A stretch of 64,000 nucleotides of DNA from a virus. Lineage: Duplodnaviria; Caudoviricetes. Positions within the stretch are counted from its first letter, which is position 1. Every line of letters begins with the position of its first letter. Location of the stretch: IMG/VR virus record IMGVR_UViG_3300028454_000171, positions 2,540 through 66,539 of that record; one strand, 5' to 3'. Position numbers and translations under genes: made by a program. Under the pieces are notes generated by a model. The model was not told where the DNA came from, did no database searches, and saw nothing but the letters and a program-made list of their open reading frames with translations. This document shows, in pieces, positions 1 through 64,000 of the stretch.

Positions 1-4
1 TTCG

Positions 5-304
5 TTGTGGCATGACGAAAACGGCTGGCAAGGCGGAGATATGTACTATCAGGTTGACCGGACTACCGGCAAGAAAACAAGGGTAGCTGATGCAGTTGCT
101 CTTGACCTGTTAGCGCAAGGCAAAGCCGAGTTGGTAAAAGACGATGACTCGAAAGCGAAAATCCGATTGGTGCTTTCCCGTGACCCTGCCAACAAAGCGT
201 TTTGGGTTGACCGTAAGGGCAATGAAAGAGAGATGGATATTGAAAGCGCAGTCGAAATGCTAAAAAAGGGCAAGGCGCGCGTTCAACATATCACGCTGGA
301 ATGA
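5..304 (+). CDS. Hypothetical protein with two internal similar segments (VDRxxG...A..LL..GKA); start may lie outside the window
   Basis: ORF track; repeated motif YQVDRTTGKK / FWVDRKGNE. Confidence 0.55.
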   Translation: MWHDENGWQGGDMYYQVDRTTGKKTRVADAVALDLLAQGKAELVKDDDSKAKIRLVLSRDPANKAFWVDRKGNEREMDIESAVEMLKKGKARVQHITLE

Positions 305-326
305 CATTCCAGCCAAATTGAATAAA

Positions 327-402
327 CCGTCGATAGCTTAGTGTTAAAGCACCCGACTCTTTATCGGGAGGACGCAGCGTTCGATTCCTGCTCGGCGGAC
401 CA
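327..402 (+). tRNA. tRNA-Lys(CTT)-like, atypical or possibly degenerate
   Basis: Acceptor stem CCGTCGA/TCGGCGG plus A-CCA; D stem GCTT/AAGC; anticodon stem CCCGA/TCGGG with loop CT-CTT-TA; GTTCGATT T-loop. Deviations: U37, D-loop lacks GG, bulged C in T-stem. Confidence 0.8.
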
Positions 403-409
403 GAATTTA

Positions 410-437
410 AGCCCCGGCTATATTGGCCGGGGCTGTT
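410..437 (+). terminator. Hairpin downstream of the tRNA
   Basis: AGCCCCGGC / GCCGGGGCT stem; weak T tail. Confidence 0.55.
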
Positions 438-466
438 ATATTGCTTAGATGAAAGGACAGGTCTGC

Positions 467-1894
467 ATGGCGAAATTTCAAAATCCGGGAGCTTTTTTCC
501 TCGGTACGTTGGTGCCATCGGAACAAAAATTCCTGAAGACGCTGATTACGAATGCGGCCCGCAATGGGTACACAAGATTTGTGGAGCCGTGCGCTGGCGC
601 TTTTGCCATGTCGCATCTTGCTACGCAAGCTGGGTTCAAGCCGAACCAGATTGAAGCGTCTGACGTGTCAATGTTCACGTCGATTATGGGCTATGCAATA
701 ACCGGTCAGTCGCTGGAAGAATTGGAGCTGCGGGCGAACGGCTTTACTGATGAGGAGCTGCTTGACCCGGCAGTCGCGCTTTACGCATGGAAGTATCTCA
801 GCATGGTAAAGAATGCTGGCAAGGATTACTTTTACAACTACATGGTTGACATGGAGCAAAGACGCGAGGAGCATATTAAATTCCTTCGCGAACAGCTTGA
901 TAGGGCCAGAAGTATTCTCGGTGGCATGAGCTACCGTGCGCTCGATATGTGGAAGCACATGGATGAGGTGCTTGATGACCCTCATGCTCTTGTGATTGCG
1001 AACCCGCCAACATACCTGGCTGGGTTTGAAAAGTATTATGACACTGGCGGGAACATGACGTGGAAGGAACCGGAATATGGAATGTTTGACCCGAAGACGG
1101 GCTTGAAGCAGTTCATGGACTTGGTTAAAGACGCGAAGTGCTTGGTACTTTGCTACGAGGAAAATGTCCCCGGAGCCACCGCAGGTTCTCCCGTGTTTGC
1201 AAGGTATGGCGTAAGAAATGGCGTGAATGTATATTTGACGACGAACCGCCCGGATGAAGCCGTTGAATTGGCAGAAGGCAAGAAAATTGACAGGCCAAAC
1301 GAGTCAGAATTGCTGCCTCTCGATTGCCCTATGCTGCCTATTGATTATGAGATACAGGAAACCTCCGATATTCAAGTTTGCCGGATTGAGTCGAAGTCAG
1401 CGCAGTATTACCGCAAGCTGTGGACGCATAATTTCACGGGGGCGGCTGCGCAGATAAACATAGCTTTGTTCATCGACAAAAAAATTGCCGGTGTTTTTGG
1501 TTTGGATAAAGCAGCCCTGACGATGGGAGCTTTTGGCGGACTGGTATCAGATTCCGTTTTTGTGATGTATGGAATGACAGTCCCGCATAGGGTTTACCGC
1601 TTGAATCGTTTGCTAACGATGGTAGCGCAGAATAAACAATTCATTCTCGGACTTTGCACAGACTTGGAGCGCGAAAAAGCAAAAACGCTAAAGACAGTGC
1701 AGATGACAAAGTACCCAGAAGCGAAAGAAATGCGTGGCATTATGAAGCTGACGAAACGGGAAAAAGACCCAAAGTTTGGTTATCGGCTGACCTATGTGTC
1801 AGAGCTGAAAGACAGAACTGAAAAGCAGACGTTGATTGAATGGCTCAGGAGGGAAAAGAAGTGGAGAACGGAACGGGCGAAAAGCAAAAAATAG
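467..1894 (+). CDS. Putative adenine DNA methyltransferase-like protein with a C-terminal extra domain
   Basis: Motif I-like FVEPCAGAFAMS and motif IV-like IANPPTY; RBS GAAAGGA before ATG 467. Confidence 0.65.
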   Translation: MAKFQNPGAFFLGTLVPSEQKFLKTLITNAARNGYTRFVEPCAGAFAMSHLATQAGFKPNQIEASDVSMFTSIMGYAITGQSLEELELRANGFTDEELLDPAVALYAWKYLSMVKNAGKDYFYNYMVDMEQRREEHIKFLREQLDRARSILGGMSYRALDMWKHMDEVLDDPHALVIANPPTYLAGFEKYYDTGGNMTWKEPEYGMFDPKTGLKQFMDLVKDAKCLVLCYEENVPGATAGSPVFARYGVRNGVNVYLTTNRPDEAVELAEGKKIDRPNESELLPLDCPMLPIDYEIQETSDIQVCRIESKSAQYYRKLWTHNFTGAAAQINIALFIDKKIAGVFGLDKAALTMGAFGGLVSDSVFVMYGMTVPHRVYRLNRLLTMVAQNKQFILGLCTDLEREKAKTLKTVQMTKYPEAKEMRGIMKLTKREKDPKFGYRLTYVSELKDRTEKQTLIEWLRREKKWRTERAKSKK

Positions 1895-2781
1895 AATACG
1901 AGAAAATAGCTGACATGGGTTCAGGTTTGGTTATCGCAAAGGTAGCTGCAAACCATATTCGTGAGCAGGACATCAATGCTCGCATTATGAAGACGGAGAT
2001 GCAAAAGCAGTTGACCGATAACATCAAAAAACGCGGTCAGCTAGAATCTCTCCCGTTCTGCGCATTGACGCAGAATGATACGAGGATTGAGATTATTTCT
2101 GGGCATCACAGAATACGCTCTGGCAAGGATGCTGGATTGAAAGAGTTTTATGTTATTCTTGATGTGAGTGGGCTAAATCGCTCGAAAATAACGGCAAAGC
2201 AGATTGCTCATAATGCAATTTCCGGTTTCGATGATCAGTCCACTTTGAAGGAACTGGCGAAGCTACTTGACGATGTGGACGACATGATTGAATCGTATGC
2301 CGGAAAAGATGTGCTGGCTGAAGTGCATGAGGACATTGACAAGTATCTGAGTCCAGTTATGACTTTCGAGTGGAAGAACATCGTGTTCACGTTCCTGCCG
2401 CACCAGATAAACGACATGGACAAGCTCATCGAGGCTGTGAAGCGTATGTCACCGGATTGTGTTGGTGTGGCAAGCATCGAGGAATATAAGCCGTTCCTTG
2501 AAGCGCTGGCAAAATACCAGGGCTTCGCAGATGTGAAAAACATCGGAGCCGCCATTCATGCCATGACCAAGCTGACACTGCAAGCAATGAATGAAGCGGG
2601 CTACACAGGCGAGGAACAGTGGGTGCAGATGACCAGCATCTTCGGGTCAAATGCTCTGCCGCAAGAATCTGCGGACATCATTTCCAAGGCCGTGAAGAAA
2701 ATGATTGATGAGGAAGGGCTAGACCCGAAAAACAAACTGGACTTCCTCCGCATCCTGTCAGAAAAGTATTTGGGTGATTGA
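1840..2781 (+). CDS. ParB/Srx N-terminal domain protein
   Basis: IEIISGHHRIRS (GxxR) motif; position next to packaging genes; start may be GTG 1861. Confidence 0.75.
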   Translation: MAQEGKEVENGTGEKQKIEYEKIADMGSGLVIAKVAANHIREQDINARIMKTEMQKQLTDNIKKRGQLESLPFCALTQNDTRIEIISGHHRIRSGKDAGLKEFYVILDVSGLNRSKITAKQIAHNAISGFDDQSTLKELAKLLDDVDDMIESYAGKDVLAEVHEDIDKYLSPVMTFEWKNIVFTFLPHQINDMDKLIEAVKRMSPDCVGVASIEEYKPFLEALAKYQGFADVKNIGAAIHAMTKLTLQAMNEAGYTGEEQWVQMTSIFGSNALPQESADIISKAVKKMIDEEGLDPKNKLDFLRILSEKYLGD

Positions 2782-3259
2782 GGTGGCAACCGGTGTTTAT
2801 AAAGAGTGGATAGAGGGCAAAGGTCTTGAAATGGTTTGCAAATGGGCCAAGCTCGGCTTGACCGACCAGCAAATCATCAAGAAAATGGGCATAAAAGAAC
2901 GAACTTTTTATTCGTGGCAGACGAAATATCCGCAGTTCCAAAAAGCGTTGAGGGAAGCGAAAACCGAGCCGAACCTGGACATTGAAACCTCGATGATTGA
3001 CCTCGCTTGTGGTCGTGCTTATGTCGAGGAAATCAAGTCCACGATTGACCCTGAAACGGGAAAAATCTTGAAAATTGAAAAGGTGAAGAAGCAGATACCT
3101 CCCAACGCAACGATGCAGATTTTCCTCGCGAAAAATCGCTTGAGGGATAAATACCGCGACTATTGCCCTGTCAATGATAGTGAGCAAATCGACGAAAATG
3201 CACAGCAGGACGTTCAGATTTACTTGCCGGACAATGGGAGTGGTAAAGATGATTCTTAA
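2774..3259 (+). CDS. Terminase small subunit (HTH)
   Basis: GLTDQQIIKKMGIKERTFYSW HTH; immediately upstream of terL. Confidence 0.7.
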   Translation: MIEVATGVYKEWIEGKGLEMVCKWAKLGLTDQQIIKKMGIKERTFYSWQTKYPQFQKALREAKTEPNLDIETSMIDLACGRAYVEEIKSTIDPETGKILKIEKVKKQIPPNATMQIFLAKNRLRDKYRDYCPVNDSEQIDENAQQDVQIYLPDNGSGKDDS

Positions 3260-4625
3260 ACCGCAGAAGGGGCCGCAAGAAAAGTTTCTCGCCACAAGTG
3301 CTGACATTGCCATTTATGGCGGTGCTGCGGGCGGTGGAAAAACGTATGCCCTGCTTTTGGAACCGTTGCGACATATGAACGTGGATGGTTATACCGCGAC
3401 AATCTTCCGTAAGAATGCTACGCAGATAACCATTGACGGCGGTTTGCTGGACGAGAGTATGCAGATATACGGGCTTTTGCGAAGCGCCGTATACAAAGCC
3501 AGTCCCAAGCCGCATTGGACGTTCAATGGCAAAGCAAGAGTGTCCTTTATGCACATCGACGGCGACCGCGATTTGCCGAAATGGCAAGGCTCTCAGATTT
3601 GTTATTTGGGTTTTGATGAGCTGTGCCATTTCTCCGAAACGCAGTTTTTCTATATGCTATCACGAAACCGCAGTACCTGTGGCGTGAAGCCTTGCATCAG
3701 GGCGACCTGCAATCCAGATGTGGATAGCTGGGTCGCCAAATTTATTGCTTGGTGGATTGACCAAGACACTGGCTATCCTATACCAGACAGGTCTGGAAAG
3801 ATTCGCTGGTTTTTTCGTGATGCAGAAAAATTAACGTGGGCCGATTCAGTAGAAGAATTGACGGAAATACTGAAAGACAACCCTGATTTCAAACCGGAGT
3901 TTTGTAAAAGCGTGACCTTCATAGCATCAAACATTTATGACAATAAGATTCTGCTAGAACGCAACCCATCATATCTGGCGAATCTGCACGGCCTCGGCAT
4001 CGTGGAGAAAGAACGATTGCTCAGAGGCAACTGGAAAATTCGCCCTGCCGCCGGGTTCTATTTCAAGAGGTCGAAAGTGGGCGAAATGCTCAATGCTGTA
4101 CCGACAGATGTTGTTCGTTGGGTTCGAGCCTGGGATTTGGCTGCGACCATACCAAGCGAGAACAAGGAAAGCGCTTGCACGGCTGGCGTTTTGATGGGCA
4201 AGCGGAAAGACGGCAGAACTGTTATTGCGGATGTGATAAATGTTCGTGAGAACAGCGCTGATGTTAGACGGCTGATAAGGAACACGGCAGTCAGCGACAA
4301 TGCGCTCTATGGCAATGTCACGGTGCGCTTGCCGCAAGACCCCGGACAGGCCGGTAAAGACCAAGTGCAGAGTTTCGTAAGACTGCTCGGCGGATTCCAT
4401 GTGATTACGATGCCAGAGACGGGTGACAAAATAACTCGTGCCGAGCCGTTTTCATCGCAATGGCTGGCTGGGAATGTTGATGTTATGACCGCTGAATGGA
4501 ATGATGAGTATTTCAGACAGTTGGAGAATTTCCCCGTGATGGCGTTGAAAGATATGGTTGACGCATCGGCAAACGCTTATGCCGAACTGGAAAACGGCAT
4601 ACCAGACTTTGGTTTCTCGTTCTGA
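3249..4625 (+). CDS. terL: Terminase large subunit
   Basis: Walker A IYGGAAGGGKT, Walker B LGFDEL, RATCNP motif, C-terminal nuclease with DMVDA. Confidence 0.95.
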   Translation: MILKPQKGPQEKFLATSADIAIYGGAAGGGKTYALLLEPLRHMNVDGYTATIFRKNATQITIDGGLLDESMQIYGLLRSAVYKASPKPHWTFNGKARVSFMHIDGDRDLPKWQGSQICYLGFDELCHFSETQFFYMLSRNRSTCGVKPCIRATCNPDVDSWVAKFIAWWIDQDTGYPIPDRSGKIRWFFRDAEKLTWADSVEELTEILKDNPDFKPEFCKSVTFIASNIYDNKILLERNPSYLANLHGLGIVEKERLLRGNWKIRPAAGFYFKRSKVGEMLNAVPTDVVRWVRAWDLAATIPSENKESACTAGVLMGKRKDGRTVIADVINVRENSADVRRLIRNTAVSDNALYGNVTVRLPQDPGQAGKDQVQSFVRLLGGFHVITMPETGDKITRAEPFSSQWLAGNVDVMTAEWNDEYFRQLENFPVMALKDMVDASANAYAELENGIPDFGFSF

Positions 4626-4633
4626 GGTGGATT

Positions 4634-6745
4634 ATGAGTATATTTGATACCCTGTTTGGGAGAAAGAAATCGCAAGAAGCGTACACGGACAGCAACCGTA
4701 ACAGCTTCATATCGAGGTGGACAAGACCACCGACCATGAACACGTCGGAATGGCTTGCCATGTTCTCGAAAAGCCCCCGGCTTGCGGTGGTGGACAGGAT
4801 TGCCAGCGATCTAGCGAACATCGAAGGCAAGCTGTATCAAATCCAGCCGGACGGCACAGAAGTCGAGGTCTTGAGCCATCCCTTCCTTGACTTCATGGGA
4901 CAGCCGAACCCGCTGTATGAGATGACGAGTTCTGCGATGTGGCGGCTGCACGAGATATACCTGATGCTCGTCGGCGAAAGCTATTTCCTGATTGAGAGGA
5001 ACGAAAGCGGTATGCCGGTAGAGTTGTGGAATGTCCCACCCCATTGGGTAAAGGCCACGCCGTATCTCGGCAGTCCGAAATACTCGATAGTCTCGCCGGG
5101 TGGTTTGAACATGACCGTCCCTGTGGATGATATGTTCGTGATGAAGCAGCTCAACCCCCTTGACCCGTTCATGCGAGGGCTGGGCATTGCTGAAAGCATT
5201 GCGGACGAGGTTGAGATCGATGAGTACGCTGCCAAGTTTCAGAAGCGGTTCTTCTACAACGATGCCACGCCGCCTGTTGTGTTCAGTATGCCGAATGCGA
5301 CGAAGGAACAGCGTGACGCATTCCTGGCCCGCTGGAACCAGAAGCACAAAGGTGTGGAGAACAGCCACAAGGCGGCGGCCCTGTCCGGCGATGTCAGCAT
5401 TCATGTGATGGGCAACGCCAACGGCGGCAACCTCGGTTTCATCGAAAGCCGCACAGCCATGCGCGATGCAGTCCTTGAACATTTTGGTGTGCCTCGTGAA
5501 ATCATGGGCATCACCGAGAACAGCAATCGCTCGACGGCTGACGCGGCGCAGTACATCTATGCAAAGAATGTGTTGACACCGAAAATCAGGAACCGTGAGG
5601 AAGCGATAAACAAGCAGCTCATTCCGCTGTTTGGCGAGAACATCGTCTGGCGGTATGAAGCCGTAATTCCTTACGACAAAGAATTCGACAAGACAAGAGC
5701 CATAGAGGGGTACAGCAGTGGCTTGCTCACGAGGAATGAGGCTAGGCAGCTCCTGGACTTGCCTGACACTGACAATGGCGATGTGTTCCGTATCGGCATC
5801 AATGACCTGTTCGTAAACGAGGGTGACAACCCGACTGATGTGACACAAGCATTGATGCAAGACACGCTCGGCCTCAGCAGTGAACATGGCGAGAAGGGAC
5901 GACAATTCAATATTGCCCTCCTGCTTCGGCAGGAAGCGACAGCCGTGCAGGAAGATGCACGGCTTTTCGAGGTTGCTGTAACCCGGCATTTTACGGAACA
6001 GCAATCTGCGGTTGCGAAAGCTCTTGGCTTGAAGGACAAGGCCGACATGAATGAGGCTCTTGCCAAGCTGGAACAGTTCCTGCTGCCGGATGGCACGTTT
6101 GACGCAGAGCTGTGGAACGTGATGTCTGAGGAGGAACAGCGTTTGCTGGCAGAAGCTGTTGTTTCCGGCTTGCTTGACTGGAAAGAGGAAGCCAAAAAGC
6201 TGGGCGAGCTGTTCCTGCCGTTGTGGAAAAAGGCATACGATGATGGGGCGGCCATCAATCAGGAGAATTATACCCTGACCTCTATTGACCGTCCTGAATT
6301 TGTCAGCGCAGCCAAGATAAACGGCGGCAAGAGAATCGTCGGCATCGAGGCCACAACGCAGAAGCGTGTGGCTGAAATTGTCGCCGCTGGCGTGGCGAAT
6401 GGTTCAAGTCAGGTTGAGCTGAGAAAAGAAATTCTGGCGGAGATGGGAACCACGAAGTCGAGGACAAAACTGATTGCCCGTCAGGAAACCATGACGGCTC
6501 TCGCCACAGGGCAGTTTGACATGATGAAAGCTGCCGGGGCGCAGACTAAGACGTGGCATCACAGGCCTCAGGTTGACCCCAGGGATGGGACGCACGGCAA
6601 GGCAAACCACGTCAAGCTGGAAGGTGAGACGCGGGCCATCGACGAGAAGTTCTCGAACGGGTTGCTTTACCCCCGTGACCCGAATGACAACCGCCCAGGA
6701 GAGCTTATTAACTGCCGGTGTTACCTCACCTACGGCGGTTTTTAA
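4634..6745 (+). CDS. Portal protein fused to a C-terminal MuF/gp7-like minor head domain
   Basis: HK97-type portal motifs (GESYFLIER, PFMRGLG, FGVPREIMG) followed by KTWHH...H...INCRCYL. Confidence 0.85.
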   Translation: MSIFDTLFGRKKSQEAYTDSNRNSFISRWTRPPTMNTSEWLAMFSKSPRLAVVDRIASDLANIEGKLYQIQPDGTEVEVLSHPFLDFMGQPNPLYEMTSSAMWRLHEIYLMLVGESYFLIERNESGMPVELWNVPPHWVKATPYLGSPKYSIVSPGGLNMTVPVDDMFVMKQLNPLDPFMRGLGIAESIADEVEIDEYAAKFQKRFFYNDATPPVVFSMPNATKEQRDAFLARWNQKHKGVENSHKAAALSGDVSIHVMGNANGGNLGFIESRTAMRDAVLEHFGVPREIMGITENSNRSTADAAQYIYAKNVLTPKIRNREEAINKQLIPLFGENIVWRYEAVIPYDKEFDKTRAIEGYSSGLLTRNEARQLLDLPDTDNGDVFRIGINDLFVNEGDNPTDVTQALMQDTLGLSSEHGEKGRQFNIALLLRQEATAVQEDARLFEVAVTRHFTEQQSAVAKALGLKDKADMNEALAKLEQFLLPDGTFDAELWNVMSEEEQRLLAEAVVSGLLDWKEEAKKLGELFLPLWKKAYDDGAAINQENYTLTSIDRPEFVSAAKINGGKRIVGIEATTQKRVAEIVAAGVANGSSQVELRKEILAEMGTTKSRTKLIARQETMTALATGQFDMMKAAGAQTKTWHHRPQVDPRDGTHGKANHVKLEGETRAIDEKFSNGLLYPRDPNDNRPGELINCRCYLTYGGF

Positions 6746-6778
6746 GATATGACATTCCGAGGAAAGGAGGTACGTTGC

Positions 6779-7483
6779 ATGGACAACGAAAACACCGGCA
6801 GGGAGTATAAGTCCTTTAAGTTCGAGCTGAAAGAGGCGAACGAGGAGGGCGAGTTCTCTGGCTATGCTGCCGTTTTCGGCAACAAGGATGATGGTGATGA
6901 CATCATCGAAAAAGGAGCGTTCGCCAGAACAATCCTTGAGGATTTCAGTCGCATCAAAATCCTGTCGCAGCACAGAGGGCATGACTTGCCGATAGGCAAG
7001 CCCTTGGAGCTGAAAGAGGATGACCACGGCCTCTACATCAAAGGCAAGATTAGCGACACTCAGACGGGGCGGGACATCCGCACCCTGCTGAAAGATGGAG
7101 TCCTGACAGAGATGTCGATTGGCTATGATACTGTGAAGTATGACTTCGACAGCATCACAGGCATCCGGCATCTCAAAGAAATCCGGTTGTGGGAAGTGTC
7201 GATTGTGACCTGGGCCATGAATAATCAGGCAAAGATTGACGCTGTGAAGTCGTTGCAGTCCGGGACTGAGGAACTCAAAACCTTGGTTGACGAGATTGCA
7301 TCCGAGGCGAAAGCCGGGAAGCTGACCCGCACAAAGCTGGAAGCCATCAAGCCTTTCATCGCTGTCATGCGTGAACTGACTGACATTCTCGACCCGCTCT
7401 TGAATGACAGCCAGCAGTCGCAGGAAGACCAGTCAGCGGAAGGCACGAAGTCATCTGGAATAGTCTTTGAGATTGTTCCTTGA
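6779..7483 (+). CDS. HK97-family prohead protease
   Basis: FSGYAAVFGNKD, LSQH, MSIGY, LWEVSIVTWAMN motifs; AAGGAGG RBS. Confidence 0.92.
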   Translation: MDNENTGREYKSFKFELKEANEEGEFSGYAAVFGNKDDGDDIIEKGAFARTILEDFSRIKILSQHRGHDLPIGKPLELKEDDHGLYIKGKISDTQTGRDIRTLLKDGVLTEMSIGYDTVKYDFDSITGIRHLKEIRLWEVSIVTWAMNNQAKIDAVKSLQSGTEELKTLVDEIASEAKAGKLTRTKLEAIKPFIAVMRELTDILDPLLNDSQQSQEDQSAEGTKSSGIVFEIVP

Positions 7484-7503
7484 GAAACGGGAGGTATATC
7501 GAA

Positions 7504-9039
7504 ATGAAACTGACCAAGAAAGAACTGGCTGAGATTATTGCAAAAATCTACAACAACCTCAGCGAAAAGCGCAAGTCCCGCAAAGAAGCGGGTGAGGATG
7601 TAGCTGATGGTTTCACCGTCGAAGAAATCGTTGACGAGCTTGCAGCCGTCGTGGGCAGCGGTGAGGAAGGCGAATCCAAAAGCGGCGAATCTGATGAGGG
7701 CGATGCCGATAACGGCAACGCAGATGAAGGTACTGACAACGCCGATGAGGGCAAGTCAAAAGAAGGCCAGACGGAGATTCCGGCAGACTTCTTTGCCACC
7801 GTAGTGAAGGCACTGGATGCACTTCAGAACGGAGACAAGAAAGGTGAGGCTCCGGCTCCTGAAACCAAGAGTGCAAAGCCCCAGCAGACGGGTCGCAAGT
7901 ATGCCAACATCTTCCTGACTGGTACTGCTGAGCAGGACAAGCCTGATGGCTTCAAAGCTCGCATCGCTTCAATGTCCGCACCTGAACGCAAGAAGACAGT
8001 CTATGGTATGTTTGGACGTGCCGTGAAGTGCATCCACGCTTCCAAGGGCGACTTCGAGAGGGCCGCGTACAACGCAGAGCAGAAGTTCAATGACAGCGAG
8101 ATGGCGAAGGAGTTCAAGGCTCTGTCTGCGACGGTTCCCGGCGATGGCGGCTATCTCGTGCCGGAGGTTTATGCCAACGAAATCATTGAGCTGCTTTATC
8201 CCGCCACCGTCATTTACAGCCTTGGCGCTCGTCGGCTCGGTATGTCCAACGGCAACCTCAACATTCCCAAGATTAAAACTGGATCCCGTGCGTTGTTTAC
8301 CGGCGAGAATCGTGCGATTCCTAAGTCTGCACCTAAGTTCGGCAATCTCCGCCTATCCGCAAAGAAGCTGACTGCTCTCATTCCGATGAGCAATGACCTG
8401 CTTCGTTCCACGAATTTTGACAACGATGTCATCGTTGGTCAGGACATCACGAAACAGATGGCTCTCGGTGTTGATTATGGTGCTCTGCTTGGTTCCGGCG
8501 GTGAGTTCCAGCCCCTTGGCATTATGAAGAACAAGAATGTCCAGAACATCGACGTGACTGCGATTGATGCCGCATACGCAAGCAGCGCAGGTGTGCTGAC
8601 TGCCGCTTTCCCGAATTACCTTGTAGCTTCTGTGCTGAAGAACAACGTCTATGCTGACGGTCTGGGCTTCGTGTTCAACACCAGCGTAGAGCAGTTCCTG
8701 AAGGCTATGCGTGATGATGTAGGTGGCTTCATCTTCGCCAAGGAGATGAACGAGAACCACACGCTGGTCGGCTATCCGTACCAGACCACGAATCTGTTGG
8801 AAACCAGCAGTGGCAAGACCAGCATCATCTTCGGCAACTGGAATGACCTCATCATCGGCGAGCAGGGCGCTCTGGAAATCGAAACCAGCCGTGAGGGTTC
8901 CTGGACGGATGAGTCTGGCGCTCTCGTGTCTGCATTCGAGAATGACCAGACGCTGATTCGTGCTATCGACAATGTGGACATCGGCCTCCGTCATGAGGAG
9001 AGTTTCGCCGTTGCCACCAAGGTAGCTGTGCCGGTGTGA
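7504..9039 (+). CDS. Major capsid protein (HK97 fold) with long acidic N-terminal scaffold/delta region
   Basis: GDGGYLVPE motif, position after protease. Confidence 0.92.
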   Translation: MKLTKKELAEIIAKIYNNLSEKRKSRKEAGEDVADGFTVEEIVDELAAVVGSGEEGESKSGESDEGDADNGNADEGTDNADEGKSKEGQTEIPADFFATVVKALDALQNGDKKGEAPAPETKSAKPQQTGRKYANIFLTGTAEQDKPDGFKARIASMSAPERKKTVYGMFGRAVKCIHASKGDFERAAYNAEQKFNDSEMAKEFKALSATVPGDGGYLVPEVYANEIIELLYPATVIYSLGARRLGMSNGNLNIPKIKTGSRALFTGENRAIPKSAPKFGNLRLSAKKLTALIPMSNDLLRSTNFDNDVIVGQDITKQMALGVDYGALLGSGGEFQPLGIMKNKNVQNIDVTAIDAAYASSAGVLTAAFPNYLVASVLKNNVYADGLGFVFNTSVEQFLKAMRDDVGGFIFAKEMNENHTLVGYPYQTTNLLETSSGKTSIIFGNWNDLIIGEQGALEIETSREGSWTDESGALVSAFENDQTLIRAIDNVDIGLRHEESFAVATKVAVPV

Positions 9040-9058
9040 TGATGGGAGGTAGAGCAGA

Positions 9059-9427
9059 ATGAAACGCGAATTGATTCAAAATGTGAGGGTTCAGCCCTAC
9101 GCATCAGGAGAAAGCATTGAGAGAGCCGGATTCCTTTCCGCAATCCTCGCTGTAAAGGTCGGCACGACAGGTGCATTGACCGTAACGGTCACGCACGGAG
9201 ATGCCGACACGGCAGCAGAGACTGTCACGGACAAGCTGGTGTTCCCCGAAACCCATACTTCGGGTGGCGTGTATACCATCAGCGATGTGACAGCTGGCGA
9301 TGTGGTGAACATCGACCTTGACCTGCTTGGGCTGAAGAACTATGTGAAGCTCACCCTCTCTGGTGCCGCTGCCGCGAACAGCACGGCAGCCCTTGCTCTG
9401 GGCGATAAGAACGTCCAGGCAGTCTGA
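9059..9427 (+). CDS. Head-associated hypothetical protein (decoration-like)
   Basis: ORF with RBS directly after the capsid gene. Confidence 0.6.
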   Translation: MKRELIQNVRVQPYASGESIERAGFLSAILAVKVGTTGALTVTVTHGDADTAAETVTDKLVFPETHTSGGVYTISDVTAGDVVNIDLDLLGLKNYVKLTLSGAAAANSTAALALGDKNVQAV

Positions 9428-9439
9428 GGGGAGGCGGCT

Positions 9440-9577
9440 ATGATGCCCAGAATCTATAAGCCCGTGGGGCCGTCAAGCGATAAGGCGCTCAAGCCTGCTG
9501 CCGAGACGAAGGATTCCGCGAAGAAGCCTGAGCCGCAGAAATCGAATAAGCAGAAGAATGAAGACGGCGGGCAGTAG
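9440..9577 (+). CDS. 45-aa Lys-rich hypothetical protein (not in ORF track)
   Basis: GGGGAGG RBS, MMPRIYKPVGPSSDK...GGQ*; fills the operon gap. Confidence 0.55.
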   Translation: MMPRIYKPVGPSSDKALKPAAETKDSAKKPEPQKSNKQKNEDGGQ

Positions 9578-9604
9578 CTCGCCGTTGTTTTGCAGGAGGC
9601 CGTT

Positions 9605-10228
9605 ATGCTTGCAGACAATGCTTTGACTACATTGGAACGGATGAAGCTGATGCTGGGCTTGTCAAACGTCGAGGACGAGAAGATGGATGAAGTCATCACG
9701 CTGCTGATAAACAAAGCCTCAGCGTGGGTGGAACGCCAAGCTGGTCGGCATTTCGGCAAGCAGTCGTACCATCAGTGGTATGACGCAGACGGACAGCAAG
9801 AGCTTGTTCTGATGGAGTACCCAATTATCAGCGTGGATTTCGTAAAAGAGGAAGGTGTTCTGGTTGACCCCAGCCGTTATGACTTTGCGCAGACTGCCAG
9901 CATTGGCGTTATTTACCGCGATGAGGGCTGGCTGAAAGCGGGATGGCGAAAGGGGATAGCCTATGACATCGTTAGGCCGAAGCGGGTCATCGAGGTGAGC
10001 TATACGGCAGGGTATGTCCTGCCGAAAGATGCCACCGAGGATGAGCCGCAGACCCTGCCTGCCGATTTGGAAGGTCTGCTGTGGGATATGGTATCCCAGG
10101 CGTATACGAACTTGCAGAGTGGTGCGCAGGGGCTGTCGGCCTTCTCCATTTCCGATGTGTCGTGGACATTCGACAAAAGCGTTCACGCTGAGTGGCTGCA
10201 ACTCATAAACCTCTACCGGAGGTACTGA
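9605..10228 (+). CDS. Head-tail connector protein
   Basis: LTTLERMKLMLG...VSYTAGY...LPADL pattern; synteny. Confidence 0.8.
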   Translation: MLADNALTTLERMKLMLGLSNVEDEKMDEVITLLINKASAWVERQAGRHFGKQSYHQWYDADGQQELVLMEYPIISVDFVKEEGVLVDPSRYDFAQTASIGVIYRDEGWLKAGWRKGIAYDIVRPKRVIEVSYTAGYVLPKDATEDEPQTLPADLEGLLWDMVSQAYTNLQSGAQGLSAFSISDVSWTFDKSVHAEWLQLINLYRRY

Positions 10229-10229
10229 C

Positions 10230-10664
10230 ATGGAAGACGTAAGTGTAATCCAAGCTGATTTTCAAAGGCTTCTAAAGACCTGCCAAAAGCTGCAAGAAAA
10301 AAGCGTACTGGTAGGAATCGTTGGAACCGCAGATTCCGAAGTGCTGAAAATCGCAGCTATCCATGAATACGGTCTGGGAAAAATGCCGGAACGGTCATTC
10401 ATACGGGCGAGCTTTGATGCCGACCAAGGAAAGCTGACGGAGATTGTGTCAGGGGAATTGACCAAGGTACTGAGGGAGCAGACCACGCCGGGAGCTGCCA
10501 TGCACTCCATCGGTGCGCAAGCGGCTCAACTGGTTCAGAACTATATCGACACGAACCGTGTGAAGCCTCAGTCCGACTTCTCCAAGAAAAGGCAGCACAC
10601 GACTCTGTTCGAGACTGGTACGCACATTCGCGACAGGATTGCATACAAGGTGGTGGATTCCTGA
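10230..10664 (+). CDS. Neck/virion morphogenesis protein
   Basis: AAIHEYG...PERSFIRASF motif; synteny. Confidence 0.7.
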   Translation: MEDVSVIQADFQRLLKTCQKLQEKSVLVGIVGTADSEVLKIAAIHEYGLGKMPERSFIRASFDADQGKLTEIVSGELTKVLREQTTPGAAMHSIGAQAAQLVQNYIDTNRVKPQSDFSKKRQHTTLFETGTHIRDRIAYKVVDS

Positions 10665-11020
10665 TGTTTTACGCAACACCGAGGCTGCCACGAGCCTTGC
10701 TGCACATTCTGACAGTATCGAACAGGACGTTCGTGCGCGATCCGGCAAACGGTGGGCAATCAAGGCCCGTCGATGAGCCGGTCGCTACGTTCTGGGGAAT
10801 TGTGATGCCAGTATCTGACAAGGACTGGAAGCAGTTGCCGGAAGGCTCCTATGAGGAGAATACGCAGAAGCTCTACACTGATGACCCTGTGAACATTCAG
10901 CCTGGACATATTATTCGTGATACCTATGATGGACAGCTTTACACCGTGAAGCAGGAACTGAACCACAACACCATCCACCCGATGCGCAGGTTTCTTGTGG
11001 AAGGGGTGGTCAAAAAATGA
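10664..11020 (+). CDS. Head closure/adaptor protein
   Basis: Synteny; QLPEG...KLYT pattern. Confidence 0.6.
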   Translation: MFYATPRLPRALLHILTVSNRTFVRDPANGGQSRPVDEPVATFWGIVMPVSDKDWKQLPEGSYEENTQKLYTDDPVNIQPGHIIRDTYDGQLYTVKQELNHNTIHPMRRFLVEGVVKK

Positions 11021-11577
11021 GGTTTGTTCAAGCCCGCAACGTGATTGTGGCTCAACTGGAAGCCCATCTTGGCTGTCCTGTAGTTTTGTCAGAACAGATA
11101 GCTGACCAGCCGGTATACCCTTACTGCTATTACAGCGTTCTGGCTCCGCGAATATCGAACCATGCGTTTGGTTTGCGTGAGGTTGTGGAAGACGGGGAAG
11201 GCTACGCGCTTCAGCGCTCAGAGCCAGTATCGGCAACCATGTCCTTCACGGTTTGCAGCATGAATCGTGAGACAGAGGACAGCTATATTTTCGGTGAGGA
11301 TGAGGCGATGGAACTGGCAGAGAAAGTCCACGGATTTTTCCTGCTGAATGCGCACAGCATCCATACCGATGACGGCGACATCGTGGTCTACAACGTAGGG
11401 CCTGTAAGCAACAGAAATGGCTTTCTCGTAGAAGACACGGTACGCCGCTACGGCGTTGACATTCGGTTCAAATACATCCGAACTGATGAAATGCCGACAA
11501 CCATTATTACAAATCCGGGCAACCCCAAGGGAAAACCCGATGATAGGAGGAAAAGCACATGGCATCAAGAGATGTAA
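11017..11577 (+). CDS. Tail terminator/neck protein
   Basis: Position before the sheath gene. Confidence 0.55.
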   Translation: MRFVQARNVIVAQLEAHLGCPVVLSEQIADQPVYPYCYYSVLAPRISNHAFGLREVVEDGEGYALQRSEPVSATMSFTVCSMNRETEDSYIFGEDEAMELAEKVHGFFLLNAHSIHTDDGDIVVYNVGPVSNRNGFLVEDTVRRYGVDIRFKYIRTDEMPTTIITNPGNPKGKPDDRRKSTWHQEM

Positions 11578-13046
11578 TTGTCGTGGTGCAGCGTGATGCG
11601 CTGCCTAAGACAAAAGAAACCCTTGACATCCTGCTTGTGTCTACCACCGGCGCTGTCCCGGTAGCCACTTACAGGGATAAGGATGTCGTCGAAGCTGTGT
11701 TTGGCAAAGGCGGCCCGCACCCCAATGCGAAGATTTTGCGTAAAGCCATCACGCTGTTCAACCAAGGCAAGACGACCTTGGCTGAAACGCTGGTAAGCAA
11801 AATTAAGATTGTAGGGTTCGAGCCGCCCAACAGCACACCTGCTACCGCCGCAAAGTTCACCGCCACGTTCCCTGACGGCAATCTGGAATGGCCGTTGGAA
11901 GCAGGAGTTGGCATCTGGGTGAAGGTTGGCGGTGATGAAAACGCAGTTATTTCCGCAACCACGTCCGCAAAGGTGACGAAGTGGCGGCAGATTCCTGCAT
12001 TGTTCAACGGCACATCCTTCACGAAAGGTGGAAAGACTTACAACCTGCAAGCGGATGGCCTGAATCTGGTGGCAACCGCAACCGAGAAGGGCGAGGCCGA
12101 TACCATCCCCGAATTCGTGACTGTTTATGCAGATGCGGACTTAACGAAGGAATGGCCTTCCGAGCAGGTCTGCATGTTTGTGAATGGTTCGGATGCGTTG
12201 AGTGCACCTGACAACCTTATCAAGACTATCCAGCAGTTCCAGTCCGATGAGGACAACGACTGGTATGTGTTCCTGACTGACCGTGACGAGCCGGAGTATG
12301 TTAAGGCTCTCTCCAAGTTTGCTGAGGCCAGTGAACCGACAGAGGCAGAGCTGGGGGCTGGCGTGGAAGACCATCGCAAATTCTACATCGGACAAACCGA
12401 TGACAAGAATTTCGTATGTGAGACGGCCCGCGCCGCTGTCATCTATGCTGACACAGACCACATGAATGAGGAGCCAGATGCCTCCTACCTTGGCAATGTC
12501 GCGCCGTTCTATCCGTACAGCGTGACTTGGAAGTTCAAGCGTCCGCAGGATGGCAATGCTACCACGAGCGAGGGCATCAAGCTGATTACGCTGCCCAAGC
12601 TGACCGATGGCGAACGTGACCAGCTCCTTGAGAACCACGTCAACTTCTTGACTGAGGAGTACAAACGCCAGTACGTCAAAGAGGGCGTATGCCTCAATGG
12701 TGAGTTCATTGATGTTGTGCTTGGCGGTGACTGGATTGCAAAGCGGATGCGTGATCTGCTCTATGACATCCTGCTCACCAATGCAAACATCAACTATGAT
12801 GATGCTGGTTTCGGCCTCATTGCCACGGCAGTGCTGCAAGCACTGGACGAGGCGGTGGACAACAACATCATTGCAAAGGATGCTGAGAGCGGTGCTGGCA
12901 TTTACACCGTGAACATCCCGAAATATGCGGAAAGCACGGAGGAGCAACGTCGTAATCGCCGTATGCCGGACATCACTTGGGAAGCTCTGCTTGCTGGGGC
13001 AATCCACCAAGTCAAGTCCAAGGGCGCTCTCCGCGCCTCGCTGTAA
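11559..13046 (+). CDS. Tail sheath protein (DUF3383-like)
   Basis: SVTWKFK, GEFIDVVLGGDWI, INYDDAG motifs; followed by tube gene. Confidence 0.85.
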   Translation: MASRDVIVVVQRDALPKTKETLDILLVSTTGAVPVATYRDKDVVEAVFGKGGPHPNAKILRKAITLFNQGKTTLAETLVSKIKIVGFEPPNSTPATAAKFTATFPDGNLEWPLEAGVGIWVKVGGDENAVISATTSAKVTKWRQIPALFNGTSFTKGGKTYNLQADGLNLVATATEKGEADTIPEFVTVYADADLTKEWPSEQVCMFVNGSDALSAPDNLIKTIQQFQSDEDNDWYVFLTDRDEPEYVKALSKFAEASEPTEAELGAGVEDHRKFYIGQTDDKNFVCETARAAVIYADTDHMNEEPDASYLGNVAPFYPYSVTWKFKRPQDGNATTSEGIKLITLPKLTDGERDQLLENHVNFLTEEYKRQYVKEGVCLNGEFIDVVLGGDWIAKRMRDLLYDILLTNANINYDDAGFGLIATAVLQALDEAVDNNIIAKDAESGAGIYTVNIPKYAESTEEQRRNRRMPDITWEALLAGAIHQVKSKGALRASL

Positions 13047-13060
13047 GGGAGGGATGACCA

Positions 13061-13459
13061 ATGTTTTCGACTTATGACCCCACGAAGGTCAATGTGACCT
13101 TTAATAGCAGGCAGCTCCGTATGTTCGGTGACAGCTTGTTCACGCTCGCCCGCGATGAAGCGAACACGTCCTTGAAAAAGGGCGTGAAGGGCGACAGCAC
13201 TTACATCCTCAACGCGAACCGGGCAGGAAAGCTGACTATCACATTGCAGCAGGAATCCCCGGATATTCCGTTCCTTGAGGAATGTGCTGAATCGCACAAG
13301 ATGGCAAACCTTGCCGTGACGGACGCAAACGACCAGAGCGGCATTATCTTTTTTGCCCAGAATTGCGTGGTGGAAAAGACGCCAGACCGTGTGAGGGGCA
13401 AGGATGCACCAGACGTGCAGTTCGTATTCCTCATTCCGGATATCTATATCAGGCATTGA
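13061..13459 (+). CDS. Tail tube protein (DUF3277-like)
   Basis: STYDPTKVNVTF...GKLTITLQQESP. Confidence 0.8.
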   Translation: MFSTYDPTKVNVTFNSRQLRMFGDSLFTLARDEANTSLKKGVKGDSTYILNANRAGKLTITLQQESPDIPFLEECAESHKMANLAVTDANDQSGIIFFAQNCVVEKTPDRVRGKDAPDVQFVFLIPDIYIRH

Positions 13460-13469
13460 GACATTGTGG

Positions 13470-13740
13470 AACAAGCAAGCGAAACAAATGACTTTTAGGC
13501 ATGAAAAAGGAAATTCGAGAACATTTTAGGCGTGAAATTCAAGCCAATGTTCCAACCTGTTTGTGTCAAGGTTTCGGTGTTTGTTCCATGCTTGTTCCAC
13601 CTCTCAACCCTTGATATATCAACACTTTAGACCTATATGGAACATTGAAACATTTAATCTTAATAGAATAGAAAAATAGAGGTAATAGGTAATTTAGGTA
13701 AATGTATTATATGCCTAATATTACCTAATTAGCCTATATC
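13470..13740 (+). repeat. Origin-like non-coding segment, copy 1 (homologous to 43,085-43,370 on the minus strand)
   Basis: Shares exact 33-mer AACATTGAAACATTTAATCTTAATAGAATAGAA (13,641-13,673 vs 43,162-43,194 reverse complement) and paired TTTAGGCRYGAAA repeats. Confidence 0.85.
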
Positions 13741-13773
13741 AATAAACATAATGAAATGAAGGGAGCTTGTATC

Positions 13774-14082
13774 ATGGCACGAACAAAAGTGGTTATCGTG
13801 AACGACATGGAATTTACGCTGCAAAGCGTGACCTTCTCTTGGTACTCGAACTTGACCGACCTTTACATCAATCCCGCAAATGGCCGTCGCAATACGGCAA
13901 AGTATGCAGATGCTCTTATCAAGGGCTGCGTGACTGCTCCTGCGGAAGTAGCGAAGGGCGGCATTAAATATTTCGATGCACAGGAAGACCTCGTTACACC
14001 GGGCGAGCTGGTGAGGGAAATCGAGAACTTTCTTGCAGAGCGAAATCAGCCCAACGGAAGCCCGACAAAGAGCGAGGCGTAA
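13774..14082 (+). CDS. Tail assembly chaperone
   Basis: Position between tube and tape measure; RBS GAAGGGAG. Confidence 0.7.
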   Translation: MARTKVVIVNDMEFTLQSVTFSWYSNLTDLYINPANGRRNTAKYADALIKGCVTAPAEVAKGGIKYFDAQEDLVTPGELVREIENFLAERNQPNGSPTKSEA

Positions 14083-14218
14083 CGAGCGTTTTTGGCGGCT
14101 TGTGTTCTGCATGAATGGCTTGGGCTATGCCGAACTTCGGTCGATGGACTTATATGAGTTCGCCGAAGCAGAACAAGCACGGCTGCTCTGGCAGGACGAA
14201 TGGCATAACAAAAAATGA
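14033..14218 (+). CDS. Possible frameshifted C-terminal extension of the tail chaperone (G-T-like)
   Basis: Overlapping +1-frame ORF without its own RBS, ending just before the TMP. Confidence 0.45.
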   Translation: MQSEISPTEARQRARRNERFWRLVFCMNGLGYAELRSMDLYEFAEAEQARLLWQDEWHNKK

Positions 14219-14237
14219 CCGAAGGGAGGGATGACCT

Positions 14238-17200
14238 GTGGAGGAAGCCCGCAATCTTGTTTATCGGATTCGTGCAGTCGCTGACACGCGGCAAGCACAA
14301 GCTCAAATCCAGAACTTAGTAACTGGTCTGGGCGGCGCTGGTTCGCGCATACGAATCAACACTGACACATCGCAAGCGCGGTCAGATTTGCGAAGGCTGA
14401 CTGGCGATATAGGCAGTGCGGGTGCGAGAGCGGAAACGCTTGGCTCGGCTTTCCGCAGGTCATTCTTGCAAGCTACAGACGGCGGAAGGAGCTTTTCACA
14501 GTCTTTGCGTTCCGGCGTAAGCGGAGCTTTCGACCACGCATCGGAAAGAGCTACCGAATTCGGGATTCGCACCCTCGGCGGCTTGCGGCAAGTCAGCCAA
14601 GGCTTGCGGAATCCGATACAGACCATCAGGAACGGCTTTGGAAATGCTTTGCAGTCTGTCCAGGGACGGTTTACTCGCATGGTACGCGGAGCGGATGACG
14701 CTACTGAGGCCATAAAACGCATGGGCAGCGCCGCCGGGAATGCGCGGGGAAATGTGCATAGCCTTGGTGGGGCTGCGGAGGCATCCGGCTCGAAGTTCAG
14801 TGCTTTGGGCTTGGCGCTCCCCGGTGTCGGGGTTGCGGCGACTGCTGCGGGCGCGGCGATGGTTGGTTTTGCGGCATCGTCTGTCAGCGTTGGCATGGAC
14901 TTCGACAAGGCTATGTCGCAGGTTGCTGCCACGATGGGCAAGTCTGTCAAGGACTTGCAGAGCGAGGTTGGTTCGGTTGACACGACCTTCGGGCATTTCG
15001 AGGGGAATCTGAGGGAATACGCTCAGTTCATGGGCAGCAACACGGCTTTCTCGGCAACCGAGGCTGCCACTGCCCTGAACTATATGGCGTTGGCTGGCTA
15101 CGACACCGAGAAGTCGATGAGTATGCTGCCAACTGTCTTGAATCTTGCGGCGGCGGGCGGCATTGAGCTGGCTGCCGCTTCTGATATGGTGACTGATGCG
15201 GCTTCTGCGCTTGGCTTGAACACTGAGCAGACCGCCATCATGGTAGACCAGATGGCGATGGCATCGTCACGGTCGAACACCAGCGTGGAACAGCTCGGTT
15301 CTGCCATGCTGCAAGTCGGCGGAACAGCAAAAGTCATGGCCGGAGGCACGAAGGAAATCGCTCAAGTGCTCGGCGTGATGGCGGACAACGGCATAAAGGG
15401 CGCTGAGGGCGGAACGCATCTCAGGAATATGCTCTTGAAGCTGTCGAAGCCGACAAAGGACGGGGCTGCGGCCCTTAAGGAACTCGGTGTCGAGGTGTTT
15501 GATGCCGAGGGCAAAATGCGGGCTTTCCCGGACATTTTTCAGGAGATGGGCAGCTCTTTGTCCAAGATGACGGACGCGGATAGGCTGCAAACAATAACTC
15601 AGATTTTCGATTCCTACGATGTCGCGGCTGTGAATGCCTTGCTCGGCACATCGAAAGACCGTTGGAATGAGCTTGACGGGGCTATTGAAAAATCAGCGGG
15701 CGCAGCCGCAAGGATGGCGGCTACGCAGCTTGACAATCTTGACGGCGATGTGACTCTGCTGAAAAGTGCTTTTGAAGGTGTGCAGATTGCTGTGGCTGAC
15801 AGGCTCATGCCTGGGCTTCGAGCAATTACGCAGGTCGGCGGCGCGGCTCTGTCAGGTATCACGGCTGTTTTGAAGAACGAGCAGGATGAGCTTTTTTCCA
15901 AGACCAACATGAACGCCACGGAGCTTGCCAAGGCCATGTTTCAGGTCGGCGGTGCCGCCAATGATTTGGCAGGTCGCGGCGTGGAAGCATCGGTTGCTCT
16001 CGGCATTCTTGCCGATAATGGCCTCAAGGGGGCCGAAGGCGGGGCGAAACTGCGTGACGTGATAGAAAGTATAGCTCAACCGACAGAGGCTGGTTCTGCG
16101 GCATTGCAGAGCCTTGGAGTGGATGTCAAGGATGCCGAAGGGAATATGCGCGGTTTTTCCGAGATTTTTCCGGAACTGAATGAAGCGCTGGCCGGTCTTT
16201 CGGATGACGAGCGCCGAAATGCGATCTCGGCGATATTCAACACCGATGACATTGACGCGGCAAACGCTTTGCTCAGCACGTCCAAGGAGCGCTGGGATGA
16301 ACTCGGACAATCCGCCGGTAGCCAGTCTACGAATATGTCAAATGCGATTGCTACCGTGACTGATATGGCAGGTCAAGGTTTGGAGTTTGCCAAGACGCTT
16401 GCACAGGGCTTCGCAGAGGGTTTGCCGGAAGTTGCGGCGCAGTTGCCGCTGGTGCTGGCGTCTGTGTTTGATTTTCTTGCGGAGAACAGCCCGGCCATGA
16501 TTGAGCAGGGCGGTGAACTGCTTACCATGCTTGGTACGGGCATTATCAACGCGATTCCAGCCCTGTTGTCGAACTTGCCCGCGCTCATCGAGTCCATTGT
16601 CGGGTATATACGAGCCGAGGCTCCTGCCCTCATACAGACAGGTGTGGAGCTTGTTCTGCATCTTGCGGGTGGCATCTTGAATGCTCTGCCGGATGTAGTG
16701 GTTGCGATTGTTCAGATTGGCGGCGCACTGCTTGATGCAGCAATGAACATACCGGGCTTGCTCGTGGATGTCGGCATCGCCATTGTGAAAGGGCTGTGGA
16801 CAGGCATTTCGGAAACAGGTAGTTGGCTTATTGGCCAGTTCACAGGTTTCCTCGGTGGGATTGTGGACAGCGCGAAAGCGTTTCTCGGCATTGCTTCGCC
16901 ATCCAAAGTGTTCGCTGAAATGGGCGATAATATGGCACTCGGCATCGGCGAGGGCTTCGGCGAAACGATTGGCGGCGTGATAGATTTTATCACGAGCCTG
17001 CTCCCGACGGATTTGAGTATGCCTGATTTCAGCTTGCCGGATTTTGGCAGTTTGTTTGGGGATTTGCCGTCGCTGGATGACATCGGCTCTTTTATTGGAG
17101 ACTTGGCTGAGGCCGGGCTGGGATTAGTGCAGACTTTGGCTGACGGTATAGCGGAAGGCTTGCCTATGGTGCTGGAAGTCCTGTTTCCGTTGCCGTATAT

Positions 17201-18119
17201 GGCCTACGAGTTTTTCGCCGGTGAGGCTCCTACATTTATGGGTATGGGGCTTGATACCATGGTGGCAATGGCGCAGGGCGTGGCAGAGGGCATCGGGCAG
17301 GTGCTGAGTGCTGTTGCAGAATTGGCTTCTGGTATTTTAAGCACGCTTGCATCGCTTCCCGGTGAAATGGTTGGTATTGGCACGAACATCGTACAGGGCG
17401 TGTGGCAGGGCATTTCAAGCGCAGGAGGTTGGCTGACCAGTCAAGTCTCCGGCTTTTTCAGCAATATTGTCAGCAACGTCAAGGCAACGCTGGGTATTGC
17501 TTCGCCATCCAAAGTGTTCGCAGAAATCGGCGATAACATGGCGCTTGGTGTTGGAAAGGGCTTCGGTGAAAGCATTGGTGATGTGTCGAAGGGCATTGAA
17601 AAATCCATGCCGAAGGAGCTTGAGATTCCCGCCCTAAAAATGCCGGAAATAGACGGCTTGCCGGAGGAAACATTTAAGGTAATTCCTGACATAATGGATG
17701 TGCTTCTGCCGGATGTGCCAGATGTGGGGTTTGACGTAACGCCAGTTACGGGCGAATTCAAAATGCCGGATTTCAAGGGTATCTTCGGCGGTGTCAAGGA
17801 AATGGCATCGAGCTTGCTGGGTGATTTTGTCGGGCCTGTTATGGGAGACATCTCCGGCCCAGTGATGGATGCTGCCATTCCAGCGATGGACGCGGTTATG
17901 CCTGTCATCGGCAACGACGGGGAAGGCAGTCAGGGTCAGAGGGCTGCCGCTGTTCCATTTGCTCCGAATATCAGCATCACGGTGAATGGTGACGCTTCGG
18001 AGCAGACTGTCGAGGACATGAAGACATCGTTGTATGACACCGTGAAGGAATTGTTCCAAGAGTTCCGTGAAGCAGAGTATGAGCGGATGGCGCTCAAGAA
18101 CCAGTATTCGTTCAGGTAG
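14238..18119 (+). CDS. Tail tape measure protein (TP901-type core) with internal duplications
   Basis: 1293 aa, LNYMALAG/ADNGIKG motifs, duplicated core and duplicated LGIASPSKVFAE segment. Confidence 0.93.
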   Translation: MEEARNLVYRIRAVADTRQAQAQIQNLVTGLGGAGSRIRINTDTSQARSDLRRLTGDIGSAGARAETLGSAFRRSFLQATDGGRSFSQSLRSGVSGAFDHASERATEFGIRTLGGLRQVSQGLRNPIQTIRNGFGNALQSVQGRFTRMVRGADDATEAIKRMGSAAGNARGNVHSLGGAAEASGSKFSALGLALPGVGVAATAAGAAMVGFAASSVSVGMDFDKAMSQVAATMGKSVKDLQSEVGSVDTTFGHFEGNLREYAQFMGSNTAFSATEAATALNYMALAGYDTEKSMSMLPTVLNLAAAGGIELAAASDMVTDAASALGLNTEQTAIMVDQMAMASSRSNTSVEQLGSAMLQVGGTAKVMAGGTKEIAQVLGVMADNGIKGAEGGTHLRNMLLKLSKPTKDGAAALKELGVEVFDAEGKMRAFPDIFQEMGSSLSKMTDADRLQTITQIFDSYDVAAVNALLGTSKDRWNELDGAIEKSAGAAARMAATQLDNLDGDVTLLKSAFEGVQIAVADRLMPGLRAITQVGGAALSGITAVLKNEQDELFSKTNMNATELAKAMFQVGGAANDLAGRGVEASVALGILADNGLKGAEGGAKLRDVIESIAQPTEAGSAALQSLGVDVKDAEGNMRGFSEIFPELNEALAGLSDDERRNAISAIFNTDDIDAANALLSTSKERWDELGQSAGSQSTNMSNAIATVTDMAGQGLEFAKTLAQGFAEGLPEVAAQLPLVLASVFDFLAENSPAMIEQGGELLTMLGTGIINAIPALLSNLPALIESIVGYIRAEAPALIQTGVELVLHLAGGILNALPDVVVAIVQIGGALLDAAMNIPGLLVDVGIAIVKGLWTGISETGSWLIGQFTGFLGGIVDSAKAFLGIASPSKVFAEMGDNMALGIGEGFGETIGGVIDFITSLLPTDLSMPDFSLPDFGSLFGDLPSLDDIGSFIGDLAEAGLGLVQTLADGIAEGLPMVLEVLFPLPYMAYEFFAGEAPTFMGMGLDTMVAMAQGVAEGIGQVLSAVAELASGILSTLASLPGEMVGIGTNIVQGVWQGISSAGGWLTSQVSGFFSNIVSNVKATLGIASPSKVFAEIGDNMALGVGKGFGESIGDVSKGIEKSMPKELEIPALKMPEIDGLPEETFKVIPDIMDVLLPDVPDVGFDVTPVTGEFKMPDFKGIFGGVKEMASSLLGDFVGPVMGDISGPVMDAAIPAMDAVMPVIGNDGEGSQGQRAAAVPFAPNISITVNGDASEQTVEDMKTSLYDTVKELFQEFREAEYERMALKNQYSFR

Positions 18120-18131
18120 GAGGTGGAGAGC

Positions 18132-18725
18132 ATGGCATACGTTTTGGAGGGTCGCAAGGGTGGCACAGTTCGGTTTGAGCCTTATCAGACGGGTATAGTT
18201 GACAGCGAGAGCGAGAGTTACAGCAGCTCGGTGACATCGAACCCGGTTGAGAACGGTGCGGACATGAATGACCATGTGAACAACGCTGCCGGTAAGCTCT
18301 CCATATCTGGTGTGATAATCGGTGGTGACAGCGCGGTTGAGGCACTGAAGGAAATGCGGGAGTCACGGGACATCCTCACTTATACAGGTGTCACGCGGAT
18401 GACGAATCTTGTGTTCACCAGCCTGAATTTCAAGCGGGATTACAAGAACAAAGATGGTGCATCGTTCTCAGCAACGCTTCAGCAGGTGAAAATCACATCT
18501 GCCGAGTATGTGCCGATGGATGGCCAGCAGCCGATGACAAGCCAAGACGCTGGGAAAAGCTCGAATCAGCAGCTTGCCAAGACAGGCAATGCTGGGCTGA
18601 ATATGGTTTCTTCACAGCAGGTAAGTTCGTCTGCCGCAGAGCAATTTTCGGCGGCATACAATTCGTACAGCAGTGCAGCCCCGTTGACGAGACTCACGGG
18701 AGGCTATGACGGGCTGGCATTTTAG
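18132..18725 (+). CDS. Baseplate/tail-tip initiator protein
   Basis: VTSNPVENGADMNDHV motif; follows TMP. Confidence 0.7.
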   Translation: MAYVLEGRKGGTVRFEPYQTGIVDSESESYSSSVTSNPVENGADMNDHVNNAAGKLSISGVIIGGDSAVEALKEMRESRDILTYTGVTRMTNLVFTSLNFKRDYKNKDGASFSATLQQVKITSAEYVPMDGQQPMTSQDAGKSSNQQLAKTGNAGLNMVSSQQVSSSAAEQFSAAYNSYSSAAPLTRLTGGYDGLAF

Positions 18726-18742
18726 ATCTGACAGGAAGGAGG

Positions 18743-19105
18743 ATGGATATGGCCTTGCAGCTCATAGACTTGACCACGGAAGTGGAGTACATAGATGTGG
18801 ATGCGTCGAAGGTTCCATATTCCTTCTCCATCAAGCTGAAAGACAAGACGTTCGTGTTCACCATCAAGTACAACGAGGAAGGCGGTTTTTATACGGTTGA
18901 CCTCTTGGATGTGAATGGGAACGTGCTTGCTTTCGGCGATATTATCCGATACGGACGGCCACTGTTCAATGTTGTGGAGGACGAGCGGTTCCCGATACCT
19001 GTGATTATTCCGTCATGCCTTTCGGGGGATGAGATTTCAGAGGTTACGCCAAAGAATTTTGGAAAGCAGGTCAAGCTGTATCTTCATGACAGGCAGGTGG
19101 AATGA
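18743..19105 (+). CDS. Baseplate protein (hypothetical)
   Basis: Synteny, RBS. Confidence 0.6.
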   Translation: MDMALQLIDLTTEVEYIDVDASKVPYSFSIKLKDKTFVFTIKYNEEGGFYTVDLLDVNGNVLAFGDIIRYGRPLFNVVEDERFPIPVIIPSCLSGDEISEVTPKNFGKQVKLYLHDRQVE

Positions 19106-19106
19106 C

Positions 19107-19988
19107 ATGGAATTCTGGATAAGGCAAGCAATCCTGACCATCGGGAAAAATAAGTATTCTCTCGATAGCCTGGATTTCAAGTTTGAGATACCTTTCGAGG
19201 ACACGGATGAGCCGCCGGTTGCAACGGTCACGGTGACAAACCTTTCGCCGAATACGCGGGCGAATATCCAGAAGGATGACCCCGTGGTTCTGAATGCCGG
19301 ATATGAGGACAACGTAGGCTGCATCCTGATAGGGAAGGTAGTTGGTCTGCGGCATAAGCAGACGAAAGTGGATTGGACAACGACGCTGACTGTTCAGCCC
19401 TGTGCTGACGAAATTTTGGACAAGCTCATCAATAAGACCTACGCAGAGAACAGCATGGCATCTGCCATTGTTCGTGACCTCCTGAACATCTTTGGCATCG
19501 AGGTAGCGAAATGCGAATTGTCGATTGACAAGAGCTATCCGCGAGGCCGTGTATGCCGCGGAGTGTTGCGGCAGGTATTGGCAGAGATTGTGGTGAGCGA
19601 GTGCAAGAGTCGTCTTATTGTAAGAACGACAGGCCAGCTATACATAACGAAGGCTGAGGAAAGCATCGACAACGGACTTACGCTGTCGGCGCAGAATGGC
19701 CTTCTGCGTTCTGATGAGGATAAGGATGTCATTCCATTCGAGACAAAAAAGAACTCGCAGAAGACATCCAAGAAGAAATCGAAGCAAAAAGCTGGTTCAA
19801 CAGAGGAACGAGAGGAAAAGAATATCTCGCGTTCCTGCCTTCTGAATTACAATGTGGCGGCGGCAGAGCTGGTCAGGATAGAATCCCGTGACCTTAACGG
19901 GAAGTTCACGGTGGTAAAGGGCAAGCATGTTGGCGGCAGGACAGGTGATTGGAAGACATCGATGGAGCTGAAGCCGTATACGGGATAA
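19107..19988 (+). CDS. Baseplate hub protein
   Basis: Synteny; ATVTVTNLS, VVLNAGY motifs. Confidence 0.7.
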   Translation: MEFWIRQAILTIGKNKYSLDSLDFKFEIPFEDTDEPPVATVTVTNLSPNTRANIQKDDPVVLNAGYEDNVGCILIGKVVGLRHKQTKVDWTTTLTVQPCADEILDKLINKTYAENSMASAIVRDLLNIFGIEVAKCELSIDKSYPRGRVCRGVLRQVLAEIVVSECKSRLIVRTTGQLYITKAEESIDNGLTLSAQNGLLRSDEDKDVIPFETKKNSQKTSKKKSKQKAGSTEEREEKNISRSCLLNYNVAAAELVRIESRDLNGKFTVVKGKHVGGRTGDWKTSMELKPYTG

Positions 19989-20000
19989 GGTGGTGAGGAA

Positions 20001-20498
20001 ATGGTTGAGGTAAACAGTTTCCAGTATGAGCAGACGCATGATCAGAAACTCAAGGAGTCGGTCTGCGTGGCTGCTACGGTGAAAGTCATAGCTTTTGACA
20101 AAAAGAAGATGACAGTCAATGTGCAGCCTTTGTCGAAACATCTGGAACATGGCAATTATGAGAGTCAGCCGCCGATATTGCGCGTCCCAGTGATGTGCAT
20201 GAAAACTGGCGGTTTTATTGTGCGGCCTTGGATACGGGTCGGTGATGTTGGTTTGGTGGTTTACCTCGATCACGACCTCGACAGTACGGTGTCCGGTGGC
20301 AAGGAGGCCGACCCGCTAACGGAACGCAACCACGCTACTTCTGATGCTGTGTTTATAGGCGGCATGGTGTCGGGAAACTATTCCGTTCCTGGTATTCCAG
20401 ATGAAGCGCATGTTATTTCCAGCGAAGATGGCGGCAGTTTCATAGCAATAGCCAAGGATTACATACGGATTAAGTCGCCGATGGTCTATATCAACTAG
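20001..20498 (+). CDS. Baseplate spike protein (gp138/gpV-like)
   Basis: TVNVQPL...VPV...VGDVGLVVYLDHDLD...HATSDAVF. Confidence 0.75.
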   Translation: MVEVNSFQYEQTHDQKLKESVCVAATVKVIAFDKKKMTVNVQPLSKHLEHGNYESQPPILRVPVMCMKTGGFIVRPWIRVGDVGLVVYLDHDLDSTVSGGKEADPLTERNHATSDAVFIGGMVSGNYSVPGIPDEAHVISSEDGGSFIAIAKDYIRIKSPMVYIN

Positions 20499-20511
20499 GG
20501 AGGTGGACGGT

Positions 20512-20832
20512 ATGCCACAGGCAACGAGGCTGGGGGACAGCACTTCGGGAGTATGCGACATCGGTCTTCCTTGCTGTCCGCACGGCAGAAGCGGCACGAA
20601 CAGCGTGGTTTCCCCGAATGTGCTCATCAATGGATTAGGAGCGCATCGAAGGGGAGACACGGGGCCATGCAACTGTCCGCACGGCGGGACATTCGTTAGT
20701 GTAGGTGCTTCGGCGACAGTTTTCATTAACAATCGAGGAGCAACACGCATCGGTGACTCGACAGTATGCCAAGCCTGTGGGCAAAACGGCAGCCATGTCG
20801 CTGGCAGCCTGAATGTCATCATAGGCGGGTGA
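20512..20832 (+). CDS. PAAR-domain spike tip protein
   Basis: ATRLGD / AHRRGD / ATRIGD repeats with CPHG. Confidence 0.85.
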   Translation: MPQATRLGDSTSGVCDIGLPCCPHGRSGTNSVVSPNVLINGLGAHRRGDTGPCNCPHGGTFVSVGASATVFINNRGATRIGDSTVCQACGQNGSHVAGSLNVIIGG

Positions 20833-20836
20833 TGAT

Positions 20837-21205
20837 ATGGACAATATGACGCTTTTGATTGACCCTGAAACCCGTGACTTGGTGTTTGACGAGAACGGTC
20901 ATTTCAAGAAAATCTACGATGAAGACACGGTAGTGCAGAACGTCCGCCATGCTCTCGTGACATGGAAAGCAGAGTTCTTTGCTGATGAAACACACGGCAC
21001 AGATTATGAACGCATTGTCGGGAAGAACCAGAACGAGGTAGATATAAGCGAGGTCAAAGAAGTGCTGCGTGAAGCTATATTCCAAGAGCCGTATGTGCAG
21101 CGGGTTGATTCCCTTGATGTGACATACGAGAACAGGAGCATCACAGCGGTGTTCCGGGGTACGATGACGAATGGCGAGAAGATTCGATTGGAGGTGACAG
21201 CGTAA
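20837..21205 (+). CDS. Baseplate wedge protein (gp25/DUF2634-like)
   Basis: WKAEFFADETHGTDY motif; synteny. Confidence 0.75.
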   Translation: MDNMTLLIDPETRDLVFDENGHFKKIYDEDTVVQNVRHALVTWKAEFFADETHGTDYERIVGKNQNEVDISEVKEVLREAIFQEPYVQRVDSLDVTYENRSITAVFRGTMTNGEKIRLEVTA

Positions 21206-22383
21206 TGGCGAAGGCAACAGATTGGGGCTTGACTGATGCGGGCTTTCGGAGGCCGACATACGCAGAACTGCTCGATGCCCTTGAGCATAAAGCTCGTGAG
21301 CTGTTTGGCTCTAGCGCAAACCTCACAGTTCGCTCACCGTTGGGGATTTTCCTACGGATTTATGCCTGGATGCTGAACCTCCTGTTCTCCACGTTGGAGG
21401 ATGTATATAACAGCCGTTTCGTGGACACGGCGGTAGGAGCAAGCCTCCTGAATTTAGGGCGGGCGATAGGACTGCGGCTCTTGGGAGCGCAGAAAGCTGT
21501 CGGCTATTTGACCTTCAGCGGTGATGATGGTGTGTATGTGCCGGAGGGCTATCTTGCGGAAACCGTGACGAGCATACAGTACATCACGCTGAAAGGTGGC
21601 GTTATCCGTGACGGGTCGGTGGTTCTTCCTGCTACTGCTGTAGTGCCTGGGCCAGACGGAAACACCCCGGGAAACACCATCACAGTCATCACGAATCCTC
21701 AGTCTGGCATCATGGAAGTGACGAATGTGTCAGCATTTGAGGGTGGCAGAAATACTGAGACTGATGCTGAGTTCCGAAAGAGGTATTACATTTCTGTGGA
21801 CTTCGCGGGAGGCGTGAACATAGACGCGATCGTGGCTGCCATCTATGAAGGCGTAGAAGCGGTAATTGCTGTTATCGGTGAGGAGAATGATACAGATTTT
21901 GAGAATGAGCACGGGCTGCCACCGCACTCCATTGAGATTGTGGCGTATGGCGGGCTGGACGAGGACATTGCAAAAATCATTTTCCAGAGGAAAGCGGCGG
22001 GCATTCAGACATTTGGTGATACCGTTGTTCCAGTTCTTACGTCGTCCGGCCAGCTTTATGATGTGCATTTCAATCGGCCGGTACCAAAGAGAGTGTGGGT
22101 GCGAGTTTATAACCTCGTGACCAATGACCAATTTCCGCTGGACGGTATTGAGCAGATAAAGGCGAGCATCGTGAGGTATATAGGCGGCAATACACGCGGC
22201 GGTTTGAACATCGGGCAAGATGTTATCTGTGTAGCAATTCCCACAGAGGTATTCAAAGTATCTGGCGTAGTTGATTTTAAGCTGAAAATCAGCAGTGACG
22301 GAGAGAACTTCGGATGGAAGAATATCGAGATTGCAGCTCGTGAAAAAGCGGTGACAGAGGAAAGTCTGGTGGATGTATCGTGA
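21205..22383 (+). CDS. Baseplate J/gp47 family protein
   Basis: GGRNTETDAEFRKR motif. Confidence 0.9.
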   Translation: MAKATDWGLTDAGFRRPTYAELLDALEHKARELFGSSANLTVRSPLGIFLRIYAWMLNLLFSTLEDVYNSRFVDTAVGASLLNLGRAIGLRLLGAQKAVGYLTFSGDDGVYVPEGYLAETVTSIQYITLKGGVIRDGSVVLPATAVVPGPDGNTPGNTITVITNPQSGIMEVTNVSAFEGGRNTETDAEFRKRYYISVDFAGGVNIDAIVAAIYEGVEAVIAVIGEENDTDFENEHGLPPHSIEIVAYGGLDEDIAKIIFQRKAAGIQTFGDTVVPVLTSSGQLYDVHFNRPVPKRVWVRVYNLVTNDQFPLDGIEQIKASIVRYIGGNTRGGLNIGQDVICVAIPTEVFKVSGVVDFKLKISSDGENFGWKNIEIAAREKAVTEESLVDVS

Positions 22384-23387
22384 ACAAGTATTTAGCCAAG
22401 ATGCTGTATGCCTTGACGAGCGCATATAGCCGAAAAGACTATGATAAACTGCGAAGCGATAAGCCGATAGAAACGAATATTGGAAAACTGTTTTCAATAT
22501 TTGCTTGGGGGCTGGACACAGTTCAGGAACAGGCAGACCTCATAAAGAAATGGGATGACCTCGATTACGCGGAAGGCAGAGTTCTTGACCGCTATGGTGC
22601 GAACTTCGGAGTGAAGCGGGGCGGTGCGTCTGACCCGCTTTATCGCCTGTTCATCAAGGTCAAGATGATTGCCCAGCTTTCCGGCGGTGATGAAGATACC
22701 GTTATCAAGGCAGCAGCAGAGTTTCTCGGCGTGGAGTACACGGATTTGGAATCAGAGGATGTGTACCCTGCAAAGAAATGGATTTATGTCGATTTCAAAC
22801 GAATACCGGAGGAACGTCTGGAACTTATCGAGCAGATTGCACATGCCATCAAACGGACGATTGCCGCAGGTGTGGGATTCCGGCTTTACCTCAGAACTTA
22901 TCGGTCATACACGATGCTTCTGCCGATAAACCACGGCGGTGCGATTGGCGAAAACCTATTCTTCCAGCCGGTCGGTCAGGACAGGGTGGACATCAGGGGT
23001 TTTCCCGTTAGCCACGGTGCAGCCATCGGTGAAAAGCTGTTTTTTCAGCCGGTAGGGCGAGACAGAGCAGATACTGAGGACTTGCTCATCAGTCACGGTG
23101 CAGAACTTTTAAGCGAAGGTATGAAATATGAACCGATAGCAGAACCGCGTGCAGACAAATCAGCGATTGACATTTCTGCGGGCGCAATCCTACCGGCAAA
23201 GCTGTCCTCCGATGTTGTTCTCAGGGAGCATACCTTCTCAGAGAGCGTCAGTGTAGCGCAGGGCAGCGTCTCAAGGGCAGACCTTATAGGATGTATGCCC
23301 GACCATAAAATAACTGCTACAGAGCGACGCAGGGGCGTTAGCGGAGCTATCTGCCTTTCGCATATCAAGTCACGTCGAATCGAATAA
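22380..23387 (+). CDS. Baseplate wedge protein (gpI/DUF2612-like)
   Basis: AEGRVLDRYGANFGVKR motif after baseplate J. Confidence 0.7.
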   Translation: MNKYLAKMLYALTSAYSRKDYDKLRSDKPIETNIGKLFSIFAWGLDTVQEQADLIKKWDDLDYAEGRVLDRYGANFGVKRGGASDPLYRLFIKVKMIAQLSGGDEDTVIKAAAEFLGVEYTDLESEDVYPAKKWIYVDFKRIPEERLELIEQIAHAIKRTIAAGVGFRLYLRTYRSYTMLLPINHGGAIGENLFFQPVGQDRVDIRGFPVSHGAAIGEKLFFQPVGRDRADTEDLLISHGAELLSEGMKYEPIAEPRADKSAIDISAGAILPAKLSSDVVLREHTFSESVSVAQGSVSRADLIGCMPDHKITATERRRGVSGAICLSHIKSRRIE

Positions 23388-23402
23388 GGGAGGTTTACAG
23401 CC

Positions 23403-24653
23403 ATGTCGAATTTTGAAGACGGCAGCTACGGCAGCGCGAAAGGCATTGCTCTAATAGCAAAGGTGCTCGCCGGACGCTGCAAAATGAGGTACACACGGGT
23501 GGCGGCGGGCAAGGGATATATCCCCGAAGGGGAAACGCCAAAGACCATGCCAGAACCCGCAGAGTATGTTATGGACGCAAAAATCGCGTCCATATCCAAC
23601 CCCGTGGACGGTGAATGCCAAGTCACTATCCAAATCAATAGTGCGGACGTGGAGACTGGTTTTTACTGCACGGGACTTTTACTTTATGCAGAAGACCCGG
23701 ATGAAGGAGAAATCCCGTACACCTATCTGGTGTTGGAAAACGAGCCGGAGTGGGTTAGGCCAAAATCGTCCATCGTTGGTAAGCTGGCGACTTTTGACCT
23801 TATCGCAGCGGTAGGGGATGTTGATACGGTAGTAGCCGCCATAGATCCCGAAGCCATTGCCACTGTGGAAACGGTCAATCACCTGATTACCGACCACAAC
23901 AGCGACCCAAATGCCCACGGCGGCATTGCGGGCGAAAGCTGTGTTCTTGTCAGTGAAATCGTAATTCCCACGGATGGGTGGAAGGCTCGAACTGATGAAA
24001 CAGTGGACAGCGAATATGCCATGCAGCTTGACATTGAGGTTGATGGTGCGGATGAAACCATGTTCCCGCATCTTGCTCTCACGCTGCCCTCCCTATCCAT
24101 TGCGGGCGATGCAGTGCTTTGCCCGACTATTAAGTCTTGTGACGGGTATGTGCGGCTTTGGGTAAAGAGAACGCCTGCGGCAGAAATCACGGGTGTGCTT
24201 GCTCTACTCTCCGCTCCGCACAACGGTGGCGCAGGAGCGCATATTTTCCGTGTTCCTGCCCAGAAATGGGTGGAACTGGAAGAAGATGAATCTGATTACA
24301 GCTTGCAAGCGGACATTGTAGTGCCTCGCTCTACAGTGAAGGCATCACCGATGGTCGCTTTCAATATTGCTTCGCTCCCTGCTGCACAGGAAGCCGAGAT
24401 TTGCCCTACCATTCAGGCATTTGACGGTTTCGTGAGGCTTTGGGCGAAGAACCGTCCGTCAGAGGATATTAAGGGTGCAATCACTTTGCTGTTTGACATG
24501 GGTGACAATCCTGCGCATCTTCCGACGGCGACCGATTCCGTCCTTGGCGGCGTGAAAATCAAGGAAGGCTCCGGCTTGCGGATTGACGAGGAGGGCAACC
24601 TCTCCATCAATGCGGCTACGCCGGAGGAAGTCAAGGAACTTTACGACCGCTGA
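23403..24653 (+). CDS. Proximal tail fibre/collar protein with two internal repeated domains
   Basis: KGIALIAKVLAG...YTRVAAGKG N-terminus; HNSDPNAH; repeated CPTI...DG(Y/F)VRLW. Confidence 0.7.
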   Translation: MSNFEDGSYGSAKGIALIAKVLAGRCKMRYTRVAAGKGYIPEGETPKTMPEPAEYVMDAKIASISNPVDGECQVTIQINSADVETGFYCTGLLLYAEDPDEGEIPYTYLVLENEPEWVRPKSSIVGKLATFDLIAAVGDVDTVVAAIDPEAIATVETVNHLITDHNSDPNAHGGIAGESCVLVSEIVIPTDGWKARTDETVDSEYAMQLDIEVDGADETMFPHLALTLPSLSIAGDAVLCPTIKSCDGYVRLWVKRTPAAEITGVLALLSAPHNGGAGAHIFRVPAQKWVELEEDESDYSLQADIVVPRSTVKASPMVAFNIASLPAAQEAEICPTIQAFDGFVRLWAKNRPSEDIKGAITLLFDMGDNPAHLPTATDSVLGGVKIKEGSGLRIDEEGNLSINAATPEEVKELYDR

Positions 24654-24680
24654 GGCAACTGACAGAAGGAGGGAATAGGC

Positions 24681-24896
24681 ATGGCGACTGATACCAAGAA
24701 ACCCGTGGATTTGGAAGGCCTTGGCGCCGCGATTGACAAAATCAAGGGGGACTTTGCCAAGAAGGAAGACATTCCGGCTATGAACTTCGCCACTCGCGAA
24801 GAAATCCTTGCGTTGTTCGAAGACGCGACGGTAGAGACTGGCGCGAGTGAAGGCACGGATTCCGGCGACGGCGCGGGCGTGGACGACAACGTCTGA
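24681..24896 (+). CDS. Hypothetical tail-associated protein
   Basis: RBS AAGGAGG; N-terminus (KPVDLEGLG) resembles that of the next gene (RPINLENLG). Confidence 0.6.
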   Translation: MATDTKKPVDLEGLGAAIDKIKGDFAKKEDIPAMNFATREEILALFEDATVETGASEGTDSGDGAGVDDNV

Positions 24897-24994
24897 CCAA
24901 ACACCATGAATGGCAAGGGGGCGGGTCGCCGGGTATCGCTCCCTTGAAATGCCAGCCCGGTATAAATTTCATTTCTGTATAGGAGGAATTACAA

Positions 24995-25912
24995 ATGGCT
25001 GATGAGAAAATCCGTCCGATTAACCTTGAGAACCTTGGGACTTTGGTAGACGAAATCAAGTCCCGCTACGCAACAAAGACCGCCCTTGAGGGTGCGACCT
25101 ACCGCATCAAGGCTTTGGAAGATGTGGGCGCACAGGCCAACGTCCTTGAGGGCGTGAAGGTCAATGGCACGGCACTTGCCATCGCCGAGAAGATGGTTGA
25201 CATTCTGATTGCCACCGGCACGGCCAACGGCACCATCAAGGTCAATGGCACTGATGTTTCCGTCGCGGGTCTTGCGGCCCTTGCTTACAAGGCGGAAATC
25301 AGCGTAGATGACCTGTCCGCCGCATTCAAGGCAGCTTTCGACGCGAAAGCTGAGCAGACCTCCATCGACACCCTCGTCGGGAATGTGGAGGGCGACAACG
25401 CGAAGTCCGTCCGCACGATTTCCGCTGAGGAGGTTGCCAAGGTTGTCGCGGGTGCTGACCAGAGCTTCGACACCTTGAAGGAAATCGCCGACTGGATTAT
25501 GAACGACACCACCGGCGCTGCGAAGATGGCGAACGACATTTCCGACCTCAAGACCAAGCTCACGCTCGGTACGCATGAGGTTGGCGGCGAGCAGGTTGAG
25601 TATGCCAATGTCAAGCAGTACGTCGAGGCTGTCACGGCGAGCTTCATCTCCCTGACCGCCCTTTCTGCTGAGACGACCGGCTCCGGCAACGCCATCACCA
25701 GCGCCAGCTATGACAGCGCGACCGGCAAGACCACCTTCACGAAGGGTGCGACCTTCACCGAGGCCGTGGTTCCCGCCGCTGCTGGGAACATTGCGGGTCT
25801 GGATGCCACCGGCCAGCTTCAGGACACCGGCAGCAAAGTCACCGACTTTGTGCGTCATGACGAGATTCAGGCCGTCACCGCCGCCGAGGTCAGGGCGCTG
25901 TTCAACGAGTAA
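24995..25912 (+). CDS. Hypothetical tail-associated protein
   Basis: RBS AGGAGG; strongly biased codon usage. Confidence 0.65.
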   Translation: MADEKIRPINLENLGTLVDEIKSRYATKTALEGATYRIKALEDVGAQANVLEGVKVNGTALAIAEKMVDILIATGTANGTIKVNGTDVSVAGLAALAYKAEISVDDLSAAFKAAFDAKAEQTSIDTLVGNVEGDNAKSVRTISAEEVAKVVAGADQSFDTLKEIADWIMNDTTGAAKMANDISDLKTKLTLGTHEVGGEQVEYANVKQYVEAVTASFISLTALSAETTGSGNAITSASYDSATGKTTFTKGATFTEAVVPAAAGNIAGLDATGQLQDTGSKVTDFVRHDEIQAVTAAEVRALFNE

Positions 25913-25988
25913 TCGTTGGCGGCAGTTTTATGGGAATGTCCCCGCCGAAGGTTCGGCGGGGATGTTCTTTTGACCAAAGGAGGCAGTC

Positions 25989-26483
25989 ATGGCAAACGAA
26001 CAGCAAACATCAATAAAAGCGTTTGAGGCCGGTGGACTTGCCGCCATCGTAGAATACATCAAACAAGCACAAAGCACAGGAGACGACGTTGGCAGGAACC
26101 TTGCGACGTTGGCCACCATGGTCAACGAGGTGCTTACGGGAATCGGCGAAGCTATCAGCACATTGGATTCGACAAAGGCGTATATCGCGGTCAGCAAGGA
26201 TTTTACGCTGGCGGCAAGTGCATGGGTCGAGGACACGGCTGGCTCCGAGGTTTATCCGTGGAAATATGAGCTGGCACTGACCGGTGTGACGGCTGATGTA
26301 CGGGCTGATGTAGTCTTTGACCATGCCAGCGCATACGCAGCCGGAAACTGCGGCGTAAGTTCTGTTTCGAGCACAGCAGAGAACAAGGTCATCCTGCGCA
26401 GCAGCGCAAAGCCAACGGTGAACCTGACCGGAACACTTTATCTCACTCGCGGCAAGGCGAGCGCATCAAACGAGGAGGAATGA
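25989..26483 (+). CDS. Hypothetical tail-associated protein
   Basis: RBS AAGGAGG; operon context. Confidence 0.6.
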   Translation: MANEQQTSIKAFEAGGLAAIVEYIKQAQSTGDDVGRNLATLATMVNEVLTGIGEAISTLDSTKAYIAVSKDFTLAASAWVEDTAGSEVYPWKYELALTGVTADVRADVVFDHASAYAAGNCGVSSVSSTAENKVILRSSAKPTVNLTGTLYLTRGKASASNEEE

Positions 26484-26486
26484 CAA

Positions 26487-28187
26487 ATGGTTGGCAGCGT
26501 AAACACGCCCGGTGTCGGCAAAGCCGAACTGGATAATGTAAAGCAGACGGCGGAAGGCGCGGCAAGCGCAGCGGCAACCGCTCAGTCCACCGCAACAGCG
26601 GCGGCAAATGCGGCGCAGTCTGCGGCAAGCGCAGCGGCGGCTGCTCAGGCGGCAGCAGACGCGGCGCAGCAGACGGCGGAGGAAGCCAAGGAAGAGGCTG
26701 AACACGGCGGTGGCGGGGGCGGTATCGAGCTTGCCGATGTAACAAACGCATCGGCAGTATCCGGAGACAGTAAAGTGTCTCTGAAATGGACAGACCCGAA
26801 TGACATCACTTACAGCGGTGCGACGCTGGCAAGGTGGGCAGGCACGAAGCTCGTGAGGAAGACAGGCTCCGCCCCCACCAGTGCCACGGACGGCACGGTG
26901 ATCGTGGACAGCAAGACGAGGAATGCCTATTCCAGCACCGCTTACGTGGACAGCGGGCTGACGAACAATACGAAGTATTACTACAGGTTCTTCCCCTACA
27001 GCACGGCTGGAATGTACACCACGGGGACGAGCCTGAATGCCACGCCCACGCCGAAGCCCAAGGCCACCATGAGCGTCAGCCCGTCCTCCGTGATGGTGGT
27101 CGAGGGGCAGACGGCGACGGTCACGGTGACATCGAACAGCTCCGGCACGGTCCGCGCCGTGTCCAGCAGCACGTCGAAGGCCACGGTGAGCGTCAGCGGG
27201 AAGACCGTGACCGTCACCGGCGTCGCGGTCGGTTCCGCCACCATAACCATCTCCCAGGACGGGGATTCGACCTATGCGGCGCCGGACAGCAAGACGGTGT
27301 CCGTCACGGTTCCCGCCATCTCGTCCACGCTCAACGACAACACCTGGGCGCAGATTTCCCAAGTGGCCAAGGCCGGAAACGGCGACCTTTATTGGGATAT
27401 CGGGGACTGCAAGGAAATCACTCTGAACGGCAAGGTGGGCAACCAGCTCACCCTCTCCAATAAGAAGCTCTGTGTCTTCATCCTCGACTTCAATCACAAA
27501 ATGAACGGGACGGCGGAGAACAACATCATCTTTGGCGGTTTCAAGACGGCGCTGACCAACGGAACGGATGTCGCCCTCGTGGATGACCAGTACGACCAGT
27601 ACAAGACAGATGGCACAATCATGTTCAACATGAACCACTGGGGCAACCACAACTACGGCGGCTGGAAGGGCTCGGATTTCCGCTACGATATCCTCGGTGC
27701 GACCAGCACTCAGCCGAGTGACTACGGCAAGGATCACACGACTTCCTGTGTAGGTTACGACGCTACAGCCACGACACTGACCAGCCCGAAGGCGAACACG
27801 CTGTTAGCGGCTCTGCCTTCCGATTTACGGAGCAACATACGGCTTTGGACGAGGTATGTGGATGCGGTGGGCAATTCATCCAACGTGGATGCGAACATCA
27901 AGGCTACGGTGGACGCCATCACGCTTCTCGCCGAGCCGGAGATTTTCGCGTCGAGAACCTACGCAAATCAGTATGAGTACAATCACAACACTCGGATGGC
28001 GTACTACGCCAACGGCAACGGCACCATCAAGAAGAAGCATTCGGATGGTTCCACTGCTGTGCTTTGGTGGGAGTCTTCACCTCTTTACTACTCCGCGAGC
28101 TACTTCTGTCTTGTCTACTCCAACGGCAACGCGGACGACTACGGCGCTTCCTATTCGCTTGCGCTCGCGCCGGCTTTCAAAATGTAG
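26487..28187 (+). CDS. DGR target protein: Ala-rich coiled coil, FN3-like, Ig-like (Big_2-like) and C-terminal CLec-type (DUF6273-like) variable domain; probable receptor-binding protein
   Basis: C-terminal 130 nt is the VR matching the TR; SLKWTDP...YYYRFFPY; WWESSP...LAPAFKM. Confidence 0.9.
   Translation: MVGSVNTPGVGKAELDNVKQTAEGAASAAATAQSTATAAANAAQSAASAAAAAQAAADAAQQTAEEAKEEAEHGGGGGGIELADVTNASAVSGDSKVSLKWTDPNDITYSGATLARWAGTKLVRKTGSAPTSATDGTVIVDSKTRNAYSSTAYVDSGLTNNTKYYYRFFPYSTAGMYTTGTSLNATPTPKPKATMSVSPSSVMVVEGQTATVTVTSNSSGTVRAVSSSTSKATVSVSGKTVTVTGVAVGSATITISQDGDSTYAAPDSKTVSVTVPAISSTLNDNTWAQISQVAKAGNGDLYWDIGDCKEITLNGKVGNQLTLSNKKLCVFILDFNHKMNGTAENNIIFGGFKTALTNGTDVALVDDQYDQYKTDGTIMFNMNHWGNHNYGGWKGSDFRYDILGATSTQPSDYGKDHTTSCVGYDATATTLTSPKANTLLAALPSDLRSNIRLWTRYVDAVGNSSNVDANIKATVDAITLLAEPEIFASRTYANQYEYNHNTRMAYYANGNGTIKKKHSDGSTAVLWWESSPLYYSASYFCLVYSNGNADDYGASYSLALAPAFKM
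28052..28181 (+). repeat. DGR variable repeat (VR)
   Basis: Ungapped alignment to 28,782-28,911 (offset 730) with 23 mismatches, all opposite TR adenines. Confidence 0.98.
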
Positions 28188-28222
28188 CGAGCGAAGCGAG
28201 CGGTCAATTATCCGGCTACCAT

Positions 28223-28242
28223 CTGCCCCCGGCAGGGGGCAG
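28223..28242 (+). promoter_or_regulatory. DGR homing hairpin/cruciform downstream of VR
   Basis: 8-bp stem CTGCCCCC/GGGGGCAG with GGCA (GRNA) tetraloop, matching the BPP-1-type target-recognition hairpin. Confidence 0.88.
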
Positions 28243-28268
28243 GTCAGCCGCAGAATAAGGAGCTAACT

Positions 28269-28754
28269 ATGTCAGTATTGAAAGCACACAGAGGTCAAAG
28301 CAAGGCCGAATTCGTCAACACGGCGAACGCCATCTACACGGAAACGCTGTGGTTTTTGTCACGGCTTTCATCACGGTATTCCCGGCTGCTGGTGAAGGAC
28401 ACTATCCACGAAGCCCATGAGATTGTGGCGAACGCGGAAGCGGCAAACAGCATGATGCCTGTAGACCAGCTCCGCTATGAAGAACGGACACGGTATCTCC
28501 TGCGGGCGCGGGCCGCTGTCGGGGCGCTGGATATCCAGATGGCTCACATCTATGAGCTGCTGATGCTCAATCCCGAAGGAGCCTTCTCCAAGCAGAACGG
28601 TGGCAGCATCCCAAGTGCCGAGGCCGTCGAGAAACTCGACAAGATGGCGGAGAGTCTTGGCTGCAAGCTGGACGAGGAAACCAAGCTCCTGACCGGTGTG
28701 ATGAAATACGACAAGCAGTTCCTCGCGAAGAAGCTCAAGGGTGCGTCTCTGTAA
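28269..28754 (+). CDS. avd: Accessory variability determinant (Avd-like four-helix bundle)
   Basis: Located between VR and TR; MSVLK..R..S..EF N-terminus, helical, 161 aa. Confidence 0.85.
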   Translation: MSVLKAHRGQSKAEFVNTANAIYTETLWFLSRLSSRYSRLLVKDTIHEAHEIVANAEAANSMMPVDQLRYEERTRYLLRARAAVGALDIQMAHIYELLMLNPEGAFSKQNGGSIPSAEAVEKLDKMAESLGCKLDEETKLLTGVMKYDKQFLAKKLKGASL

Positions 28755-28781
28755 ACCCTGTCGTTGTAGCAGACGGCTGTT

Positions 28782-28911
28782 CACTGCTGTGAATTGGTGG
28801 GAGTCTTCACCTAATTACAACAACGCGAACAACTTCTGTAATGTCAACACCAACGGCAACGCGAACAACAACAACGCTAACAATTCGCATGCGCTCGCGC
28901 CGGATTTCAAA
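28782..28911 (+). ncRNA. DGR template repeat (TR), followed by the spacer toward the RT
   Basis: 16 AAY codons in the target reading frame; identical to VR except at adenines. Confidence 0.97.
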
Positions 28912-28935
28912 GAGTTGGGTCAAATACAGTAGCCA

Positions 28936-30339
28936 TTGAGCGAAGAAAAGACCCTTTTGAAAGGAGAGACGTTTCCCGTGGCGAAAGCCCGAAACAGCCC
29001 TTCCGATGCCACTGCACGAACGCCACCCCATGACGGGCGTGTGCATGGCGAGGGACATGCCTCACCTCGTTGCATGTGTAGTGAGCAAAGCCGGTTAGAC
29101 GGCACCCGACAAGACACCGGTACGGAAGGCGAATATGTAAAACTCAGTCGTCGGGCAGGGCGGCGGCAACGCCGTGCTGCCCTTCGATTGGAAAAATGTC
29201 AGAAACGTAGCGACGCCCTCGGCGGCATGGAGAATGTCTTCGCCTACAGTAAACTATACAAAGCAGGCAAGAAGTGCTGCAACGGTGTTCGCTGGAAGCA
29301 GAGTGTCCAGCGGTTCGAGCTGAGGCTCTTCAGCGGAACTGCCGTCCGCAGACGCGCTTTGATAAACGGCAGCTTCCGGTTCTCCAAATATGTCCATTTC
29401 ACGCTCTGCGAGCGCGGCAAGATTCGTCCCATCGACGCTCCAAGGATTCAGGATAGGCAGGTGGAAAAGGTCTACACCCAGCTCGTCCTTCTGCCGTTGT
29501 ATCTTCCGAGCATGATATACAACAACGGGGCGAGCCTACCGGGAAAAGGCTTCCATTTCAGCCAGAAGATGCTGACGCAGGAGCTGGTAAGGCACTTCCG
29601 ACAATATGGACGCGATGGCGGTATCGTCCTCGCGGACGGAAAGAAGTTCTTCCCAAGCGCTGATCATCAGCACATCTACGAGCGGCACAGACGGCTCATC
29701 CTCGACGAAGGTCTGAGGGAGTTCGGTGATTCCGTTCTCCGAACGATTCCCGGAAACATCGGAATGCCCCTTGGGGTAGAGCCGAGCCAAGCGGAGATGA
29801 TTGCTTATCCTTCGGAGATGGACAACTACCTGAAGGCCCAATGCCGATTGCAGGGCGGTCACTACATGGATGATTTTCACAACATCGTTCCGCCGGACAG
29901 GGACAGCCGCGAGGTGCTTTCCATCCTTCGCACACAAGCGACGAGGAGCGGCTTCACGCTTAACCCGGACAAGACGAGGTTCGTGCCGTTCCGGAAACCG
30001 TTCCGCTACTGCAAAACGAAGTTCATCTTGACCGAAAGCGGCAAAGTAGTGAAGCGGGCGAACAGCAAGGCCGTGTCGAGGGACAGGAAGAAGATTAAGG
30101 CACTCCACCATAAGGTGCTGGCGGGGAAGATGACATGGGAAGATGTGTGGACAAGCATGAACGGGATGATTGCCTATCTCAAGTGCTACGATGAGCACAA
30201 AAACATCCTGTGGCTGCGGCAGCTCTTCTATCAGCTGTTCGGCTTCTCCTGCGAGCACATTGAGAATTTCAGACGGAGGGACAAATGCGATATATCACAA
30301 TTAAACCGTTCGAACGTAAGGGAATCTGCGGCCCAGTAA
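28936..30339 (+). CDS. DGR reverse transcriptase (true start uncertain, probably near 29,074-29,228)
   Basis: RPIDAPRIQDR, GMPLGVEPSQ and HYMDD motifs; no maturase or endonuclease domain; adjacent to TR. Confidence 0.95.
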   Translation: MSEEKTLLKGETFPVAKARNSPSDATARTPPHDGRVHGEGHASPRCMCSEQSRLDGTRQDTGTEGEYVKLSRRAGRRQRRAALRLEKCQKRSDALGGMENVFAYSKLYKAGKKCCNGVRWKQSVQRFELRLFSGTAVRRRALINGSFRFSKYVHFTLCERGKIRPIDAPRIQDRQVEKVYTQLVLLPLYLPSMIYNNGASLPGKGFHFSQKMLTQELVRHFRQYGRDGGIVLADGKKFFPSADHQHIYERHRRLILDEGLREFGDSVLRTIPGNIGMPLGVEPSQAEMIAYPSEMDNYLKAQCRLQGGHYMDDFHNIVPPDRDSREVLSILRTQATRSGFTLNPDKTRFVPFRKPFRYCKTKFILTESGKVVKRANSKAVSRDRKKIKALHHKVLAGKMTWEDVWTSMNGMIAYLKCYDEHKNILWLRQLFYQLFGFSCEHIENFRRRDKCDISQLNRSNVRESAAQ

Positions 30340-30698
30340 ATATTCCTTATGGTAGCGTTTTAGAGAAGCGGGATGATGGACAGCTCTACTATGATGGAAA
30401 GCCCATCTGCGTGTCTTGGAGCGCGGCCTCCCACACCCATTTCGCTTATGACGGCGACGGTAAGGGGCAGGAGCGTGGAAGGCTCTCCCACGCTATCATC
30501 GAGGCGCTGGAACCGCAGGACGGCGAGACTCGCGCAGACCACAACAAACGCTGGGAACCAATCTGGAAAGATCCGCTCGCCCAGCGTTATCGCAAGCCGG
30601 AACACCTGGACTACTGGCTTTGGCATGACAATTTTTTCAAGGCCCCGATTGAAGACCTTGAGCACATTGCCACGCTTGCAGGCGTGGGGAAAGGATGA
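30285..30698 (+). CDS. Hypothetical protein downstream of the DGR RT
   Basis: ORF overlapping the RT end; RBS-like GGAGGG. Confidence 0.65.
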   Translation: MRYITIKPFERKGICGPVNIPYGSVLEKRDDGQLYYDGKPICVSWSAASHTHFAYDGDGKGQERGRLSHAIIEALEPQDGETRADHNKRWEPIWKDPLAQRYRKPEHLDYWLWHDNFFKAPIEDLEHIATLAGVGKG

Positions 30699-30997
30699 GA
30701 AAAATGTTTAGAATCATCAACACAAACGGTGGCACGGAAATTGGCAGTACCGAGAATCCGCGTTTCATCAAGAAAAGTTCTGCCGGCTGCTATATACAGA
30801 CGGATGAGGAGAACGCACAGGGCGTGGCCTACAAGGGAGTAGCATACAATCTCCACGGCAGGGACGGCATCGGCGCGGAGGACACCATCATGCTCATCGA
30901 GTTCGATGCCGGAAGCCGCGCTGACGAGACTGCTGCCGCCATCGCAGAGCACAGCAGCGCCATCGACGACATCATCATTTCGATTTTGGAGGGTTGA
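30695..30997 (+). CDS. Hypothetical protein (tail fibre assembly region)
   Basis: Coupled ORF upstream of the XkdX-like gene. Confidence 0.65.
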   Translation: MRKMFRIINTNGGTEIGSTENPRFIKKSSAGCYIQTDEENAQGVAYKGVAYNLHGRDGIGAEDTIMLIEFDAGSRADETAAAIAEHSSAIDDIIISILEG

Positions 30998-31000
30998 GCC

Positions 31001-31171
31001 ATGTTCGAGAGACTGAAAAGACTGTACAACGAAGGTAAGCTGGACGCGCAGGGCATTGAAAATGCCGTAGCAAAAGGCTGGATTACGCAGGAACAGGCCG
31101 ATGAGATCTTGGCTGAGCCGGAAAGCGGCGATGCGAAGTCCGAAGCTACAGAGAAGTCTGGCAAGAATTGA
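31001..31171 (+). CDS. XkdX-like small protein (not in ORF track)
   Basis: MFERLKRLYNEGKL...AVAKGWITQEQADEIL. Confidence 0.75.
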   Translation: MFERLKRLYNEGKLDAQGIENAVAKGWITQEQADEILAEPESGDAKSEATEKSGKN

Positions 31172-31189
31172 GCTGAACATTTCTGATTG

Positions 31190-31230
31190 GGCGGCGGCAT
31201 CGCTTTTTGGATGTCGCCGCTTTTTTTTGT
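31190..31230 (+). terminator. Rho-independent terminator
   Basis: GCGGCGGCATC/GATGTCGCCGC stem followed by a T-run. Confidence 0.75.
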
Positions 31231-31249
31231 ATAGAGGGAGGCGACACCA

Positions 31250-31606
31250 ATGCTTCGGATAAATGTAAGAGCTGCGCTGGTATCGCTCATCGTTGCCACC
31301 GTATTCTGGATGATGCTGGTAGGAAGGGTGCAGGTCGCAAATGCAGGGAGCATTGGGGCAGACAAGTATCAGCACATCAGCGCCTCATGCGCTATCGAGC
31401 TTGTCCTTGCAGAAACGCCACCCTTCAAAAAGTGGAAGCCGTGGCAACGGATGCTGCTCAATGTCGTGGTGGTTGGCGGTGCAAAAGAGTGGTATGACCA
31501 CAAGCATCCCGGCAGTCACACCGCAGAGTGGGCGGACATCGGAGCGGATGCCATAGGTGCAGCCACAGGCGAGGGCGTGTTATGGCTGGTGCATAAGACA
31601 TGGTGA
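31250..31606 (+). CDS. Small membrane/secreted protein (YfiM/DUF2279-like)
   Basis: Signal-like N-terminus; DKYQH, GGAKEWYD, DIGADAIG. Confidence 0.5.
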   Translation: MLRINVRAALVSLIVATVFWMMLVGRVQVANAGSIGADKYQHISASCAIELVLAETPPFKKWKPWQRMLLNVVVVGGAKEWYDHKHPGSHTAEWADIGADAIGAATGEGVLWLVHKTW

Positions 31607-31621
31607 GGGAGGTGAAGGACA

Positions 31622-32056
31622 ATGGAAAGAGAGATTGTCACGGTACTTAGCGGGGCAGCCAGCGGTATCTGCGCCATCCTCTTTTTTGAGTGGCGGTTTT
31701 CACGGCATTTGAAAGAAGACTATGTGGAGCCGCTGGTTGACCCCATTCGCGTCAGCGTTAATTCGATGGAAACGTCCATGAATCGCAACATGGAGCGATT
31801 GGAAAAATCCATCAGTAAAATGGAGAGCATTTGCGAGCAAGCCATTCGCCGGCAAGCAGAAATGAGTGAAAAGATTGCTGTTCTTAATGCCAAAGTGGAT
31901 GCCATGCACAGAAGACTTGACCTTGTGGACGAGCGTATCAACGAGTTTGCTCATTTCTGTAACTGCGAGCACAAGGGCGATATGGCTCCTGATTTGCTCG
32001 CTCGCATTACCAGAACTTTTCCGATGGAAGAAAGAAAAAGGGGTGGCGAGAAATGA
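31622..32056 (+). CDS. Membrane-anchored coiled-coil protein of the lysis module
   Basis: N-terminal hydrophobic helix plus coiled coil. Confidence 0.55.
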   Translation: MEREIVTVLSGAASGICAILFFEWRFSRHLKEDYVEPLVDPIRVSVNSMETSMNRNMERLEKSISKMESICEQAIRRQAEMSEKIAVLNAKVDAMHRRLDLVDERINEFAHFCNCEHKGDMAPDLLARITRTFPMEERKRGGEK

Positions 32057-32349
32057 AAGACATGAATACTGTGATAGCCTGGGGCTTGGTGGTCATGGGC
32101 GTAATAGCTATTATCGGATGGGTGCTGTTGTCCTATAGGTCGGGAGCTAGTGTGGGAACAGAAATTCCCATTGGCATTATCAGCGGTTTGGTCGGTGTGC
32201 TGACGGGCAAAGGACTGGCGGAAAGAGCACAGTTACAACAGAGCCAAGTCAGCCAGACATTAGGGCAGGTCGCAAACATGGCAGCTCAGGGACAGCAAAT
32301 TGCAGATGTCGTGGATAATCTGAAAGATACGTTCAAGCCGAAGAAGTAA
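32053..32349 (+). CDS. Putative holin
   Basis: Two TM helices, charged C-terminus, directly before the endolysin. Confidence 0.65.
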   Translation: MKDMNTVIAWGLVVMGVIAIIGWVLLSYRSGASVGTEIPIGIISGLVGVLTGKGLAERAQLQQSQVSQTLGQVANMAAQGQQIADVVDNLKDTFKPKK

Positions 32350-32424
32350 GAACCAAAAGAAGCCTGAGTTGGTTTTTATGATGTGATAAGAACCAAAACG
32401 GTAGAAAGGGAACAGGTGAGAGAA

Positions 32425-33831
32425 ATGAAAGTGTTCATCAATCCCGGCCATGCCTTGAATGGCAACCCAGACCCCGGAGCTTGTGGTTATGGCTTGCGAG
32501 AGTCGGACGTAGCTGCAAATGTCGGCGCGATGGTCACAGAAAAGTTGAATGCGGCGGGAGTAGAAACATATCTCCTGCAAACGGACAACCTTTACGGTGT
32601 TCCTGATGTAGCAAACGAGTGGGATGCAGATTTGTTCGTGAGCATTCATTGTAATGCGTTCAATGGTGTCGCAAAGGGGACAGAGACTTGCGTGTATCGA
32701 CTTGGAACACAGGGGTCTGCTTTAGGAGAAGCGGTACAGGAAAAGCTCATCGCACAGATTGGTACGGTTGACCGTGGACTCAAGGAGCGTCCTGGTCTTT
32801 GCGTTTTGAAGCGAACGGATATGCCAGCCATCCTTGTGGAGACTGCGTTCATCGACGAGTTTACAGATAATGCAGCCCTTCGTGATCGGCAGGAAGCGTT
32901 TGCCAAGGCCATAGCGGAAGGTATCATGCGGTATGCTGGTATCAATGCAGTCAGCAAGCAAGAGGACACGAGGGAGATTGCCCCGAATGGTCAGCCTTAT
33001 GATGACAATGATATCCAGTACCTGCTGAACAATGGCTATACCCGTGCTGATGCCTTGTCTTTTCTTGATACCACGGACAAATATTCAGCGAGCAATATTC
33101 CGTCTGCGGCTGCTTATGCGGACAGCCGTGTCGGGTCGCAGGGCTACGGCAACAACGGCTGTACTGCCTGGGTGCGTGATTTCCTGCTCCATGCGAATCA
33201 TTTTATGGGCAAGCTCATGGATGATGGTTCGCAAGGAAATCTGATGTGGGTTCCGAACCTGATGGATTATGCCAAGGCTAACGGTCTGTGGAAAGAGCCG
33301 GAGGAAGGCGGTGTGATGGGTGACATCTGCCTTCTCGAAACAAATTACTGTCGCTCTGATGGCCCAGACCATGTGGTGATTGCCACGGGCGATGGTGATT
33401 ATTGGGGCAACAGTTCGAGCCGTAACCGTATCGTGAAGTCTTCCATCGCCGGAGATTACGGTGCAGAAAACGTGTGGGGCTATGTCGCCACGGGAACCAA
33501 GTCTTACGGGGCTGGACACATGGTACAGGGGCAGAGTACCAGGACAGCAGCAGAAATTGTGGGCGATGCTGGGAGCACGTCTTGCGTAACCCTGGCTCCC
33601 AACGGAGCTGCCTATGAGGAAAACGACATCAAGTACCTCGTGGGGCATGGCTACACTGTGGATGATGCAATCGAGCTATTGTCCAAAGAACCGAAGTATA
33701 CGCAGAAGGGACGCATTGCTCCGAATGGAAAGCACTACGAACAGAACGATATAGACTACTTGCTGAAACAGGGTTACACAGAGGACGCAGCCATCGCATT
33801 CCTGGCTACGGCAGACAAGTATCTGAGGTGA
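32425..33831 (+). CDS. Endolysin: Amidase_3 domain, second Cys/His (CHAP/NlpC-like) domain and three ~37-aa repeats
   Basis: VFINPGH, LFVSIHCN, MPAILVETAFID; GCTAWV...DHVVIATG. Confidence 0.88.
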   Translation: MKVFINPGHALNGNPDPGACGYGLRESDVAANVGAMVTEKLNAAGVETYLLQTDNLYGVPDVANEWDADLFVSIHCNAFNGVAKGTETCVYRLGTQGSALGEAVQEKLIAQIGTVDRGLKERPGLCVLKRTDMPAILVETAFIDEFTDNAALRDRQEAFAKAIAEGIMRYAGINAVSKQEDTREIAPNGQPYDDNDIQYLLNNGYTRADALSFLDTTDKYSASNIPSAAAYADSRVGSQGYGNNGCTAWVRDFLLHANHFMGKLMDDGSQGNLMWVPNLMDYAKANGLWKEPEEGGVMGDICLLETNYCRSDGPDHVVIATGDGDYWGNSSSRNRIVKSSIAGDYGAENVWGYVATGTKSYGAGHMVQGQSTRTAAEIVGDAGSTSCVTLAPNGAAYEENDIKYLVGHGYTVDDAIELLSKEPKYTQKGRIAPNGKHYEQNDIDYLLKQGYTEDAAIAFLATADKYLR

Positions 33832-33835
33832 GCGC

Positions 33836-34030
33836 ATGAATACGAAGGTTTGGTCGGCTATGCCGCTGTCCGAGGAAGACAAGCGGAAGATCAGTTATAT
33901 CCTTGAGAATTCACGAAGTAGGGATAGGGACTTGGCGAATGTTTTCCCGTCACGGTTTAAGCGCAGGAAGGGGAGCAACATCTTCTTCGATGCGGGAAAG
34001 CGACGCTGGTGTGCGGAAATCAAGGGGTGA
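33836..34030 (+). CDS. Hypothetical protein, paralog of 34,492-34,683
   Basis: Shared pattern PL..EK..I..IL..S...D..LA..FP.....G.IFFD..KR...EI. Confidence 0.65.
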   Translation: MNTKVWSAMPLSEEDKRKISYILENSRSRDRDLANVFPSRFKRRKGSNIFFDAGKRRWCAEIKG

Positions 34031-34036
34031 GGCGCT

Positions 34037-34312
34037 ATGCGTATCGACGGTGTGACTATTATCGTGGAGGATGTGCCGGACATCACGGAAGATGAAATAA
34101 GGCAGTACCTTGCCTTGGCGAAGGAGCGAACTGTGACGCCGCTCACGAAACTCACCATCACGGGAGTGGAGGGCGGTTGTGTGATGCTGGATTTTGAGGC
34201 AAGGGCAAAGTTCGAGCGCATCAGGCGTATCACGGGCTATTTGGTCGGGACTATCGACAGATGGAACAATGCCAAAAGAGCCGAGGAAAGCCAGCGTGTG
34301 AAGCATTTGTAA
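34037..34312 (+). CDS. Small NrdD C-terminal-like protein (anaerobic RNR tail motif)
   Basis: FERIRRITGYLVGTIDRWNNAKRAEESQRVKH. Confidence 0.75.
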   Translation: MRIDGVTIIVEDVPDITEDEIRQYLALAKERTVTPLTKLTITGVEGGCVMLDFEARAKFERIRRITGYLVGTIDRWNNAKRAEESQRVKHL

Positions 34313-34491
34313 GGAGGCGCATAGCATGGACAGCCGTGCATGGGTCTTGTTTGCAGACAAGGTTATGGGTGCGCTGGCGGCGGATGAGGATGGCCTGTTC
34401 GCCGATATGCGCCCGGAGATAGAGAGAAGGCTGTTCGAGGCAGATCCCGACAAGGAGTTGCGCCGAGGACAGCAATGGGAGGCATCGCCAG

Positions 34492-34683
34492 ATGAAAGTA
34501 GTAGTGTACTCGAAGACCCCGTTGACAACCCGCGAGAAGCAAAATGTGCGGGACATCCTGCGGAGGTCGAGTCGCCCGGATGAATCTCTAGCGAGGATGT
34601 TTCCAAGGTATGACAGTATCGAGGATGGCAGAATTTTCTTCGATGACGAGAAGCGTCATGTCAGGACAGAGATTGAGTATTGA
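34492..34683 (+). CDS. Hypothetical protein, paralog of 33,836-34,030
   Basis: Similarity to 33,836 ORF seen by eye. Confidence 0.6.
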   Translation: MKVVVYSKTPLTTREKQNVRDILRRSSRPDESLARMFPRYDSIEDGRIFFDDEKRHVRTEIEY

Positions 34684-34687
34684 AGCA

Positions 34688-34733
34688 GAAAAGCCCCACG
34701 GCTGAGGAATTTTCCTCGGTCGTGGGGCTTTTT
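34688..34733 (+). terminator. Terminator ending the lysis operon
   Basis: AAAAGCCCCACG...CGTGGGGCTTTT. Confidence 0.75.
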
Positions 34734-35000
34734 GTGTGCTTTCCCGGTGAACACACCGTTGTCCACAAACTTATCCACAGCCCGCAATCCCTTACCACAC
34801 AAAGGCTCAGAGAATATCGTTTATACGGCGCAAAAATAATTTTCGTATATTCTTCTTTAGGCCATTGACGCAAAATAGACCAGAAGCGTACCAGAAAGCA
34901 TCCAGAGAGCAGAATTTTTCAGCCCGTGGACATTTAGATTTTTCAGAAAAATTTTTAGAAAAAACTATTGCAATATACGGTTAGCGTGTTAGAATGAAGA
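34733..35000 (+). repeat. ~280-bp dispersed repeat R, copy 1, ending in a sigma70/sigmaA-type promoter
   Basis: Blocks TGTGYTTTCCCGGTGAAC, CACAAAGGCTCAGAGAATATCG, CCGTGGACATT shared with copies 2 and 3; TTGCAA-16-TAGAAT at 34,968-34,995. Confidence 0.9.
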
Positions 35001-35028
35001 TGAGGACAAGGAAAGGAGGTGAAAGCAA

Positions 35029-35181
35029 ATGGATAAGGACGACATCAAATGGCTGGTCGGTTTACTTGTGAACGCAGTAGTTACCATTCTGGCAACTCTG
35101 ATAGCACGGAAGCACAGGCCACCAAACAAAAAAGCCTCACCCAAGAGGAAGCGTAACCGCCGTAGGAAGCACAAACGCTAA
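35029..35181 (+). CDS. 50-aa single-TM peptide with very basic tail (type I toxin-like; not in ORF track)
   Basis: AAGGAGG RBS; MDKDDIKWLVGLLVNAVVTILATLIARKHRPPNKKASPKRKRNRRRKHKR. Confidence 0.7.
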   Translation: MDKDDIKWLVGLLVNAVVTILATLIARKHRPPNKKASPKRKRNRRRKHKR

Positions 35182-35265
35182 TCTGGGGTGAGGGGCCAGC
35201 CGAGGGGAACAAGGAAGTTCCCCTTTGGCTGGAAAAATCATAGCATAGAAGGGAGGAATTTGCAA

Positions 35266-35430
35266 ATGCGGCGAATTCATCTGCTGTATGTCATTCCTGT
35301 CCTGCTGGCTCTGCCGACTTTTATGCTGTTTGGTTTCACGAAGCAAGTCGTGGAGATATTGATAAACGGCATAGTAATCGGTGTGGCGGTGATGGTGTTC
35401 AGGGACATCATCAAGGACAGGGAGAGTTGA
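35266..35430 (+). CDS. 54-aa two-TM membrane protein
   Basis: GGGAGG RBS; MRRIHLLYVIPVLLAL... Confidence 0.65.
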   Translation: MRRIHLLYVIPVLLALPTFMLFGFTKQVVEILINGIVIGVAVMVFRDIIKDRES

Positions 35431-35456
35431 GAGTTATCTGTTCGGAAAGGCGCATG

Positions 35457-35499
35457 AAAATCCGCAACGGGACAGCTATCCCGTTGCGGATTTTTTTTG
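35457..35499. terminator. Bidirectional terminator between the small membrane genes and the integrase
   Basis: AAAATCCGCAACGGGA/TCCCGTTGCGGATTTT. Confidence 0.8.
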
Positions 35500-35504
35500 C
35501 GTCG

Positions 35505-36905
35505 TCAGAAAGCCCATTCGATTGTAACATTGTCGTTGTCTAGAATAATGCGGGACACGAGGCTTTCCAGAATGCGGCGTTTTTGTGCTTTATCTGCGAA
35601 GTCCCAGACTTGGGCGGCATCAGCGATAAGTTCCTGTGCCAAGTCGAATGAAATGTGGTTAGTTTTTTTCTCGTCCGGGACGATGGCGGCCTCCAAGGCA
35701 GTCTTTTCGGTGTAGAGCTTGTTAATGCTTTCGCCGAGTACATTTGGTGGTATGTCGTCAAGTTGGTATAACTCCATCAGCTTGGCAATTTGTTTGTCGA
35801 TGGCTTTGATTCGTTTTTCGATGTCGGCATTCTTGCCGGATAAAACCGGCTTCGGCTGGTGGGATGCAGCAATTTCAGCGGCAAGTTCAGGTGATTGAAG
35901 AACCTCACGAACTTTGCGGTCAATGATGGCTTCCAAGTTATCTTTTCGCCAATGCTTGTTTTTGCAATTTGGGTCTTTAATCATCGTTGGCATCTGCTTG
36001 GTGCGGGAGTAACAGGAATAGTAACGACGGTTGCTACTGGCCTTTGTGTAGTATCGACCTCCGCAGTGTCCGCAGAAAAGCAGTCCTGTGAGAAGATTCT
36101 TAGTTTGGAAGTTTGAAGAATGCTGATGCCGTTTGGCTTGAAGTTCTCTTGCTGCTTGATATTGTTCTTTGGTTATGATTGCTTCATGTGCGTGTTCCAC
36201 GGTGATGCCTCCGAAGTCCATGCGGCCTGTATATACGGCATTGCAGAGAATGCTGCGAACAGTTGACCATGAACTGTAATTGCCATAGCGGGTGGTATAT
36301 CCTGCTTCAGCCATGAGTTTTCTTATGCGTTGGATTGAAAGCCCTGCAAGATACCAGTCATATATTTTCCTGACCTGCTCGGCTTCATAAAGATTTATGG
36401 TGAGTTTGCCGTCTGTGCGATCATAGCCGATAGGGACATTACCGCCGCCACGATATAGGCCAGATTTTGCCCGTGCAATGCGGCCCATCCGTGTGCGCTC
36501 CTTGATTTGTTCACGTTCGAGCTGGGCGAAGACAGCAAGCAGACCTATCATGGCCTTGCCGAATGGTGTGGCGGTGTCGAAGCTCTCCTGCATGGAGACG
36601 AAATCGACATCGTGGGGAAGGAATGCTTCTTCGATGAGATATAGGGTATCACGCTGGGAGCGGGAGAGCCTGTCGAGTTTATAGACGAGCACCACATCAA
36701 ATTTGTCTGTCTCGTCCATGAGCTTCTTAATTCCAGGGCGGTCGAGGTTACTGCCGGAATAGCCTCCGTCCACATAGACATCAGCTATCAGCCAGTCATG
36801 TGCCTTGCAGTAAGCAATCAGACGTTCCTTCTGCTCGCCGATGGAGTAGCCCTCCTGAGCTTGTTCCTGTGTCGAGACGCGGATGTAGAGGGCTGCGCGT
36901 TTCAT
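35505..36905 (-). CDS. Large serine recombinase (integrase)
   Basis: ALYIRVST catalytic Ser, YKLDRLSR, recombinase domain, zinc ribbon CGHCG. Confidence 0.96.
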   Translation of the reverse strand: MKRAALYIRVSTQEQAQEGYSIGEQKERLIAYCKAHDWLIADVYVDGGYSGSNLDRPGIKKLMDETDKFDVVLVYKLDRLSRSQRDTLYLIEEAFLPHDVDFVSMQESFDTATPFGKAMIGLLAVFAQLEREQIKERTRMGRIARAKSGLYRGGGNVPIGYDRTDGKLTINLYEAEQVRKIYDWYLAGLSIQRIRKLMAEAGYTTRYGNYSSWSTVRSILCNAVYTGRMDFGGITVEHAHEAIITKEQYQAARELQAKRHQHSSNFQTKNLLTGLLFCGHCGGRYYTKASSNRRYYSCYSRTKQMPTMIKDPNCKNKHWRKDNLEAIIDRKVREVLQSPELAAEIAASHQPKPVLSGKNADIEKRIKAIDKQIAKLMELYQLDDIPPNVLGESINKLYTEKTALEAAIVPDEKKTNHISFDLAQELIADAAQVWDFADKAQKRRILESLVSRIILDNDNVTIEWAF

Positions 36906-37324
36906 GATGATGCACCGTCCTTGCTTTTATCTTCCATGTCCACGGCAAAGTTGAGTAACTTCAGCCGTTCCCGGCCTGAAAGCGACTCATAGATACGCAG
37001 AAGTTCGGCGGATTCGGGAGATAGGGCATGGTTGCCGACCACTACATCACCGTGATTGGTCTGGATAAGCTGGCTGTTGGTAAGTTCTCCGCTGATATTA
37101 TTTTCCATAATAGCTGTTGGCTGTGTGCCGCGCAGAAGGTAGTCCGTGCTGACGCTAAAGAAGTCTGCAATTTTCAGTAAAACTTCCACGCTGGGGTATG
37201 AGTCAGCAAGCCGCTCATATTTACCGACAGACGAGGGGACTACGCCAAGCCGTTCAGCAAGCTCGGCCTGTGACATTTCCGCACCACGACGGAGTTTTCT
37301 GAGTCTCATGCCGAAGTCTTTCAT
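36902..37324 (-). CDS. CI-like XRE repressor
   Basis: LRKLRRGAEMSQAELAERLGV...YE...IADFFSVSTDYLL. Confidence 0.9.
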   Translation of the reverse strand: MKDFGMRLRKLRRGAEMSQAELAERLGVVPSSVGKYERLADSYPSVEVLLKIADFFSVSTDYLLRGTQPTAIMENNISGELTNSQLIQTNHGDVVVGNHALSPESAELLRIYESLSGRERLKLLNFAVDMEDKSKDGASS

Positions 37325-37351
37325 GATTAGCACCACCTTTCCTTTAAGTCC

Positions 37352-37443
37352 ATTATAATGACTTTAATTCACATCGTCAAGCTAAAAACCACCGCATATT
37401 TTCTTGAATTATAGTTGACAAATATGAATTAAAGTGTTAAGAT
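37352..37443. promoter_or_regulatory. Divergent cI/cro promoters with a shared operator TGAATTAAAGT in each spacer
   Basis: Minus strand TTGACG-17-TATAAT (37,380-37,352); plus strand TTGACA-17-TAAGAT (37,415-37,443); operator at 37,361-37,371 and 37,425-37,435. Confidence 0.85.
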
Positions 37444-37502
37444 GAGAATATGGTTACACAAATCTTACAAAAAAGCCTACACAAGAACGAGGAGGTGGTC
37501 GC

Positions 37503-37724
37503 ATGAACATAATGAAAAAGCGTCGGCTGCAAGGCGTTATTCCAACGCAGAACGAGGTCGCAAAGATTCTCGGCGTGGTGCCTTCGGCAGTCAGCAAGTG
37601 GGAACGAGGCTTGGCAAAGCCGCGAACAGACAAGCTGGTTGAGATAGCCAAGCTGTATGGCTGCACAGTTGATGAGCTTCTTATTGACGAAGCCGACGAC
37701 AATGACGATGAGGAGGGCGCATGA
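37503..37724 (+). CDS. Cro-like XRE regulator
   Basis: TQNEVAKILGVVPSAVSKWERG...IAKLYGCTVDELL. Confidence 0.88.
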   Translation: MNIMKKRRLQGVIPTQNEVAKILGVVPSAVSKWERGLAKPRTDKLVEIAKLYGCTVDELLIDEADDNDDEEGA

Positions 37725-37954
37725 TGGGAGCTTCGGATGTACTGCTTGCAGTAGCGTCAGAGCTATCCGCATTAGCCAAAAGCAATTTGCCAGAAATCCA
37801 TGAGGGGGAGGTAGTCAAGCGTGAATGGCTGGAAGATGGGAGATACTTCCGAGAAACAGTCCATGAGGGCAAGACCAGCCTTGTCTGGTATGATTTTAGG
37901 CAAAGAAAAAGCCACGATGGTGGCGAGAGGGAGTGTATAGAACCGTTGAGATAG
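37721..37954 (+). pseudogene. 5' half of a gene split by the inversion (continues in frame into 54,337-53,864 minus)
   Basis: Stop codon TAG is formed at the 12-bp junction; EPLR continues as PLRWLETLK on the other side. Confidence 0.75.
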
Positions 37955-37971
37955 TTTGCTGAATTTGCCTA
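37941..37971. other. Left inversion junction (12-bp core plus att-like arm)
   Basis: AACCGTTGAGAT is the reverse complement of 54,337-54,348; followed by arm AGTTTGCTGAATTTGCCTA. Confidence 0.85.
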
Positions 37972-38111
37972 CCATGTACTCCCGCCTCTTGATGCGGGCC
38001 AGCCGTCGCCACCGGCATGAAAACTGGCTATCAGTTGTGATGGGCAGCTTATCCACCCGCTGCCGAGTCCGTCTTTGAGCTTATAAGGAATTTTTCTTTC
38101 CCTATAATCTC

Positions 38112-38140
38112 ATCTTAGCATTTGTAGTCGTTACGGTCAA
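38112..38140 (-). promoter_or_regulatory. Variant copy of the repeated promoter
   Basis: AAAACTA-TTGACC-17-TAAGAT on the minus strand. Confidence 0.7.
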
Positions 38141-38188
38141 TAGTTTTTCGGAAATTTTTCCGAAAAGAATTCTGCAAACCTCCTTCTT

Positions 38189-38251
38189 GACCTGCCATCA
38201 TCAGAGCCGGTGGGTCAGTTCCGGCTGACCAGCCTTTCGGCTGGTTTCGGC
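38189..38251 (-). ncRNA. Type II hammerhead ribozyme HH1 (predicted cleavage between 38,227 and 38,226)
   Basis: GCC-GAAAC-stem III-GUC-stem I-CUGAUGA-U-GGC with loop I/3' tail pseudoknot. Confidence 0.92.
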
Positions 38252-38253
38252 TA

Positions 38254-38505
38254 TCAGCGGGACAGACAAGCCAACGCCTCCTTGTACCCGTGGCAATACG
38301 TGTAGTACACCGCCGCTGCTTTCCGGCTATAGCATTCGTCCAGCGGCTTCTCATAGGACTTGACGATGAACGGTGCGCCTGTCCTATCATCCCGAACGAT
38401 GCTGCGTTCTATCTTGCCATCGTCGTGGTAGACGGTCATGATGCAGTACCAGTACAAGCTGTCCCCGCGTTGGAGCTGGGTGGCCTTTTCCATTGCGTTT
38501 TCCAT
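38254..38505 (-). CDS. Small hypothetical protein upstream of HH1
   Basis: ORF ends 3 nt before the ribozyme. Confidence 0.65.
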   Translation of the reverse strand: MENAMEKATQLQRGDSLYWYCIMTVYHDDGKIERSIVRDDRTGAPFIVKSYEKPLDECYSRKAAAVYYTYCHGYKEALACLSR

Positions 38506-38525
38506 ATCATCAAGTCCTTTCTGCT

Positions 38526-38735
38526 TCAGAACAACGCAGGGTCAAAGCCCAGCGGGTATTCGCCTTCGCTCACGGGGCGGAGAATCATGTTGTACTTGCC
38601 CCATTTTTCAATCATGTCCGGGTCTGTCTTGAATGCTTCTGCATCCTGTCGGTCATCACCGAAGAACTCCCAGCAAACCGGGTGTCCATTTTCCCTAATT
38701 TCTATCCAGAACTCTTTCTTCGCTGCTTCTGTCAT
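38526..38735 (-). CDS. Small hypothetical protein
   Basis: First ORF after the promoter at 38,815. Confidence 0.65.
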   Translation of the reverse strand: MTEAAKKEFWIEIRENGHPVCWEFFGDDRQDAEAFKTDPDMIEKWGKYNMILRPVSEGEYPLGFDPALF

Positions 38736-38787
38736 GTCGTCCGACCCCTTTCGTTCCGTTCAAGTGGTTGTGATTTATCTTGTCTTC

Positions 38788-38815
38788 ATCTTAACACGCT
38801 ATCTGTATATTGCAA
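38788..38815 (-). promoter_or_regulatory. Repeated promoter TTGCAA-16-TAAGAT with extended -10
   Basis: Identical core to 40,354-40,381, 61,077-61,104 and 61,530-61,557. Confidence 0.85.
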
Positions 38816-39088
38816 TAGTTTTTCGGAAAATTTTTCAAGAAAATATACTCACAATCGCAAATGCAGACCGGTAGGCTACTGAATCGCCAAAAAGCGGGCT
38901 TCTGATACTCACTGAGAGCGTATTTACGCAGCTTGCGAAGGGGATTGTATTCGGAGGCGGCATGGAAGCTCTGAGAATCAAAAAGCCTCTGGACGCTTGA
39001 TTTGAGAGGGCTGGCACTGTGCAAAACGCGATGCCTTTTTGGGGAAAACGCGGACACAAAAAAGACCCGCATCTCTGCGGGTCTTCGC

Positions 39089-39307
39089 TCATTCTGTTGT
39101 CTCAGCTCTGTCTCGTGCCATCGTTTCAGTGATGGCCCTGACCACGAAGCCTTGCATACTTTCACCCTGCGACTCTGCATGAGCGCGAACAGCATTGCCG
39201 TTTACCTCCGCATCTTTCCGCAGACGGATCAGCAACTTATCATATGCCTTCTGCTCGTAACGGCTGGTTGCAGCCATGTGCGCCTTGCTCTGTGCCATCC
39301 CAACCAC
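39089..39307 (-). CDS. Arc/ribbon-helix-helix-like small DNA-binding protein
   Basis: YEQKAYDKLLIRLRK...HAESQGESMQGFVVRAITETM. Confidence 0.65.
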   Translation of the reverse strand: MVGMAQSKAHMAATSRYEQKAYDKLLIRLRKDAEVNGNAVRAHAESQGESMQGFVVRAITETMARDRAETTE

Positions 39308-39373
39308 ATCCTTTCTGTGCTATCATCATAACACGATAGCAACAGCAGATGCAAGGCACGACAAGCAGCCAGC

Positions 39374-39703
39374 TTACCAGCACATAGCAATGTAGCCGCC
39401 CACATTCATGCCCCTGAAGCCGACATACACAGACTTTGCAAGCCGCTTGAGCTGGGTCATCTGCTTGTCAGTCAGACAGCCATTCTTGGCATAGTACCGC
39501 TTGAAACTTGCGATGTACCCATAGCCCGCCGGAACAATGCCGTGGCGGCTGCTGGTTCTTTCAGAGGGACAGTTCATCATGGCATCAACCAGTTCCTCCT
39601 CGCTGTCGAACAACTTATCCCATGACAGCTTCTTCATGCTGATGTCAAATGCACTCACGTCTTTCATTGTGCTCATCCTTTTCATCGTGTTCAGTTGCAA
39701 CAT
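39374..39703 (-). CDS. Hypothetical protein (start uncertain)
   Basis: ORF downstream of the structured element. Confidence 0.6.
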   Translation of the reverse strand: MLQLNTMKRMSTMKDVSAFDISMKKLSWDKLFDSEEELVDAMMNCPSERTSSRHGIVPAGYGYIASFKRYYAKNGCLTDKQMTQLKRLAKSVYVGFRGMNVGGYIAMCW

Positions 39704-39726
39704 GGCTCTTGTCAGCCGTCTCGCAT

Positions 39727-39876
39727 TTTCGATTGCTAGAATGTCTTCGGTCTAGCTGCCGCGTCCTTTTCTCCAAGTGTTACCCCGGCCACCCCGGATG
39801 CTTCCTGAAAAGTACCGAAAAGCTACTGAGATCTAAGCCCAGCTTTTTCCTTTCAAAAAGCTGAGGAAAAATCAAG
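39727..39876 (-). ncRNA. Unassigned conserved structured element, copy A
   Basis: 31-nt and 25-nt blocks identical to 62,240-62,305; covarying hairpins. Confidence 0.6.
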
Positions 39877-39911
39877 TCTTTTACCCACTTACTAGGTGCC
39901 GTTGCGGTAGT

Positions 39912-39974
39912 GACCTGCCATCATCAGAGCCGGTGGGTCAGTTCCGGCTGACCAGCCTTTCGGCTGGTTTCGGC
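39912..39974 (-). ncRNA. Type II hammerhead ribozyme HH2 (predicted cleavage between 39,950 and 39,949)
   Basis: 63-nt identity with HH1; complete catalytic core. Confidence 0.92.
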
Positions 39975-39975
39975 C

Positions 39976-40302
39976 TTAGAATTCACGAATATAAGAGAGG
40001 TTCATGCTCTGGATTTCTGCTACGAATTTTGCACCTCTTGCAATTTCATCGGCTGCTTTCAAAAGCTCCTCGGTGGTAGAATCCCCGCCCATCCTGCAAA
40101 TGCTGGCAGAGGCCTCGATGTCGATGTGCGCCTTGTGGCTTTTCCAGTCTGTCTTGTCGAAGTTATTGTTCTGCATTATCTGAATGCTGATATACTCATC
40201 AGAGGTGCGCTTGTTGCTCCATCCAAGTGAGTTTTCTTCAATCTCGAAGCCGTACTCAGATGCCTTGCTGCGAATGATTTCAGCGATTTCATTTCTAGTC
40301 AT
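39976..40302 (-). CDS. Hypothetical protein upstream of HH2
   Basis: AGGAGG RBS after the repeated promoter; stop 1 nt before the ribozyme. Confidence 0.75.
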   Translation of the reverse strand: MTRNEIAEIIRSKASEYGFEIEENSLGWSNKRTSDEYISIQIMQNNNFDKTDWKSHKAHIDIEASASICRMGGDSTTEELLKAADEIARGAKFVAEIQSMNLSYIREF

Positions 40303-40339
40303 CTTGGGTTCCTCCTGTCATTCTGTTCAGGTGTTATGA

Positions 40340-40626
40340 TTTATCTTGTCTTCATCTTAACACGCTATCTGTATATTGCAATAGTTTTTACGAATTAAAT
40401 TCAATATATTTCACTAAAAGTCGTAATGTCCACGGACGAAAATTTTCTGCTCTCTGTATGCCTTCTGGTTTCCCTCTGGTCAGTTTTCCTGCGATAGCCT
40501 AAAGAAGAATATACGAAAATTATTTTTGCGCCGTAGGAGCGATATTCTCTGAGCCTTTGTGTGATAAGGGATTGCGGGCTTCGGAAAAGCGGAGAGGGGG
40601 CGGCTATGTTCACCGGGAAAACACAC
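40340..40626 (-). repeat. Repeat R, copy 2, with promoter at 40,354-40,381
   Basis: Reverse complement of the blocks in copies 1 and 3. Confidence 0.9.
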
Positions 40627-40666
40627 GAAAGCAGAAAAATGCCGAGGGCTGAAAAGCCCCCAGCAA

Positions 40667-41149
40667 CTATTTCTTCGGCTTCCAAGTCCCGATGGCTTCG
40701 ATGCCGAACAGCAGCACCGCCATATCCTCGAAAGCCCTGTCAATATACCGATAGAACGTGCGGCGGTCAACGTCGCCCAGGCGGGCGGCTATCTCCTCGA
40801 TGGTCAGCCGCTCGTCCGAAATATACCGCAGATACAAGGCATCCCATCGCATCGCCTCGTGGCGTTCCACGGCACTCTCGCACAGGGCCTTGTATGCCGA
40901 CAGCATCCTGTCCACATGGCTCATCATCAATCCTGTCTTCCGCTTCAGCGAGCATATGGCGTTGACCTCCAACGCCTCCGGCGAGACGTGGGCGTAATGG
41001 GCTTTCAGCTTGCGGTAATTCTTCATCAGGAGCTTCACGTCATGGTATCTAGCATCCAGCTCCTCCTTGACGATGCTGTCCCGCTTGGCTAACGCCTCAA
41101 CCGCCGCAATGCGGGCTATTTCCGCAATTTCTTCCTTCTGCATGGGCAT
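40667..41149 (-). CDS. Late transcriptional activator-like protein (RinA/ArpU/sigma region-4 type)
   Basis: C-terminal HTH LTIEEIAARL...RRTFYRYI; last gene of the replication module. Confidence 0.7.
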   Translation of the reverse strand: MPMQKEEIAEIARIAAVEALAKRDSIVKEELDARYHDVKLLMKNYRKLKAHYAHVSPEALEVNAICSLKRKTGLMMSHVDRMLSAYKALCESAVERHEAMRWDALYLRYISDERLTIEEIAARLGDVDRRTFYRYIDRAFEDMAVLLFGIEAIGTWKPKK

Positions 41150-41158
41150 CCTCCTTTT

Positions 41159-42538
41159 CTACCTGCATTGTCTGCACAATCTGCTTATGCGGGCTTTGAG
41201 GGCGGCAAGCAGGGCTTCCTGCATATCGCCCTTGTTCTTCAGTGCCTCCATGACCGTCTCATCCATCCCGCCCTGCACGACAAGATGGTGAATGACCACT
41301 GGATGCTCCTGCCCCTGACGGTGCAGACGCTTGTTCGCTTGTTCATACTGCTCAAGGCTCCACGTCAACCCGAACCACACGGCATGATAGCCGCCCTGCT
41401 GCAAATTCAGTCCATAGCCGCAACTGGCAGGGTGGGCGAGAAGGATGTCGATTAACCCGGCATTCCAGTCTGCCTCGTCCTGCGCTTGCGAGTAGACCCT
41501 GACCCGCAGCTTAGTTTTCGCCAGCGTATCAAGCAGCCGGTCACGGTCATGCTTGAAATCGTAAAACACGAGGGCGTGCTGCCCGTTCAACTGCTCGACC
41601 AGTTCCATGAAGGCATCCAGCTTGCAGTTGTGGACGGGGACGACCTTCCTATCCTCGCTGTAAACCGCCCCGTTGCAAAGCTGCAACAGCTTGCCCGTCA
41701 GCACCCCCGCACTGCCAGCGGTGATCGTCTCATCGTTCACTTCCAGCAGCAGCTCGCGCTCCAACTGCTCATAGGCTTTCTTCGCCTTGGCATCGAGAGC
41801 CACAGGAACCTCGTTATAAACGATGTCCGGCAAGCTGATGTAGTCGCTGGCCTTCATGCTGATGCAGATGTCGCTGATGGCCCGCTTAATCATCTCGAAG
41901 CTGCCGTCCTTCGGCTCGTAATTGAATATCGTCGTCTGGTTTCTCCTGCCGGGGACGAAGTACCTGTCGCGGTAAGCACCAAGAGTCTTGCCGAGCCGCT
42001 GACCCCCGTCCAGCAGGAAAATCTGCGCCCACAGGTCTTCCAGCCCGTTGCTTGCGGGCGTACCTGTCAGCTCCACAATGCGCCGGATGCGAGAGCGGAC
42101 AAGGCGGAGAGCCTTGAACCGCTTGCTCTGGCTGTTCTTGAACGAAGAGCTTTCATCCAGCACTACCATGTCGAAGGGCCACGAATTCTTGAAGTGCTCG
42201 ACCAGCCACTGCGTATTCTCGCGATTGATGACATACACATCAGCAGGGGTGGCAAGGGCTTTCAGCCGCTGGCTTACCGTGCCGAGGACGGGGACAATCC
42301 GCATCATCCGCAGGTGCTCCCATTTCCTCGCCTCGGCAGTCCAGGTGGCCTCGGCTACCTTCTTCGGCGCGATGATAAGCGGCTTCGATACCTCCCACCG
42401 ATTGTAGCGGAGGTCGTGGAGGGCGGTCAGCGTGATGACAGTCTTGCCGAGTCCCATATCAAGTAGCAAGCCGACTGCCGCATTGCGAATCACATAGTCA
42501 ATGCAAAACTGCTGATAGGGGTACGGCTTAAATTCCAT
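41159..42538 (-). CDS. SNF2-family helicase
   Basis: DMGLGKT, VVLDESS, LTGTP, QANKRLHRQGQ. Confidence 0.93.
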   Translation of the reverse strand: MEFKPYPYQQFCIDYVIRNAAVGLLLDMGLGKTVITLTALHDLRYNRWEVSKPLIIAPKKVAEATWTAEARKWEHLRMMRIVPVLGTVSQRLKALATPADVYVINRENTQWLVEHFKNSWPFDMVVLDESSSFKNSQSKRFKALRLVRSRIRRIVELTGTPASNGLEDLWAQIFLLDGGQRLGKTLGAYRDRYFVPGRRNQTTIFNYEPKDGSFEMIKRAISDICISMKASDYISLPDIVYNEVPVALDAKAKKAYEQLERELLLEVNDETITAGSAGVLTGKLLQLCNGAVYSEDRKVVPVHNCKLDAFMELVEQLNGQHALVFYDFKHDRDRLLDTLAKTKLRVRVYSQAQDEADWNAGLIDILLAHPASCGYGLNLQQGGYHAVWFGLTWSLEQYEQANKRLHRQGQEHPVVIHHLVVQGGMDETVMEALKNKGDMQEALLAALKARISRLCRQCR

Positions 42539-42851
42539 TTTCCATCACCGCCTTCAGCCTTCGTATGCTATCATCGTTCTCAATCTCAGCCAGCAGAGCC
42601 TTGACCTCATCTGCGCCTTTGACAACTCTCACATCAGCCCCGCGTTTCTTCAACTGCTCGACCGTGTGCCGCTGCAATTTCGTCAGGCGGCCAGTCTCGG
42701 TCTTCAGTTCCGCAAAAATCACTCTGCCCGTGGCGGTCACGATGATTCGGTCAGGGACACCCGGCGTACCGGGGCTGACGAATTTCATGCACATCCCGCC
42801 GAGCTTCTTCACGCCATCGACCAGGCGACGTTCAATCTGTTTCTCAAGCAT
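42528..42851 (-). CDS. VRR-NUC nuclease
   Basis: GTPGVPDRI...FAELK..GRLTKLQ. Confidence 0.9.
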   Translation of the reverse strand: MLEKQIERRLVDGVKKLGGMCMKFVSPGTPGVPDRIIVTATGRVIFAELKTETGRLTKLQRHTVEQLKKRGADVRVVKGADEVKALLAEIENDDSIRRLKAVMENGI

Positions 42852-42854
42852 AGC

Positions 42855-43130
42855 CTAACCTCGCCAAATCCAAAATCCCTCACGGGCAACGATGCGCGGC
42901 CCCTCGAAGCGGCGGGCATTTTTTATGCTCTGCCGCGAAAAGCCCAACTTCGCACCCTCCTCGAAAATCGTCTCGCGCAGCATCGAGCCGTGCGACTTCA
43001 GCAGCCCTTCAAGCCACTCGATTTTGTCGGCCTCAGCGGCGTATTTTTCAACCGGAATCATGGCGAAACAGCACCTCCAAATCCTTATATTACTCAATAT
43101 AGGTATATTAGGTACATTAGGCATATACAT
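42855..43130 (-). CDS. Small hypothetical protein (start probably near 43,060)
   Basis: ORF coupled to VRR-NUC. Confidence 0.45.
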   Translation of the reverse strand: MYMPNVPNIPILSNIRIWRCCFAMIPVEKYAAEADKIEWLEGLLKSHGSMLRETIFEEGAKLGFSRQSIKNARRFEGPRIVAREGFWIWRG

Positions 43131-43370
43131 TATTTACCTATATTCTCTAAAACACCTATTCTTCTATTCTATTAAGATTAAATGTTTCAATGTTTCAATA
43201 TAACTATAAGTATAGATATATCAAGGCTTCACGCCGAAACAACCCCGAAACAAGCCCTGAAACTTGATAACAAACTAGCCCGAAACAATGGGTTGAATTT
43301 CGTGCCTAAACTTAGACTTTCGTGCCTAAATTGTTCTGCAAAGTCGAAGTTTCGCCCCTTTGGAAACATC
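43085..43370 (-). other. Putative replication origin downstream of the primase gene (copy 2 of the origin-like segment)
   Basis: AT-rich tract, CGAAACAA and AACATTGAAAC repeats; homologous to 13,470-13,740. Confidence 0.65.
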
Positions 43371-43373
43371 TCA

Positions 43374-45785
43374 TCAACGCTTTCTGCGGAATCCCCTTTG
43401 GTATCCGCAGTACCCAAAGCGCAGCCCGTTCGAGGTTTTTTCCCACATCGGCATCGACCTCAATATGTCATTTATCTCAGTCGTCGTCGTGTAGGACAAA
43501 TCCTTCATCTGCCCATTCAGCACCTCGCACCATATCTCCAAGGCGCATACCCTGTCGCGGGGGACGAGGTTTTCCGCAGTCCCTTCGCCGTTCAGGAACA
43601 TACGCCTCTTTTCCAGCGACCACTTCTGCCAGTCTTCCGGCACGGGCCTCTCAAGGAACTCAGCTATCAAGCCTTCGAGGTTCCCAGCTTCGCGGTGTTC
43701 CTCCTGCACGACCTTGGCCTCGTTCTCCACGTCGCCGATAAGGTGCAGGCTCTCGCCGATGCGCCACCGCATGACAGCCTCTGCCCAAATCTGGTCGATT
43801 TCCTGATTGAGCTGCTTCCAGATGTCCTTCTTCCGCTGGAACACCCCGACATCCACAGGCCAAAACCGGCGGTTGCCTGTCCTGTCCCGCAGGAACTCGG
43901 TTGTGTTCGTCGTACCGAAGAACACGCAGCATCGTGGTATATCCTTGACGTGCCGTCCGTAGGCCGCCCTGAAGCGGTCATACCGAAGGCTCAGGAACTG
44001 CTTGATGCGGGACACATCCGTCTTGCGGAAAGCGTCCAGCTCCTGTATCTCGATAAGCCATACGCCTTGCAGCAATTCGCTGGCTTCCTTGCCCTCGAAG
44101 GTGCGGATGCCGTCGTTGAACCACCCACGGCTCATGCGGTCGAGAAAGGTGGATTTGCCGAGGCCCTGCGGCCCAGAAAGAATCAGCATCGTGTCATACT
44201 TGCAGCCGGGGGTCATGGCCCGTGCTACTGCCGCCGTAAACGCCTTTCGTGTAACGGCCCGCACGTAGTTGCTGTTCGCGGCGCCAAGGTAGTCCACCAA
44301 AATCGTGTCCAGCCTCGGAACACCGTCCCATTGCAGCCCGCTGAGGTAGTTCTTCACGTCATTGAACTTGTGCTTCTCGCTGTGGAGCGACAGGGCACCG
44401 TCAATCTTCCCGTTGCCTGTAATCTTGTAAACCTTCTCGAAATACCAGTACAGGCCCTGATTGTCATTGTCGGCCCATGCCCTGCGGCCCGCGAATGGAC
44501 TCCACGGCAATTCGCCGAGGATTTCCCCGCGCCCTGCGAACTCGTTCAATGCGAACTTGCCACGAAGGTTCGGGTCATTTTCCAGTATCAGCCAAATGTT
44601 GTCGATGGTTGCCTTGATGGCCCCGGTCTGGCTGTTCAGTTCCAGCTCCGTCGTCCAGTCCAGACTACCCTCGTCATCTTCGTGTGTGGCAAGCTGGCCG
44701 AAGTCGCTTACTGCTGATTCAGCCCGTTCCTTGGCAAGCTGCCTCGATACCTTGGCATCTGCCACAGCCAGTTCGCACATCATCTGATAAGAGGGGAGGC
44801 GGTTCGCCGGGGTGTTTGCCCCGGCATCATCATCTGCGTCCCCGAACTTGTGAAGCCTCACGAGGTCGAACGCATTGACCAGCCTTCCGCTGCAAGGGTC
44901 AGTGGAGTGGTGCGAGTAAAGGAACAGTCCATTGTCGTAAATAACGGCACCACCAGTGGTGCTGCCGCCAAGGTAGGTATATCGCCCTTGCATTCCGTCC
45001 ACCGGCGCGTAAATGCCGGGAAGGAACGTCTCCATTGCGGCATATATGTCATAAGTCCGGCAGAACGCCCCGATGATGCCAGCCTTTGTCACGGGATCTG
45101 ATTGCTTTGTCGCGAGCTTGCGATAAGCGTTTTCCGAGCCAGGGACTTGCGGCCAGTTCGTAACGTCCTTCCAGTCACCGTACCTCTCTGTGACGGCTTC
45201 GAGGAGGCCGTCCACGGACAGCATAGGCTTGTCCTCGAAGGTGAAGATGTATTCGCCGTCAGCGCAGCAGCTCGGCCAGTACATCAAGCGTGATGCCTCG
45301 AACGTGGTTGGGTCTGCGAACTCCATGCCGATAGCCGCAGCCATATATCTGGCGGCTGGCTCGTACTCGTCCGCCGATGCTGAACGGTCGAATGGCAGCA
45401 GGATGCGGAGCCGGGGAGTGGTGGGGGAGTGCTTGCGTGTGGAGTAGATGCAGTACCCGCACCCAAGTCCCTCCACACGACGCAGCACATCCTCCGTGCC
45501 TCCCGGCGGAATGTTGTCGAAGTCCAGCGTGATGAGGTCACGTCCCGTAACCGCACCGGCTTTGCGGCGGGCGCCGGAGAGGCTGCCCGCCACGAACCCG
45601 CCGATGTCCTTCTTGTCGTCCTGCTCGGACTTCTTCAGGGCAAGGTACTCAGCCATCGTCTCCGTGGAACGGCTGGGAATACGGAGCTTTTCATAGAACT
45701 CCGACAGCATCATGGTCTGCGGCTGCCAGCTTACGCTCCGGCGATTGCTGCCGACGGATAAAATGATTTTGCGGTCATGCTGCAT
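43374..45785 (-). CDS. Primase-polymerase/VapE-like SF3 helicase (virulence-associated E family)
   Basis: YSTRKH, PRLRI N-terminus; ILSGPQGLGKST; FFGTTN; RTGNRRFWP. Confidence 0.93.
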   Translation of the reverse strand: MQHDRKIILSVGSNRRSVSWQPQTMMLSEFYEKLRIPSRSTETMAEYLALKKSEQDDKKDIGGFVAGSLSGARRKAGAVTGRDLITLDFDNIPPGGTEDVLRRVEGLGCGYCIYSTRKHSPTTPRLRILLPFDRSASADEYEPAARYMAAAIGMEFADPTTFEASRLMYWPSCCADGEYIFTFEDKPMLSVDGLLEAVTERYGDWKDVTNWPQVPGSENAYRKLATKQSDPVTKAGIIGAFCRTYDIYAAMETFLPGIYAPVDGMQGRYTYLGGSTTGGAVIYDNGLFLYSHHSTDPCSGRLVNAFDLVRLHKFGDADDDAGANTPANRLPSYQMMCELAVADAKVSRQLAKERAESAVSDFGQLATHEDDEGSLDWTTELELNSQTGAIKATIDNIWLILENDPNLRGKFALNEFAGRGEILGELPWSPFAGRRAWADNDNQGLYWYFEKVYKITGNGKIDGALSLHSEKHKFNDVKNYLSGLQWDGVPRLDTILVDYLGAANSNYVRAVTRKAFTAAVARAMTPGCKYDTMLILSGPQGLGKSTFLDRMSRGWFNDGIRTFEGKEASELLQGVWLIEIQELDAFRKTDVSRIKQFLSLRYDRFRAAYGRHVKDIPRCCVFFGTTNTTEFLRDRTGNRRFWPVDVGVFQRKKDIWKQLNQEIDQIWAEAVMRWRIGESLHLIGDVENEAKVVQEEHREAGNLEGLIAEFLERPVPEDWQKWSLEKRRMFLNGEGTAENLVPRDRVCALEIWCEVLNGQMKDLSYTTTTEINDILRSMPMWEKTSNGLRFGYCGYQRGFRRKR

Positions 45786-46141
45786 TCTTCTTCCTCCCGA
45801 TTCCAGCGGTCTTTCGGAATGCCGATGCTATTGAATACCTTGATGGGGATGTTCCACGTCTTTGCCATGGCAAGCTCTTTCGCCATGCCCTCTGACACCG
45901 TGGCTCCCCATTGCCAGACTTCATCGCAATCGGCCAGGAACGCAAGCCCCGCCTCAATGCCCAGCTTCCTCTCATCAGGGTCGTTGTCATCAAGGCAGTG
46001 GGGGTAGATAAGATGCGGGGCAAATGGCGCATAGCCATGCGAGAGCGCCCACCCACAGGCGAAATAAGCACGGTCGATATTTTCCTGAACCGTATGCCTC
46101 GCATCAGCGCGATACCGCGAGCAGATATATACCTTCTTCAT
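45731..46141 (-). CDS. DUF4406-like (nucleoside deoxyribosyltransferase-like fold) protein
   Basis: KKVYICSRY, FAPHLIYP, CDEVW, SEGMAKE. Confidence 0.7.
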   Translation of the reverse strand: MKKVYICSRYRADARHTVQENIDRAYFACGWALSHGYAPFAPHLIYPHCLDDNDPDERKLGIEAGLAFLADCDEVWQWGATVSEGMAKELAMAKTWNIPIKVFNSIGIPKDRWNREEEECSMTAKSFYPSAAIAGA

Positions 46142-46383
46142 ATCTTGACTCCCTCCTCAAGCATCATAGCCATAGCATCGTTTATCATGCTGCCGAATTC
46201 CTTCAGCGGTACTTTGCCTTCCTCGTGCAGGTTCTTTATGAGCAAGGCAATCGCGAAAGCAATCTGCGGGGGATTTCCCTTGCAGGCCACGGCCATTCCT
46301 GCGCCGTGCTTGCAGGAAACAATTCCGAACTCGCTTCCCTCCATCATTTTTTTTGTCAGGTCAATCAAGTCATTCCCTGTCAT
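46138..46383 (-). CDS. Hypothetical protein
   Basis: Overlapping-stop/start operon ORF. Confidence 0.6.
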   Translation of the reverse strand: MTGNDLIDLTKKMMEGSEFGIVSCKHGAGMAVACKGNPPQIAFAIALLIKNLHEEGKVPLKEFGSMINDAMAMMLEEGVKI

Positions 46384-46834
46384 TCGTCATGGCCTCCTTC
46401 AAATCTGCTTGCAGCTTTTTCACATAATACTCGGCAATATCGTCGGCGCATTCTTGGTACTTGAGTCTGTCTTCCAGCTCTTTTTCAAGTTGCTCCTTCT
46501 GCTGTTTGCTCAAGTGCGGGAGCTTTCTGCGGAGGTAGTCGCAGATAAGTCCAGGCGCATACGAGTGTCGGTTTACGGCGTATCGCAAGGCGAAAACCAT
46601 CACCGTAAAATCTTCCGGGACTACAGGGCGAAAGTTCCACATCTTGACCGCTACGGCCTTCGTTTCTGCGGAAAGGGCACGGCTGCATTTCGTGCATTCG
46701 ACAAAGCATTCGCCCTTGCAGTCCGGCAGGTCGGGACACATCTTCTTCAGCCAGTTAGGGTGAGTATGCGGGGCCACTTCAATCAGCGTTGCCTGTCCTC
46801 CGCAGATACAGGGCTTCAATTCCTCATTATCCAT
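46370..46834 (-). CDS. Lar-like (restriction alleviation) zinc-finger protein with C-terminal extension
   Basis: ELKPCICGG...VECTKC...AVKMWN. Confidence 0.65.
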   Translation of the reverse strand: MDNEELKPCICGGQATLIEVAPHTHPNWLKKMCPDLPDCKGECFVECTKCSRALSAETKAVAVKMWNFRPVVPEDFTVMVFALRYAVNRHSYAPGLICDYLRRKLPHLSKQQKEQLEKELEDRLKYQECADDIAEYYVKKLQADLKEAMTNDRE

Positions 46835-46845
46835 CGCAGGGCCTC

Positions 46846-47121
46846 CTAAATCTTGCTGTACTCGGCTTCTCTGGCTGCAATCTTTTTCTTGGCAAAGTCC
46901 ATTGCGAGCTTGGCAAATTCCTTCACAACCTCGACATCTGATTCATTAAGGACGACGCTTTCTTCGCCATCCTTCTCATAAAATGCCAAGCTGAAAGACC
47001 CGATATTGTCTATTTCTGTTTCCACCACTGCATAAAAACCTTCCATGTGGGCTATTTTGCCACCCAGCACTTCAGCCGCCTTGATTCGTTTCTTCTGCAA
47101 TTCCAGCTCATCCGATGTCAT
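46846..47121 (-). CDS. Hypothetical protein
   Basis: Operon ORF with RBS. Confidence 0.6.
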   Translation of the reverse strand: MTSDELELQKKRIKAAEVLGGKIAHMEGFYAVVETEIDNIGSFSLAFYEKDGEESVVLNESDVEVVKEFAKLAMDFAKKKIAAREAEYSKI

Positions 47122-47402
47122 GGCTGAACCTCCTTTTTCGCTGTCTCGAACGCCATCATCAGCCTCATACTGGCGTTCACCAGATGAGGCTCGGAGCGGT
47201 CGCCCATGCGGTACAGGTTGATGTGCCGCATGGCACGGGAAAGATGCTCGTCAGCAGGTATCTGCCGCCATGTCTCGCCGGGATGCTTCACAGCTCCCTT
47301 GGTCAGCCCTTCTGCAATGGCATCAAGCCAAGCAGGGGAGGTGTAGCGGTACTCATTCGGCTCGGTATCCTGCGGGAATTCAATCTGCGTTGTCGTTGTC
47401 AT
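47118..47402 (-). CDS. dATP/dGTP diphosphohydrolase-like protein (DUF5664-like)
   Basis: GAVKHPGETWRQ...AMRHI...HLVNASMRLMM. Confidence 0.65.
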   Translation of the reverse strand: MTTTTQIEFPQDTEPNEYRYTSPAWLDAIAEGLTKGAVKHPGETWRQIPADEHLSRAMRHINLYRMGDRSEPHLVNASMRLMMAFETAKKEVQP

Positions 47403-47670
47403 CTTTCAGTGCCTCCAAAAGCTTCTGGTGAAAGTCAATCCATTCGTCATTCATCTGCTTGCACAGTTTTGCCCAATCTTCATTCTGCTTGTCGATGAAG
47501 TCAGACCACTGATGGTTTATCTTCCAAGCGAACACCCATGTAGTGCCCGCCGCCAGCAATGATATGACCGTCAGTAAAGCCATCATAGTTTCAATTCCCA
47601 TTTGGTTCATCAGCCTCCACTTTCTCGAAACGGTATTTCTGTGGCGCATTGGGATACTTCTTGCGGTCAA
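47380..47670 (-). CDS. Small membrane-anchored hypothetical protein
   Basis: One TM helix; start uncertain. Confidence 0.5.
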   Translation of the reverse strand: MTARSIPMRHRNTVSRKWRLMNQMGIETMMALLTVISLLAAGTTWVFAWKINHQWSDFIDKQNEDWAKLCKQMNDEWIDFHQKLLEALKDDNDNAD

Positions 47671-47854
47671 CCTCGCTCATAAACATCGCAAGGGGACGTA
47701 CATAGATGCCCTCAGCGCCGTACATAGCCTGATAACAAATCATGCGTTCGTCAGTCTCCGTATGGAATACAGGACAGGCAATGACGCGATAATCGTGGTT
47801 CTTGAAATGCCGCCATGTTTCTCCGGCTTTCGGCAACTCTCTCATTCGCCCCAT
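47591..47854 (-). CDS. DUF1653-like protein
   Basis: GETWRHFK...HTET...YQAMYG...YVRPLAMFMSEVD. Confidence 0.8.
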   Translation of the reverse strand: MGRMRELPKAGETWRHFKNHDYRVIACPVFHTETDERMICYQAMYGAEGIYVRPLAMFMSEVDRKKYPNAPQKYRFEKVEADEPNGN

Positions 47855-48045
47855 TCCTCCTTCAATTCATCAATCAATTCCGACACTTCGGCGCGGGTCA
47901 TGCGGTCAAAGTCATAGTCTTCTTCATCATAGCCGAGCTTCTCCATCAGGTCTTTGGCATAGTCAATCTGGGCCTTTGTCGGTTCCATGCTGGCCACCTC
48001 CCTTCGGAGCTTTGTACTCCCGATGCCACCAGTTTTCACAGCCAA
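47842..48045 (-). CDS. Small acidic hypothetical protein
   Basis: PTKAQIDYAKDL...SELIDELK. Confidence 0.55.
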   Translation of the reverse strand: MAVKTGGIGSTKLRREVASMEPTKAQIDYAKDLMEKLGYDEEDYDFDRMTRAEVSELIDELKEEWGE

Positions 48046-48170
48046 GGCAGTTGAAATGGTTGCAGGCGTGATGGCCCTGCTTCAACGCCCCACAGGGCGT
48101 ACACATGAGCTTCATATTTTCGGGCTTGAAGTGAGCATCGAATGTCGCGTTCATGACCTCTATGAACTTG

Positions 48171-48809
48171 TCAAGGTTTGTCATGGCAATCTCCCAAATC
48201 ATCGAACACGCCTGGTATCATATTGCTCATCTGCGCAAGCAGGGGATAAGCGACCTCCCGCATCTGCGGATGAGCGTCAGGCGCAGCACGTTTGCGGAAG
48301 AACCACCGCCATTCGCGAAGGTTCGCAGTCATATACAACTCAGTCTTCAAGCTGTTGGGCAGTACACTCCGAGCCTCCTGCGGTGTGCAGCCGATGTTGA
48401 GCAGGGCGAAATAGGCTTCCTCAGCTTCTTCGCAAGCAGCTTTCCAGCATACATACCCGGCATCGCCCACGTCGAAAAATGGCGGCTTTACCACTGTGAT
48501 TTCCGAACCGAACTCACCCTTGGAATAGTTGCAATAGCGGGTGCTTTCCTGGGAATAGGATGCCAGTCTGTGCCGCACGATTTCATGCGACACACCACGG
48601 TCAACAATGAACTTGACGGTGATGCTGAAATGTTCCAGCACCGACTCATGCCCGCAGTCGATAATGGCTTTGATAAACTTCTGAGCAGAACCGTCAATAA
48701 TTCTGTCCTCTGACTTATAGCAAACACGTCCGCAGCGCTCAATGTGCTTTACGACGGCATTGCCGTCAAGCGGGGTCACGATTTCAATGCTTGGGGTTAC
48801 AATCCTCAT
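48171..48809 (-). CDS. thyX: Flavin-dependent thymidylate synthase
   Basis: GHESVLEH and RHRLASYSQESTRY signature. Confidence 0.95.
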   Translation of the reverse strand: MRIVTPSIEIVTPLDGNAVVKHIERCGRVCYKSEDRIIDGSAQKFIKAIIDCGHESVLEHFSITVKFIVDRGVSHEIVRHRLASYSQESTRYCNYSKGEFGSEITVVKPPFFDVGDAGYVCWKAACEEAEEAYFALLNIGCTPQEARSVLPNSLKTELYMTANLREWRWFFRKRAAPDAHPQMREVAYPLLAQMSNMIPGVFDDLGDCHDKP

Positions 48810-49087
48810 TTCCTTTTCCTCCTGTGCAATGGTTTCTTTCGCTTGCGACGATGCCGCTTGCTGTGCGCCATGCGTCGCAGGTACTTGGCTTTTCGCAGTA
48901 TCTGGTTTCTTAGGTCTGCTTCCCACAGCGGCATTGCCTCAATTATCCGCTTTATCTCTCGATACGCACGAACAAATCTCTGATACAGCTCGATGGCCAA
49001 GTCCTGCCAGCACCGCCAAAATTCCATCAGCTTCTCATTGAAGTCGGTCACAGCCATCAATCCTTTCGGAAGAACTCCCCAACCCAT
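48806..49087 (-). CDS. Basic hypothetical protein
   Basis: Operon ORF. Confidence 0.5.
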   Translation of the reverse strand: MGWGVLPKGLMAVTDFNEKLMEFWRCWQDLAIELYQRFVRAYREIKRIIEAMPLWEADLRNQILRKAKYLRRMAHSKRHRRKRKKPLHRRKRK

Positions 49088-51054
49088 CCGTCAGCGTTCA
49101 GGGGCAGCCCCTGCGCCCACGGTATCGGCTCAGTCATAATCCTGACCACGGCATCGAGGTTCGCCATGCTGACAGGGCAGTCAATGACTACCTCATCATG
49201 GACGTGGAACACGATGGGGAACCCGGCGGCTTCCAGCTTCTCAATCGTGAGAGCCAGACAGTCGCGGGCGATAGCTTGCACCACGTTCTCCACGAGCTTC
49301 CCGCCGTATGTCTCAAGCGACTCCCACCGCTTCGTGGTCTGGTTCACACCGCGATATGCTACCGATGGCCTGTCCCACTGATTCGTACCGAGAGAGGGGA
49401 AGGCGTAATAGAGCTTGCGCTGGCTCGGCAGGGTGATGGTCATGTAGTCCAGGCCGTTTGCCATGTCGAACTCTCGCGTGAACAGCAGACCGTTCACACC
49501 CGTCTGCTTCCCTGTCTGAATGGTGGCTACCGCAGCTTTTTCGACCCTGTACCACAAGTCCACGATGCGCTTGTTGGCCTCACGCCAGCGATAAACGATG
49601 TCTTGCAGGTCTTCCTCCGGGATGCCCATGTTCAAGGCTCCCATCTGGATAAGAGCGCCGACACCGCCTTGATAGCCGAGGGCCAGCGTAGCCACCTTCC
49701 CGCGCTGCCGCAGGGCGTATTCCGGGTTGCCCTTCTTGATTTTCTCAATCGGCACCCCGAACATCTGGCTTGCCGTGGCCTCATAAATCTTGCCATGCGT
49801 CCTGAACACTTCCAGTACCCATTCCTCTCCGGCGAGCCATGCAATGACCCTAGCCTCGATAGAGGAGAAGTCCGCATCAACCAGCATGTTGCCGTCGCCG
49901 GCGATGAACGATGTGCGGATAAGCTGGGAAAGCGTGTCCATCGGCGAGCCGAACAGGACTTTCAGCTTTTCGCCGTCACGCTTCTTGACCGCTTCGCGGG
50001 CCATCGGCAGGTATTTCAGGTCGATGTAGGTTCGGGCGAGGTTCTGCACCTGCACGAGCCGTCCCGCCCATCTGCCGGTTCGGTTCGCCCCGTAGAACTG
50101 CAACAGTCCACGGACTCTGCCATCGGCGCATACTGCCGCCTCAATGGCGTTGTATTTCTTGGTGCTGGTCTTGCCCAGCTCCTGACGGATTTCCAGCATA
50201 CGCTCGGCAGAGCCAGTCACGGCTTGCGTCTTGAGCATCTGTTCCACGGTGTCCTTGCGTAGATCGGGCAGGGTTTCTCCCGTCGTTTCCTCAAGCCACT
50301 TGGCAAGCTGGGCGATGCTGTTGGGATTTTGCAGTCCTGTGATGCCGATGGCCTCCTGCATTAGCCTGTCATGGGTCTTTCCTGCTATTTCCAAGGCTCC
50401 CTGCACCAACTCCATATCCACGGCCACACCGCGGGCATTGATGCGGAGGTCTGTCTGCCACTGCTTTTCAATGGCTTCCGGCACAGGGAAAGCTGACAGC
50501 CTCCGGTCGATTTCCATTTCAGTCGTGACATCACCTTGGCAATACTGCTTGAACAGCGCCCATTTCTCCGGGTCGTGCTTTGGATAGTTCCGCGTCCTGC
50601 CGCCGTTGGCTTTCGTCGGGTTGCAGGGAACGCAGAAGTAGCGAATCAGGGCTTTGCCCACAGACATCTTCTGCTTATCTGCGGGGAGGTTCAGAGCCTT
50701 GCCCGTGGCATCCAGCCCTGCCGTCAACCCGCAGTACAAGCCGTGCAGCATCGTGTCTCGCCATTGCTCAATTGGCAAAGGCCGTCCGCAGAACTTCGAC
50801 AGGCAGTACCACTCGAACGCAGCGTTGTATGCGTGTTTGACATACTCAGGGTCGAACAGCGCCTGGGCTATCCATTCTGGCAGTTTCTCGCCTTGTGCTA
50901 GGTCAACGATTTCCACGGGGCCGCCGTCTACGCTATATGCGAACAACAGTATCTCGAAGTCTCGGCTCTGGACGTACTTATACAGACCCGTTTTCGGTAT
51001 CGGTTCGCTGCTGAAAGTTTCAATATCAATCGAAAGATGCTTCACGGCAGCCAC
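49057..51054 (-). CDS. Family A DNA polymerase
   Basis: SIDIET exonuclease, DFSSIEARV motif A, RQRGKVATLALGY motif B, VHDE motif C. Confidence 0.95.
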   Translation of the reverse strand: MAAVKHLSIDIETFSSEPIPKTGLYKYVQSRDFEILLFAYSVDGGPVEIVDLAQGEKLPEWIAQALFDPEYVKHAYNAAFEWYCLSKFCGRPLPIEQWRDTMLHGLYCGLTAGLDATGKALNLPADKQKMSVGKALIRYFCVPCNPTKANGGRTRNYPKHDPEKWALFKQYCQGDVTTEMEIDRRLSAFPVPEAIEKQWQTDLRINARGVAVDMELVQGALEIAGKTHDRLMQEAIGITGLQNPNSIAQLAKWLEETTGETLPDLRKDTVEQMLKTQAVTGSAERMLEIRQELGKTSTKKYNAIEAAVCADGRVRGLLQFYGANRTGRWAGRLVQVQNLARTYIDLKYLPMAREAVKKRDGEKLKVLFGSPMDTLSQLIRTSFIAGDGNMLVDADFSSIEARVIAWLAGEEWVLEVFRTHGKIYEATASQMFGVPIEKIKKGNPEYALRQRGKVATLALGYQGGVGALIQMGALNMGIPEEDLQDIVYRWREANKRIVDLWYRVEKAAVATIQTGKQTGVNGLLFTREFDMANGLDYMTITLPSQRKLYYAFPSLGTNQWDRPSVAYRGVNQTTKRWESLETYGGKLVENVVQAIARDCLALTIEKLEAAGFPIVFHVHDEVVIDCPVSMANLDAVVRIMTEPIPWAQGLPLNADGWVGEFFRKD

Positions 51055-51425
51055 TCCTGTTCTTTAACAAACGCTAACCACTTCTGCCCCTTAACAATTT
51101 TGATGACATTCAGCAGTTTCTGGTGTTGCTTTTTCAACTGTTTTTCCGGCGTGGATTTCGGCCTGTTGACGTAGCCTCTGATGCGTTCTGCAAACAAGGC
51201 ATCAGACTGCTGGCGCAAATCCTCTGCTGTCTTCATGGCCAAATCGTGATTTTCCACGGCTTCTTCAAGAAGGATGATGAGCTTTTTTCGGTCATCCTCG
51301 GTACAATGCTGGCAAGCCAATTTCAGCAATTTCTTGATGGACGGCATTCCCATGCTGGAAAAGTACCGTTCGGCATTCACGCTGATGTTGCCAGTCATCC
51401 ATCTGACATGAAAATTATTTTCCAT
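51042..51425 (-). CDS. Hypothetical protein
   Basis: Operon ORF. Confidence 0.6.
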   Translation of the reverse strand: MENNFHVRWMTGNISVNAERYFSSMGMPSIKKLLKLACQHCTEDDRKKLIILLEEAVENHDLAMKTAEDLRQQSDALFAERIRGYVNRPKSTPEKQLKKQHQKLLNVIKIVKGQKWLAFVKEQEWLP

Positions 51426-51491
51426 ACTTGCGTCTCCTGATTACAAACCCCGCAGTCAAGGCTTTGGTTAACTGCGGGGTTCATTTTCGTA

Positions 51492-52157
51492 TCAATACAT
51501 CGGCTGTCCCGTAAGCGGGTTGATGGCTCCCGGCTGCGCCCCTGACGGAACAGTGGAAGGAGTTCCGGGGGCATAACCTGTCGCTACCGTAGCAGCTCCG
51601 GGGGTCATACCGATGCCAGCGAAGTCAGCCGCAGCAGATGCTCCACCTGCCAGCGGATCGCCGTCACGAGTCTTCATCACGTTGCCCAGGCCACATCCGA
51701 TACCACGCTTGCCAGCGCGGGCATATCCGAAGAAATTGATGGTAACGCGGGCATACATCCCGCTGTAAATATCCTGCGGCAGAAGCTCGGTGCTAATGTC
51801 ACTCTGGTGAACGACCTGCGGCTTATTCTTCGTGCTTGCGGTGATGACCCAGCACCCTTTGCACTCATCGCCATACGGCGTTCCATTCTCACGAACACCA
51901 TCGCCATCGTGGATGGGAACGGGCATGACAGGGGGGCGCACACCATTCCAAATCTTGCTCTGAGCATCAGCGGCAGCGGCCTCGATGCTGGCATCAATGT
52001 TCTGCTTAACAGCTACATCCGTCTTCGGGATGAGCAGAGTCACGGAATACTTCGGAGTTGCGCTGGGGTCATTGTTGTTCGCACGGGGCGCCACGAGGTT
52101 CACATAAGACAGGCGGACTTCACCGGTCAAAACTTTGGTAGGGATGTTGTTATACAT
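51492..52157 (-). CDS. ssDNA-binding protein (DUF2815/gp2.5-like)
   Basis: VRLSYVNL, KYSVTLLIPK, IYSGMYARV, GIGCGLGNV. Confidence 0.9.
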   Translation of the reverse strand: MYNNIPTKVLTGEVRLSYVNLVAPRANNNDPSATPKYSVTLLIPKTDVAVKQNIDASIEAAAADAQSKIWNGVRPPVMPVPIHDGDGVRENGTPYGDECKGCWVITASTKNKPQVVHQSDISTELLPQDIYSGMYARVTINFFGYARAGKRGIGCGLGNVMKTRDGDPLAGGASAAADFAGIGMTPGAATVATGYAPGTPSTVPSGAQPGAINPLTGQPMY

Positions 52158-52234
52158 ACTCTTTTCCTCCTCAACTCTTTACATTTCACTTTTTACGTTT
52201 TGCTCTTTACGTTTTACGTTTTGCACTTCACTTT

Positions 52235-53410
52235 TTACGCTTTATCTGCAACTGCCGCAAAGTCGGCAGCGGCTGAACTGAACTCAGGACGCTTGTCGCT
52301 GGCGGGGGCCAGCGTGGGCTTGCCCTGTGGCTTAGTCACGAAATCGCCAACTAGCTCCTCAAACTTCGGCTTGCCCAGCATCTTCTCAAGCTGGGCCAGC
52401 GTCTTGGGAACGCTGTCGTAAATCACAGCCCGGTCGACGCCCTTGGCTTCCAAGGCTTCCAAAGCCTTGTCTTGGTCAGACCATGCGCGGGAACTGCGGC
52501 CCTCGACAATCTTGAATCCGGGGATGGGGATGCCTTCAAGCATTCTCGCAAGGGCGGCTTCCTTCACGGCATTGAACCATTCTACTAGCGTCTCGCCTTT
52601 GCAGAGGGCCTCGCTCATCTCCTCAGGGGAGAGCAGCCCCGTCAGCTTGCTCTTTATCGCCGGGGCGAAATCGTCAAACGCCGATACCTGCTGGTCAGCT
52701 TGCGCCTTGCATTTTCCATGCGCTCGGCAGAATCGGCACCACTCACCTGCATGGTACTCGCCAAATCCCGCATAAGCCATCTGTGCCTTCGGCTTGATTT
52801 TCTCGCCCCAGGCAACAAGTTCTTCTGCGGTGCATTGCCAGCTCTCGTAGCTCCCAAGCCTCGGCTGGTCAATGTAAATCTCGACGTTCTTGATGGCTCC
52901 GCCGAAAATCGGCTGATAGAGCTTGAGCGCGCCCAATGCGTACAGCATGAGCTGCGGATTCTCCACGGCGCTTACCTTCACGCCCTTGCCATTCTTGTAG
53001 TCCGTGATGACTAGCGTGTCACCGCCGAACATGATGCAGTCGCACCGCCCGAATGCTTCCGGGACATAGGCGGAAATGTCAACGCTCGTCTCAAACGCAA
53101 TGTATGGCTCGCTTGCAAAGCTCATAGCTCTTTCGGCAAGATGCTCCACATAAGTCTCTGCCGAGCGAAGCATCTCATCATCCCATAGTGGGTCGGCCTT
53201 GAGCTTCTTGAGCGTTCTCGTGCAGCTCGCGGCCTTGATTTTTCCGAAATGCTTCTTGGCCATGACCTCGCATACGCTGTGGGCGAGCGTCCCTTCCTCG
53301 GCGAAGGCTGATGTCTTTTCCGGCAGTTCTGCCTCAAGCCGTGCAGATAACGAGCAGTTCAGCCAGCGATGCGCAGCAGACGGGCTGAGAAGTGCGTGGC
53401 CGGCGCTCAT
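52235..53410 (-). CDS. DUF2800 (Cas4-like PD-(D/E)XK exonuclease) protein
   Basis: HALLSPSAAHRWLNC, EEGTLAH, FGRCD, DYKNG, QLMLYALG. Confidence 0.9.
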   Translation of the reverse strand: MSAGHALLSPSAAHRWLNCSLSARLEAELPEKTSAFAEEGTLAHSVCEVMAKKHFGKIKAASCTRTLKKLKADPLWDDEMLRSAETYVEHLAERAMSFASEPYIAFETSVDISAYVPEAFGRCDCIMFGGDTLVITDYKNGKGVKVSAVENPQLMLYALGALKLYQPIFGGAIKNVEIYIDQPRLGSYESWQCTAEELVAWGEKIKPKAQMAYAGFGEYHAGEWCRFCRAHGKCKAQADQQVSAFDDFAPAIKSKLTGLLSPEEMSEALCKGETLVEWFNAVKEAALARMLEGIPIPGFKIVEGRSSRAWSDQDKALEALEAKGVDRAVIYDSVPKTLAQLEKMLGKPKFEELVGDFVTKPQGKPTLAPASDKRPEFSSAAADFAAVADKA

Positions 53411-53841
53411 ATCTTCGCCCCCAAATCCCGCATAGCCGTTGCAAACGCACCAAGCTGTTCGGGCTTCAGTTCCATTACGGCTTGAACGCCGAAGGAATGA
53501 AGCAGGTTAATCAGGTCATTCGCCTTGCCCGCATCCATCAATGTTGCACCGGCTGCCATAATCTGCTCCACGGTGTATTTCGGAGCTGCTGCCAACGGAA
53601 CTCCTGCTACCGGCAATCCCTGCTGTGCGGGTGCAGGCTGTGGAGCCGGGGCCTGTTGCGGCTGTGCCACGGGAGTCGGCACGGGCTGAGGAGCCTGAAC
53701 AGGTGCGGGTGCGGGTGCTACCGGTGTCTGCGCAGGTGTTGTCTGCTGCTGTGCTGGAATTTTCGCCCCCTGCAATGCCATTGCCAAGTTATTGATAGCC
53801 TCGGCAAGAGCCGCAGCTTCTACGGTGATTACGATTTCCAT
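53407..53841 (-). CDS. Pro/Ala/Gln-rich hypothetical protein
   Basis: RBS GAAAGGGG; typical position before DUF2800. Confidence 0.75.
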   Translation of the reverse strand: MEIVITVEAAALAEAINNLAMALQGAKIPAQQQTTPAQTPVAPAPAPVQAPQPVPTPVAQPQQAPAPQPAPAQQGLPVAGVPLAAAPKYTVEQIMAAGATLMDAGKANDLINLLHSFGVQAVMELKPEQLGAFATAMRDLGAKI

Positions 53842-53863
53842 GATTTTGACCCCTTTCATCACA

Positions 53864-54337
53864 TCAATAAAAATGGTTTTCTCGGTTTCCGCCGGAGCAG
53901 AAGAACCGAATATCTGACAACGGCTGGCATCCATTGTCGTGCCAGTCTGCCAATGTTTGCTCTGCAACAGCTATGTCATTTTCGGTTACGGGTCTTGACT
54001 GCTGCCAGTAGCCATTGAAGGCATTCGGCGTTTCTAGCACCTCAACCACGCTGTCCTTAAATCTGCTGTCGCTGACTCGGTTCAGGATGACTTCACACAC
54101 AAGCCGTTTGTCCTGCACCTTGTCTGAGTAACACTCACCAGCAAGCGTAAGAGCCATCGCCCTGACATCTTCTTCAGACCATCTGGGCTGTGCTTGCGGT
54201 ATCGGCTCCACAGGCTTCTGGATTTTTACAGCCATGACCGGCTTTTGAACTGGCTTTGCCTCATCTGTGGGCATGGCACATAAGGCGACTGTTGTAAAAG
54301 CAGCCACCGCTGTCACATCCTTTAGCGTTTCCAACCA
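53864..54337 (-). pseudogene. 3' half of a SleB-like cell-wall hydrolase gene split by the inversion
   Basis: ALTLAGE...VILNRV...F..SVVEVL...AF; no credible start of its own; in frame with 37,721 ORF across the junction. Confidence 0.75.
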
Positions 54338-54360
54338 TCTCAACGGTTTGCTGGATTTGC
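54337..54360. other. Right inversion junction / attP right arm
   Basis: ATCTCAACGGTT core plus arm ACGGTTTGCTGGATTTGC. Confidence 0.85.
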
Positions 54361-54383
54361 ACAAACGACTAGGAGGACAGAAA

Positions 54384-56072
54384 ATGGAAATGCAGGAAAA
54401 AATTGAGAAGGCTCGCAAGGACATCTGGCAAGCCATCGAGGACTATGGTCGGCACAGCAATTTGACCGATGTTCTTGACGATGTGACCGATGCGTTCGTG
54501 GACAGGCTGGCAAAAGACAGTGTGAAGGCCAAGCAGGAGCTTCGTGAAATGTTCCGCAAGTCTCCGGCATGGAACGAGGATTTGGATGCGCTGGTCATCA
54601 ATGGGACGCGGACACATGACCCGAACTACAGCAGGGTGCATGATTTGGCGTTTGATATATTAGATCCCGTATTTAATGGCAGGTGTAACCCAGATGATGT
54701 ATATGCGGCTGTAAAGCTATTCACGCAGTATGGCGGCGACCATTCTGAAGCGATTGCAGCTATTGGCAGATTGGCTCCGAAAGCATACGCCCCCGGCAAG
54801 AAAAAGAGCCGCATTTTCAAGGCAATGTGTCAGGCGTTGGGCATCGCTGATGAGACTGCCGGAAGCAGGTTCCAGCATCTCTATGCGCAGTTGGCAGATG
54901 AGCTGTCAGCCAAAAAGATTTCGTTCAAGTTGTACGTCAGCTTGAACCCGGCGCATTTCGTAACCATGTCGAATCCGAAGCAGGATAAGCGTGGGAACAC
55001 GATGACAAGCTGCCATTCGTTCAACAGTGCCGAGTACCAGTACAACAACGGTTGTTCTGGGTACGCACGGGATAACTGTACGATGATTGCATTTACCGTG
55101 TCAGACCCGAATGAGCCGGAAACGCTCAATAATCGCAAGACAACGCGCCAGCTCTATATGTACCGCCCTGGTAACGGATTGCTGTTGCAGAGCCGGATGT
55201 ATAACACGAGCGGTGGCACGGAGGGGGCGCAGACTGAATCGAAGCTCTATCGCGACCTGATACAGCGGGAAATCTCCGAATGCGAGGGTATGCCGAACCT
55301 GTGGAAGACGTTCAAGTATTACAACAACGGCAAGGGTATCAATTTCCGCGTCGGAGATGGCTTCGGTGGCTATCCTGACTGGACGTACAGCAACTTCGCA
55401 GCGATGGTCAGTCTCCGCCATGACCATGAGCTTGATTACAGGGTGTTCAACATTGGAACGTGGGGGCTGTGCATCTCTTGCGGGCAGGAAACCGGTTTTG
55501 GTCTTTACTGCGAGGATTGCAACGATGATGGACGTGCAGAATGTGCGGAATGCGGCGACCGTTATAGCGAAGATGACCTCTACACCGTGTATAGCAGCTT
55601 AGGTTGTGAAATGCGGGTTTGCCGCGATTGCCGGGACGAGTATTACGAGTATTGCGAAGACTGCGAGGAGTATTACCACCGTGATGCCGTTACGCAGTTA
55701 GCTAATGGCAGGTATGTCTGTAATGATTGCCGTGACAGGCATTATCGGATTTGCGATGAGTGCGGCGAGTGGTTTCACCGGGATGATATGAGCGTAGCAG
55801 TAGATGCGAACGGTTGTGAGGTTCATATCTGCAACGGCTGCCGTGATTACTATTATTACCATTACGTTGAGTGCGATGATTGTGGTCGGTATGTCCGCAG
55901 CAATCACGTCACGGATGCGCACCGTGAAGGTGTTGAAGTATCGGTTTGCCCGGACTGCATCAGCAGTTACTCTGAGTGCGATGAATGCGGCGACTGGTAT
56001 CACGATGATGATTTGCAAGATGGCTTTTGCCCGGATTGCATCAAGAAAAGAGAGGAGGCTGAGGCTGTATGA
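54384..56072 (+). CDS. Hypothetical protein with a C-terminal array of 12 CxxC motifs
   Basis: AGGAGG RBS; CxxC count by eye. Confidence 0.75.
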   Translation: MEMQEKIEKARKDIWQAIEDYGRHSNLTDVLDDVTDAFVDRLAKDSVKAKQELREMFRKSPAWNEDLDALVINGTRTHDPNYSRVHDLAFDILDPVFNGRCNPDDVYAAVKLFTQYGGDHSEAIAAIGRLAPKAYAPGKKKSRIFKAMCQALGIADETAGSRFQHLYAQLADELSAKKISFKLYVSLNPAHFVTMSNPKQDKRGNTMTSCHSFNSAEYQYNNGCSGYARDNCTMIAFTVSDPNEPETLNNRKTTRQLYMYRPGNGLLLQSRMYNTSGGTEGAQTESKLYRDLIQREISECEGMPNLWKTFKYYNNGKGINFRVGDGFGGYPDWTYSNFAAMVSLRHDHELDYRVFNIGTWGLCISCGQETGFGLYCEDCNDDGRAECAECGDRYSEDDLYTVYSSLGCEMRVCRDCRDEYYEYCEDCEEYYHRDAVTQLANGRYVCNDCRDRHYRICDECGEWFHRDDMSVAVDANGCEVHICNGCRDYYYYHYVECDDCGRYVRSNHVTDAHREGVEVSVCPDCISSYSECDECGDWYHDDDLQDGFCPDCIKKREEAEAV

Positions 56073-57046
56073 TTTCGTTGGAGAAGTTCTTGACACCGAC
56101 CCAGAAGGAACTGTATGCGCTGGTTCGCAAGATGTATAAAGGCCGCACGATTTGCTGCAAAAAGAGTTTTGTGCTTGTCTATGGTGAAGCGCCGGTTATG
56201 CTGGTGGCGCACATGGACACCGTGCATAACGAGCGGGTAAAGCATATCTGCACGACGCAGGATGGCAACATCCTGATGTCTCCCCAGGGCATCGGCGGTG
56301 ATGACCGCTGCGGGGTATATGCGCTAGTCAATGCGTATGAGGCGGCAGAGAAGAAGCCGTGGCTCTTATTCACCTGCGATGAAGAAATCGGAGGCAGGGG
56401 GGCAGATAACTTCTGCCGCAAGTATAAAGACGGAAAGTTGCCGAAAGAGCTGGCTGACCTGAAGCTGATAATCGAGATTGACCGCAGGGGCAGCGAAGAT
56501 GCGGTGTATTACAGTTGCGACAACAAGGAGTTCGAGGATTACATCACGAGCAAAGGGTTCAAGACGGCCAGCGGGTCGTTCAGCGATATTTCGTACATAG
56601 CGCCAGATTTGGGCGTGGCGGCTGTGAACCTTTCGTCCGGCTATTACAACGCCCACACGCAGCATGAGTACATCAATCGCCAGCATATTGATGCTGTAAT
56701 TGCGAAAGTGAATGAAATCGTGGCTGAAGCTGCGAAGCCTGATTTCCCGAAGTACGAATACATTGAGAAGAAGGTAGAGCTGGTCAGAAGGGTGTTCCCG
56801 TATGCAAGTCCGAGTAACTGGTGGAAACATGATAAAGATGACGATGATGGCGTTGTGACCCTGCATACGAACATCCCGAAGGACTTGCCGGTGAAGTATA
56901 AGACGATGTACGACGAACTGCTTGACTATTACGAGATGACAGACCTTGAGGTATACCGTGAAATGTATGGCAATGAAGTGATTGAGGAGATGTACCGCAA
57001 TGAAATTTGGCCGCAGTACAACGACGGATGGGGTGACTTGAAATGA
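56069..57046 (+). CDS. M28/M42-like zinc peptidase
   Basis: AHMDTVH, GGDDRCG, DEEIG, GYYNAHT. Confidence 0.85.
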   Translation: MISLEKFLTPTQKELYALVRKMYKGRTICCKKSFVLVYGEAPVMLVAHMDTVHNERVKHICTTQDGNILMSPQGIGGDDRCGVYALVNAYEAAEKKPWLLFTCDEEIGGRGADNFCRKYKDGKLPKELADLKLIIEIDRRGSEDAVYYSCDNKEFEDYITSKGFKTASGSFSDISYIAPDLGVAAVNLSSGYYNAHTQHEYINRQHIDAVIAKVNEIVAEAAKPDFPKYEYIEKKVELVRRVFPYASPSNWWKHDKDDDDGVVTLHTNIPKDLPVKYKTMYDELLDYYEMTDLEVYREMYGNEVIEEMYRNEIWPQYNDGWGDLK

Positions 57047-57570
57047 TTGAGAAGGGCATGACGATAAAAGATGCTGCCCATCAGTGGGTGCGCGAGTTTG
57101 ATGCAATCCAGCAGGGCCTGATTAAGAAACTGATGGATGCCGAGCCCGATGACTGGAATGAGATCACGCTGCCGGTCGCAGGAAACCGGGTGTACGTCTA
57201 TGACGAGCAGAATAGCGGTGAGGTCATCAAGCAGGGCAAGAGTAAAGACAAGTTCCGTGTCAAGCTGGACAGCGGCAAAGAAATCTGGGTCAAGAAGGGC
57301 GACTTCGATATTGAGTTTGATGAACGCCTTCCGATGTGGGGAACGATGTGGTCGTTCAGTGATTCGCTCGATACGCATTGGCTTGAGGAGGAAGATGGGC
57401 TTGAGGCCATGTCCGAATGCGGGTTCAGAATTTTTGAGAGCGAGGAGTTCGGCTGTTTCTTCGGTATTGATGGCGCTGGCTACGATTTTTATGAGGCTCA
57501 TTGGATTCCGCTCTACAAGGCTCGTGGCCTGAAGTGGCATGACCCGGAAACGGAGGTGAAAGCATCGTGA
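57043..57570 (+). CDS. Hypothetical protein
   Basis: Coupled ORF; FGIDGAGYDFYEAHWIPLY. Confidence 0.7.
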   Translation: MIEKGMTIKDAAHQWVREFDAIQQGLIKKLMDAEPDDWNEITLPVAGNRVYVYDEQNSGEVIKQGKSKDKFRVKLDSGKEIWVKKGDFDIEFDERLPMWGTMWSFSDSLDTHWLEEEDGLEAMSECGFRIFESEEFGCFFGIDGAGYDFYEAHWIPLYKARGLKWHDPETEVKAS

Positions 57571-59945
57571 GACTGAAGAACGCAGATGGACTTCTGCTGA
57601 AGAACATCTGGGCGTTCCTCGAAACCAGCGGGCGGCATGACCTGTCCGCTGGTCTTCGGGAACTGCTCGACAGATATGAGAAAGACAAGGCAGAGGTTCA
57701 GGCAGCTAACCGTAGACGTGCGCTGGAAAATCGAAAAGCGGGGTATACCTGGCCGTCCGTGCCTGTCCCGAAGACCAGCAAGTATTACGGGAAGGAGGCG
57801 GGGACGCATGAGTAAGAAGGAGTGGGCAGTCCTGATATTTTTCGTGGTGTTGCTGGTAGCTAGCTTTTCCGTTGGTGTAGCAATCTCGAATGACTGCCAT
57901 AGAATTCGTGGATTGCTGTGAGGAGGGTAAAAGATGGACAGGGTTTTGATGACGCAGGATGATGTGAAGATGCTGTTTGAATGGCTGCAAAAGCACAAGG
58001 CGCAGGTTCGTAAGTTTCCATGTCCGCTGAAAGCAGTTGAGATAGTGCTTACACATAATGCGATACGGATAAAGGGCATCCGCGATGGCAAGTGGCTGAA
58101 GCTCTATGTGTACCGTGGCAATGAGAACCTGGGCAAGATGGAGTTCGAGATTGACTTTGAGGCCCAGCATCTGCTGTTACGTAAATGCACGACGATTTCA
58201 TGTGCGTGTATTTGGTTTAGGAGGGCAGTATGAAGCAGAGCATATATTATCATGGCGAGCCGAATGCCAAGTATGGCATTTGGAAAGATGGCTGGAAGTT
58301 TGAGGTTTGTGAGGACACGCCGATGTTGGCGATGGCTCGCCTGTACCAGAAAATCGGTCATGAGGCAAAGAAGTATGAGCCGAGAAGATTGCCGAAAGGA
58401 GGTCTGCCGAAATGATTGCGATGGAGCAGGAACCCGGCATGAAGGGGTTTACGGAATTGACGACATGGGCATTCCTGCAACCCGGCTCTGCTGCCAAGCC
58501 GAACATTACGGCGTTGAAGTTAGCAGTGGCAGACCTTTGTAGGATGGTGACGCAGAAGACAGCAGGGCAGAAACGCCCCGGTTCCGACAAAAAGTATTGC
58601 GAACGTGACCTGAGCGTTGCCGAGAATTTGGAGCGTGTGAAGTTTACGATTATTGCTGAGGCGACTCTGCTGGTTCTGTCGGGCAAATTGGATGAATTGA
58701 AGGAGGATGCAAAATGAAAGTCAGCATGGAAGAAAAGAAGGCCGAAGCCATCAAGCGGATGAAAATGCTGAAGCTGTTCCCGGAAGTAATCAGGCAGTTT
58801 GAGCAGGATGGTTTGGTCAGCCTGAGTTATCCGCCCTTCGGCGCTCACTTCTGGCTCGATGACGAGCAAAAGAAAATCGTGGCCGCATTCGAGAAAGAGA
58901 ACGATGCCTTGGTGTTCACCGGCATCCGCAGTTATACGAACATCGGCATGATGGATTCGTTCCTGTTCGTGAGCGATTATGCGGAGGAATGGGAGATGGA
59001 ACGGCAGGATTTCAAGAACAGCACTGCGCTGGCCTACGTCTACAATCACGCTATGCCGGACTGCTCTGAGATGGGCTGCATTGGCATTGCGCCTACGCCC
59101 GCAGCAGGACTTCGCCGGACGTGGTAAGGGAGGTGATGAAGAATGGCCGAATGGTGTTTGGCTCACCCGTGGATGACATTTATTTTGCTGCTGGTTTTGT
59201 TCAGCAGCTTGAAAATCCATTTCGGCGTCGGTGCTTGGCAAAAAGAAATTCGGCTTGCAAATCGCATTCACGAGCTTGAAGAAATTCTTTGCCCTTGCGA
59301 ACAGCACGATTGGGTGAAAGTTGGTCAGAAAATGGTTGGTGGTACAGGCCACGGTGACGAGCAGTGCATTGAACGGTATGTTTGTCGCAAATGCAAGAAA
59401 GAAAAGGAGATGTAATAGGCATGAGGTACATGGTGCGTTTTAGCAAATTGAGTTATGGGCAAGTGGAAGTCGAAGCAAAGTCTGAGGAGGAAGCGAAGAC
59501 GATTGCATCCGGCAAAGCAGTCGATTATTTCGATGAGGAAATCACGGATGTTACGGCAGAGCCGATAGGCATGATAAATGCCGATACGATTCGCCGGATG
59601 GATAATCGCGAACTCGCAGAATTTCTCGTGGAGCGTTGTGGATGTCCGCCTGACCGTGATTCTGATAAATGCACAACCGGCGCTTGCGATTCATGCTGGT
59701 GGCGGTGGCTGACGAAAAAAGCTGAAACTGGTAACGGCAGAACGTATACGGTAACAGAATGCTGCCCGCATTGCCAGAGTGAGATTGAAATGCGGTGGAA
59801 TACTGATACCGATGGCTTCAAAGCGTTTTGTCCGGTATGCGGCAATCGTCTTATGCTTTGCGATGAATGCAGTCATGCGGAAAACAGCAAAGGCTGCGAT
59901 TATGATACGCGGTCTGATAGCTGTCGTTATAGCAGGAAAAGCTGA
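57567..59945 (+). CDS. Run of small coupled hypothetical ORFs (57567-57815, 57808-57921, 57934-58233, 58230-58415, 58412-58717, 58714-59127, 59143-59415, 59421-59945)
   Basis: Overlapping start/stop codons and RBSs; no recognisable motifs except a zinc finger in the last. Confidence 0.6.
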
Positions 59946-60445
59946 TGATTTCCGTGTATGAGTATGCCCCCTTGAAAGGCTTCGAGGGGACGTATGAGGT
60001 CAACAGGCTTGGCGACATAAAGCGTGTAGGCAAGGAAAAGTCGATGAAGCAAAGGGTTGCCGATGGTTATAAAGTTGTCACGCTGAGTGTTGGTGGAAAA
60101 GCTCGGCAGTATCGGGTACAAACGCTCGTAGGTAGAACATTCCTGCGTCCGCTCGAAAAAGGCGAATGCTATTTTCACAAGAATGGCGACAAGCTGGATA
60201 ACTGGGTGAACAATTTGGAAATACGCACCATGCGTGATGTATACCGAGATATTGGTAAAAGCGGAACACGAGCAAGACCTGTTGAGCAGATTGATGAAAG
60301 TGGCAAGGTCATAGACAGTTTCAAAAGTGCGAAAGCAGCCAGCGAGGAACTGTTCCTATCCTTGCCGCAAGTTCTGCTCAGGCTCAATCGAAAAATGAAA
60401 AGAAAAATCCCACCGTTTTTGCGGTGGGCACAGGGGGTGAAATGA
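59945..60445 (+). CDS. NUMOD4/HNH homing endonuclease-like protein
   Basis: FEGTYEVNRLGDIK, HKNGDKLDNWVNNLE, RPVEQID...FKSAKAAS. Confidence 0.8.
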   Translation: MISVYEYAPLKGFEGTYEVNRLGDIKRVGKEKSMKQRVADGYKVVTLSVGGKARQYRVQTLVGRTFLRPLEKGECYFHKNGDKLDNWVNNLEIRTMRDVYRDIGKSGTRARPVEQIDESGKVIDSFKSAKAASEELFLSLPQVLLRLNRKMKRKIPPFLRWAQGVK

Positions 60446-60819
60446 TGAGTTATTCGAGAGGCGAGATTTATTTTGTGGAGAAGTTTAAGACATTTGGCTC
60501 CGAGCAGTGGTCTGGCAGACCGGGCATTATTGTGTCTGGTGATTTGAACCGGCATAACAGCACGGTAGTGATGGTGTATCTTACGACGCAGCCGAAACGT
60601 GAAATGATTACGCACATTCCGATTTATGCAACAGGGCTGCCGAGCATAGCGATATGCGAGCAGATTCATACCGTGGATTGCAGACGTTTGGGACGGTTTT
60701 GCGGGAAATGCAGTGAGGCTGAGATGAAAGCCATTGATGTGGCTTTGAAAGCATCGCTTGGTCTGAACAGGATAGAAAAGTGCCTGTTATGCGGGAAAGA
60801 AACGGTATGCAAAGTTTAG
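60442..60819 (+). CDS. PemK/MazF-like endoribonuclease
   Basis: RGEIYFV...GSEQ..GRPGIIVS...EQIHTVD..RL. Confidence 0.85.
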   Translation: MMSYSRGEIYFVEKFKTFGSEQWSGRPGIIVSGDLNRHNSTVVMVYLTTQPKREMITHIPIYATGLPSIAICEQIHTVDCRRLGRFCGKCSEAEMKAIDVALKASLGLNRIEKCLLCGKETVCKV

Positions 60820-60820
60820 C

Positions 60821-61120
60821 TGTGTGCTTTCCCGGTGAACGCTGATGATAGCGCAGTTTTTTCCGAAGCACGCAATGATAATAACCACAAAGGCTCAGAG
60901 AATATCGCTTCTACGGCATGTAAATAATTTTTGAATAATCTCCTTTAGGCCACAGTCATAAAAACAACCAGACGCGCACCAGTAGCCCCCACAGGCTCTC
61001 AAAATTTCAGCCCGTGGACATTTACCTCTCGCCAGCACTCCTAGTGAAATTTTTTGAAAATAATTCGGAAAAACTATTGCAATATACAGATAGCGTGTTA
61101 AGATGAAGTCAAGATAAATC
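60821..61120 (+). repeat. Repeat R, copy 3, with promoter at 61,077-61,104
   Basis: Same conserved blocks as copies 1 and 2. Confidence 0.88.
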
Positions 61121-61154
61121 ATACAACAAGCCAGACGAGAGGAGCGCGATTGAC

Positions 61155-61421
61155 ATGACTAGCCCGATGATTACTGAGGTTCGCAAGTGGAATTCCATGA
61201 GCGTCAGAAACGTATGCGTAAACAATGACCTCTACACCTGCGGATGCAACGAGGACTACATCCGGCTGCTGGATGAAGTAAATCTCATGGAGCCGACGAA
61301 GGAAAACATCTACCGCGTGGCAACCGACATCGTAAAGCATAGCGATGAGCAGACCGTATCAAACGTGATGTTCCTGCTGGCCAATCAGGCTGTGACAGTT
61401 TCCTTCGCGATAGCAGAATGA
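61155..61421 (+). CDS. Small hypothetical protein upstream of HH3
   Basis: Stop codon abuts the ribozyme. Confidence 0.7.
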   Translation: MTSPMITEVRKWNSMSVRNVCVNNDLYTCGCNEDYIRLLDEVNLMEPTKENIYRVATDIVKHSDEQTVSNVMFLLANQAVTVSFAIAE

Positions 61422-61484
61422 GCCGAAACCAGCCGAAAGGCTGGTCAGCCGGAACTGACCTACCGGCTCTGACGATGGCAGGTC
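61422..61484 (+). ncRNA. Type II hammerhead ribozyme HH3 (predicted cleavage after 61,446)
   Basis: GAAAC, stem III CAGCC/GGCTG, GTC, stem I AGCCGG/CCGGCT, CTGACGA, pseudoknot GACCT/AGGTC. Confidence 0.93.
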
Positions 61485-61529
61485 GTAAGACTTCTAGTAA
61501 AATTTCTTGAAAATATTTCGGAAAAACTA

Positions 61530-61557
61530 TTGCAATATACAGATAGCGTGTTAAGAT
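61530..61557 (+). promoter_or_regulatory. Repeated promoter TTGCAA-16-TAAGAT with extended -10
   Basis: Identical core to the other copies. Confidence 0.85.
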
Positions 61558-61608
61558 GAAGACAAGATAAATCATAACCACTCAACAGAACGAAAGGCGG
61601 TAAGCAAA

Positions 61609-61797
61609 ATGAAAGACCACGAGCTGATGGAAATGATGGCAGCAATCGAGGAAATGAAGCGGAATGCAGAGCAGGTGGAACGCGAGAACGCATTGTACGA
61701 AATGAACCTGCAAGTAGCTGCTGACAGGCTCGAATCTTATGAGTACGGCAGCGAGGAGTACGAGAACAGCATGAACAGCTACCGTGCAATGTTCTGA
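61609..61797 (+). CDS. Small acidic hypothetical protein
   Basis: First ORF after the promoter. Confidence 0.65.
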   Translation: MKDHELMEMMAAIEEMKRNAEQVERENALYEMNLQVAADRLESYEYGSEEYENSMNSYRAMF

Positions 61798-61820
61798 TAG
61801 ATGGTAAGGAGGCGGCGGCA

Positions 61821-62108
61821 ATGAAGACCTTGACGATGCGCGAATATCTTGACCAGAAGACAGCATTCATCAACAAGCATTATGGCACCCGTGGCGGTCG
61901 CGAAAGCAGCGGTGTGGAGGGAGAAACCATCCGCAAGACGGTATGCTTCGAAGATGGTCATGCGTGGGAAGAAATCACGGAGCCTGTGTACGAGATGGTG
62001 GAAGTCGAGAAGCATGGCATGAAGCTCTTAGTGCAGGTCAAGTTTTACCGCACCGAAATATGGGATTCCGACAATCCCAGAAGCAGATATTATTATGAGC
62101 CAGCATAA
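61821..62108 (+). CDS. Small hypothetical protein upstream of HH4
   Basis: AAGGAGG RBS; stop 2 nt before the ribozyme. Confidence 0.7.
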   Translation: MKTLTMREYLDQKTAFINKHYGTRGGRESSGVEGETIRKTVCFEDGHAWEEITEPVYEMVEVEKHGMKLLVQVKFYRTEIWDSDNPRSRYYYEPA

Positions 62109-62110
62109 AA

Positions 62111-62166
62111 TCGAAACAGGGCGTTGGCCCTGTCCAGGGATGGTAGCGCTTCCCTGCTGATGATGA
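62111..62166 (+). ncRNA. Type II hammerhead ribozyme HH4, divergent sequence (predicted cleavage after 62,134)
   Basis: TC-GAAAC-AGGGC/GCCCT-GTC-CAGGGA/TCCCTG-CTGATGA-T-GA; stem II only 2 bp. Confidence 0.82.
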
Positions 62167-62194
62167 CAGCTTATGCGTGGCACTTCTGCAATAG

Positions 62195-62336
62195 CTTGAT
62201 TCTGCCGCTTCTTGAAAGGAAGACTGGCGGAAATTGCCTAGTAGCTTTTCGGTACTTTTCAGGAAGCATCTACGGGGCAGGGTAACACTTGGAGAAAAGG
62301 ACGCGCCAGCCGGTGCGAAGTCATTCCGGCACGAAA
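62195..62336 (+). ncRNA. Unassigned conserved structured element, copy B
   Basis: See copy A at 39,727-39,876. Confidence 0.6.
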
Positions 62337-62401
62337 GGTAAGGCCCTTTCAGCACAACAGCTCGACAGAGGGTAAAAGGTTAGATTGCGGGTCTGGGCGT
62401 A

Positions 62402-62425
62402 TAGGCAAATCCGGCAAACTGTCAA
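62402..62425 (+). other. attR-like phage/host junction (attP left arm plus TCAA core)
   Basis: GCAAATCCGGCAAACTG-TCAA joins directly into host codons GTC AAT GCT GCC. Confidence 0.85.
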
Positions 62426-62876
62426 TGCTGCCAATGAAAGCCTGCTTGGGGGCGGTGGGGTGGACGGAGCCATACATCTAGCCGCCGGGCCGGAACTTCT
62501 GGCAGAGTGCCGTAAGCTGAACGGCTGTAAGACGGGGCAGGCAAAGATTACCAAGGCATACAGATTGCCATGCGAATATGTCATCCATACAGTAGGCCCG
62601 GTATGGCATGGTGGGAGCCACGGTGAAGCGGAACTGCTGACTGGCTGCTATCGGCATTCTCTGGAACTTGCCATGGAGCATGGTATTCGCAGCGTGGCTT
62701 TTCCATCAATCTCCACGGGTGTTTACTCTTATCCAGTGCAGCAGGCGGCGGAAATTGCGGTGCAGACAGTCAGAGAAGTAGTAACGGAGTACGCAGAAGC
62801 GTTCGATGAGATCTTGTGGGTATTGTTCGATGAGCGAACAAAGCTGGTGTATGATGGAGTGTTGCAGGGAGGCTGA
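62421..62876 (+). pseudogene. Host macro-domain (O-acetyl-ADP-ribose deacetylase/YmdB-like) gene, N-terminus removed by integration
   Basis: [39 protein letters not shown] present; GDIT...DAI N-terminus absent. Confidence 0.88.
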
Positions 62877-63054
62877 CAATTCAACATAATAACACCCCCC
62901 AGAGCAAAAAAATCTGGGGGGGATTGGGGCGTGAAAATCGGAAAGAGATGGTATTGTCGAGAAATTCTAATAAAAATTCCTGGAGCTTTTCGTTGTGGAA
63001 ATGATGCTGGGGAAGGCGTTTATGATAGTCGGGGCTTATTGTTTTTAGAGGATT

Positions 63055-63531
63055 CTAGCAATAATTTTCTTCGAAAATCGCCGCTGCTGTTGCACATAAA
63101 TCGGCACATGGGCGTACAGCATAGTATTCTTTGGTGCGTTTTGAGGGCGTTGGCTGGTCATGCTTTTGTTCTAATCCCAGCAACTCACGACATATGATGG
63201 AGCCTTTGCTCTCCTGGAATTGAAGGACAAGTTTTTGAGTTCTGCTGTACAATGCCTTTTTCTTTTCGTCATCTGGTGTGTCGTAGCCATCCGTTAATCC
63301 TATCAACAGGCATAAGGCTGAAACTGCACCACATACCTCACGGAGGCGGCTGATACCACCGCCCATTGGCGATGCCATTCGTAAAACGGTCTTGGCATCC
63401 AATCCCTTTTCCTGCAAATAATCCTCATAAGCAAGCAGAACTGACTGGGAGCAATTATAGCCAGAATTGAAATTGTCTTTAGCTTTTTTGCCACGAATTG
63501 ACTGTTCAATGTTCATGGTGGTGACCTCCAT
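63055..63531 (-). CDS. C-GCAxxG-C-C family redox protein (host)
   Basis: GYNCSQSV, MGGG...EVCGAVS, SIICRELL, C..LC pattern. Confidence 0.85.
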   Translation of the reverse strand: MEVTTMNIEQSIRGKKAKDNFNSGYNCSQSVLLAYEDYLQEKGLDAKTVLRMASPMGGGISRLREVCGAVSALCLLIGLTDGYDTPDDEKKKALYSRTQKLVLQFQESKGSIICRELLGLEQKHDQPTPSKRTKEYYAVRPCADLCATAAAIFEENYC

Positions 63532-63720
63532 TGTATATAAAATAATTGTGGATTATAATTGCTATTCTTTTCATAATGAACGAATATACACATACCGAAA
63601 GGGCAAACCCTAGACGACCGAAACGAACTTGAGAAGAGGAACCTTTCTTACATCGAAACATTCTAAGCCAAAAACAAACACGAGGCACCGCTCGAGAGGG
63701 CGGTGCTTTTGAGTGGAGAG

Positions 63721-63758
63721 TAGCATATCGGCAAAAATGGATTTTTGCCGATATGCTA
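63721..63758. repeat. 17-bp perfect inverted repeat in host intergenic DNA
   Basis: TAGCATATCGGCAAAAA-tgga-TTTTTGCCGATATGCTA. Confidence 0.7.
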
Positions 63759-64000
63759 CTATTTTGTTTAAACAACGAAGTTTTCGATAAAACAGTTTTA
63801 CTCATCCATGGTGGGCATATCGGACAAAGCAATATTATCATAGGCTCCGTTTTTCTTGTCCCGAGTTTGCCACGAAAATTTAAGAACGCCATCTAAAAAA
63901 GCTAGGAAAATCAATGGTTTTCCAGCTTTTTTTCATTTAATTGTGTTAAACTATTTAGTAGTCATATAAACATATAAAAGGGGGTGTCAGGCCATGTTCA

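Follow-up and report, generated by a model that had tools for sequence, protein, structure and literature searches.

Does the locus at positions 26487-30339 of this viral DNA hold a complete diversity-generating retroelement (DGR), is that element still working, and what does it diversify? We analysed the surrounding stretch of 64,000 nucleotides (the window). An earlier note on this DNA had claimed a complete DGR of the type found in BPP-1, which is the DGR paradigm. We found a target gene, a hairpin, a protein with the Avd fold, TR, RT-2 RNA, and a reverse transcriptase (RT) (Table 1), and we are highly confident that the cassette is a complete BPP-1-type DGR, lying between the tail-fibre and lysis genes of a temperate myovirus. 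The order of the parts (target with VR, hairpin, 161-aa ORF, TR, and an RT with GHYMDDF) is also as the note described.

Table 1. Features of the cassette, by position in the window.
Feature	Position	Strand	Remarks
DGR target gene (566 aa)	26487-28187	+	ORF with Shine-Dalgarno GAGGAGG 9 nt upstream
VR	28052-28181	+	Ungapped match to TR, A-only mismatches
Hairpin	28223-28242	+	8-bp GC stem, GGCA loop, 41 nt past VR end
Avd-fold accessory protein (161 aa, pI 8.6)	28269-28754	+	Structural matches; phrog_30516
Long-range duplex, 5' strand	28739-28750	+	Overlaps last codons of avd-like gene
TR	28782-28911	+	42 A; 16 AAY (Asn) codons in VR frame
RT-2 RNA (Rfam RF03077)	28915-29150	+	116.6 bits; full-length match 1-222
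Long-range duplex, 3' strand	28965-28977		Within RT-2 RNA; pairs with 28739-28750
DGR RT	29074-30339	+	RVT_1 E 1e-11; phrog_1423 E 4e-63

The repeat pair is the clearest sign of a DGR. A repeat search found a single 130-nt direct repeat with 82% identity between its copies, VR and TR. A recount of the alignment gave no gaps and 23 mismatches, all 23 at adenines of TR (12 A>T, 6 A>C, and 5 A>G), which means that 23 of TR's 42 adenines are altered in VR. The coordinates and counts in the earlier note were thus reproduced exactly, as were the two translations that it quoted. In the target's reading frame, the mismatches lie only at codon positions 1 or 2. Adenines make up 32% of the positions, and the chance that all 23 mismatches would fall on them is small (p ~5e-12). 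There is just one VR: no second copy was found across the whole 66.5-kb virus record.

Similar pairs are found in relatives. Among 40 related RT loci, 37 have a repeat pair with the same layout and with mismatches almost only at TR adenines. (Our script found no repeat pair in L013, L017, or L020, which may be truncated on the VR side.) The number of mismatches in these relatives ranges from 7 to 30, so although the VR had been described as heavily mutated, and does carry 23 mismatches, this level is not exceptional.

One of the 23 probably has another origin. The mutable part of VR (28052-28160) is followed by a GC-rich run of 13 nt (28161-28173) and then by an IMH-like tail that begins at 28174. 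The 3'-most mismatch (C 28174 in VR against A 28904 in TR) is just past the GC-rich run, and all 22 related elements that we inspected have the same C in VR and A in TR. Because of its position and its constancy, this mismatch is more plausibly a fixed IMH/IMH* difference, or a strongly selected alanine, than a random mutagenic event. Excluding it leaves 22 mutagenic substitutions among the 38 adenines of the mutable part. As computed from TR, no stop codon can be reached there, and the number of possible peptide variants is about 10^21.9.

A close relative of the cassette is on a metagenome contig (L047), with 96.8% identity across 5.4 kb. The two TRs differ at 1 of 130 positions, while the VRs differ at 27. 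Of these differences, 26 fall on TR-A sites, and the 27th mirrors L047's single TR change. With near-equal TRs, VR differences at TR-A sites, and a TR change that was copied along, these sequences indicate that TR-to-VR transfer has been recent in this lineage. The nearest relatives are from metagenome-assembled genomes of rumen Selenomonadaceae, and a rumen Selenomonadaceae bacterium is the likely host. A search of a phage collection gave no nucleotide match.

Could the repeats instead be an ordinary duplication whose copies drifted apart through point mutation or recombination, with an unrelated RT (from a group II intron, a retron, or a defence system) beside it? The RT does have sub-threshold NCBIfam matches to group II intron RT/maturase (32.9 bits, where the cut-off is 300) and to Drt2. 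But we give this explanation almost no credence: it is effectively refuted by the A-only mismatches, by the same pattern in dozens of relatives, and by L047's one non-A TR change being copied into its VR. Also, the RT has the DGR motif and best matches bRT (see below), and searches with Rfam found RT-2 and neither group II intron nor retron RNA families.

Downstream of VR, we located the hairpin of the earlier note, whose sequence is CTGCCCCC-GGCA-GGGGGCAG. It is probably the target-recognition hairpin or cruciform. We inspected 21 related loci, and in 19 of them a perfect GC-rich stem of 6-9 bp with a 4-nt GNNA loop (GGAA, GAAA, or GACA) lies 31-44 nt past the end of VR. (The script did not find a hairpin in the other two, L010 and L030.) The stems vary in sequence (CCGCCCAC/GTGGGCGG and CCCCCGGC/GCCGGGGG, for example), so the hairpin covaries across related loci, with its position kept while the stems differ. 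We rejected an intrinsic terminator as an explanation for this hairpin because no T-run follows it.

The structured spacer between TR and RT is an RT-2 RNA, which scores far above Rfam's gathering score of 40. It matches the RF03077 model over its full length and, like other members of the family, lies upstream of an RT gene, but here it is directly 3' of TR. The same is true of 22 of 23 related loci that we scanned, including those of Faecalibacterium phages Pioen and Taranis (23 of 24 sequences with the window). In the original description of RT-2 (Weinberg et al. 2017, PMC5737381), RT-10 was the only motif tied to a DGR, and a role in DGRs was raised as speculation for other RT motifs.

TR is also bracketed by a long-range RNA duplex of 11 bp, in which an "unpaired" RT-2 stretch (AAAGGAGAG...CCC) pairs across TR with the 3' end of the avd-like gene. 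In 39 distinct loci, all 429 cells are paired, and compensatory double changes occur in 7 of the 11 pairs. The covariation score is 0.486, compared to 0.219±0.014 in shuffles (none of 500 reached it), and slid controls are 43-83% paired. In the papers that we searched, we found no statement of this pairing, which may be covered in other work. For BPP-1-type DGR RNAs, "stop" duplexes that join upstream and downstream sequences have been reported (bioRxiv 10.1101/2023.10.23.563531).

The 161-aa protein between VR and TR had been called avd. Its family (phrog_30516) is a sequence orphan: we found no sequence match in Pfam, NCBIfam, or the PDB, and no similarity to PF05635 was detected (0 of 45 family members match; hhalign probability 0.3). 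Its AlphaFold2 model is a four-helix bundle (pLDDT 85.6), and all seven of the top structural matches are of the Avd/PF05635 type, including 2gsc (Z 15.7), 2rld (13.9), BPP-1 Avd (8ub8_C, 13.4), and 4dwl (13.0). The superpositions on Avd-family bundles have an rmsd of 2.0-2.3 Å over 106-114 residues. A caveat is that four-helix bundles give high background Z scores. The label thus stands for the predicted fold and not for the sequence; the protein is recognisable as Avd by its modelled fold only. Among 69 bacterial-genome loci, at least 52 encode a homolog between VR and TR.

The RT itself was correctly assigned to DGRs. Its only sequence match in the PDB is BPP-1 bRT (8ub7, E 5e-6), and in that alignment LGVEPSQ corresponds to IGSLTSQ, GHYMDDF to ARYMDDI, and an arginine to R74 of bRT. 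In other words, the protein has the DGR signature [I/V/L]GxxxSQ as well as YMDD. (The roles of this motif and these residues are discussed in PMC7826257.) The homology-supported core runs from ATG 29227, and the frame is open from 28936.

The start of the RT gene raises the question of whether the DGR was recently silenced, that is, whether the lineage diversified lately but the RT is now unmade or poorly made, leaving VR frozen. Relatives of the RT share a start methionine (M-S/T-...-RR.KAKRE), and the corresponding codon here is CTC (Leu). None of the three candidate starts (ATG 29074, TTG 29188, and ATG 29227) has a good Shine-Dalgarno sequence, and two of them would drop a conserved basic N-terminal segment. 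Furthermore, a study of Faecalibacterium phages reports that, within this DGR clade, some elements lacked variation at the level of sequencing reads, while others had it (PMC11792537). Nevertheless, we think that silencing is unlikely. The RT frame is intact over 467 codons, with every catalytic motif present, and on its upstream side it continues without a stop through the RT-2 region, so that initiation at ATG 29074 would be possible. Because 7 of the 8 nucleotide differences from the RT of L047 are synonymous, the RT seems to be under purifying selection. TR, Avd, the hairpin, and the RNA elements are all intact as well. Finally, L047 has a nearly identical 5' region in its RT, yet both VRs diverged by retrohoming.

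If the DGR is active, what does it diversify? The target begins with an Ala-rich coiled coil and a Gly linker, followed by an FN3-like region (residues about 80-192), a Big_2 Ig-like domain (residues 194-275, E 3e-6), and a C-terminal DUF6273/C-type-lectin-like module (residues 280-566). The Ig-like domain that had been proposed is well supported, and it also matches the Ig domain of lambda gpV (E 3.7e-8). The proposed FN3-like domain has weak matches (Pur_ac_phosph_N at E 0.014 and atlas fn3 clusters at 0.91-0.93). DUF6273 scores 22.4 bits, just below the Pfam cut-off of 23.5. The target has over 2,000 homologs, which are mostly annotated with PF19789 and have variable N-termini.

The AlphaFold2 model of the C-terminal module (pLDDT 97.3) recovers both the DUF6273 and the C-type-lectin-like folds and supports the earlier reading of a CLec fold. 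Its best fold match is the N-terminal DUF6273 domain of an IgA peptidase (9qa6 residues 32-282; Z 15.1, rmsd 3.0 Å over 189 residues). The matches after that are almost only C-type-lectin-like, with Z of 4-6.4, and include the DGR variable proteins TvpA and TaqVP. By its modelled fold, then, the VR-bearing module is DUF6273. VR encodes residues 523-565, which are C-terminal beta-strands in the model, and close protein relatives (P0122-P0125) differ mainly at AAY-templated residues. The gene map places the target after the tail-fibre genes, as had been noted, and before the lysis (holin/endolysin) genes, in the baseplate/tail-fibre block.

This location and domain content could suit a switch of tropism or adhesion. 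Another possibility, which we consider less likely, is an active DGR whose target serves as an accessory adhesin (a Hoc-like or tentaclin-like decoration, or a side fibre) and not as the primary receptor-binding protein. Its ligands would then be variable glycans, mucus, or others that are not receptors, and diversification would tune adherence instead of host range. The architecture of coiled coil, FN3-like region, Big_2 Ig, and lectin-like tip fits such a role, and its C-terminal module recurs in homologs whose N-terminal anchors are very diverse and include a head-fibre domain (PF11133). Upstream, at 23403-24653, there is also a distinct tail-fibre gene of the conventional kind. The same alternatives have been raised for DUF6273 and Ig-containing DGR targets (PMC10743442), and the only DUF6273 domain with a solved structure, which belongs to a secreted IgA peptidase, has no known function. 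On the other hand, the target gene directly follows the fibre genes in the baseplate/tail-fibre block, as does the DGR target of Taranis. Also, the lectin-fold target of BPP-1 is a determinant of tropism.

For an active DGR, we infer the following steps of priming, complex formation, and homing by analogy with BPP-1. A transcript with the 3' end of the avd-like gene, TR, and RT-2 RNA would fold so that the long-range duplex clamps TR. The RT, with the Avd-fold protein, would copy TR into cDNA and misincorporate opposite adenines, and the GC-rich run with the IMH-like tail, together with the hairpin, would direct homing into VR. Up to 16 Asn-templated codons and a few others would be randomised, in the C-terminal beta-strands of the lectin-like domain of a fibre-like protein. 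The changed tip would presumably alter which surface ligand the virion binds.

How does this cassette compare to known systems? It shares with BPP-1 (mtd-avd-TR-brt) the order of target/VR, accessory gene, TR, structured spacer RNA, and RT, as well as adenine-specific TR-to-VR differences, a GC-rich 3' end of VR with a diverging IMH/IMH* tail after it, a GC hairpin past VR whose loop has 4 nt, and a duplex that joins sequences on the two sides of TR. The RT is homologous to bRT (including the signature and the R74 equivalent), and the accessory protein shares the Avd fold. But the spacer RNA in BPP-1 was reported as RT-10, and the 161-aa protein differs from BPP-1 Avd by an insertion between helices 3 and 4 and by a longer C-terminal helix, and shares no sequence similarity with it. 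The targets also differ: BPP-1 diversifies Mtd, to which our target has no sequence match, and here a DUF6273 module is carried on a coiled-coil/FN3/Ig stalk. Tentaclins have the reverse arrangement: their lectin-like domain is N-terminal, Ig domains come next, and an anchor Ig forms the C-terminus, whereas here the anchor and Ig domains come first and the lectin-like tip last. The DUF6273 domain of the IgA peptidase is not diversified by a DGR.

Among described systems, the cassette is closest to the DGRs of Faecalibacterium phages Taranis, Roos, and Pioen (Cornuault et al. 2018; PMC11792537), although these are distant at the sequence level (about 50% identity for the RT, 37-38% for the target's C-terminal module, and 48% between the Avd-like protein and Pioen orf26). 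Their parts run in the same order as here: tail fibre, DUF6273 target with a C-terminal VR, a hypothetical protein (~152 aa in theirs), TR, RT-2 RNA, RT, and holin/endolysin. However, the N-terminal anchor of the target differs, the RT start codon is not conserved in the window, and the window's nearest relatives are in Selenomonadaceae and not Oscillospiraceae. Taranis also has an Arc-like gene between the target and the avd-like gene, where the window has no small ORF. Variation of VR at the read level has been reported for Roos and Pioen (PMC11792537). A VR at the C-terminal end of DUF6273, as a beta-hairpin region, has been published for Roos, Pioen, Lelie, nd4, and nd12, and its placement is the same here. 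Since DGRs that target DUF6273 are already published for Faecalibacterium phages (PMC11792537, PMC10743442), this cassette is not a new kind of system; it belongs to the DGR type described in those gut phages.

The only long direct repeat that a repeat finder reported in 26000-31000 was the pair of VR and TR (130 nt, 82% identity). In a base-by-base comparison, the two copies align without gaps and differ at 23 positions, at every one of which TR, the downstream copy, has A (12 A>T, 6 A>C, and 5 A>G). This recount agrees with the earlier note, which had described the DGR from the sequence alone. (Its TR and VR peptides, its gene order, and the YMDD box of the reverse transcriptase, or RT, were reproduced as well.) Thus 23 of the 42 adenines in TR are altered in VR. 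As adenine makes up 32% of TR, the probability that 23 mismatches would all fall on A by chance is about 5e-12. All 23 lie on codon position 1 or 2 of the target ORF. Read in the frame of VR, TR has 16 AAY codons, none of which can mutate to a stop codon, and the mutable part has a peptide capacity of about 10^21.9. We searched all 66.5 kb of the record for another VR or a remote target and found neither, so the VR of the cassette is the only one. The earlier note called the DGR complete, and every component was found: target with VR, hairpin, Avd-fold protein, TR, spacer RNA, and RT. The cassette is a real, complete BPP-1-type DGR.

Features of the DGR cassette and its surroundings (nucleotide positions in the window, or residues of the target protein)
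Feature	Position	Strand	Remarks
tRNA gene	327-399	+	left end of the window
Tail-fibre gene	23403-24653		PHROG match
Target gene	26487-28187		566-aa protein
Target, N-terminal part	residues 14-72		Ala-zipper-like coiled coil, then Gly linker
Target, FN3-like part	residues ~80-192		weakly FN3-like; Pur_ac_phosph_N E 0.014; language-model neighbours are fn3 clusters (0.91-0.93)
Target, Ig domain	residues 194-275		Big_2; lambda gpV C-terminal domain E 3.7e-8
Target, C-terminal module	residues 280-566		resembles DUF6273
VR	28052-28181		
GC-rich run of VR	28161-28173		13 nt, common to VR and TR
Hairpin	28223-28242	+	8-bp GC stem, GGCA loop, downstream of VR
Avd-like ORF	28269-28754	+	161 aa; strong SD; phrog_30516 (uncharacterised)
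Clamp, 5' half	28739-28741 and 28743-28750		pairs with the 3' half
TR	28782-28911		
RT-2 RNA	28915-29150		RF03077
Clamp, 3' half	28965-28972 and 28975-28977		pairs with the 5' half
RT gene	to 30339		
ORF overlapping the RT 3' end	30285-30698	+	137 aa; phrog_29409, function unknown; SD GGAGGG
Endolysin	32383-33831		PHROG match
Large serine integrase	35505-36905		PHROG match
Type II hammerhead ribozyme	38186-38252	-	RF02276
Type II hammerhead ribozyme	39909-39975	-	RF02276
Type II hammerhead ribozyme	61421-61487	+	RF02276

We then examined the 3' boundary of VR. Directly after the GC-rich run, VR has C where TR has A, both in the window and in every one of the 21 relatives that we inspected. In these 22 elements, VR and TR part ways after TTTC(AAA). 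The alanine encoded in LAPAFK is constant among homologs, and adenines 3' of the boundary are never altered, even those of an AAA codon that mutation could turn into a stop codon. Taken together, the constant C/A, the constant alanine, and the unaltered adenines suggest that the 23rd mismatch marks the homing boundary (the difference between the boundary elements IMH of VR and IMH* of TR) and did not arise by mutagenesis. So of the 23 mutagenic changes in the earlier note, 22 stand and one is a fixed difference. The anatomy of the VR 3' end, with a GC run followed by a diverging tail, fits a putative IMH. The hairpin past VR (CTGCCCCC-GGCA-GGGGGCAG) lies where the earlier note had placed it, and 19 of the 21 relatives have a GC-rich hairpin of 6-9 bp with a GNNA tetraloop, 31-44 nt past VR. 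The sequences of the stems are unrelated. This hairpin matches the target-recognition hairpin that Guo et al. (2011) reportedly described for BPP-1.

Several lines of evidence bear on the activity of the DGR. First, we collected 40 related RT loci from IMG/VR, whose RTs are 43-60% identical to the window's and whose layout is the same. In 37 of these, a script found a repeat pair with mismatches almost only at TR adenines. (It found no such pair in L013, L017, or L020.) Several related loci have identical TRs but different VRs.

Second, the closest relative, the metagenome contig L047, is 96.8% identical to the window across 25501-30893. Its TR has a single difference, C>T at 28888. Its VR has 27 differences, 26 of them at TR-adenine positions, and the 27th (at 28158) is a C>T that matches the change in L047's TR. 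Because this TR change is mirrored in VR, a non-adenine marker has been transferred from TR into VR after the split of the two phages. This is a signature of retrohoming, and it is shown for the lineage rather than for the window genome. The two phages differ by 25% in the mutable part of VR, by 1.6% in the avd-like gene, by 0.7% in the RT, and by 0% in the upstream ORF. Four close relatives of the target protein (P0122-P0125) diverge from it mostly at AAY-templated residues. The cassette is thus a clean, complete example that comes with a natural experiment: a sibling of about 97% identity in which VR has turned over at adenines only and a marker of TR has been transferred along.

Outside VR (26487-28050), the target gene differs from L047's by 7.3%, mostly by transitions (70 synonymous and 32 non-synonymous codons, and a 3-nt indel at 26711). 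Since the upstream ORF is identical and avd and RT differ by so little, the target body looks like a recombined, more divergent allele, and its divergence looks independent of DGR mutagenesis.

The RT ORF matches RVT_1 and phrog_1423. Among solved structures, its only match by sequence (phmmer) is the Bordetella phage DGR RT in the cryo-EM RNP (8ub7, E 5e-6). In this alignment, LGVEPSQ corresponds to IGSLTSQ of the Bordetella protein (bRT), GHYMDDF corresponds to ARYMDDI, and the arginine of GKIRPID corresponds to R74. DGR RTs are known for [I/V/L]GxxxSQ in place of QGxxxSP, and R74 and I181 of bRT promote adenine mutagenesis (PMC7826257). The window RT has all three features of the DGR clade: the signature motif, the YxDD box, and the R74-equivalent arginine.

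The start codon of the RT is uncertain. In related RTs, the homology core is preceded, about 31 codons upstream, by a conserved start methionine and the conserved basic segment after it. In the window, the methionine's place is taken by CTC (leucine), and the reading frame still has the basic N-terminal segment. This frame is open back to 28936, through the RT-2 RNA, and its candidate starts are ATG at 29074 (within RT-2), TTG at 29188, and ATG at 29227, none of which has a good Shine-Dalgarno sequence. A scan of 26300-30800 found no sigma-70-like promoter. The 5' region of the RT (29131-29230) also has an out-of-frame minimal ORF, ATG-TAA, at the 3' tail of RT-2.

At the other end, the final 55 nt of the RT gene are overlapped by a small ORF. 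In the Faecalibacterium phage Pioen, an ORF also overlaps the 3' end of the RT, but its protein is unrelated to the window's. Given this lack of similarity, we rejected the small ORF as a DGR accessory gene.

We then turned to the protein encoded between VR and TR, which the earlier note had called avd. Membership in PF05635 (Avd / 23S_rRNA_IVP) by sequence can be rejected. Searches of Pfam, NCBIfam, and PDB (phmmer) gave zero matches, and the protein's more than 1000 homologs all lack a Pfam domain. PF05635 did not match any of the 45 family members that we scanned, even at E<=10. An hhalign comparison of the family to a weak PF05635 protein gave a probability of 0.3. (A PF05635 search of five Oscillospiraceae genomes found just two sub-threshold matches, which were insufficient for a profile.)

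Nevertheless, the fold points to Avd. An AlphaFold (AF2) model from the 45-sequence alignment is a four-helix bundle (pLDDT 85.6), and its best 7 structural matches (VIA-align) are all of the Avd/PF05635 type, with Z of 13.0-15.7 and rmsd of 2.0-2.3 A. They cover 106-114 of 108-115 target residues. These matches include 2gsc (Z 15.7, rmsd 2.1 A, 114/115 residues), 2rld (Z 13.9), BPP-1 Avd within the RNP (8ub8_C and 8ub7_C, Z 13.4 and 13.3), and free BPP-1 Avd (4dwl, Z 13.0). Unrelated bundles rank next, at Z of about 12 and rmsd of at least 3 A, and the background for helical bundles is high (Z of about 12-13). The margin over unrelated bundles is modest; the order of the matches and their full-length fits, however, are specific. 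Genomic context gives independent support for the assignment: in at least 52 of 69 loci from bacterial genomes, the homolog has a VR with A-mismatches upstream and a TR just downstream. Based on its fold and its context, and because it does not match PF05635, we call it an Avd-fold accessory protein rather than a member of PF05635. In other words, the label "avd" holds for the fold but not for recognisability by sequence. For annotation, this means that this clade's "hypothetical protein" of about 150-160 aa, encoded between VR and TR, is Avd by fold, without a Pfam model.

We also examined the spacer RNA. The Rfam family RT-2 (RF03077) matches at 116.6 bits (the gathering threshold is 40), over model positions 1-222 of 222. 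The match begins 4 nt past TR. RT-2 lies directly after TR in 22 of the 23 related loci that we scanned, including the Faecalibacterium phages Pioen and Taranis. The paper that described the RT motifs tied only RT-10 to a DGR (that of BPP-1) and speculated on DGR roles for the others (PMC5737381). In this clade, RT-2 is the TR-adjacent DGR RNA, which is useful for annotation and for work on mechanism.

Many relatives have an extra short hairpin with a GAAA or AAAA cap (such as CCAGAAATGG or CCCCGAAAGGGG) between the end of TR and the start of RT-2. (L005, L006, L057, L063, and L116 are among these loci.) This hairpin resembles the Avd-binding stem-loops reported just 3' of TR in other DGRs. 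It is absent from the window, where TR almost abuts RT-2.

RT-2 also takes part in a long-range duplex that brackets TR. The stretch AAAGGAGRRRYRC-TTCCC, which Rfam draws as unpaired, shows covariation with the sequence GGGTGYRYYYCTG at the 3' end of avd. We spotted this clamp by eye from conserved motifs and then tested it. (RNAduplex on the long flanks gave long structures that were uninterpretable.) The clamp has 11 base pairs and encloses TR and the first hairpin of RT-2. In an alignment of 39 distinct loci, all 429 of the 429 cells are paired, and 7 of the pairs show compensatory double changes. At the outermost pair, for instance, 29 loci have GC, 7 have AU, and 3 have CG. The covariation score is 0.486, as compared to 0.219+-0.014 for shuffled alignments, and none of 500 shuffles reached 0.486. 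If the partner is slid by 1-3 columns, pairing falls to 43-83%.

[quoted passage not shown] The clamp in the window is likely the equivalent of "cPRT Stop". By pairing across TR, it would set the limits of reverse transcription; this strongly covarying duplex of the avd 3' end and RT-2 parallels the BPP-1 element that limits cDNA synthesis. We also looked for a priming site (the equivalent of A56 of the BPP-1 Sp) and for pairing between the 3' end of TR and the spacer, and did not identify either one, because the 3' end of TR (GGATTTC) is invariant and offers no covariation.

Putting these together, we lean slightly towards the view that the orphan Avd, RT-2, and the TR clamp define a distinct sub-class of DGR RNPs, one that is very widespread in phages of gut and rumen Bacillota. 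The accessory protein of this sub-class may be an Avd of 150-160 aa that is an orphan by sequence and is invisible to PF05635; its spacer RNA may be RT-2; and the conserved, "single-stranded" AAAGGAGAG...CCC of RT-2 may be the 3' half of the clamp, pairing across TR with the last codons of avd. If this is correct, then RT-2 would gain a functional assignment, and surveys that required a recognisable Avd would have systematically missed the RNA elements of this clade.

What does the DGR diversify? The earlier note had proposed a C-terminal CLec fold, and structure prediction bears this out by way of DUF6273. The DUF6273 profile (PF19789) scores 22.4 bits on residues 462-564 of the target (E 1.2e-4), just below the cut-off of 23.5. 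Most of the more than 2000 target homologs are annotated with PF19789, and their N-terminal parts are very different. The precomputed annotations include PF19789 for most close homologs, such as P0122-P0124 (88-91% identical). We obtained a model of the C-terminal module with pLDDT 97.3. In a structural search against representatives, the best match was residues 32-282 of 9qa6 (Z 15.1, rmsd 3.0 A, 189 residues), which is the DUF6273 domain of an IgA peptidase from Thomasclavelia ramosa and has no known function (PMC12402451, PMC12415215). A profile of the target module had no meaningful match among PDB sequences, so the link to 9qa6 is structural only. The next matches are almost all C-type-lectin-like: the Bacteroides fimbrial tip protein BACOVA_04982 (Z 6.4), Legionella Lcl (5.9), the DGR variable protein TvpA (5.8), PvdO (5.0), dozens of animal CTLDs (about 4), and TaqVP (3.7).

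In the model, the last 44 residues of the target, which VR encodes, form four beta-strands. Published DUF6273 targets of DGRs have the same placement of VR, at the C-terminal end of the domain (PMC11792537). In the nd4 and nd12 targets, VR is a hypermutated beta-hairpin on the domain's surface (PMC10743442). The target has no sequence similarity to Mtd. The additional Ig-like domain in the earlier note is confirmed as Big_2, and the FN3-like one is recognised weakly. We considered whether the target is a tentaclin, as defined in PMC10743442, and rejected this because the domain order is reversed: in the window, the protein has its coiled coil and Ig/FN3 domains on the N-terminal side, with the lectin-like domain at the C-terminus.

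The virus record is about 75% complete, and the window covers most of it. PHROG matches indicate a temperate myovirus, with a large terminase, portal, major head protein, tail sheath, tape measure, and baseplate hub and wedge. The DGR cassette has the fibre genes on one side and the lysis genes on the other, so the target does sit after the fibre genes, as the earlier note had it. This one prophage also has three type II hammerhead ribozymes, with scores of 44.3, 39.7, and 38.8 bits (the gathering threshold is 37). In one group of related phages (L005, L009, L011, L012, L015, L018, L021, L024, and L026), a drum RNA (RF02958, about 90 bits) is found repeatedly past the DGR and lysis region, some 5 kb downstream of the RT gene. 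This RNA is absent from the window. The related locus L004 has a tmRNA gene at 8007-8372 (- strand), about 2 kb downstream of its RT gene. This may point to an integration site.

The nearest homologs of the Avd-like protein (69-81% identity) are in rumen Selenomonadaceae MAGs, so the host is likely a rumen Selenomonadaceae bacterium, judging by protein similarity. More distant homologs (46-57% identity) are in Oscillospiraceae and other Clostridia. The relatives in Selenomonadaceae extend this type of DGR to phages of Negativicutes. Two Avd-like/DGR loci of the Bacillota-phage clade, L064 and L100, are in MAGs that are labelled Prevotella sp. and Bacteroidaceae. These labels are probably binning artefacts and not the real hosts.

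Finally, we compared the cassette to known phages. A nucleotide search of 50,697 phage records found no match to the cassette, and its relatives are at the protein level only. Among annotated phages, a protein search places the Faecalibacterium phages Pioen, Roos, and FP_Taranis, along with a lemur-gut virus, nearest to the window, with identities of about 50% for the RT and 37-40% for the target module. Taranis and Pioen have the same gene order as the window, including the RT-2 RNA, and an unannotated protein of 152 aa that shares 48% identity with the Avd-like protein of the window. The target in Taranis is already annotated as "DUF6273 domain-containing protein, DGR target", and read variation in VR was previously reported for Roos and Pioen. 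Thousands of DGRs are known from gut phages. As a DGR, this one is ordinary, and its exact type (a DUF6273 target in a cassette like those of Taranis, Roos, and Pioen) is already published; what is noteworthy beside these known systems are the side results, namely the cryptic family of Avd proteins, the place of RT-2 as this clade's DGR RNA, the covarying TR clamp, and the natural transfer of a marker.

Follow-up and report, generated by a model that had tools for sequence, protein, structure and literature searches.

Inversion of a phage or prophage segment by a serine recombinase, with a change in the genes that are expressed, is known from Gin (Mu G segment), Cin (P1 C segment) and Hin/Pin. 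Gin, Cin and Hin are small serine invertases which act on two like sites together with an enhancer, switch freely both ways and flip tail-fibre or flagellin segments of 1–4 kb. PinQ is an example of this small phage invertase type (PMC12529663). Phage large serine integrases, such as those of phiC31, Bxb1, TP901-1 and A118, recombine attP with attB into attL and attR, and a directionality factor is required for the way back. By itself the integrase works in one direction (PMC12286644, PMC5737554), which would explain why the recombined state dominates here. The literature searched yielded no account of a natural inversion by a serine integrase within a phage genome. In sporulation, at spsM (SprA/SprB of SPbeta) and at sigK (SpoIVCA of skin), a gene split by a serine-recombinase site is made whole by regulated recombination. 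Engineered att pairs, in turn, are kept from cross-reacting through different central dinucleotides. In engineered latches, a segment flanked by attP and attB is flipped by the integrase and returned by the integrase plus a directionality factor (PMC6511857, PMC11891168).

The window, that is, the whole stretch of 64,000 nucleotides analysed here, holds an integrated temperate phage belonging to a widespread family of rumen and gut Clostridia phages. It shares with the phage large serine integrase systems the three-domain enzyme, an attP of about 40 bp whose imperfect inverted arms enclose a central dinucleotide, the hybrid sites after recombination and the integration into a host gene, but it differs in a second, internal and inverted att pair, through which 16 kb of phage genes would invert, and in the position of attP1, about 25 kb from int and not beside it. 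As with Gin, Cin and Hin/Pin, a phage segment would be turned by a serine recombinase and the expressed genes changed, although here a large serine integrase would act on two dissimilar partner sites and turn the replication module, in a reaction that is probably directional. As at spsM and sigK, a gene (sleB) would be kept split at a serine-recombinase site; those systems, however, excise DNA and rejoin a host gene, whereas here inversion would rejoin the phage sleB with its translation start and its promoter. The engineered latches are synthetic designs, of which this locus would be a natural counterpart. Taken as a whole, it is likely that one large serine integrase serves two orthogonal att pairs, the second producing a probably reversible inversion.

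Integrase, early genes and the replication module

The features from the integrase to the operon beyond the module are as follows.

35,505–36,905, minus strand: large serine recombinase (integrase), 466 aa, with Pfam Resolvase, Recombinase and Zn_ribbon_recom
36,902–37,336, minus strand: cI-like HTH repressor, 144 aa (Pfam HTH_3)
37,352–37,443, no single strand: divergent promoter-like pair (consensus scan, 11/12 and 10/12 matches)
37,503–37,724, plus strand: cro-like HTH gene, 73 aa (Pfam HTH_3)
37,721–37,954, plus strand: p77, a small conserved gene (51 homologues, nearly all of 44–96 aa)
37,972–54,319, minus strand: putatively invertible early/replication module (Pfam; relatives with the same gene order)
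38,112–38,140, minus strand: promoter-like TTGACC-17-TAAGAT, TG-extended (consensus scan)
53,864–54,343, minus strand: SleB-like cell-wall hydrolase (Pfam Hydrolase_2) with an N-terminal signal peptide
54,384–57,046, plus strand: 562-aa protein and M20/M28-like peptidase, a pair adjoining sleB in about 40 relatives

The integrase domains were recognised with E values of 5e-40, 4e-15 and 2.5e-12, which is the three-domain composition of the large serine recombinases, and its ORF and the repressor gene share 4 nt. No other site-specific recombinase was found in the 66.5-kb record (about 75% complete by CheckV), which gave one PF00239 match and none to PF00589; no small serine invertase of about 190 aa was found beside the segment, the sole PF00239 match in the record being this 466-aa integrase. 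The module encodes an HTH_23 regulator, SNF2, VRR-NUC, a VapE primase-helicase, ThyX, PolA, an Enc34-type SSB, a DUF2800 nuclease, a 186-aa protein and the SleB-like hydrolase, as well as small genes with repeated promoter/operator cassettes. Beyond it, the 562-aa protein and the peptidase, divergent from sleB in the window, are the first genes of an operon running to attP. The Pfam matches and ORF calls agree in gene content and strand switches with a previous sequence-only reading of this DNA.

A crude consensus scan for promoters placed TTGACG-17-TATAAT on the minus strand (37,380–37,352) and TTGACA-17-TAAGAT with TG on the plus strand, ahead of cro (37,415–37,443). Besides this strong cro promoter it gave a promoter at 38,112–38,140, pointing across junction A with no ORF ahead before the junction; its cassette is present in three repeated copies, and re-inversion would direct this promoter into the 562-aa operon. 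At junction B the same crude scan found no sigma-70-like promoter. These results support the proposal, already made from the sequence, that the flip uncouples the replication module from the cro promoter. The conserved att-like element described below was also considered as a sigma-70 promoter and dropped, its hexamers being poor and its -10 overlapping the sleB start.

The p77 gene always lies directly after cro, and its 3′ end is the B-type arm of junction A. Its relatives are stand-alone proteins of 64–81 aa, aligned over residues 1–65 (49% identity with the 66-aa gene after cro in L005), and the homologue search returned no longer protein containing the 77-aa ORF. The AlphaFold model (pLDDT 87) has one helix and four strands. 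A structural search of the PDB gave no match below E 0.09 and none to a known directionality factor, and neither a Pfam or PHROG family nor a match in the PDB sequence search was obtained. Speculatively, p77 is a candidate directionality factor.

Junctions A and B compared with the integration site

The sites at the two strand switches and at the prophage end are listed below.

37,929–37,971, plus strand: junction A, hybrid attL/attR-like site, whose arm matches the attP arms of relatives
54,320–54,363, plus strand: junction B, second hybrid site (arm motif, cross-lineage comparison)
62,402–62,445, plus strand: site C, attR-like prophage end; the same position in relatives is a palindrome if free and host-split in proviruses
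62,426–64,000, no single strand: host DNA, with a macro-domain gene (Pfam Macro domain) and a C_GCAxxG_C_C gene (PF09719)

In the window sequence, AACCGTTGAGAT at 37,941–37,952 has its reverse complement at 54,337–54,348, exactly as had been claimed. This 12-bp inverted repeat lengthens to 16 nt (15/16 matching), and a direct 15-mer stands beside both copies, as GTTTGCTGAATTTGC at 37,954–37,968 and GTTTGCTGGATTTGC at 54,346–54,360. Taken alone, the 12-bp repeat is insignificant, since about 10 exact 12-mer inverted pairs are calculated to occur by chance in 18.5 kb; the repeat scan listed 174 inverted pairs. Its significance comes from its position at both strand switches, from the adjacent direct arms and from the conservation of the composite site in nine diverged lineages, and it can be read as the shared core of two hybrid sites, junctions A and B.

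Each junction has one arm of the type GCAAATnCnGCnnAC, then four bases and then an invariant central GA/TC. Junction A runs from a B-type arm (the p77 3′ end) through CGTT, the central GA (37,948–37,949) and GATA to the P-type arm GTTTGCTGAATTTGC, followed by CTA, while junction B runs from a B-type arm (the sleB 5′ end) through the central TC (54,340–54,341) and AACG to the P-type arm GTTTGCTGGATTTGC. The plus-strand centre being GA in junction A and TC in junction B, the sites are inverted to each other and flank the segment. The central GA is kept in 9/9 lineages and the arm positions mostly in 7–9/9, falling to about 4/9 just outside, a sharp drop which fits a protein-binding site of att size; the symmetry of the B-type arms is weak.

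The same arms form the true attP of the phage (attP1), a 40-bp palindrome with the centre AA/TT, which is full in G016, G008, G005 and G021 and split by host DNA in G004, G017, G023, Butyricicoccus pullicaecorum DSM 23266 and the window. In the provirus G004, the attP of the same phage is split at the spacer, with the overlap CTTG. At site C of the window the order is TAG, the P-type arm GCAAATCCGGCAAAC (62,405–62,419), TGTC, the central AA (62,424–62,425) and host DNA, where phage sequence replaces the 5′ end of the macro-domain gene (Macro domain from residue 13 of the ORF at 62,385–62,876). A first interpretation of this third arm as a chance match was dropped, as it is the prophage end; likewise, the hairpin adjoining int (35,455–35,500), considered as attP, is an ordinary bidirectional terminator, and relatives have unrelated hairpins there.

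The junction arms are identical to the window's own attP1 arm at 13–14 of 15 positions, and the centre differs by pair, TC/GA in the internal pair 2 and AA/TT in pair 1, in every lineage checked. An attP of about 40–50 bp with imperfect inverted arms, and hybrid sites sharing a short core, are what is expected of a large serine recombinase. The suggestion that the breakpoints are att-like is thus upheld, the arms matching the real attP of the phages in which this serine integrase resides, and both ends of the segment appear to be hybrid attL/attR-like sites of the same kind as the phage's own integration site.

Orientation of the module and of sleB among relatives

The inverted layout is common to about 40 related loci. 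It was found in 16/16 IMG/VR genomes with both genes, in about 24 IMG/VR/ENA loci and in 17 MAG or isolate loci; three further inverted loci were assigned solely by their junction B motif. The co-linear layout exists in nature as well, as the sequence-only reading had supposed, in seven contigs of three lineages, where the palindrome that the flip predicts (attP2) and a junction of p77 with sleB (attB2) occur: L010 and another four contigs, of which one measures 70 kb; G021:C186, where one 57.6-kb contig carries both junctions; and L084, whose contig ends 67 nt beyond the junction. The palindrome obtained by flipping the window in silico, GCAAATTCAGCAAAC-TATCTCAACG-GTTTGCTGGATTTGC, has natural equivalents in L084 and G021:C186; that of L084, GCAAATGCGGCAGAC-CTTTTCAATA-GTTTGCTGGATTTGA, equals the reverse complement of the right half of A, TC and the reverse complement of the left half of B of its inverted kin. 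Other searches were negative: megablast of the region against GenBank phages gave no match, 18-mer searches with the junction cores in IMG/VR returned only unrelated chance matches (one a terminator hairpin), and the 18 matches of the palindrome pattern in JGI metagenome contigs were all unrelated hairpins.

Both orientations occur in closely related genomes. L084 is 97.2–98.6% identical over 8.2 kb to five of six inverted genomes (G004, G008, G015–G018) and 95.9% to the sixth, reaching 99.7% over 1.5 kb, and it nests in the tree of these inverted genomes, which differ mutually by up to 4.7%. Judged by these identities, the flip is recent in this one species. In the window's own species only the inverted state was seen (L159, L160), and the attP2 of G021 has a degenerate second arm, therefore some lineages may be frozen.

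The in-silico flip also opens a 234-aa frame (..EPLR-WLETLK..), so that the arithmetic of the sequence-only reading was correct. Its conclusion that an ancestral 234-aa gene had been split does not stand, however, for p77 and SleB are separate genes in all relatives, un-inverted ones included, where they overlap by ATGA, and no fused homologue was found among the relatives searched. The SleB relatives are stand-alone proteins of about 150 aa, secreted (signal peptide) or lipoproteins (lipobox); an exact-peptide search for SleB in IMG/VR gave no match. The description of the window's sleB as start-less is right in part: three in-frame starts exist (TTG 54,343, TTG 54,334 and GTG 54,316), none of them preceded by a convincing ribosome-binding site; the GTG corresponds to the start of the nearest homologue, P0003 (96% identity). 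By comparison of sequences, what the inversion really takes from sleB is its own translation signals, ribosome-binding site and start codon. In 8/9 lineages these two signals are preserved in the A-side arm, in frame with the SleB signal peptide or body at B, with offsets that vary by lineage (-6, -11, -12), and three lineages, when inverted, lack any usable start for sleB at B. This frame conservation makes the other orientation look selected for. Re-inversion of the window would fuse p77 to SleB, since no stop or ATG precedes the core, and the window's copy may be drifting.

A proposed switch and its alternatives

That site-specific inversion has taken place at junctions A and B is held with high confidence, and the resident integrase, by the likeness of the sites, is its probable agent. 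A reversible switch, used and selected for, is favoured with more reserve. A natural integrase-driven switch is preferred to a gene-breaking accident because the sites match the integration site and relatives occur in both orientations. Under this scheme, pair 1 (attP1 with the host attB) would integrate the phage and leave the hybrid at 62,405. Pair 2 would lie inside the phage in inverted orientation, attB2 being the place where the p77 stop meets the sleB start and attP2 the palindrome that separates the module's end from the 562-aa operon; its recombination would invert the 16.4-kb module, the window representing the recombined state. In that state the module would no longer stand behind the cro promoter, sleB would be cut from its ribosome-binding site and start codon, and the downstream operon would lose read-through from the module, while re-inversion by the integrase with a putative directionality factor would give one long lytic transcription unit.

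A more elaborate form, a two-lock recombinational control of lysis and lysogeny with one integrase, two orthogonal att pairs and p77 as the directionality factor, is put forward tentatively. Lysogenisation would then consist of integration at attP1, cutting late genes from early ones, and of the module flip at attP2/attB2; the locked prophage would keep only cro and p77 wired to the cro promoter, and upon induction p77 would drive excision and re-inversion together, rebuilding one lytic operon.

The rival that survives best, although rather unlikely, is an ancient inversion fixed in the family, the inverted form being the normal functional genome, the arms persisting for some other reason (binding of the integrase or a regulator, overlap of gene ends) and the rare co-linear genomes being by-products with no regulatory role. 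The tally of about 40 inverted loci versus seven co-linear contigs agrees with it, as does the window's species, seen inverted only. Moreover, inverted genomes with an intact attP1 exist (G016, G008, G005), so that inversion need not accompany integration, and with a scan as crude as ours the inverted form may be fully lytic-competent through promoters that it missed. Nevertheless, a fixed inversion does not account for a co-linear genome nested within one species at 97–99% identity, nor for a frame-compensated ribosome-binding site and start at A which serve nothing when inverted; lineages lacking a usable sleB start at B and the att-sized drop in conservation outside the arms also speak against it.

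Another agent, whether homologous recombination through the short inverted core, a host recombinase or a second recombinase, is improbable. The window's core is 12–16 bp long, the record is incomplete and the integrase's part is argued from sequence likeness; yet in the G004 species the cores at A and B have only about 3 bp in common and the exchange still falls precisely in the middle of the 10-bp spacer, the arms agree with those of attP1 in these phages, and no second recombinase was found in the record. A one-off accident that split a 234-aa gene and locked this prophage, for which the open frame of the flipped sequence could be cited, is already refuted by the relatives, the natural co-linear ones having two genes and no fused homologue, and the layout and sites being family-wide. 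Finally, a chance repeat or chimeric junctions, conceivable in a metagenome contig where some exact 12-mer inverted pairs are expected anyway, are very improbable, given that the sites are conserved, that the same junctions recur in dozens of independent assemblies, one isolate genome included, and that no k-mer common to A and B is long enough to make a chimera.

The proposed integrase-driven inversion has consequences for annotation, since an attP can be far from int, a gene that seems 'start-less' at a strand switch can be one half of an invertible junction, and metagenome contigs may break at invertible att-like sites. For synthetic biology, it mirrors the independently built integrase latches and their central-dinucleotide orthogonality, and offers new, naturally paired att sites for one enzyme. 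The idea of a switch is directly testable, because the cultured lysogen Butyricicoccus pullicaecorum DSM 23266 carries a family member. If confirmed, it would mean that a phage reuses its integration enzyme on an internal, orthogonal att pair to turn a whole replication module, adding a hard-wired, DNA-level layer to lysis–lysogeny control in a common gut and rumen phage family.

Module ends and gene content

The 12-bp inverted repeat that the sequence-only reading had placed at both ends of the 16.4-kb replication module is present at those positions. It lengthens to 16 nt, with 15/16 matching (repeat pair I24), and each copy is directly adjoined by a 15-mer on the same strand, GTTTGCTGAATTTGC at 37,954 and GTTTGCTGGATTTGC at 54,346. 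These ends are termed junction A (37,929-37,971) and junction B (54,320-54,363). When the segment was flipped in silico, both products described in that reading appeared exactly, namely an open frame of 234 aa and a palindrome (15+10+15). By itself, a lone inverted pair of 12-mers within 18.5 kb is a chance expectation, and its meaning rests on further evidence. The gene content was also confirmed by Pfam:

Gene blocks of the window, by Pfam
minus strand: serine integrase, cI
plus strand: cro and p77 (77-aa ORF after cro, 37,721-37,954)
minus strand: HTH_23 regulator, SNF2, VRR-NUC, VapE primase, ThyX, PolA, Enc34-type SSB
minus strand, same block as the HTH_23-to-SSB genes: DUF2800, a 186-aa protein, and the Hydrolase_2 (SleB-like) gene, sleB (53,864-54,343)
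plus strand: 562-aa protein, M20-like peptidase

Several repeats lie within the module. At its distal end, a promoter-like cassette containing a palindromic TTTTCGGAAA..TTTCCGAAAA element occurs three times (38,138-38,166, 38,813-38,841 and 40,379-40,407), and a 64-nt sequence with hairpins is perfectly repeated in direct orientation (38,188-38,251, identical to 39,911-39,974); together these look like repeated regulated units before small genes. Between the SSB and DUF2800 genes, at 52,178-52,243, there are four tandem 14-nt units, TTTACGTTTT-like, which are possibly iterons.

Both orientations in the phage family

The window's layout (inverted) is repeated in the same order in independent contigs, where the M20 and 562-aa genes diverge from sleB, DUF2800, SSB, PolA, VapE, SNF2 and the regulator, and this block runs convergently towards p77 and cro, beyond which lie cI and the integrase. 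It was found in about 24 IMG/VR/ENA loci by a tblastn synteny map, in 16/16 IMG/VR genomes holding both p77 and sleB, and in 17 MAG or isolate loci, including Butyricicoccus pullicaecorum DSM 23266 and two deer rumen loci near-identical to the window (L159 and L160); three more loci were assigned by the junction B motif alone. The B. pullicaecorum prophage spans about 121.3-178.9 kb of G024:C33. Among the genomes examined, the window's own species occurs in the inverted state only. The L159 and L160 contigs, with 94-100% protein identity to the window, were binned in water deer MAGs that bear the labels Selenomonas and Mailhella; as these host labels conflict, the MAG assignment of the two contigs cannot be relied on.

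The other (co-linear) orientation was found in locus L010 and four more contigs (one of 70 kb), in which one strand encodes the integrase and cI and the opposite strand cro, p77, sleB and DUF2800 through VapE. It also extends over the whole of a circularly permuted contig of 57.6 kb, G021:C186, to which L183 had led. Moreover, the palindrome predicted for the other end of the flipped segment exists in nature, since a pattern search for it led to locus L084 (sample 3300029782). Here, GCAAATGCGGCAGAC-CTTTTCAATA-GTTTGCTGGATTTGA comes after the final gene of the module, and the operon beyond it is encoded on the same strand as that gene. At every base, the junction agrees with a composite from the inverted relatives of L084: the reverse complement of the right half of their junction A, then TC, then the reverse complement of the left half of their junction B. 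L084 shares 97.2-98.6% identity over 8.2 kb with five of six inverted genomes (G004, G008, G016-G018) and 95.9% with the sixth (G015), the best value among inverted genomes being 99.7% over 1.5 kb, and in a tree it is nested among these six, whose mutual differences reach 4.7%. Being highly similar to, and nested among, inverted genomes, L084 indicates that the orientation has changed recently within one species.

The interrupted gene

The proposal that the inversion splits a 234-aa p77-SleB gene was not borne out, since relatives of p77 and SleB are separate proteins. A full HMMER search returned 51 relatives of p77, nearly all of 44-96 aa and aligned from residue 1 to about 65, and a search limited to longer proteins found none with p77 homology. 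The SleB relatives (122 matches) each stand alone as a protein of about 120-200 aa and have a signal peptide or lipobox; the nearest of them (96% identical) starts at the position of the window's GTG 54,316. In L010-type co-linear contigs, p77 (74 aa) shares an ATGA overlap with sleB (161 aa). The fusion had been seen because, in the window, neither a stop codon nor an ATG precedes the core, which makes it an exception to the frame and start pattern of other lineages.

When the co-linear left junction was rebuilt in silico for frame comparison, the A-side arm proved to contain both a ribosome-binding site and a start codon whose frame continues into the B-side SleB signal peptide. Such an in-frame A-side start was present in L005, G001, G002, G003, G004, G005, G006 and the G008-type, with offsets varying by lineage (-6, -11, -12), and in the inverted state sleB is left without a usable start codon in G003, G005 and the G008-type. 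Since the A-side start is in frame with sleB, and inverted sleB is startless in some genomes, the gene truly split by the inversion is sleB, which is parted from its own site of translation initiation. It appears that selection maintains a working co-linear state even where the genome is found inverted.

Two att pairs and a putative replication switch

The 15-bp arm motif of the junctions occurs in three to five copies per relative genome, versus about zero for a reversed control pattern. A third arm site, C (62,402-62,445 in the window), lies 7-10 kb past junction B and is a full 40-bp palindrome in G016, G008, G005 and G021, as in TATAGGCAAATTCAGCAGAC-CATCTTGATA-GATAGCTGAATTTGCCTATA. The provirus G004 carries the same phage (94-99.9% identity) cut exactly at this site: at 58.6 kb one arm plus CATCTTG runs into host DNA, and at 0.5 kb host DNA leads through CTTGATA into the other arm. 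Integration of the same kind occurs in G017, in G023 (which is the L160 contig) and in B. pullicaecorum. Site C is attP1, the phage's integration site, and in the window its arm matches the single arms at A and B at 13 and 14 of 15 positions. The window is an integrated prophage, since its site C (62,405-62,425) is hybrid and is followed by a macro-domain gene and another host-type gene; the contig stops before the prophage's other end. The macro-domain ORF (62,385-62,876) has its Pfam domain from residue 13, its first residues and TTG start coming from phage DNA, and the phage is integrated at the 5' end of this host gene. The near-identical phage of L160 occupies a different host site.

Other features of these genomes concern the att site and the integrase gene. 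The contigs of three IMG/VR relatives (G006, G010 and G011) start and finish inside the attP1 palindrome, the arms lying at positions 8-54 and within the final 20 nt. In this family, the att site tends to be where assemblies break, and mixed integrated and free forms may be the cause. G004 and G017, otherwise 99.9% identical, differ by a 2.9-kb insertion adjoining the integrase gene (G004 34,050-36,996), and the G017 integrase ORF has a different C-terminus (509 aa). A window hairpin at 35,455-35,500, between the integrase stop and a small gene, was rejected as attP; it is a bidirectional terminator, a perfect hairpin of 16 bp flanked by runs of A and T.

With sites anchored on the arms, four bases from arm to centre, the central dinucleotide is TC/GA at A, B, attP2 (the predicted palindrome) and attB2 (the p77/sleB junction) in the window, the L084 species and G021, and AA/TT at attP1 and its products in the window, G016, G005, G021 and G023. 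The central GA is invariant in nine lineages, and the P-type arms are conserved in 7-9/9 genomes per position versus about 4/9 immediately outside. It is established that a serine integrase will recombine two sites only if their central dinucleotides match; since the centres differ, the two pairs should not cross-react, and the phage should hold two orthogonal att pairs. Same-strand centres read GA at A and TC at B, so that recombination between them would produce inversion. Action of the resident integrase at A and B is suggested by the likeness of the sites and by the lack of another recombinase in a record about 75% complete.

The enzyme and its sites fit the large serine integrase family, while the effect of the inversion is similar to that of the Gin/Cin/Hin switches and of SprA or SpoIVCA gene reconstitution, and the design resembles synthetic integrase latches (PMC6511857). 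In the literature searched, no natural integrase was found with a second, internal, orthogonal att pair flipping a phage replication module.

Between cI and cro, a consensus scan revealed a strong pair of divergent promoters, and nothing comparable was found on either strand of junction B; a predicted TG-extended promoter (38,140-38,112) points across junction A with no gene ahead. With the module co-linear, a single direction of transcription would run through cro, p77, sleB, the replication genes, the regulator, the 562-aa operon, attP1 and the packaging genes, and in the inverted, integrated state the cro promoter would be left with cro and p77 only. The integrase may be made in lysogens, because its gene overlaps cI by 4 nt (36,902-36,905), which suggests co-expression with the repressor. 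In that case, a directionality factor would be the missing input, for which p77 is a logical candidate; its model has one helix and four strands (pLDDT 87), and the predicted fold gave no match to known directionality factors.

All five integrated genomes examined are inverted, and the sole co-linear and complete genome has an intact attP1. Nevertheless, inversion is not strictly coupled to integration, because three genomes with intact attP1 are also inverted, and lytic growth may be possible in the inverted form.

Follow-up and report, generated by a model that had tools for sequence, protein, structure and literature searches.

Background

Clustered hammerhead ribozymes of prophages lie on either side of single genes or of short blocks of genes (Perreault 2011, PMC3088659), an arrangement restated by de la Pena 2017, in which prophage hammerheads flank small, non-conserved ORFs (PMC6155905). 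These clustered elements cleave both in vitro and in E. coli, and the role proposed for them is the processing of long transcripts into gene-length messages (Perreault 2011, PMC3088659). Bacterial twister and hammerhead ribozymes also occupy shared gene neighbourhoods (Weinberg, Weinberg and Hammann 2019, PMC6765202), and the role of both in bacteria and phages is described as an open question (PMC6765202, PMC6155905).

We report the analysis of four hammerheads, HH1 to HH4, in a 64,000-nt stretch of viral DNA from IMG/VR (hereafter the window), which encodes a serine integrase, CI and Cro, a helicase and a primase and probably derives from a rumen-type temperate phage of Selenomonadaceae. The hammerheads lie in two pairs, 1723 and 688 nt apart, in a phage context, and hammerheads clustered in this way around small ORFs are an arrangement that is already known (PMC3088659, PMC6155905). 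As in the clusters of Perreault 2011, there are several type II elements within a few kb, the ORFs are small, unrelated and without assigned function, and a putative pseudoknot would join loop I to the 3' tail in HH1-HH3. The window differs from that report in that its hammerheads stand flush with stop codons (the term 'stop codon' occurs 0 times in PMC3088659), its cassettes have one repeated promoter in common, and two of the hammerheads have a promoter, not a gene, behind them and the other two a conserved leader RNA. What is new here is this division, HH1 and HH3 being followed by a promoter and HH2 and HH4 by the leader, which we call R1, together with the occurrence of R1 behind either a hammerhead or a twister-P5 ribozyme.

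Results

The four elements are genuine type II hammerheads. A covariance-model scan with Rfam RF02276 (Hammerhead_II), the check which the initial annotation had named for its proposal of four such ribozymes, bears the proposal out, all 4 sites in the window exceeding the gathering score of 37 bits with a full core. HH1 (38186..38252, minus strand) scores 44.3 bits, HH2 (39909..39975, minus strand, repeat family D7) 39.7 bits, HH3 (61421..61487, plus strand) 38.8 bits and HH4 (62109..62175, plus strand) 39.9 bits, the last obtained when a shorter sequence is scanned and absent from the 64-kb whole-window scans because of their speed filters. Cleavage is predicted after the C at 38227 and after 39950, 61446 and 62134, respectively, the same positions as in the initial annotation. 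The pattern GAAAC..GTC..CTGANGA occurs in the window exactly at these four sites, with 0.41 occurrences expected by chance. Laxer Rfam scans of 33.5-43.5 kb and 54-64 kb give no fifth ribozyme, and a candidate at approximately 19666-19727, which at 14.7 bits falls far under the cut-off, is treated as a chance match.

In each element GAAA and GUC are correctly placed and followed by CUGAUGA (CUGACGA in HH3), and the core residues C3 U4 G5 A6 N7 G8 A9, G12 A13 A14, A15.1-U16.1 and H17 are present in all four; the predicted order of GAAAC, stem III, GUC, stem I, CUGANGA and an extra U is likewise seen throughout. Three helices surround the core in the cmscan alignments, in which loops cap stems I and III and stem II stays open. 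HH1 and HH2 agree at every position over 64 nt (100% identity) and HH3 shows 97% identity to both, whereas HH4 keeps the core with different stems in the RF02276 alignment, which confirms its earlier description as the sequence-divergent member of the set. The minimum-energy folds of HH1, HH3 and HH4 are three-way junctions, with z-scores of -2.4 to -3.4, and that of HH2 is a competing structure rather than the junction. The pseudoknot claimed for HH1-HH3 reads as described, with 5 bp of UGACC/GGUCA in HH1 and HH2 and 6 bp of UGACCU/AGGUCG, one pair changed, in HH3. In HH4 the equivalent pairing amounts to at most 3 bp and is not convincing; this element has instead an extended stem II of about 10 bp, which takes in the final sense codons of the preceding ORF together with its TAA stop.

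All four elements have one additional U, placed after the CUGAUGA-type motif and so separating A9 from stem II. Viroid hammerheads in which a further nucleotide separates A9 from G10.1 were reportedly described by De la Pena and Flores (2001, J Biol Chem 276:34586), with the extra U reportedly tolerated or even beneficial. A U at this position is carried by the four hammerheads of the window and by the whole subclass collected from IMG/VR, which belong to phages rather than viroids. A Watson-Crick 10.1-11.1 pair directly beside the core is the acceptance rule of Perreault 2011, and in all four elements this pair forms only with the extra U bulged out.

The hammerheads close units that begin with a promoter, and this cassette layout is real. 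The promoter is sigma-70-like, with TTGCAA, a 17 nt spacer and an extended -10 TGTTAAGAT, and has six copies in the window that are 82-94% identical and lie in both orientations. The copy at 38783..38849 (minus strand; repeat families D1, D4 and I3, alignment A2) serves ORF69 (38526-38735, minus) and ORF83 (38254..38505, minus), the latter ending just before HH1. Three further copies, each assigned by repeat and alignment, lie at 40335..40421 (minus) for ORF108 (39976..40302, minus), which ends just before HH2, at 61037..61123 (plus) for ORF88 (61155..61421, plus), which ends at HH3, and at 61490..61576 (plus), directly 3' of HH3, for ORF62 (61609-61797, plus) and ORF95 (61821-62108, plus), the last of which ends at HH4. 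Directly 3' of HH1 stands a variant at 38110..38166 (minus), which reads TTGACC, 17 nt, TAAGAT and has the same upstream dyad. In each unit, good ribosome-binding sites precede one or two small ORFs, and a hammerhead stands at the end. The promoter-ORF-ribozyme cassette of the initial annotation therefore stands as a layout, with the amendment that two of the four cassettes, those of HH1 and HH4, hold two ORFs; its statement that the upstream ORFs are mutually unrelated is correct. ORF83 is without a Pfam or PHROG match. A possible relative of it in L147 was judged by eye from the DNA only.

A terminator scan finds no strong intrinsic terminator behind the hammerhead in any of the four units, and the only terminator-like hairpin listed there is a weak one that overlaps the tail of HH1. 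Canonical terminators close the units that lack a hammerhead at the end, and a canonical intrinsic terminator (39061..39086, minus) ends the unit that runs from P40385 through ORF108, HH2, R1, ORF109 and ORF72.

The placement of these ribozymes right after the stops of small ORFs, as first noted, is closely kept. The upstream ORFs end at 38254, 39976, 61421 and 62108, the Rfam matches begin 0-1 nt after the stop, and the first base of HH3 is the last A of the TGA stop codon of ORF88; in all four cases the predicted cut leaves a 3' UTR of 25-27 nt. A pattern search of IMG/VR for the same hammerhead subclass, the pattern itself requiring the extra U, gives at least 117 loci, and stem covariation within the subclass extends over dozens of phages that are not related to one another. 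Of 43 distinct contexts, 31 (72%) have an ORF of 40 or more codons whose end lies 2-9 nt upstream of GAAAC, against a random-position baseline of 4.6%, and a converging ORF lies equally close on the other side in one context of 42. Phage hammerheads are often squeezed between two genes, and genome compaction may explain part of this stop adjacency. The upstream ORFs of the 31 contexts are diverse and have no family in common, which leaves no single partner; scattered matches to AcrIC5 (two), DarA_C, DnaC-like loaders and SprT hint at early or anti-defence genes.

R1 is a structured leader RNA of 145 nt, whose copies follow HH2 by 32 nt (39727..39876, minus; 157.9 bits with the R1 model, with covariation) and HH4 by 19 nt (62195..62336, plus; 145.2 bits). 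The next ORF probably starts some 60 nt beyond the first copy, and the second ends 92 nt before an att-like junction at 62428. The structure is 91.3% paired and 14 pairs are changed on both sides, at least one in each of the five helices, a covariation in all helices that is reached by none of 500 shuffles. No match to an Rfam 15 family covers any part of 39727-39876 or of 62195-62336, even with E values of up to 1-10 allowed. Nine copies of R1 were found, and seven have a self-cleaving ribozyme 19-166 nt upstream: a hammerhead in four (twice in the window, and in L150 and L152) and a twister-P5 in three related prophages (L147, L149 and L156). The twisters begin 0-11 nt after a stop codon, those of L149 and L156 0-1 nt after it. 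Two divergent copies from one genome (L157 and L158) are without an Rfam-recognised ribozyme upstream. The spread of the spacing means that the ribozyme does not set a precise 5' end for R1.

R1 is present in only 3 of the 151 Selenomonadaceae-family genomes searched, and its absence from 142 other loci, including the 117 hammerhead loci, rejects it as a general partner of hammerheads. The idea that R1 is an RNA anti-CRISPR finds no support, PMC10651486 using an engineered hammerhead only.

In the related prophage L152, HH4 is 98.5% and the second R1 copy 97.2% identical, and the neighbouring ORFs, ORF62 and ORF95, are at about 91% nucleotide identity. ORF88 is conserved and HH3 identical in L152; HH3, however, lies within a stretch that is approximately 99-100% identical between the two, and its conservation is therefore uninformative. 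ORF108 has 25 homologues in IMG/VR at 55-73% identity, all in a different genomic context, and a hammerhead accompanies the homologue at none of these 25 loci; a plain hairpin lies 3' of the homologue in the three relatives read (L006, L010, L147's neighbourhood aside). By blastn, the region 38100-40450 has no close DNA relatives among INPHARED phages, and searches of IMG/VR with exact stretches of the hammerhead and of R1 give no match.

Discussion

We think it probable that the hammerheads are functional, generic cis-cleaving punctuation, which insulates small-gene messages from the RNA downstream. Lying in the early or accessory region, each would share a transcript, begun at the repeated, host-type promoter, with one or two small ORFs, and would cut that transcript 25-27 nt behind the stop codon. 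The cut would leave the upstream message with the 7-bp hairpin of stem III and a 2',3'-cyclic phosphate at its end, and the downstream RNA with a 5'-OH and the hairpin of stem I at its start. Just 3 bp of stem II and 5-6 bp of pseudoknot would join the two products, so they should separate and the cut be effectively irreversible. Such punctuation, independent of protein, would uncouple the fate of each small-gene message from that of the downstream RNA, with HH1 and HH3 taking the usual place of a terminator directly before the next copy of the promoter, and HH2 and HH4 standing before the portable R1 leader that precedes the next ORF. Cleavage in vivo, the chemistry of the ends and the effects on stability and translation are what we infer from this arrangement, and terminator replacement, altered mRNA stability and release of an RNA with a 5'-OH would be the candidate consequences. 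RiboJ-type synthetic insulators and the RNase III sites between the early genes of phage T7 place cuts between expression units. The proposed likeness to these is that the cut leaves defined, hairpin-capped ends and makes units independent of their neighbours; the elements of the window are, however, natural, self-contained and placed at the stop codon, whereas the T7 sites need a host RNase.

Two other readings at the RNA level are each unlikely. The first is that cleavage triggers termination, in that the exposed 5'-OH would let an RNase J-type 5'-3' exonuclease degrade the nascent RNA and dislodge the polymerase, and at HH1 and HH3 the hammerhead would truly take over from an intrinsic terminator. 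RNase J1 degrades the 5'-OH product of the glmS ribozyme and, in Bacillus, is able to clear stalled polymerases. The contrast between hammerhead units and those closed by canonical terminators fits such a role, as does the fresh promoter directly behind HH1 and HH3, but HH2, whose sequence is that of HH1, stands before R1 and an ORF for which expression from the same transcript is presumed, and the stable stem I hairpin at the start of the downstream product would hinder a 5' exonuclease.

The second, which we regard as improbable to the same degree, makes cutting depend on the level of translation of the upstream ORF. Since the ribozyme starts at the stop codon, a terminating ribosome would cover the 5' strand of stem II and the GAAA core, and at HH4 it would also melt the stem that contains the stop codon. 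The distance of 0-1 nt at all four sites, the last codons and TAA within stem II of HH4, the generality of stop adjacency in the subclass and the equally tight twisters of L149 and L156 all accord with gating by translation. Adjacency is by itself no proof of regulation, however, cleavage is irreversible and probably faster than the arrival of a ribosome on nascent RNA, and no pairing that would compete with the ribozyme fold is seen in HH1-HH3.

It is somewhat less likely still that the near-identical repeats act as DNA, as recombination joints by which accessory cassettes are shuffled, with RNA cleavage incidental or vestigial. The identity of 97-100% among HH1-HH3 and the promoter copies in both orientations are in keeping with such joints; moreover, in 25 related phages ORF108 is placed quite elsewhere, and its original cassette survives as a gutted copy at approximately 63540-63710, and the promoter behind HH3 in L152 fits another copy of the window better, a mismatch that suggests gene conversion. 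Against this, HH4 keeps the whole core and fold without stem sequence in common with HH1-HH3, the stems of the subclass covary in phages that are unrelated, and the twister that stands in for the hammerhead before R1 argues for selection on RNA cleavage. Ends with a 5'-OH and a 2',3'-cyclic phosphate are substrates of RtcB. That HH2 with HH1 and HH3 with HH4, each pair on one strand, excise an RNA which host RtcB circularises, as in retrozymes, is very improbable, given the intrinsic terminator and promoters between HH2 and HH1, the ordinary ORFs with their own promoter in the intervening segments, the failure of a search for circular or spliced products of clustered hammerheads (Perreault 2011, PMC3088659) and the lack of any evidence found here for circular RNA.

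The best clue to what HH2 and HH4 do is R1, which the initial annotation did not connect with them. The replacement of the hammerhead by a twister before R1 in relatives means that cleavage as such matters there, not the hammerhead fold. Two unrelated self-cleaving classes in the same position likewise imply a need for cleavage rather than a fold in PMC6765202; the common neighbour here is R1, directly downstream, and not a protein-coding gene family as in that study. We put forward, tentatively and as a possibility that is more doubtful than insulation itself, that R1 represents a portable leader RNA of a new class, which works only once a self-cleaving ribozyme of any class, hammerhead or twister, has severed it from the translated upstream message.

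The locus is a compact test bed, in which one ribozyme sequence is used both ahead of a promoter and ahead of a conserved leader RNA, and the relatives with a twister before that leader narrow the question to the effect of a cut at the stop codon on the upstream message and on the leader downstream. If the proposal for R1 is true, ribozyme and leader would form a natural, modular insulator for the accessory genes of Selenomonadaceae prophages, and the hammerheads and twisters of phages would have a defined, testable job.

Identity and fold of the hammerheads

HH1 (38252-38186, minus strand; 44.3 bits), HH2 (39975-39909, minus strand; 39.7 bits), HH3 (61421-61487, plus strand; 38.8 bits) and HH4 (62109-62175, plus strand; 39.9 bits, whether 0.5 kb or 10 kb is scanned) all exceed 37 bits, the gathering threshold of RF02276 (Hammerhead_II) that served as the cut-off in the Rfam scan of the window. 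All four have a complete catalytic core with stems I and III closed and stem II open, so that the initial annotation, which had called four type II hammerheads, is borne out; they are ordinary members of RF02276. HH4 is absent from Rfam scans of the whole 64 kb because it is dropped by the speed filters, and is recovered on shorter stretches. The core pattern GAAAC..GTC..CTGANGA has exactly four matches, HH1-HH4, where 0.41 would be expected by chance, and laxer Rfam scans of both early regions returned no further ribozyme.

Over 64 nt HH1 equals HH2 without a mismatch and HH3 departs at two positions, while HH4 shares the core alone with these three, in agreement with the earlier view of its stems as natural covariation. 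The pseudoknots between loop I and the 3' tail that had been named for HH1-HH3 are present there; HH4 is without a convincing one. Its stem II is extended to ~10 bp and takes in the TAA stop together with the sense codons just before it. The extra U that had been noted before stem II is seen in all four ribozymes, between A9 and stem II, so that formation of the core-adjacent base pair requires this U to be bulged out, which may bear on catalytic competence. The same U is shared by a large phage hammerhead subclass in IMG/VR, defined by a search pattern that included it, and viroid hammerheads with an additional nucleotide at the A9/stem II position have been recorded, as cited in PMC2632901 (its reference 17).

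Organisation of the phage and its cassettes

The source IMG/VR record comprises 66.5 kb and is estimated to be ~75% complete. A serine integrase (35505-36905, minus strand), together with a CI-like repressor, a Cro-like protein and the other encoded genes, among them a helicase, a primase-helicase, an HNH endonuclease and a MazF-like protein, indicates a temperate phage, the nearest DNA relatives of which are contigs from rumen Selenomonas and Schwartzia MAGs. A diversity-generating retroelement occupies 26487-30339; behind its VR/TR pair (130 nt, 28052-28181 and 28782-28911, 82% identical) come an RT-2 RNA (28915-29150; RF03077, 116.6 bits) and a 467-aa ORF that is presumably the reverse transcriptase.

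The hammerheads lie in units built on a repeated promoter, present in six copies, which consists of TTGCAA, a 17-nt spacer and the extended -10 element TGTTAAGAT, with an A/T-rich dyad upstream. One unit reads P40385, ORF108, HH2, the structured RNA R1, ORF109, ORF72 and a terminator; another reads P38820, ORF69, ORF83, HH1 and a promoter variant; the third reads P61080, ORF88, HH3, P61530, ORF62, ORF95, HH4, R1 and an att-like junction. Plausible ribosome-binding sites precede the cassette ORFs; 25 homologues of ORF108 are found elsewhere, and the related contig L152 keeps ORF88, ORF62 and ORF95. The P61080 cassette is closely preceded by the gene for the MazF-like growth inhibitor (60424-60819; phrog_1936, 2.2e-24). 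At 34928-35500 the sixth promoter copy drives two very small, hydrophobic-looking ORFs, in a unit that closes with a canonical terminator and has no hammerhead at its end.

The initial annotation had placed each hammerhead right after a stop codon, and the RF02276 matches of HH1-HH4 indeed start 0-1 nt past the stop; the cuts, predicted after 38227 (HH1), 39950 (HH2), 61446 (HH3) and 62134 (HH4), would leave a 3' UTR of 25-27 nt ending in the stem III hairpin. A terminator scan found no strong intrinsic terminator behind HH1-HH4; it listed a single weak terminator-like hairpin, which coincides in part with the HH1 tail. Canonical terminators close the units that lack a hammerhead (40665-40640 and 39086-39061; hairpin and T-run at ~35460-35499). 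Termination of the torpedo type, in which the cut itself would bring transcription to a stop, seems an unlikely role for the ribozymes at these 3' ends. In the region 37905-38140 (minus strand), the promoter variant behind HH1 is directed into the convergent Cro operon at its 3' end, and a terminator-like hairpin lies at 37924-37911; provided that the 38-54 kb segment truly has this orientation, an antisense transcript of ~200 nt could result.

Stop-codon adjacency in other phage hammerheads

Adjacency to a stop codon is not peculiar to this phage. A pattern search of IMG/VR for this hammerhead subclass found at least 117 loci, with about one expected by chance on a rough estimate. In 31 of the 43 dereplicated upstream contexts (72%), the window's four among the 43, GAAAC is preceded at 2-9 nt by the end of an ORF of 40 codons or more, compared with 4.6% at random positions in the same loci, and the TAG stop is often part of UAGCC, which forms the 5' strand of stem II. 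A converging ORF is equally close on the far side in 1 of 42 contexts only, and the distance from the hammerhead to the next start codon is far looser (11-309 nt). Small ORFs of diverse kinds lie upstream, and a few of them match families linked to anti-defence or replication, namely AcrIC5, DarA_C and DnaC-like loaders. That cleavage is gated by translation of the ORF ending at the ribozyme seems as unlikely as torpedo-type termination.

A conserved RNA behind exchangeable ribozymes

R1 starts 32 nt behind HH2 and 19 nt behind HH4. The two copies in the window, of ~145 nt, are 78% identical in an alignment that shows two invariant blocks, besides hairpins that vary in a compensating way. Four further contigs, one metagenomic and three from MAGs, carry R1, and a covariance model of it added three copies. 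Across eight distinct sequences, in an alignment fitted to the model, 91.3% of cells are paired and 14 pairs are changed on both sides, with at least one in each of five helices; these values are reached in none of 500 shuffles, and in slid controls 50-64% of cells are paired. R1 has no match among the Rfam families. At the copies with the downstream sequence read, namely the HH2 copy and those on the outside contigs L147, L149 and L157, an ORF begins 15-60 nt past the element, and since these ORFs are unrelated, R1 appears to be a portable 5' leader; the copy behind HH4 leads into the att-like junction and not into an ORF.

A type II hammerhead above the cut-off stands upstream of both window copies and of those on contigs L150 and L152, and a twister-P5 ribozyme upstream of those on L147 (723-795, minus strand; 53.7 bits), L149 (333-400; 49.9 bits) and L156 (1386-1458; 42.1 bits). 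Of the nine copies, seven are led by a self-cleaving ribozyme, which in all seven lies on the same strand as R1; when the copies are grouped, on our own reckoning, into distinct contexts, the count is five of six. To judge from these arrangements, the ribozyme class ahead of R1 is exchangeable. The twister-P5 ribozymes, in prophage-like DNA of rumen Selenomonadaceae, follow the same placement rule as the hammerheads, starting 1 nt (L149), 0 nt (L156) and ~11 nt (L147) past the stop of a small ORF. The two remaining copies, L157 and L158, come from one genome, are near-identical to each other and divergent from other R1, and have no recognised ribozyme upstream, only a 70-nt GC-rich spacer with nested helices (L157:1660-1730, minus strand), which may represent an unrecognised self-cleaving motif or have no significance. 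The ORF before this spacer is, by eye, ribbon-helix-helix-like. In the comparison with L152, identity is 98.5% for HH4, 97.2% for R1 and ~91% for ORF62 and ORF95, a difference that fits purifying selection on the RNA elements.

The att-like junction

The 95% homology to the prophage contigs L150 and L152 breaks off precisely at 62428. The 20-nt word of positions 62404-62423 is found again at 37950-37969 (minus strand), where, at 37941-37969 (minus strand), it abuts the 12-nt ATCTCAACGGTT, itself found again at 54337-54348 (plus strand). The pattern resembles a single intact att-like site close to the integrase, the two halves of which bound an 8.1-kb block containing HH3 and HH4, and the arrangement of the words suggests integration or inversion events. 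That the ribozymes serve as recombination joints at the level of DNA is improbable, slightly more so than torpedo-type termination or translation-gated cleavage. A macro-domain ORF (Pfam PF01661, 2.2e-48) spans 62385-62876; its conserved part begins at the 62428 junction, and the phage side supplies its first ~13 codons. Integration may have truncated a host gene here, and transcripts passing HH4 and R1 would then run into it. Remnants of a second phage-like region (62931-63710) comprise a fragment similar to the C-terminal part of a large terminase subunit (~62931-63050), a minus-strand gene and a gutted copy of the small cassette that carries an ORF108 homologue in the relatives L006 and L010; ORF108 now lies at 39976-40302, in a hammerhead cassette and not in the gutted one.

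Discussion

Prophage hammerhead clusters flanking small, non-conserved ORFs have already been described, and cleavage of other clustered prophage hammerheads has been shown in vitro and in E. coli (PMC3088659, PMC6155905); twister and hammerhead ribozymes are known to have common neighbourhoods (PMC6765202). Beyond these reports, we quantify the stop-codon-flush placement (the words 'stop codon' are absent from Perreault 2011, PMC3088659, and from the 2019 review, PMC6765202) and describe both the hammerhead-then-promoter layout in repeated-promoter cassettes and a conserved, previously undescribed, leader-like RNA behind seemingly exchangeable ribozymes.

We consider it probable that the hammerheads are generic cis-cleaving punctuation. 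The cut would leave the small-ORF message with a short 3' terminus, closed off by a hairpin and bearing a cyclic phosphate, and would also free the RNA downstream of the ribozyme. Punctuation of this kind would be comparable in effect to the RNase III sites between the early genes of T7 and to synthetic RiboJ insulators. The occurrence of one sequence, that of HH1 and HH2, in two settings argues against a setting-specific mechanism inside the ribozyme itself, and formation of circular RNA is a most improbable purpose of the cut. HH1 and HH3 are followed by the next promoter region, so that the main gain would fall to the upstream message or to insulation of the next unit, while HH2 and HH4 are followed by the R1 leader, the folding or function of which would be shielded from upstream translation.
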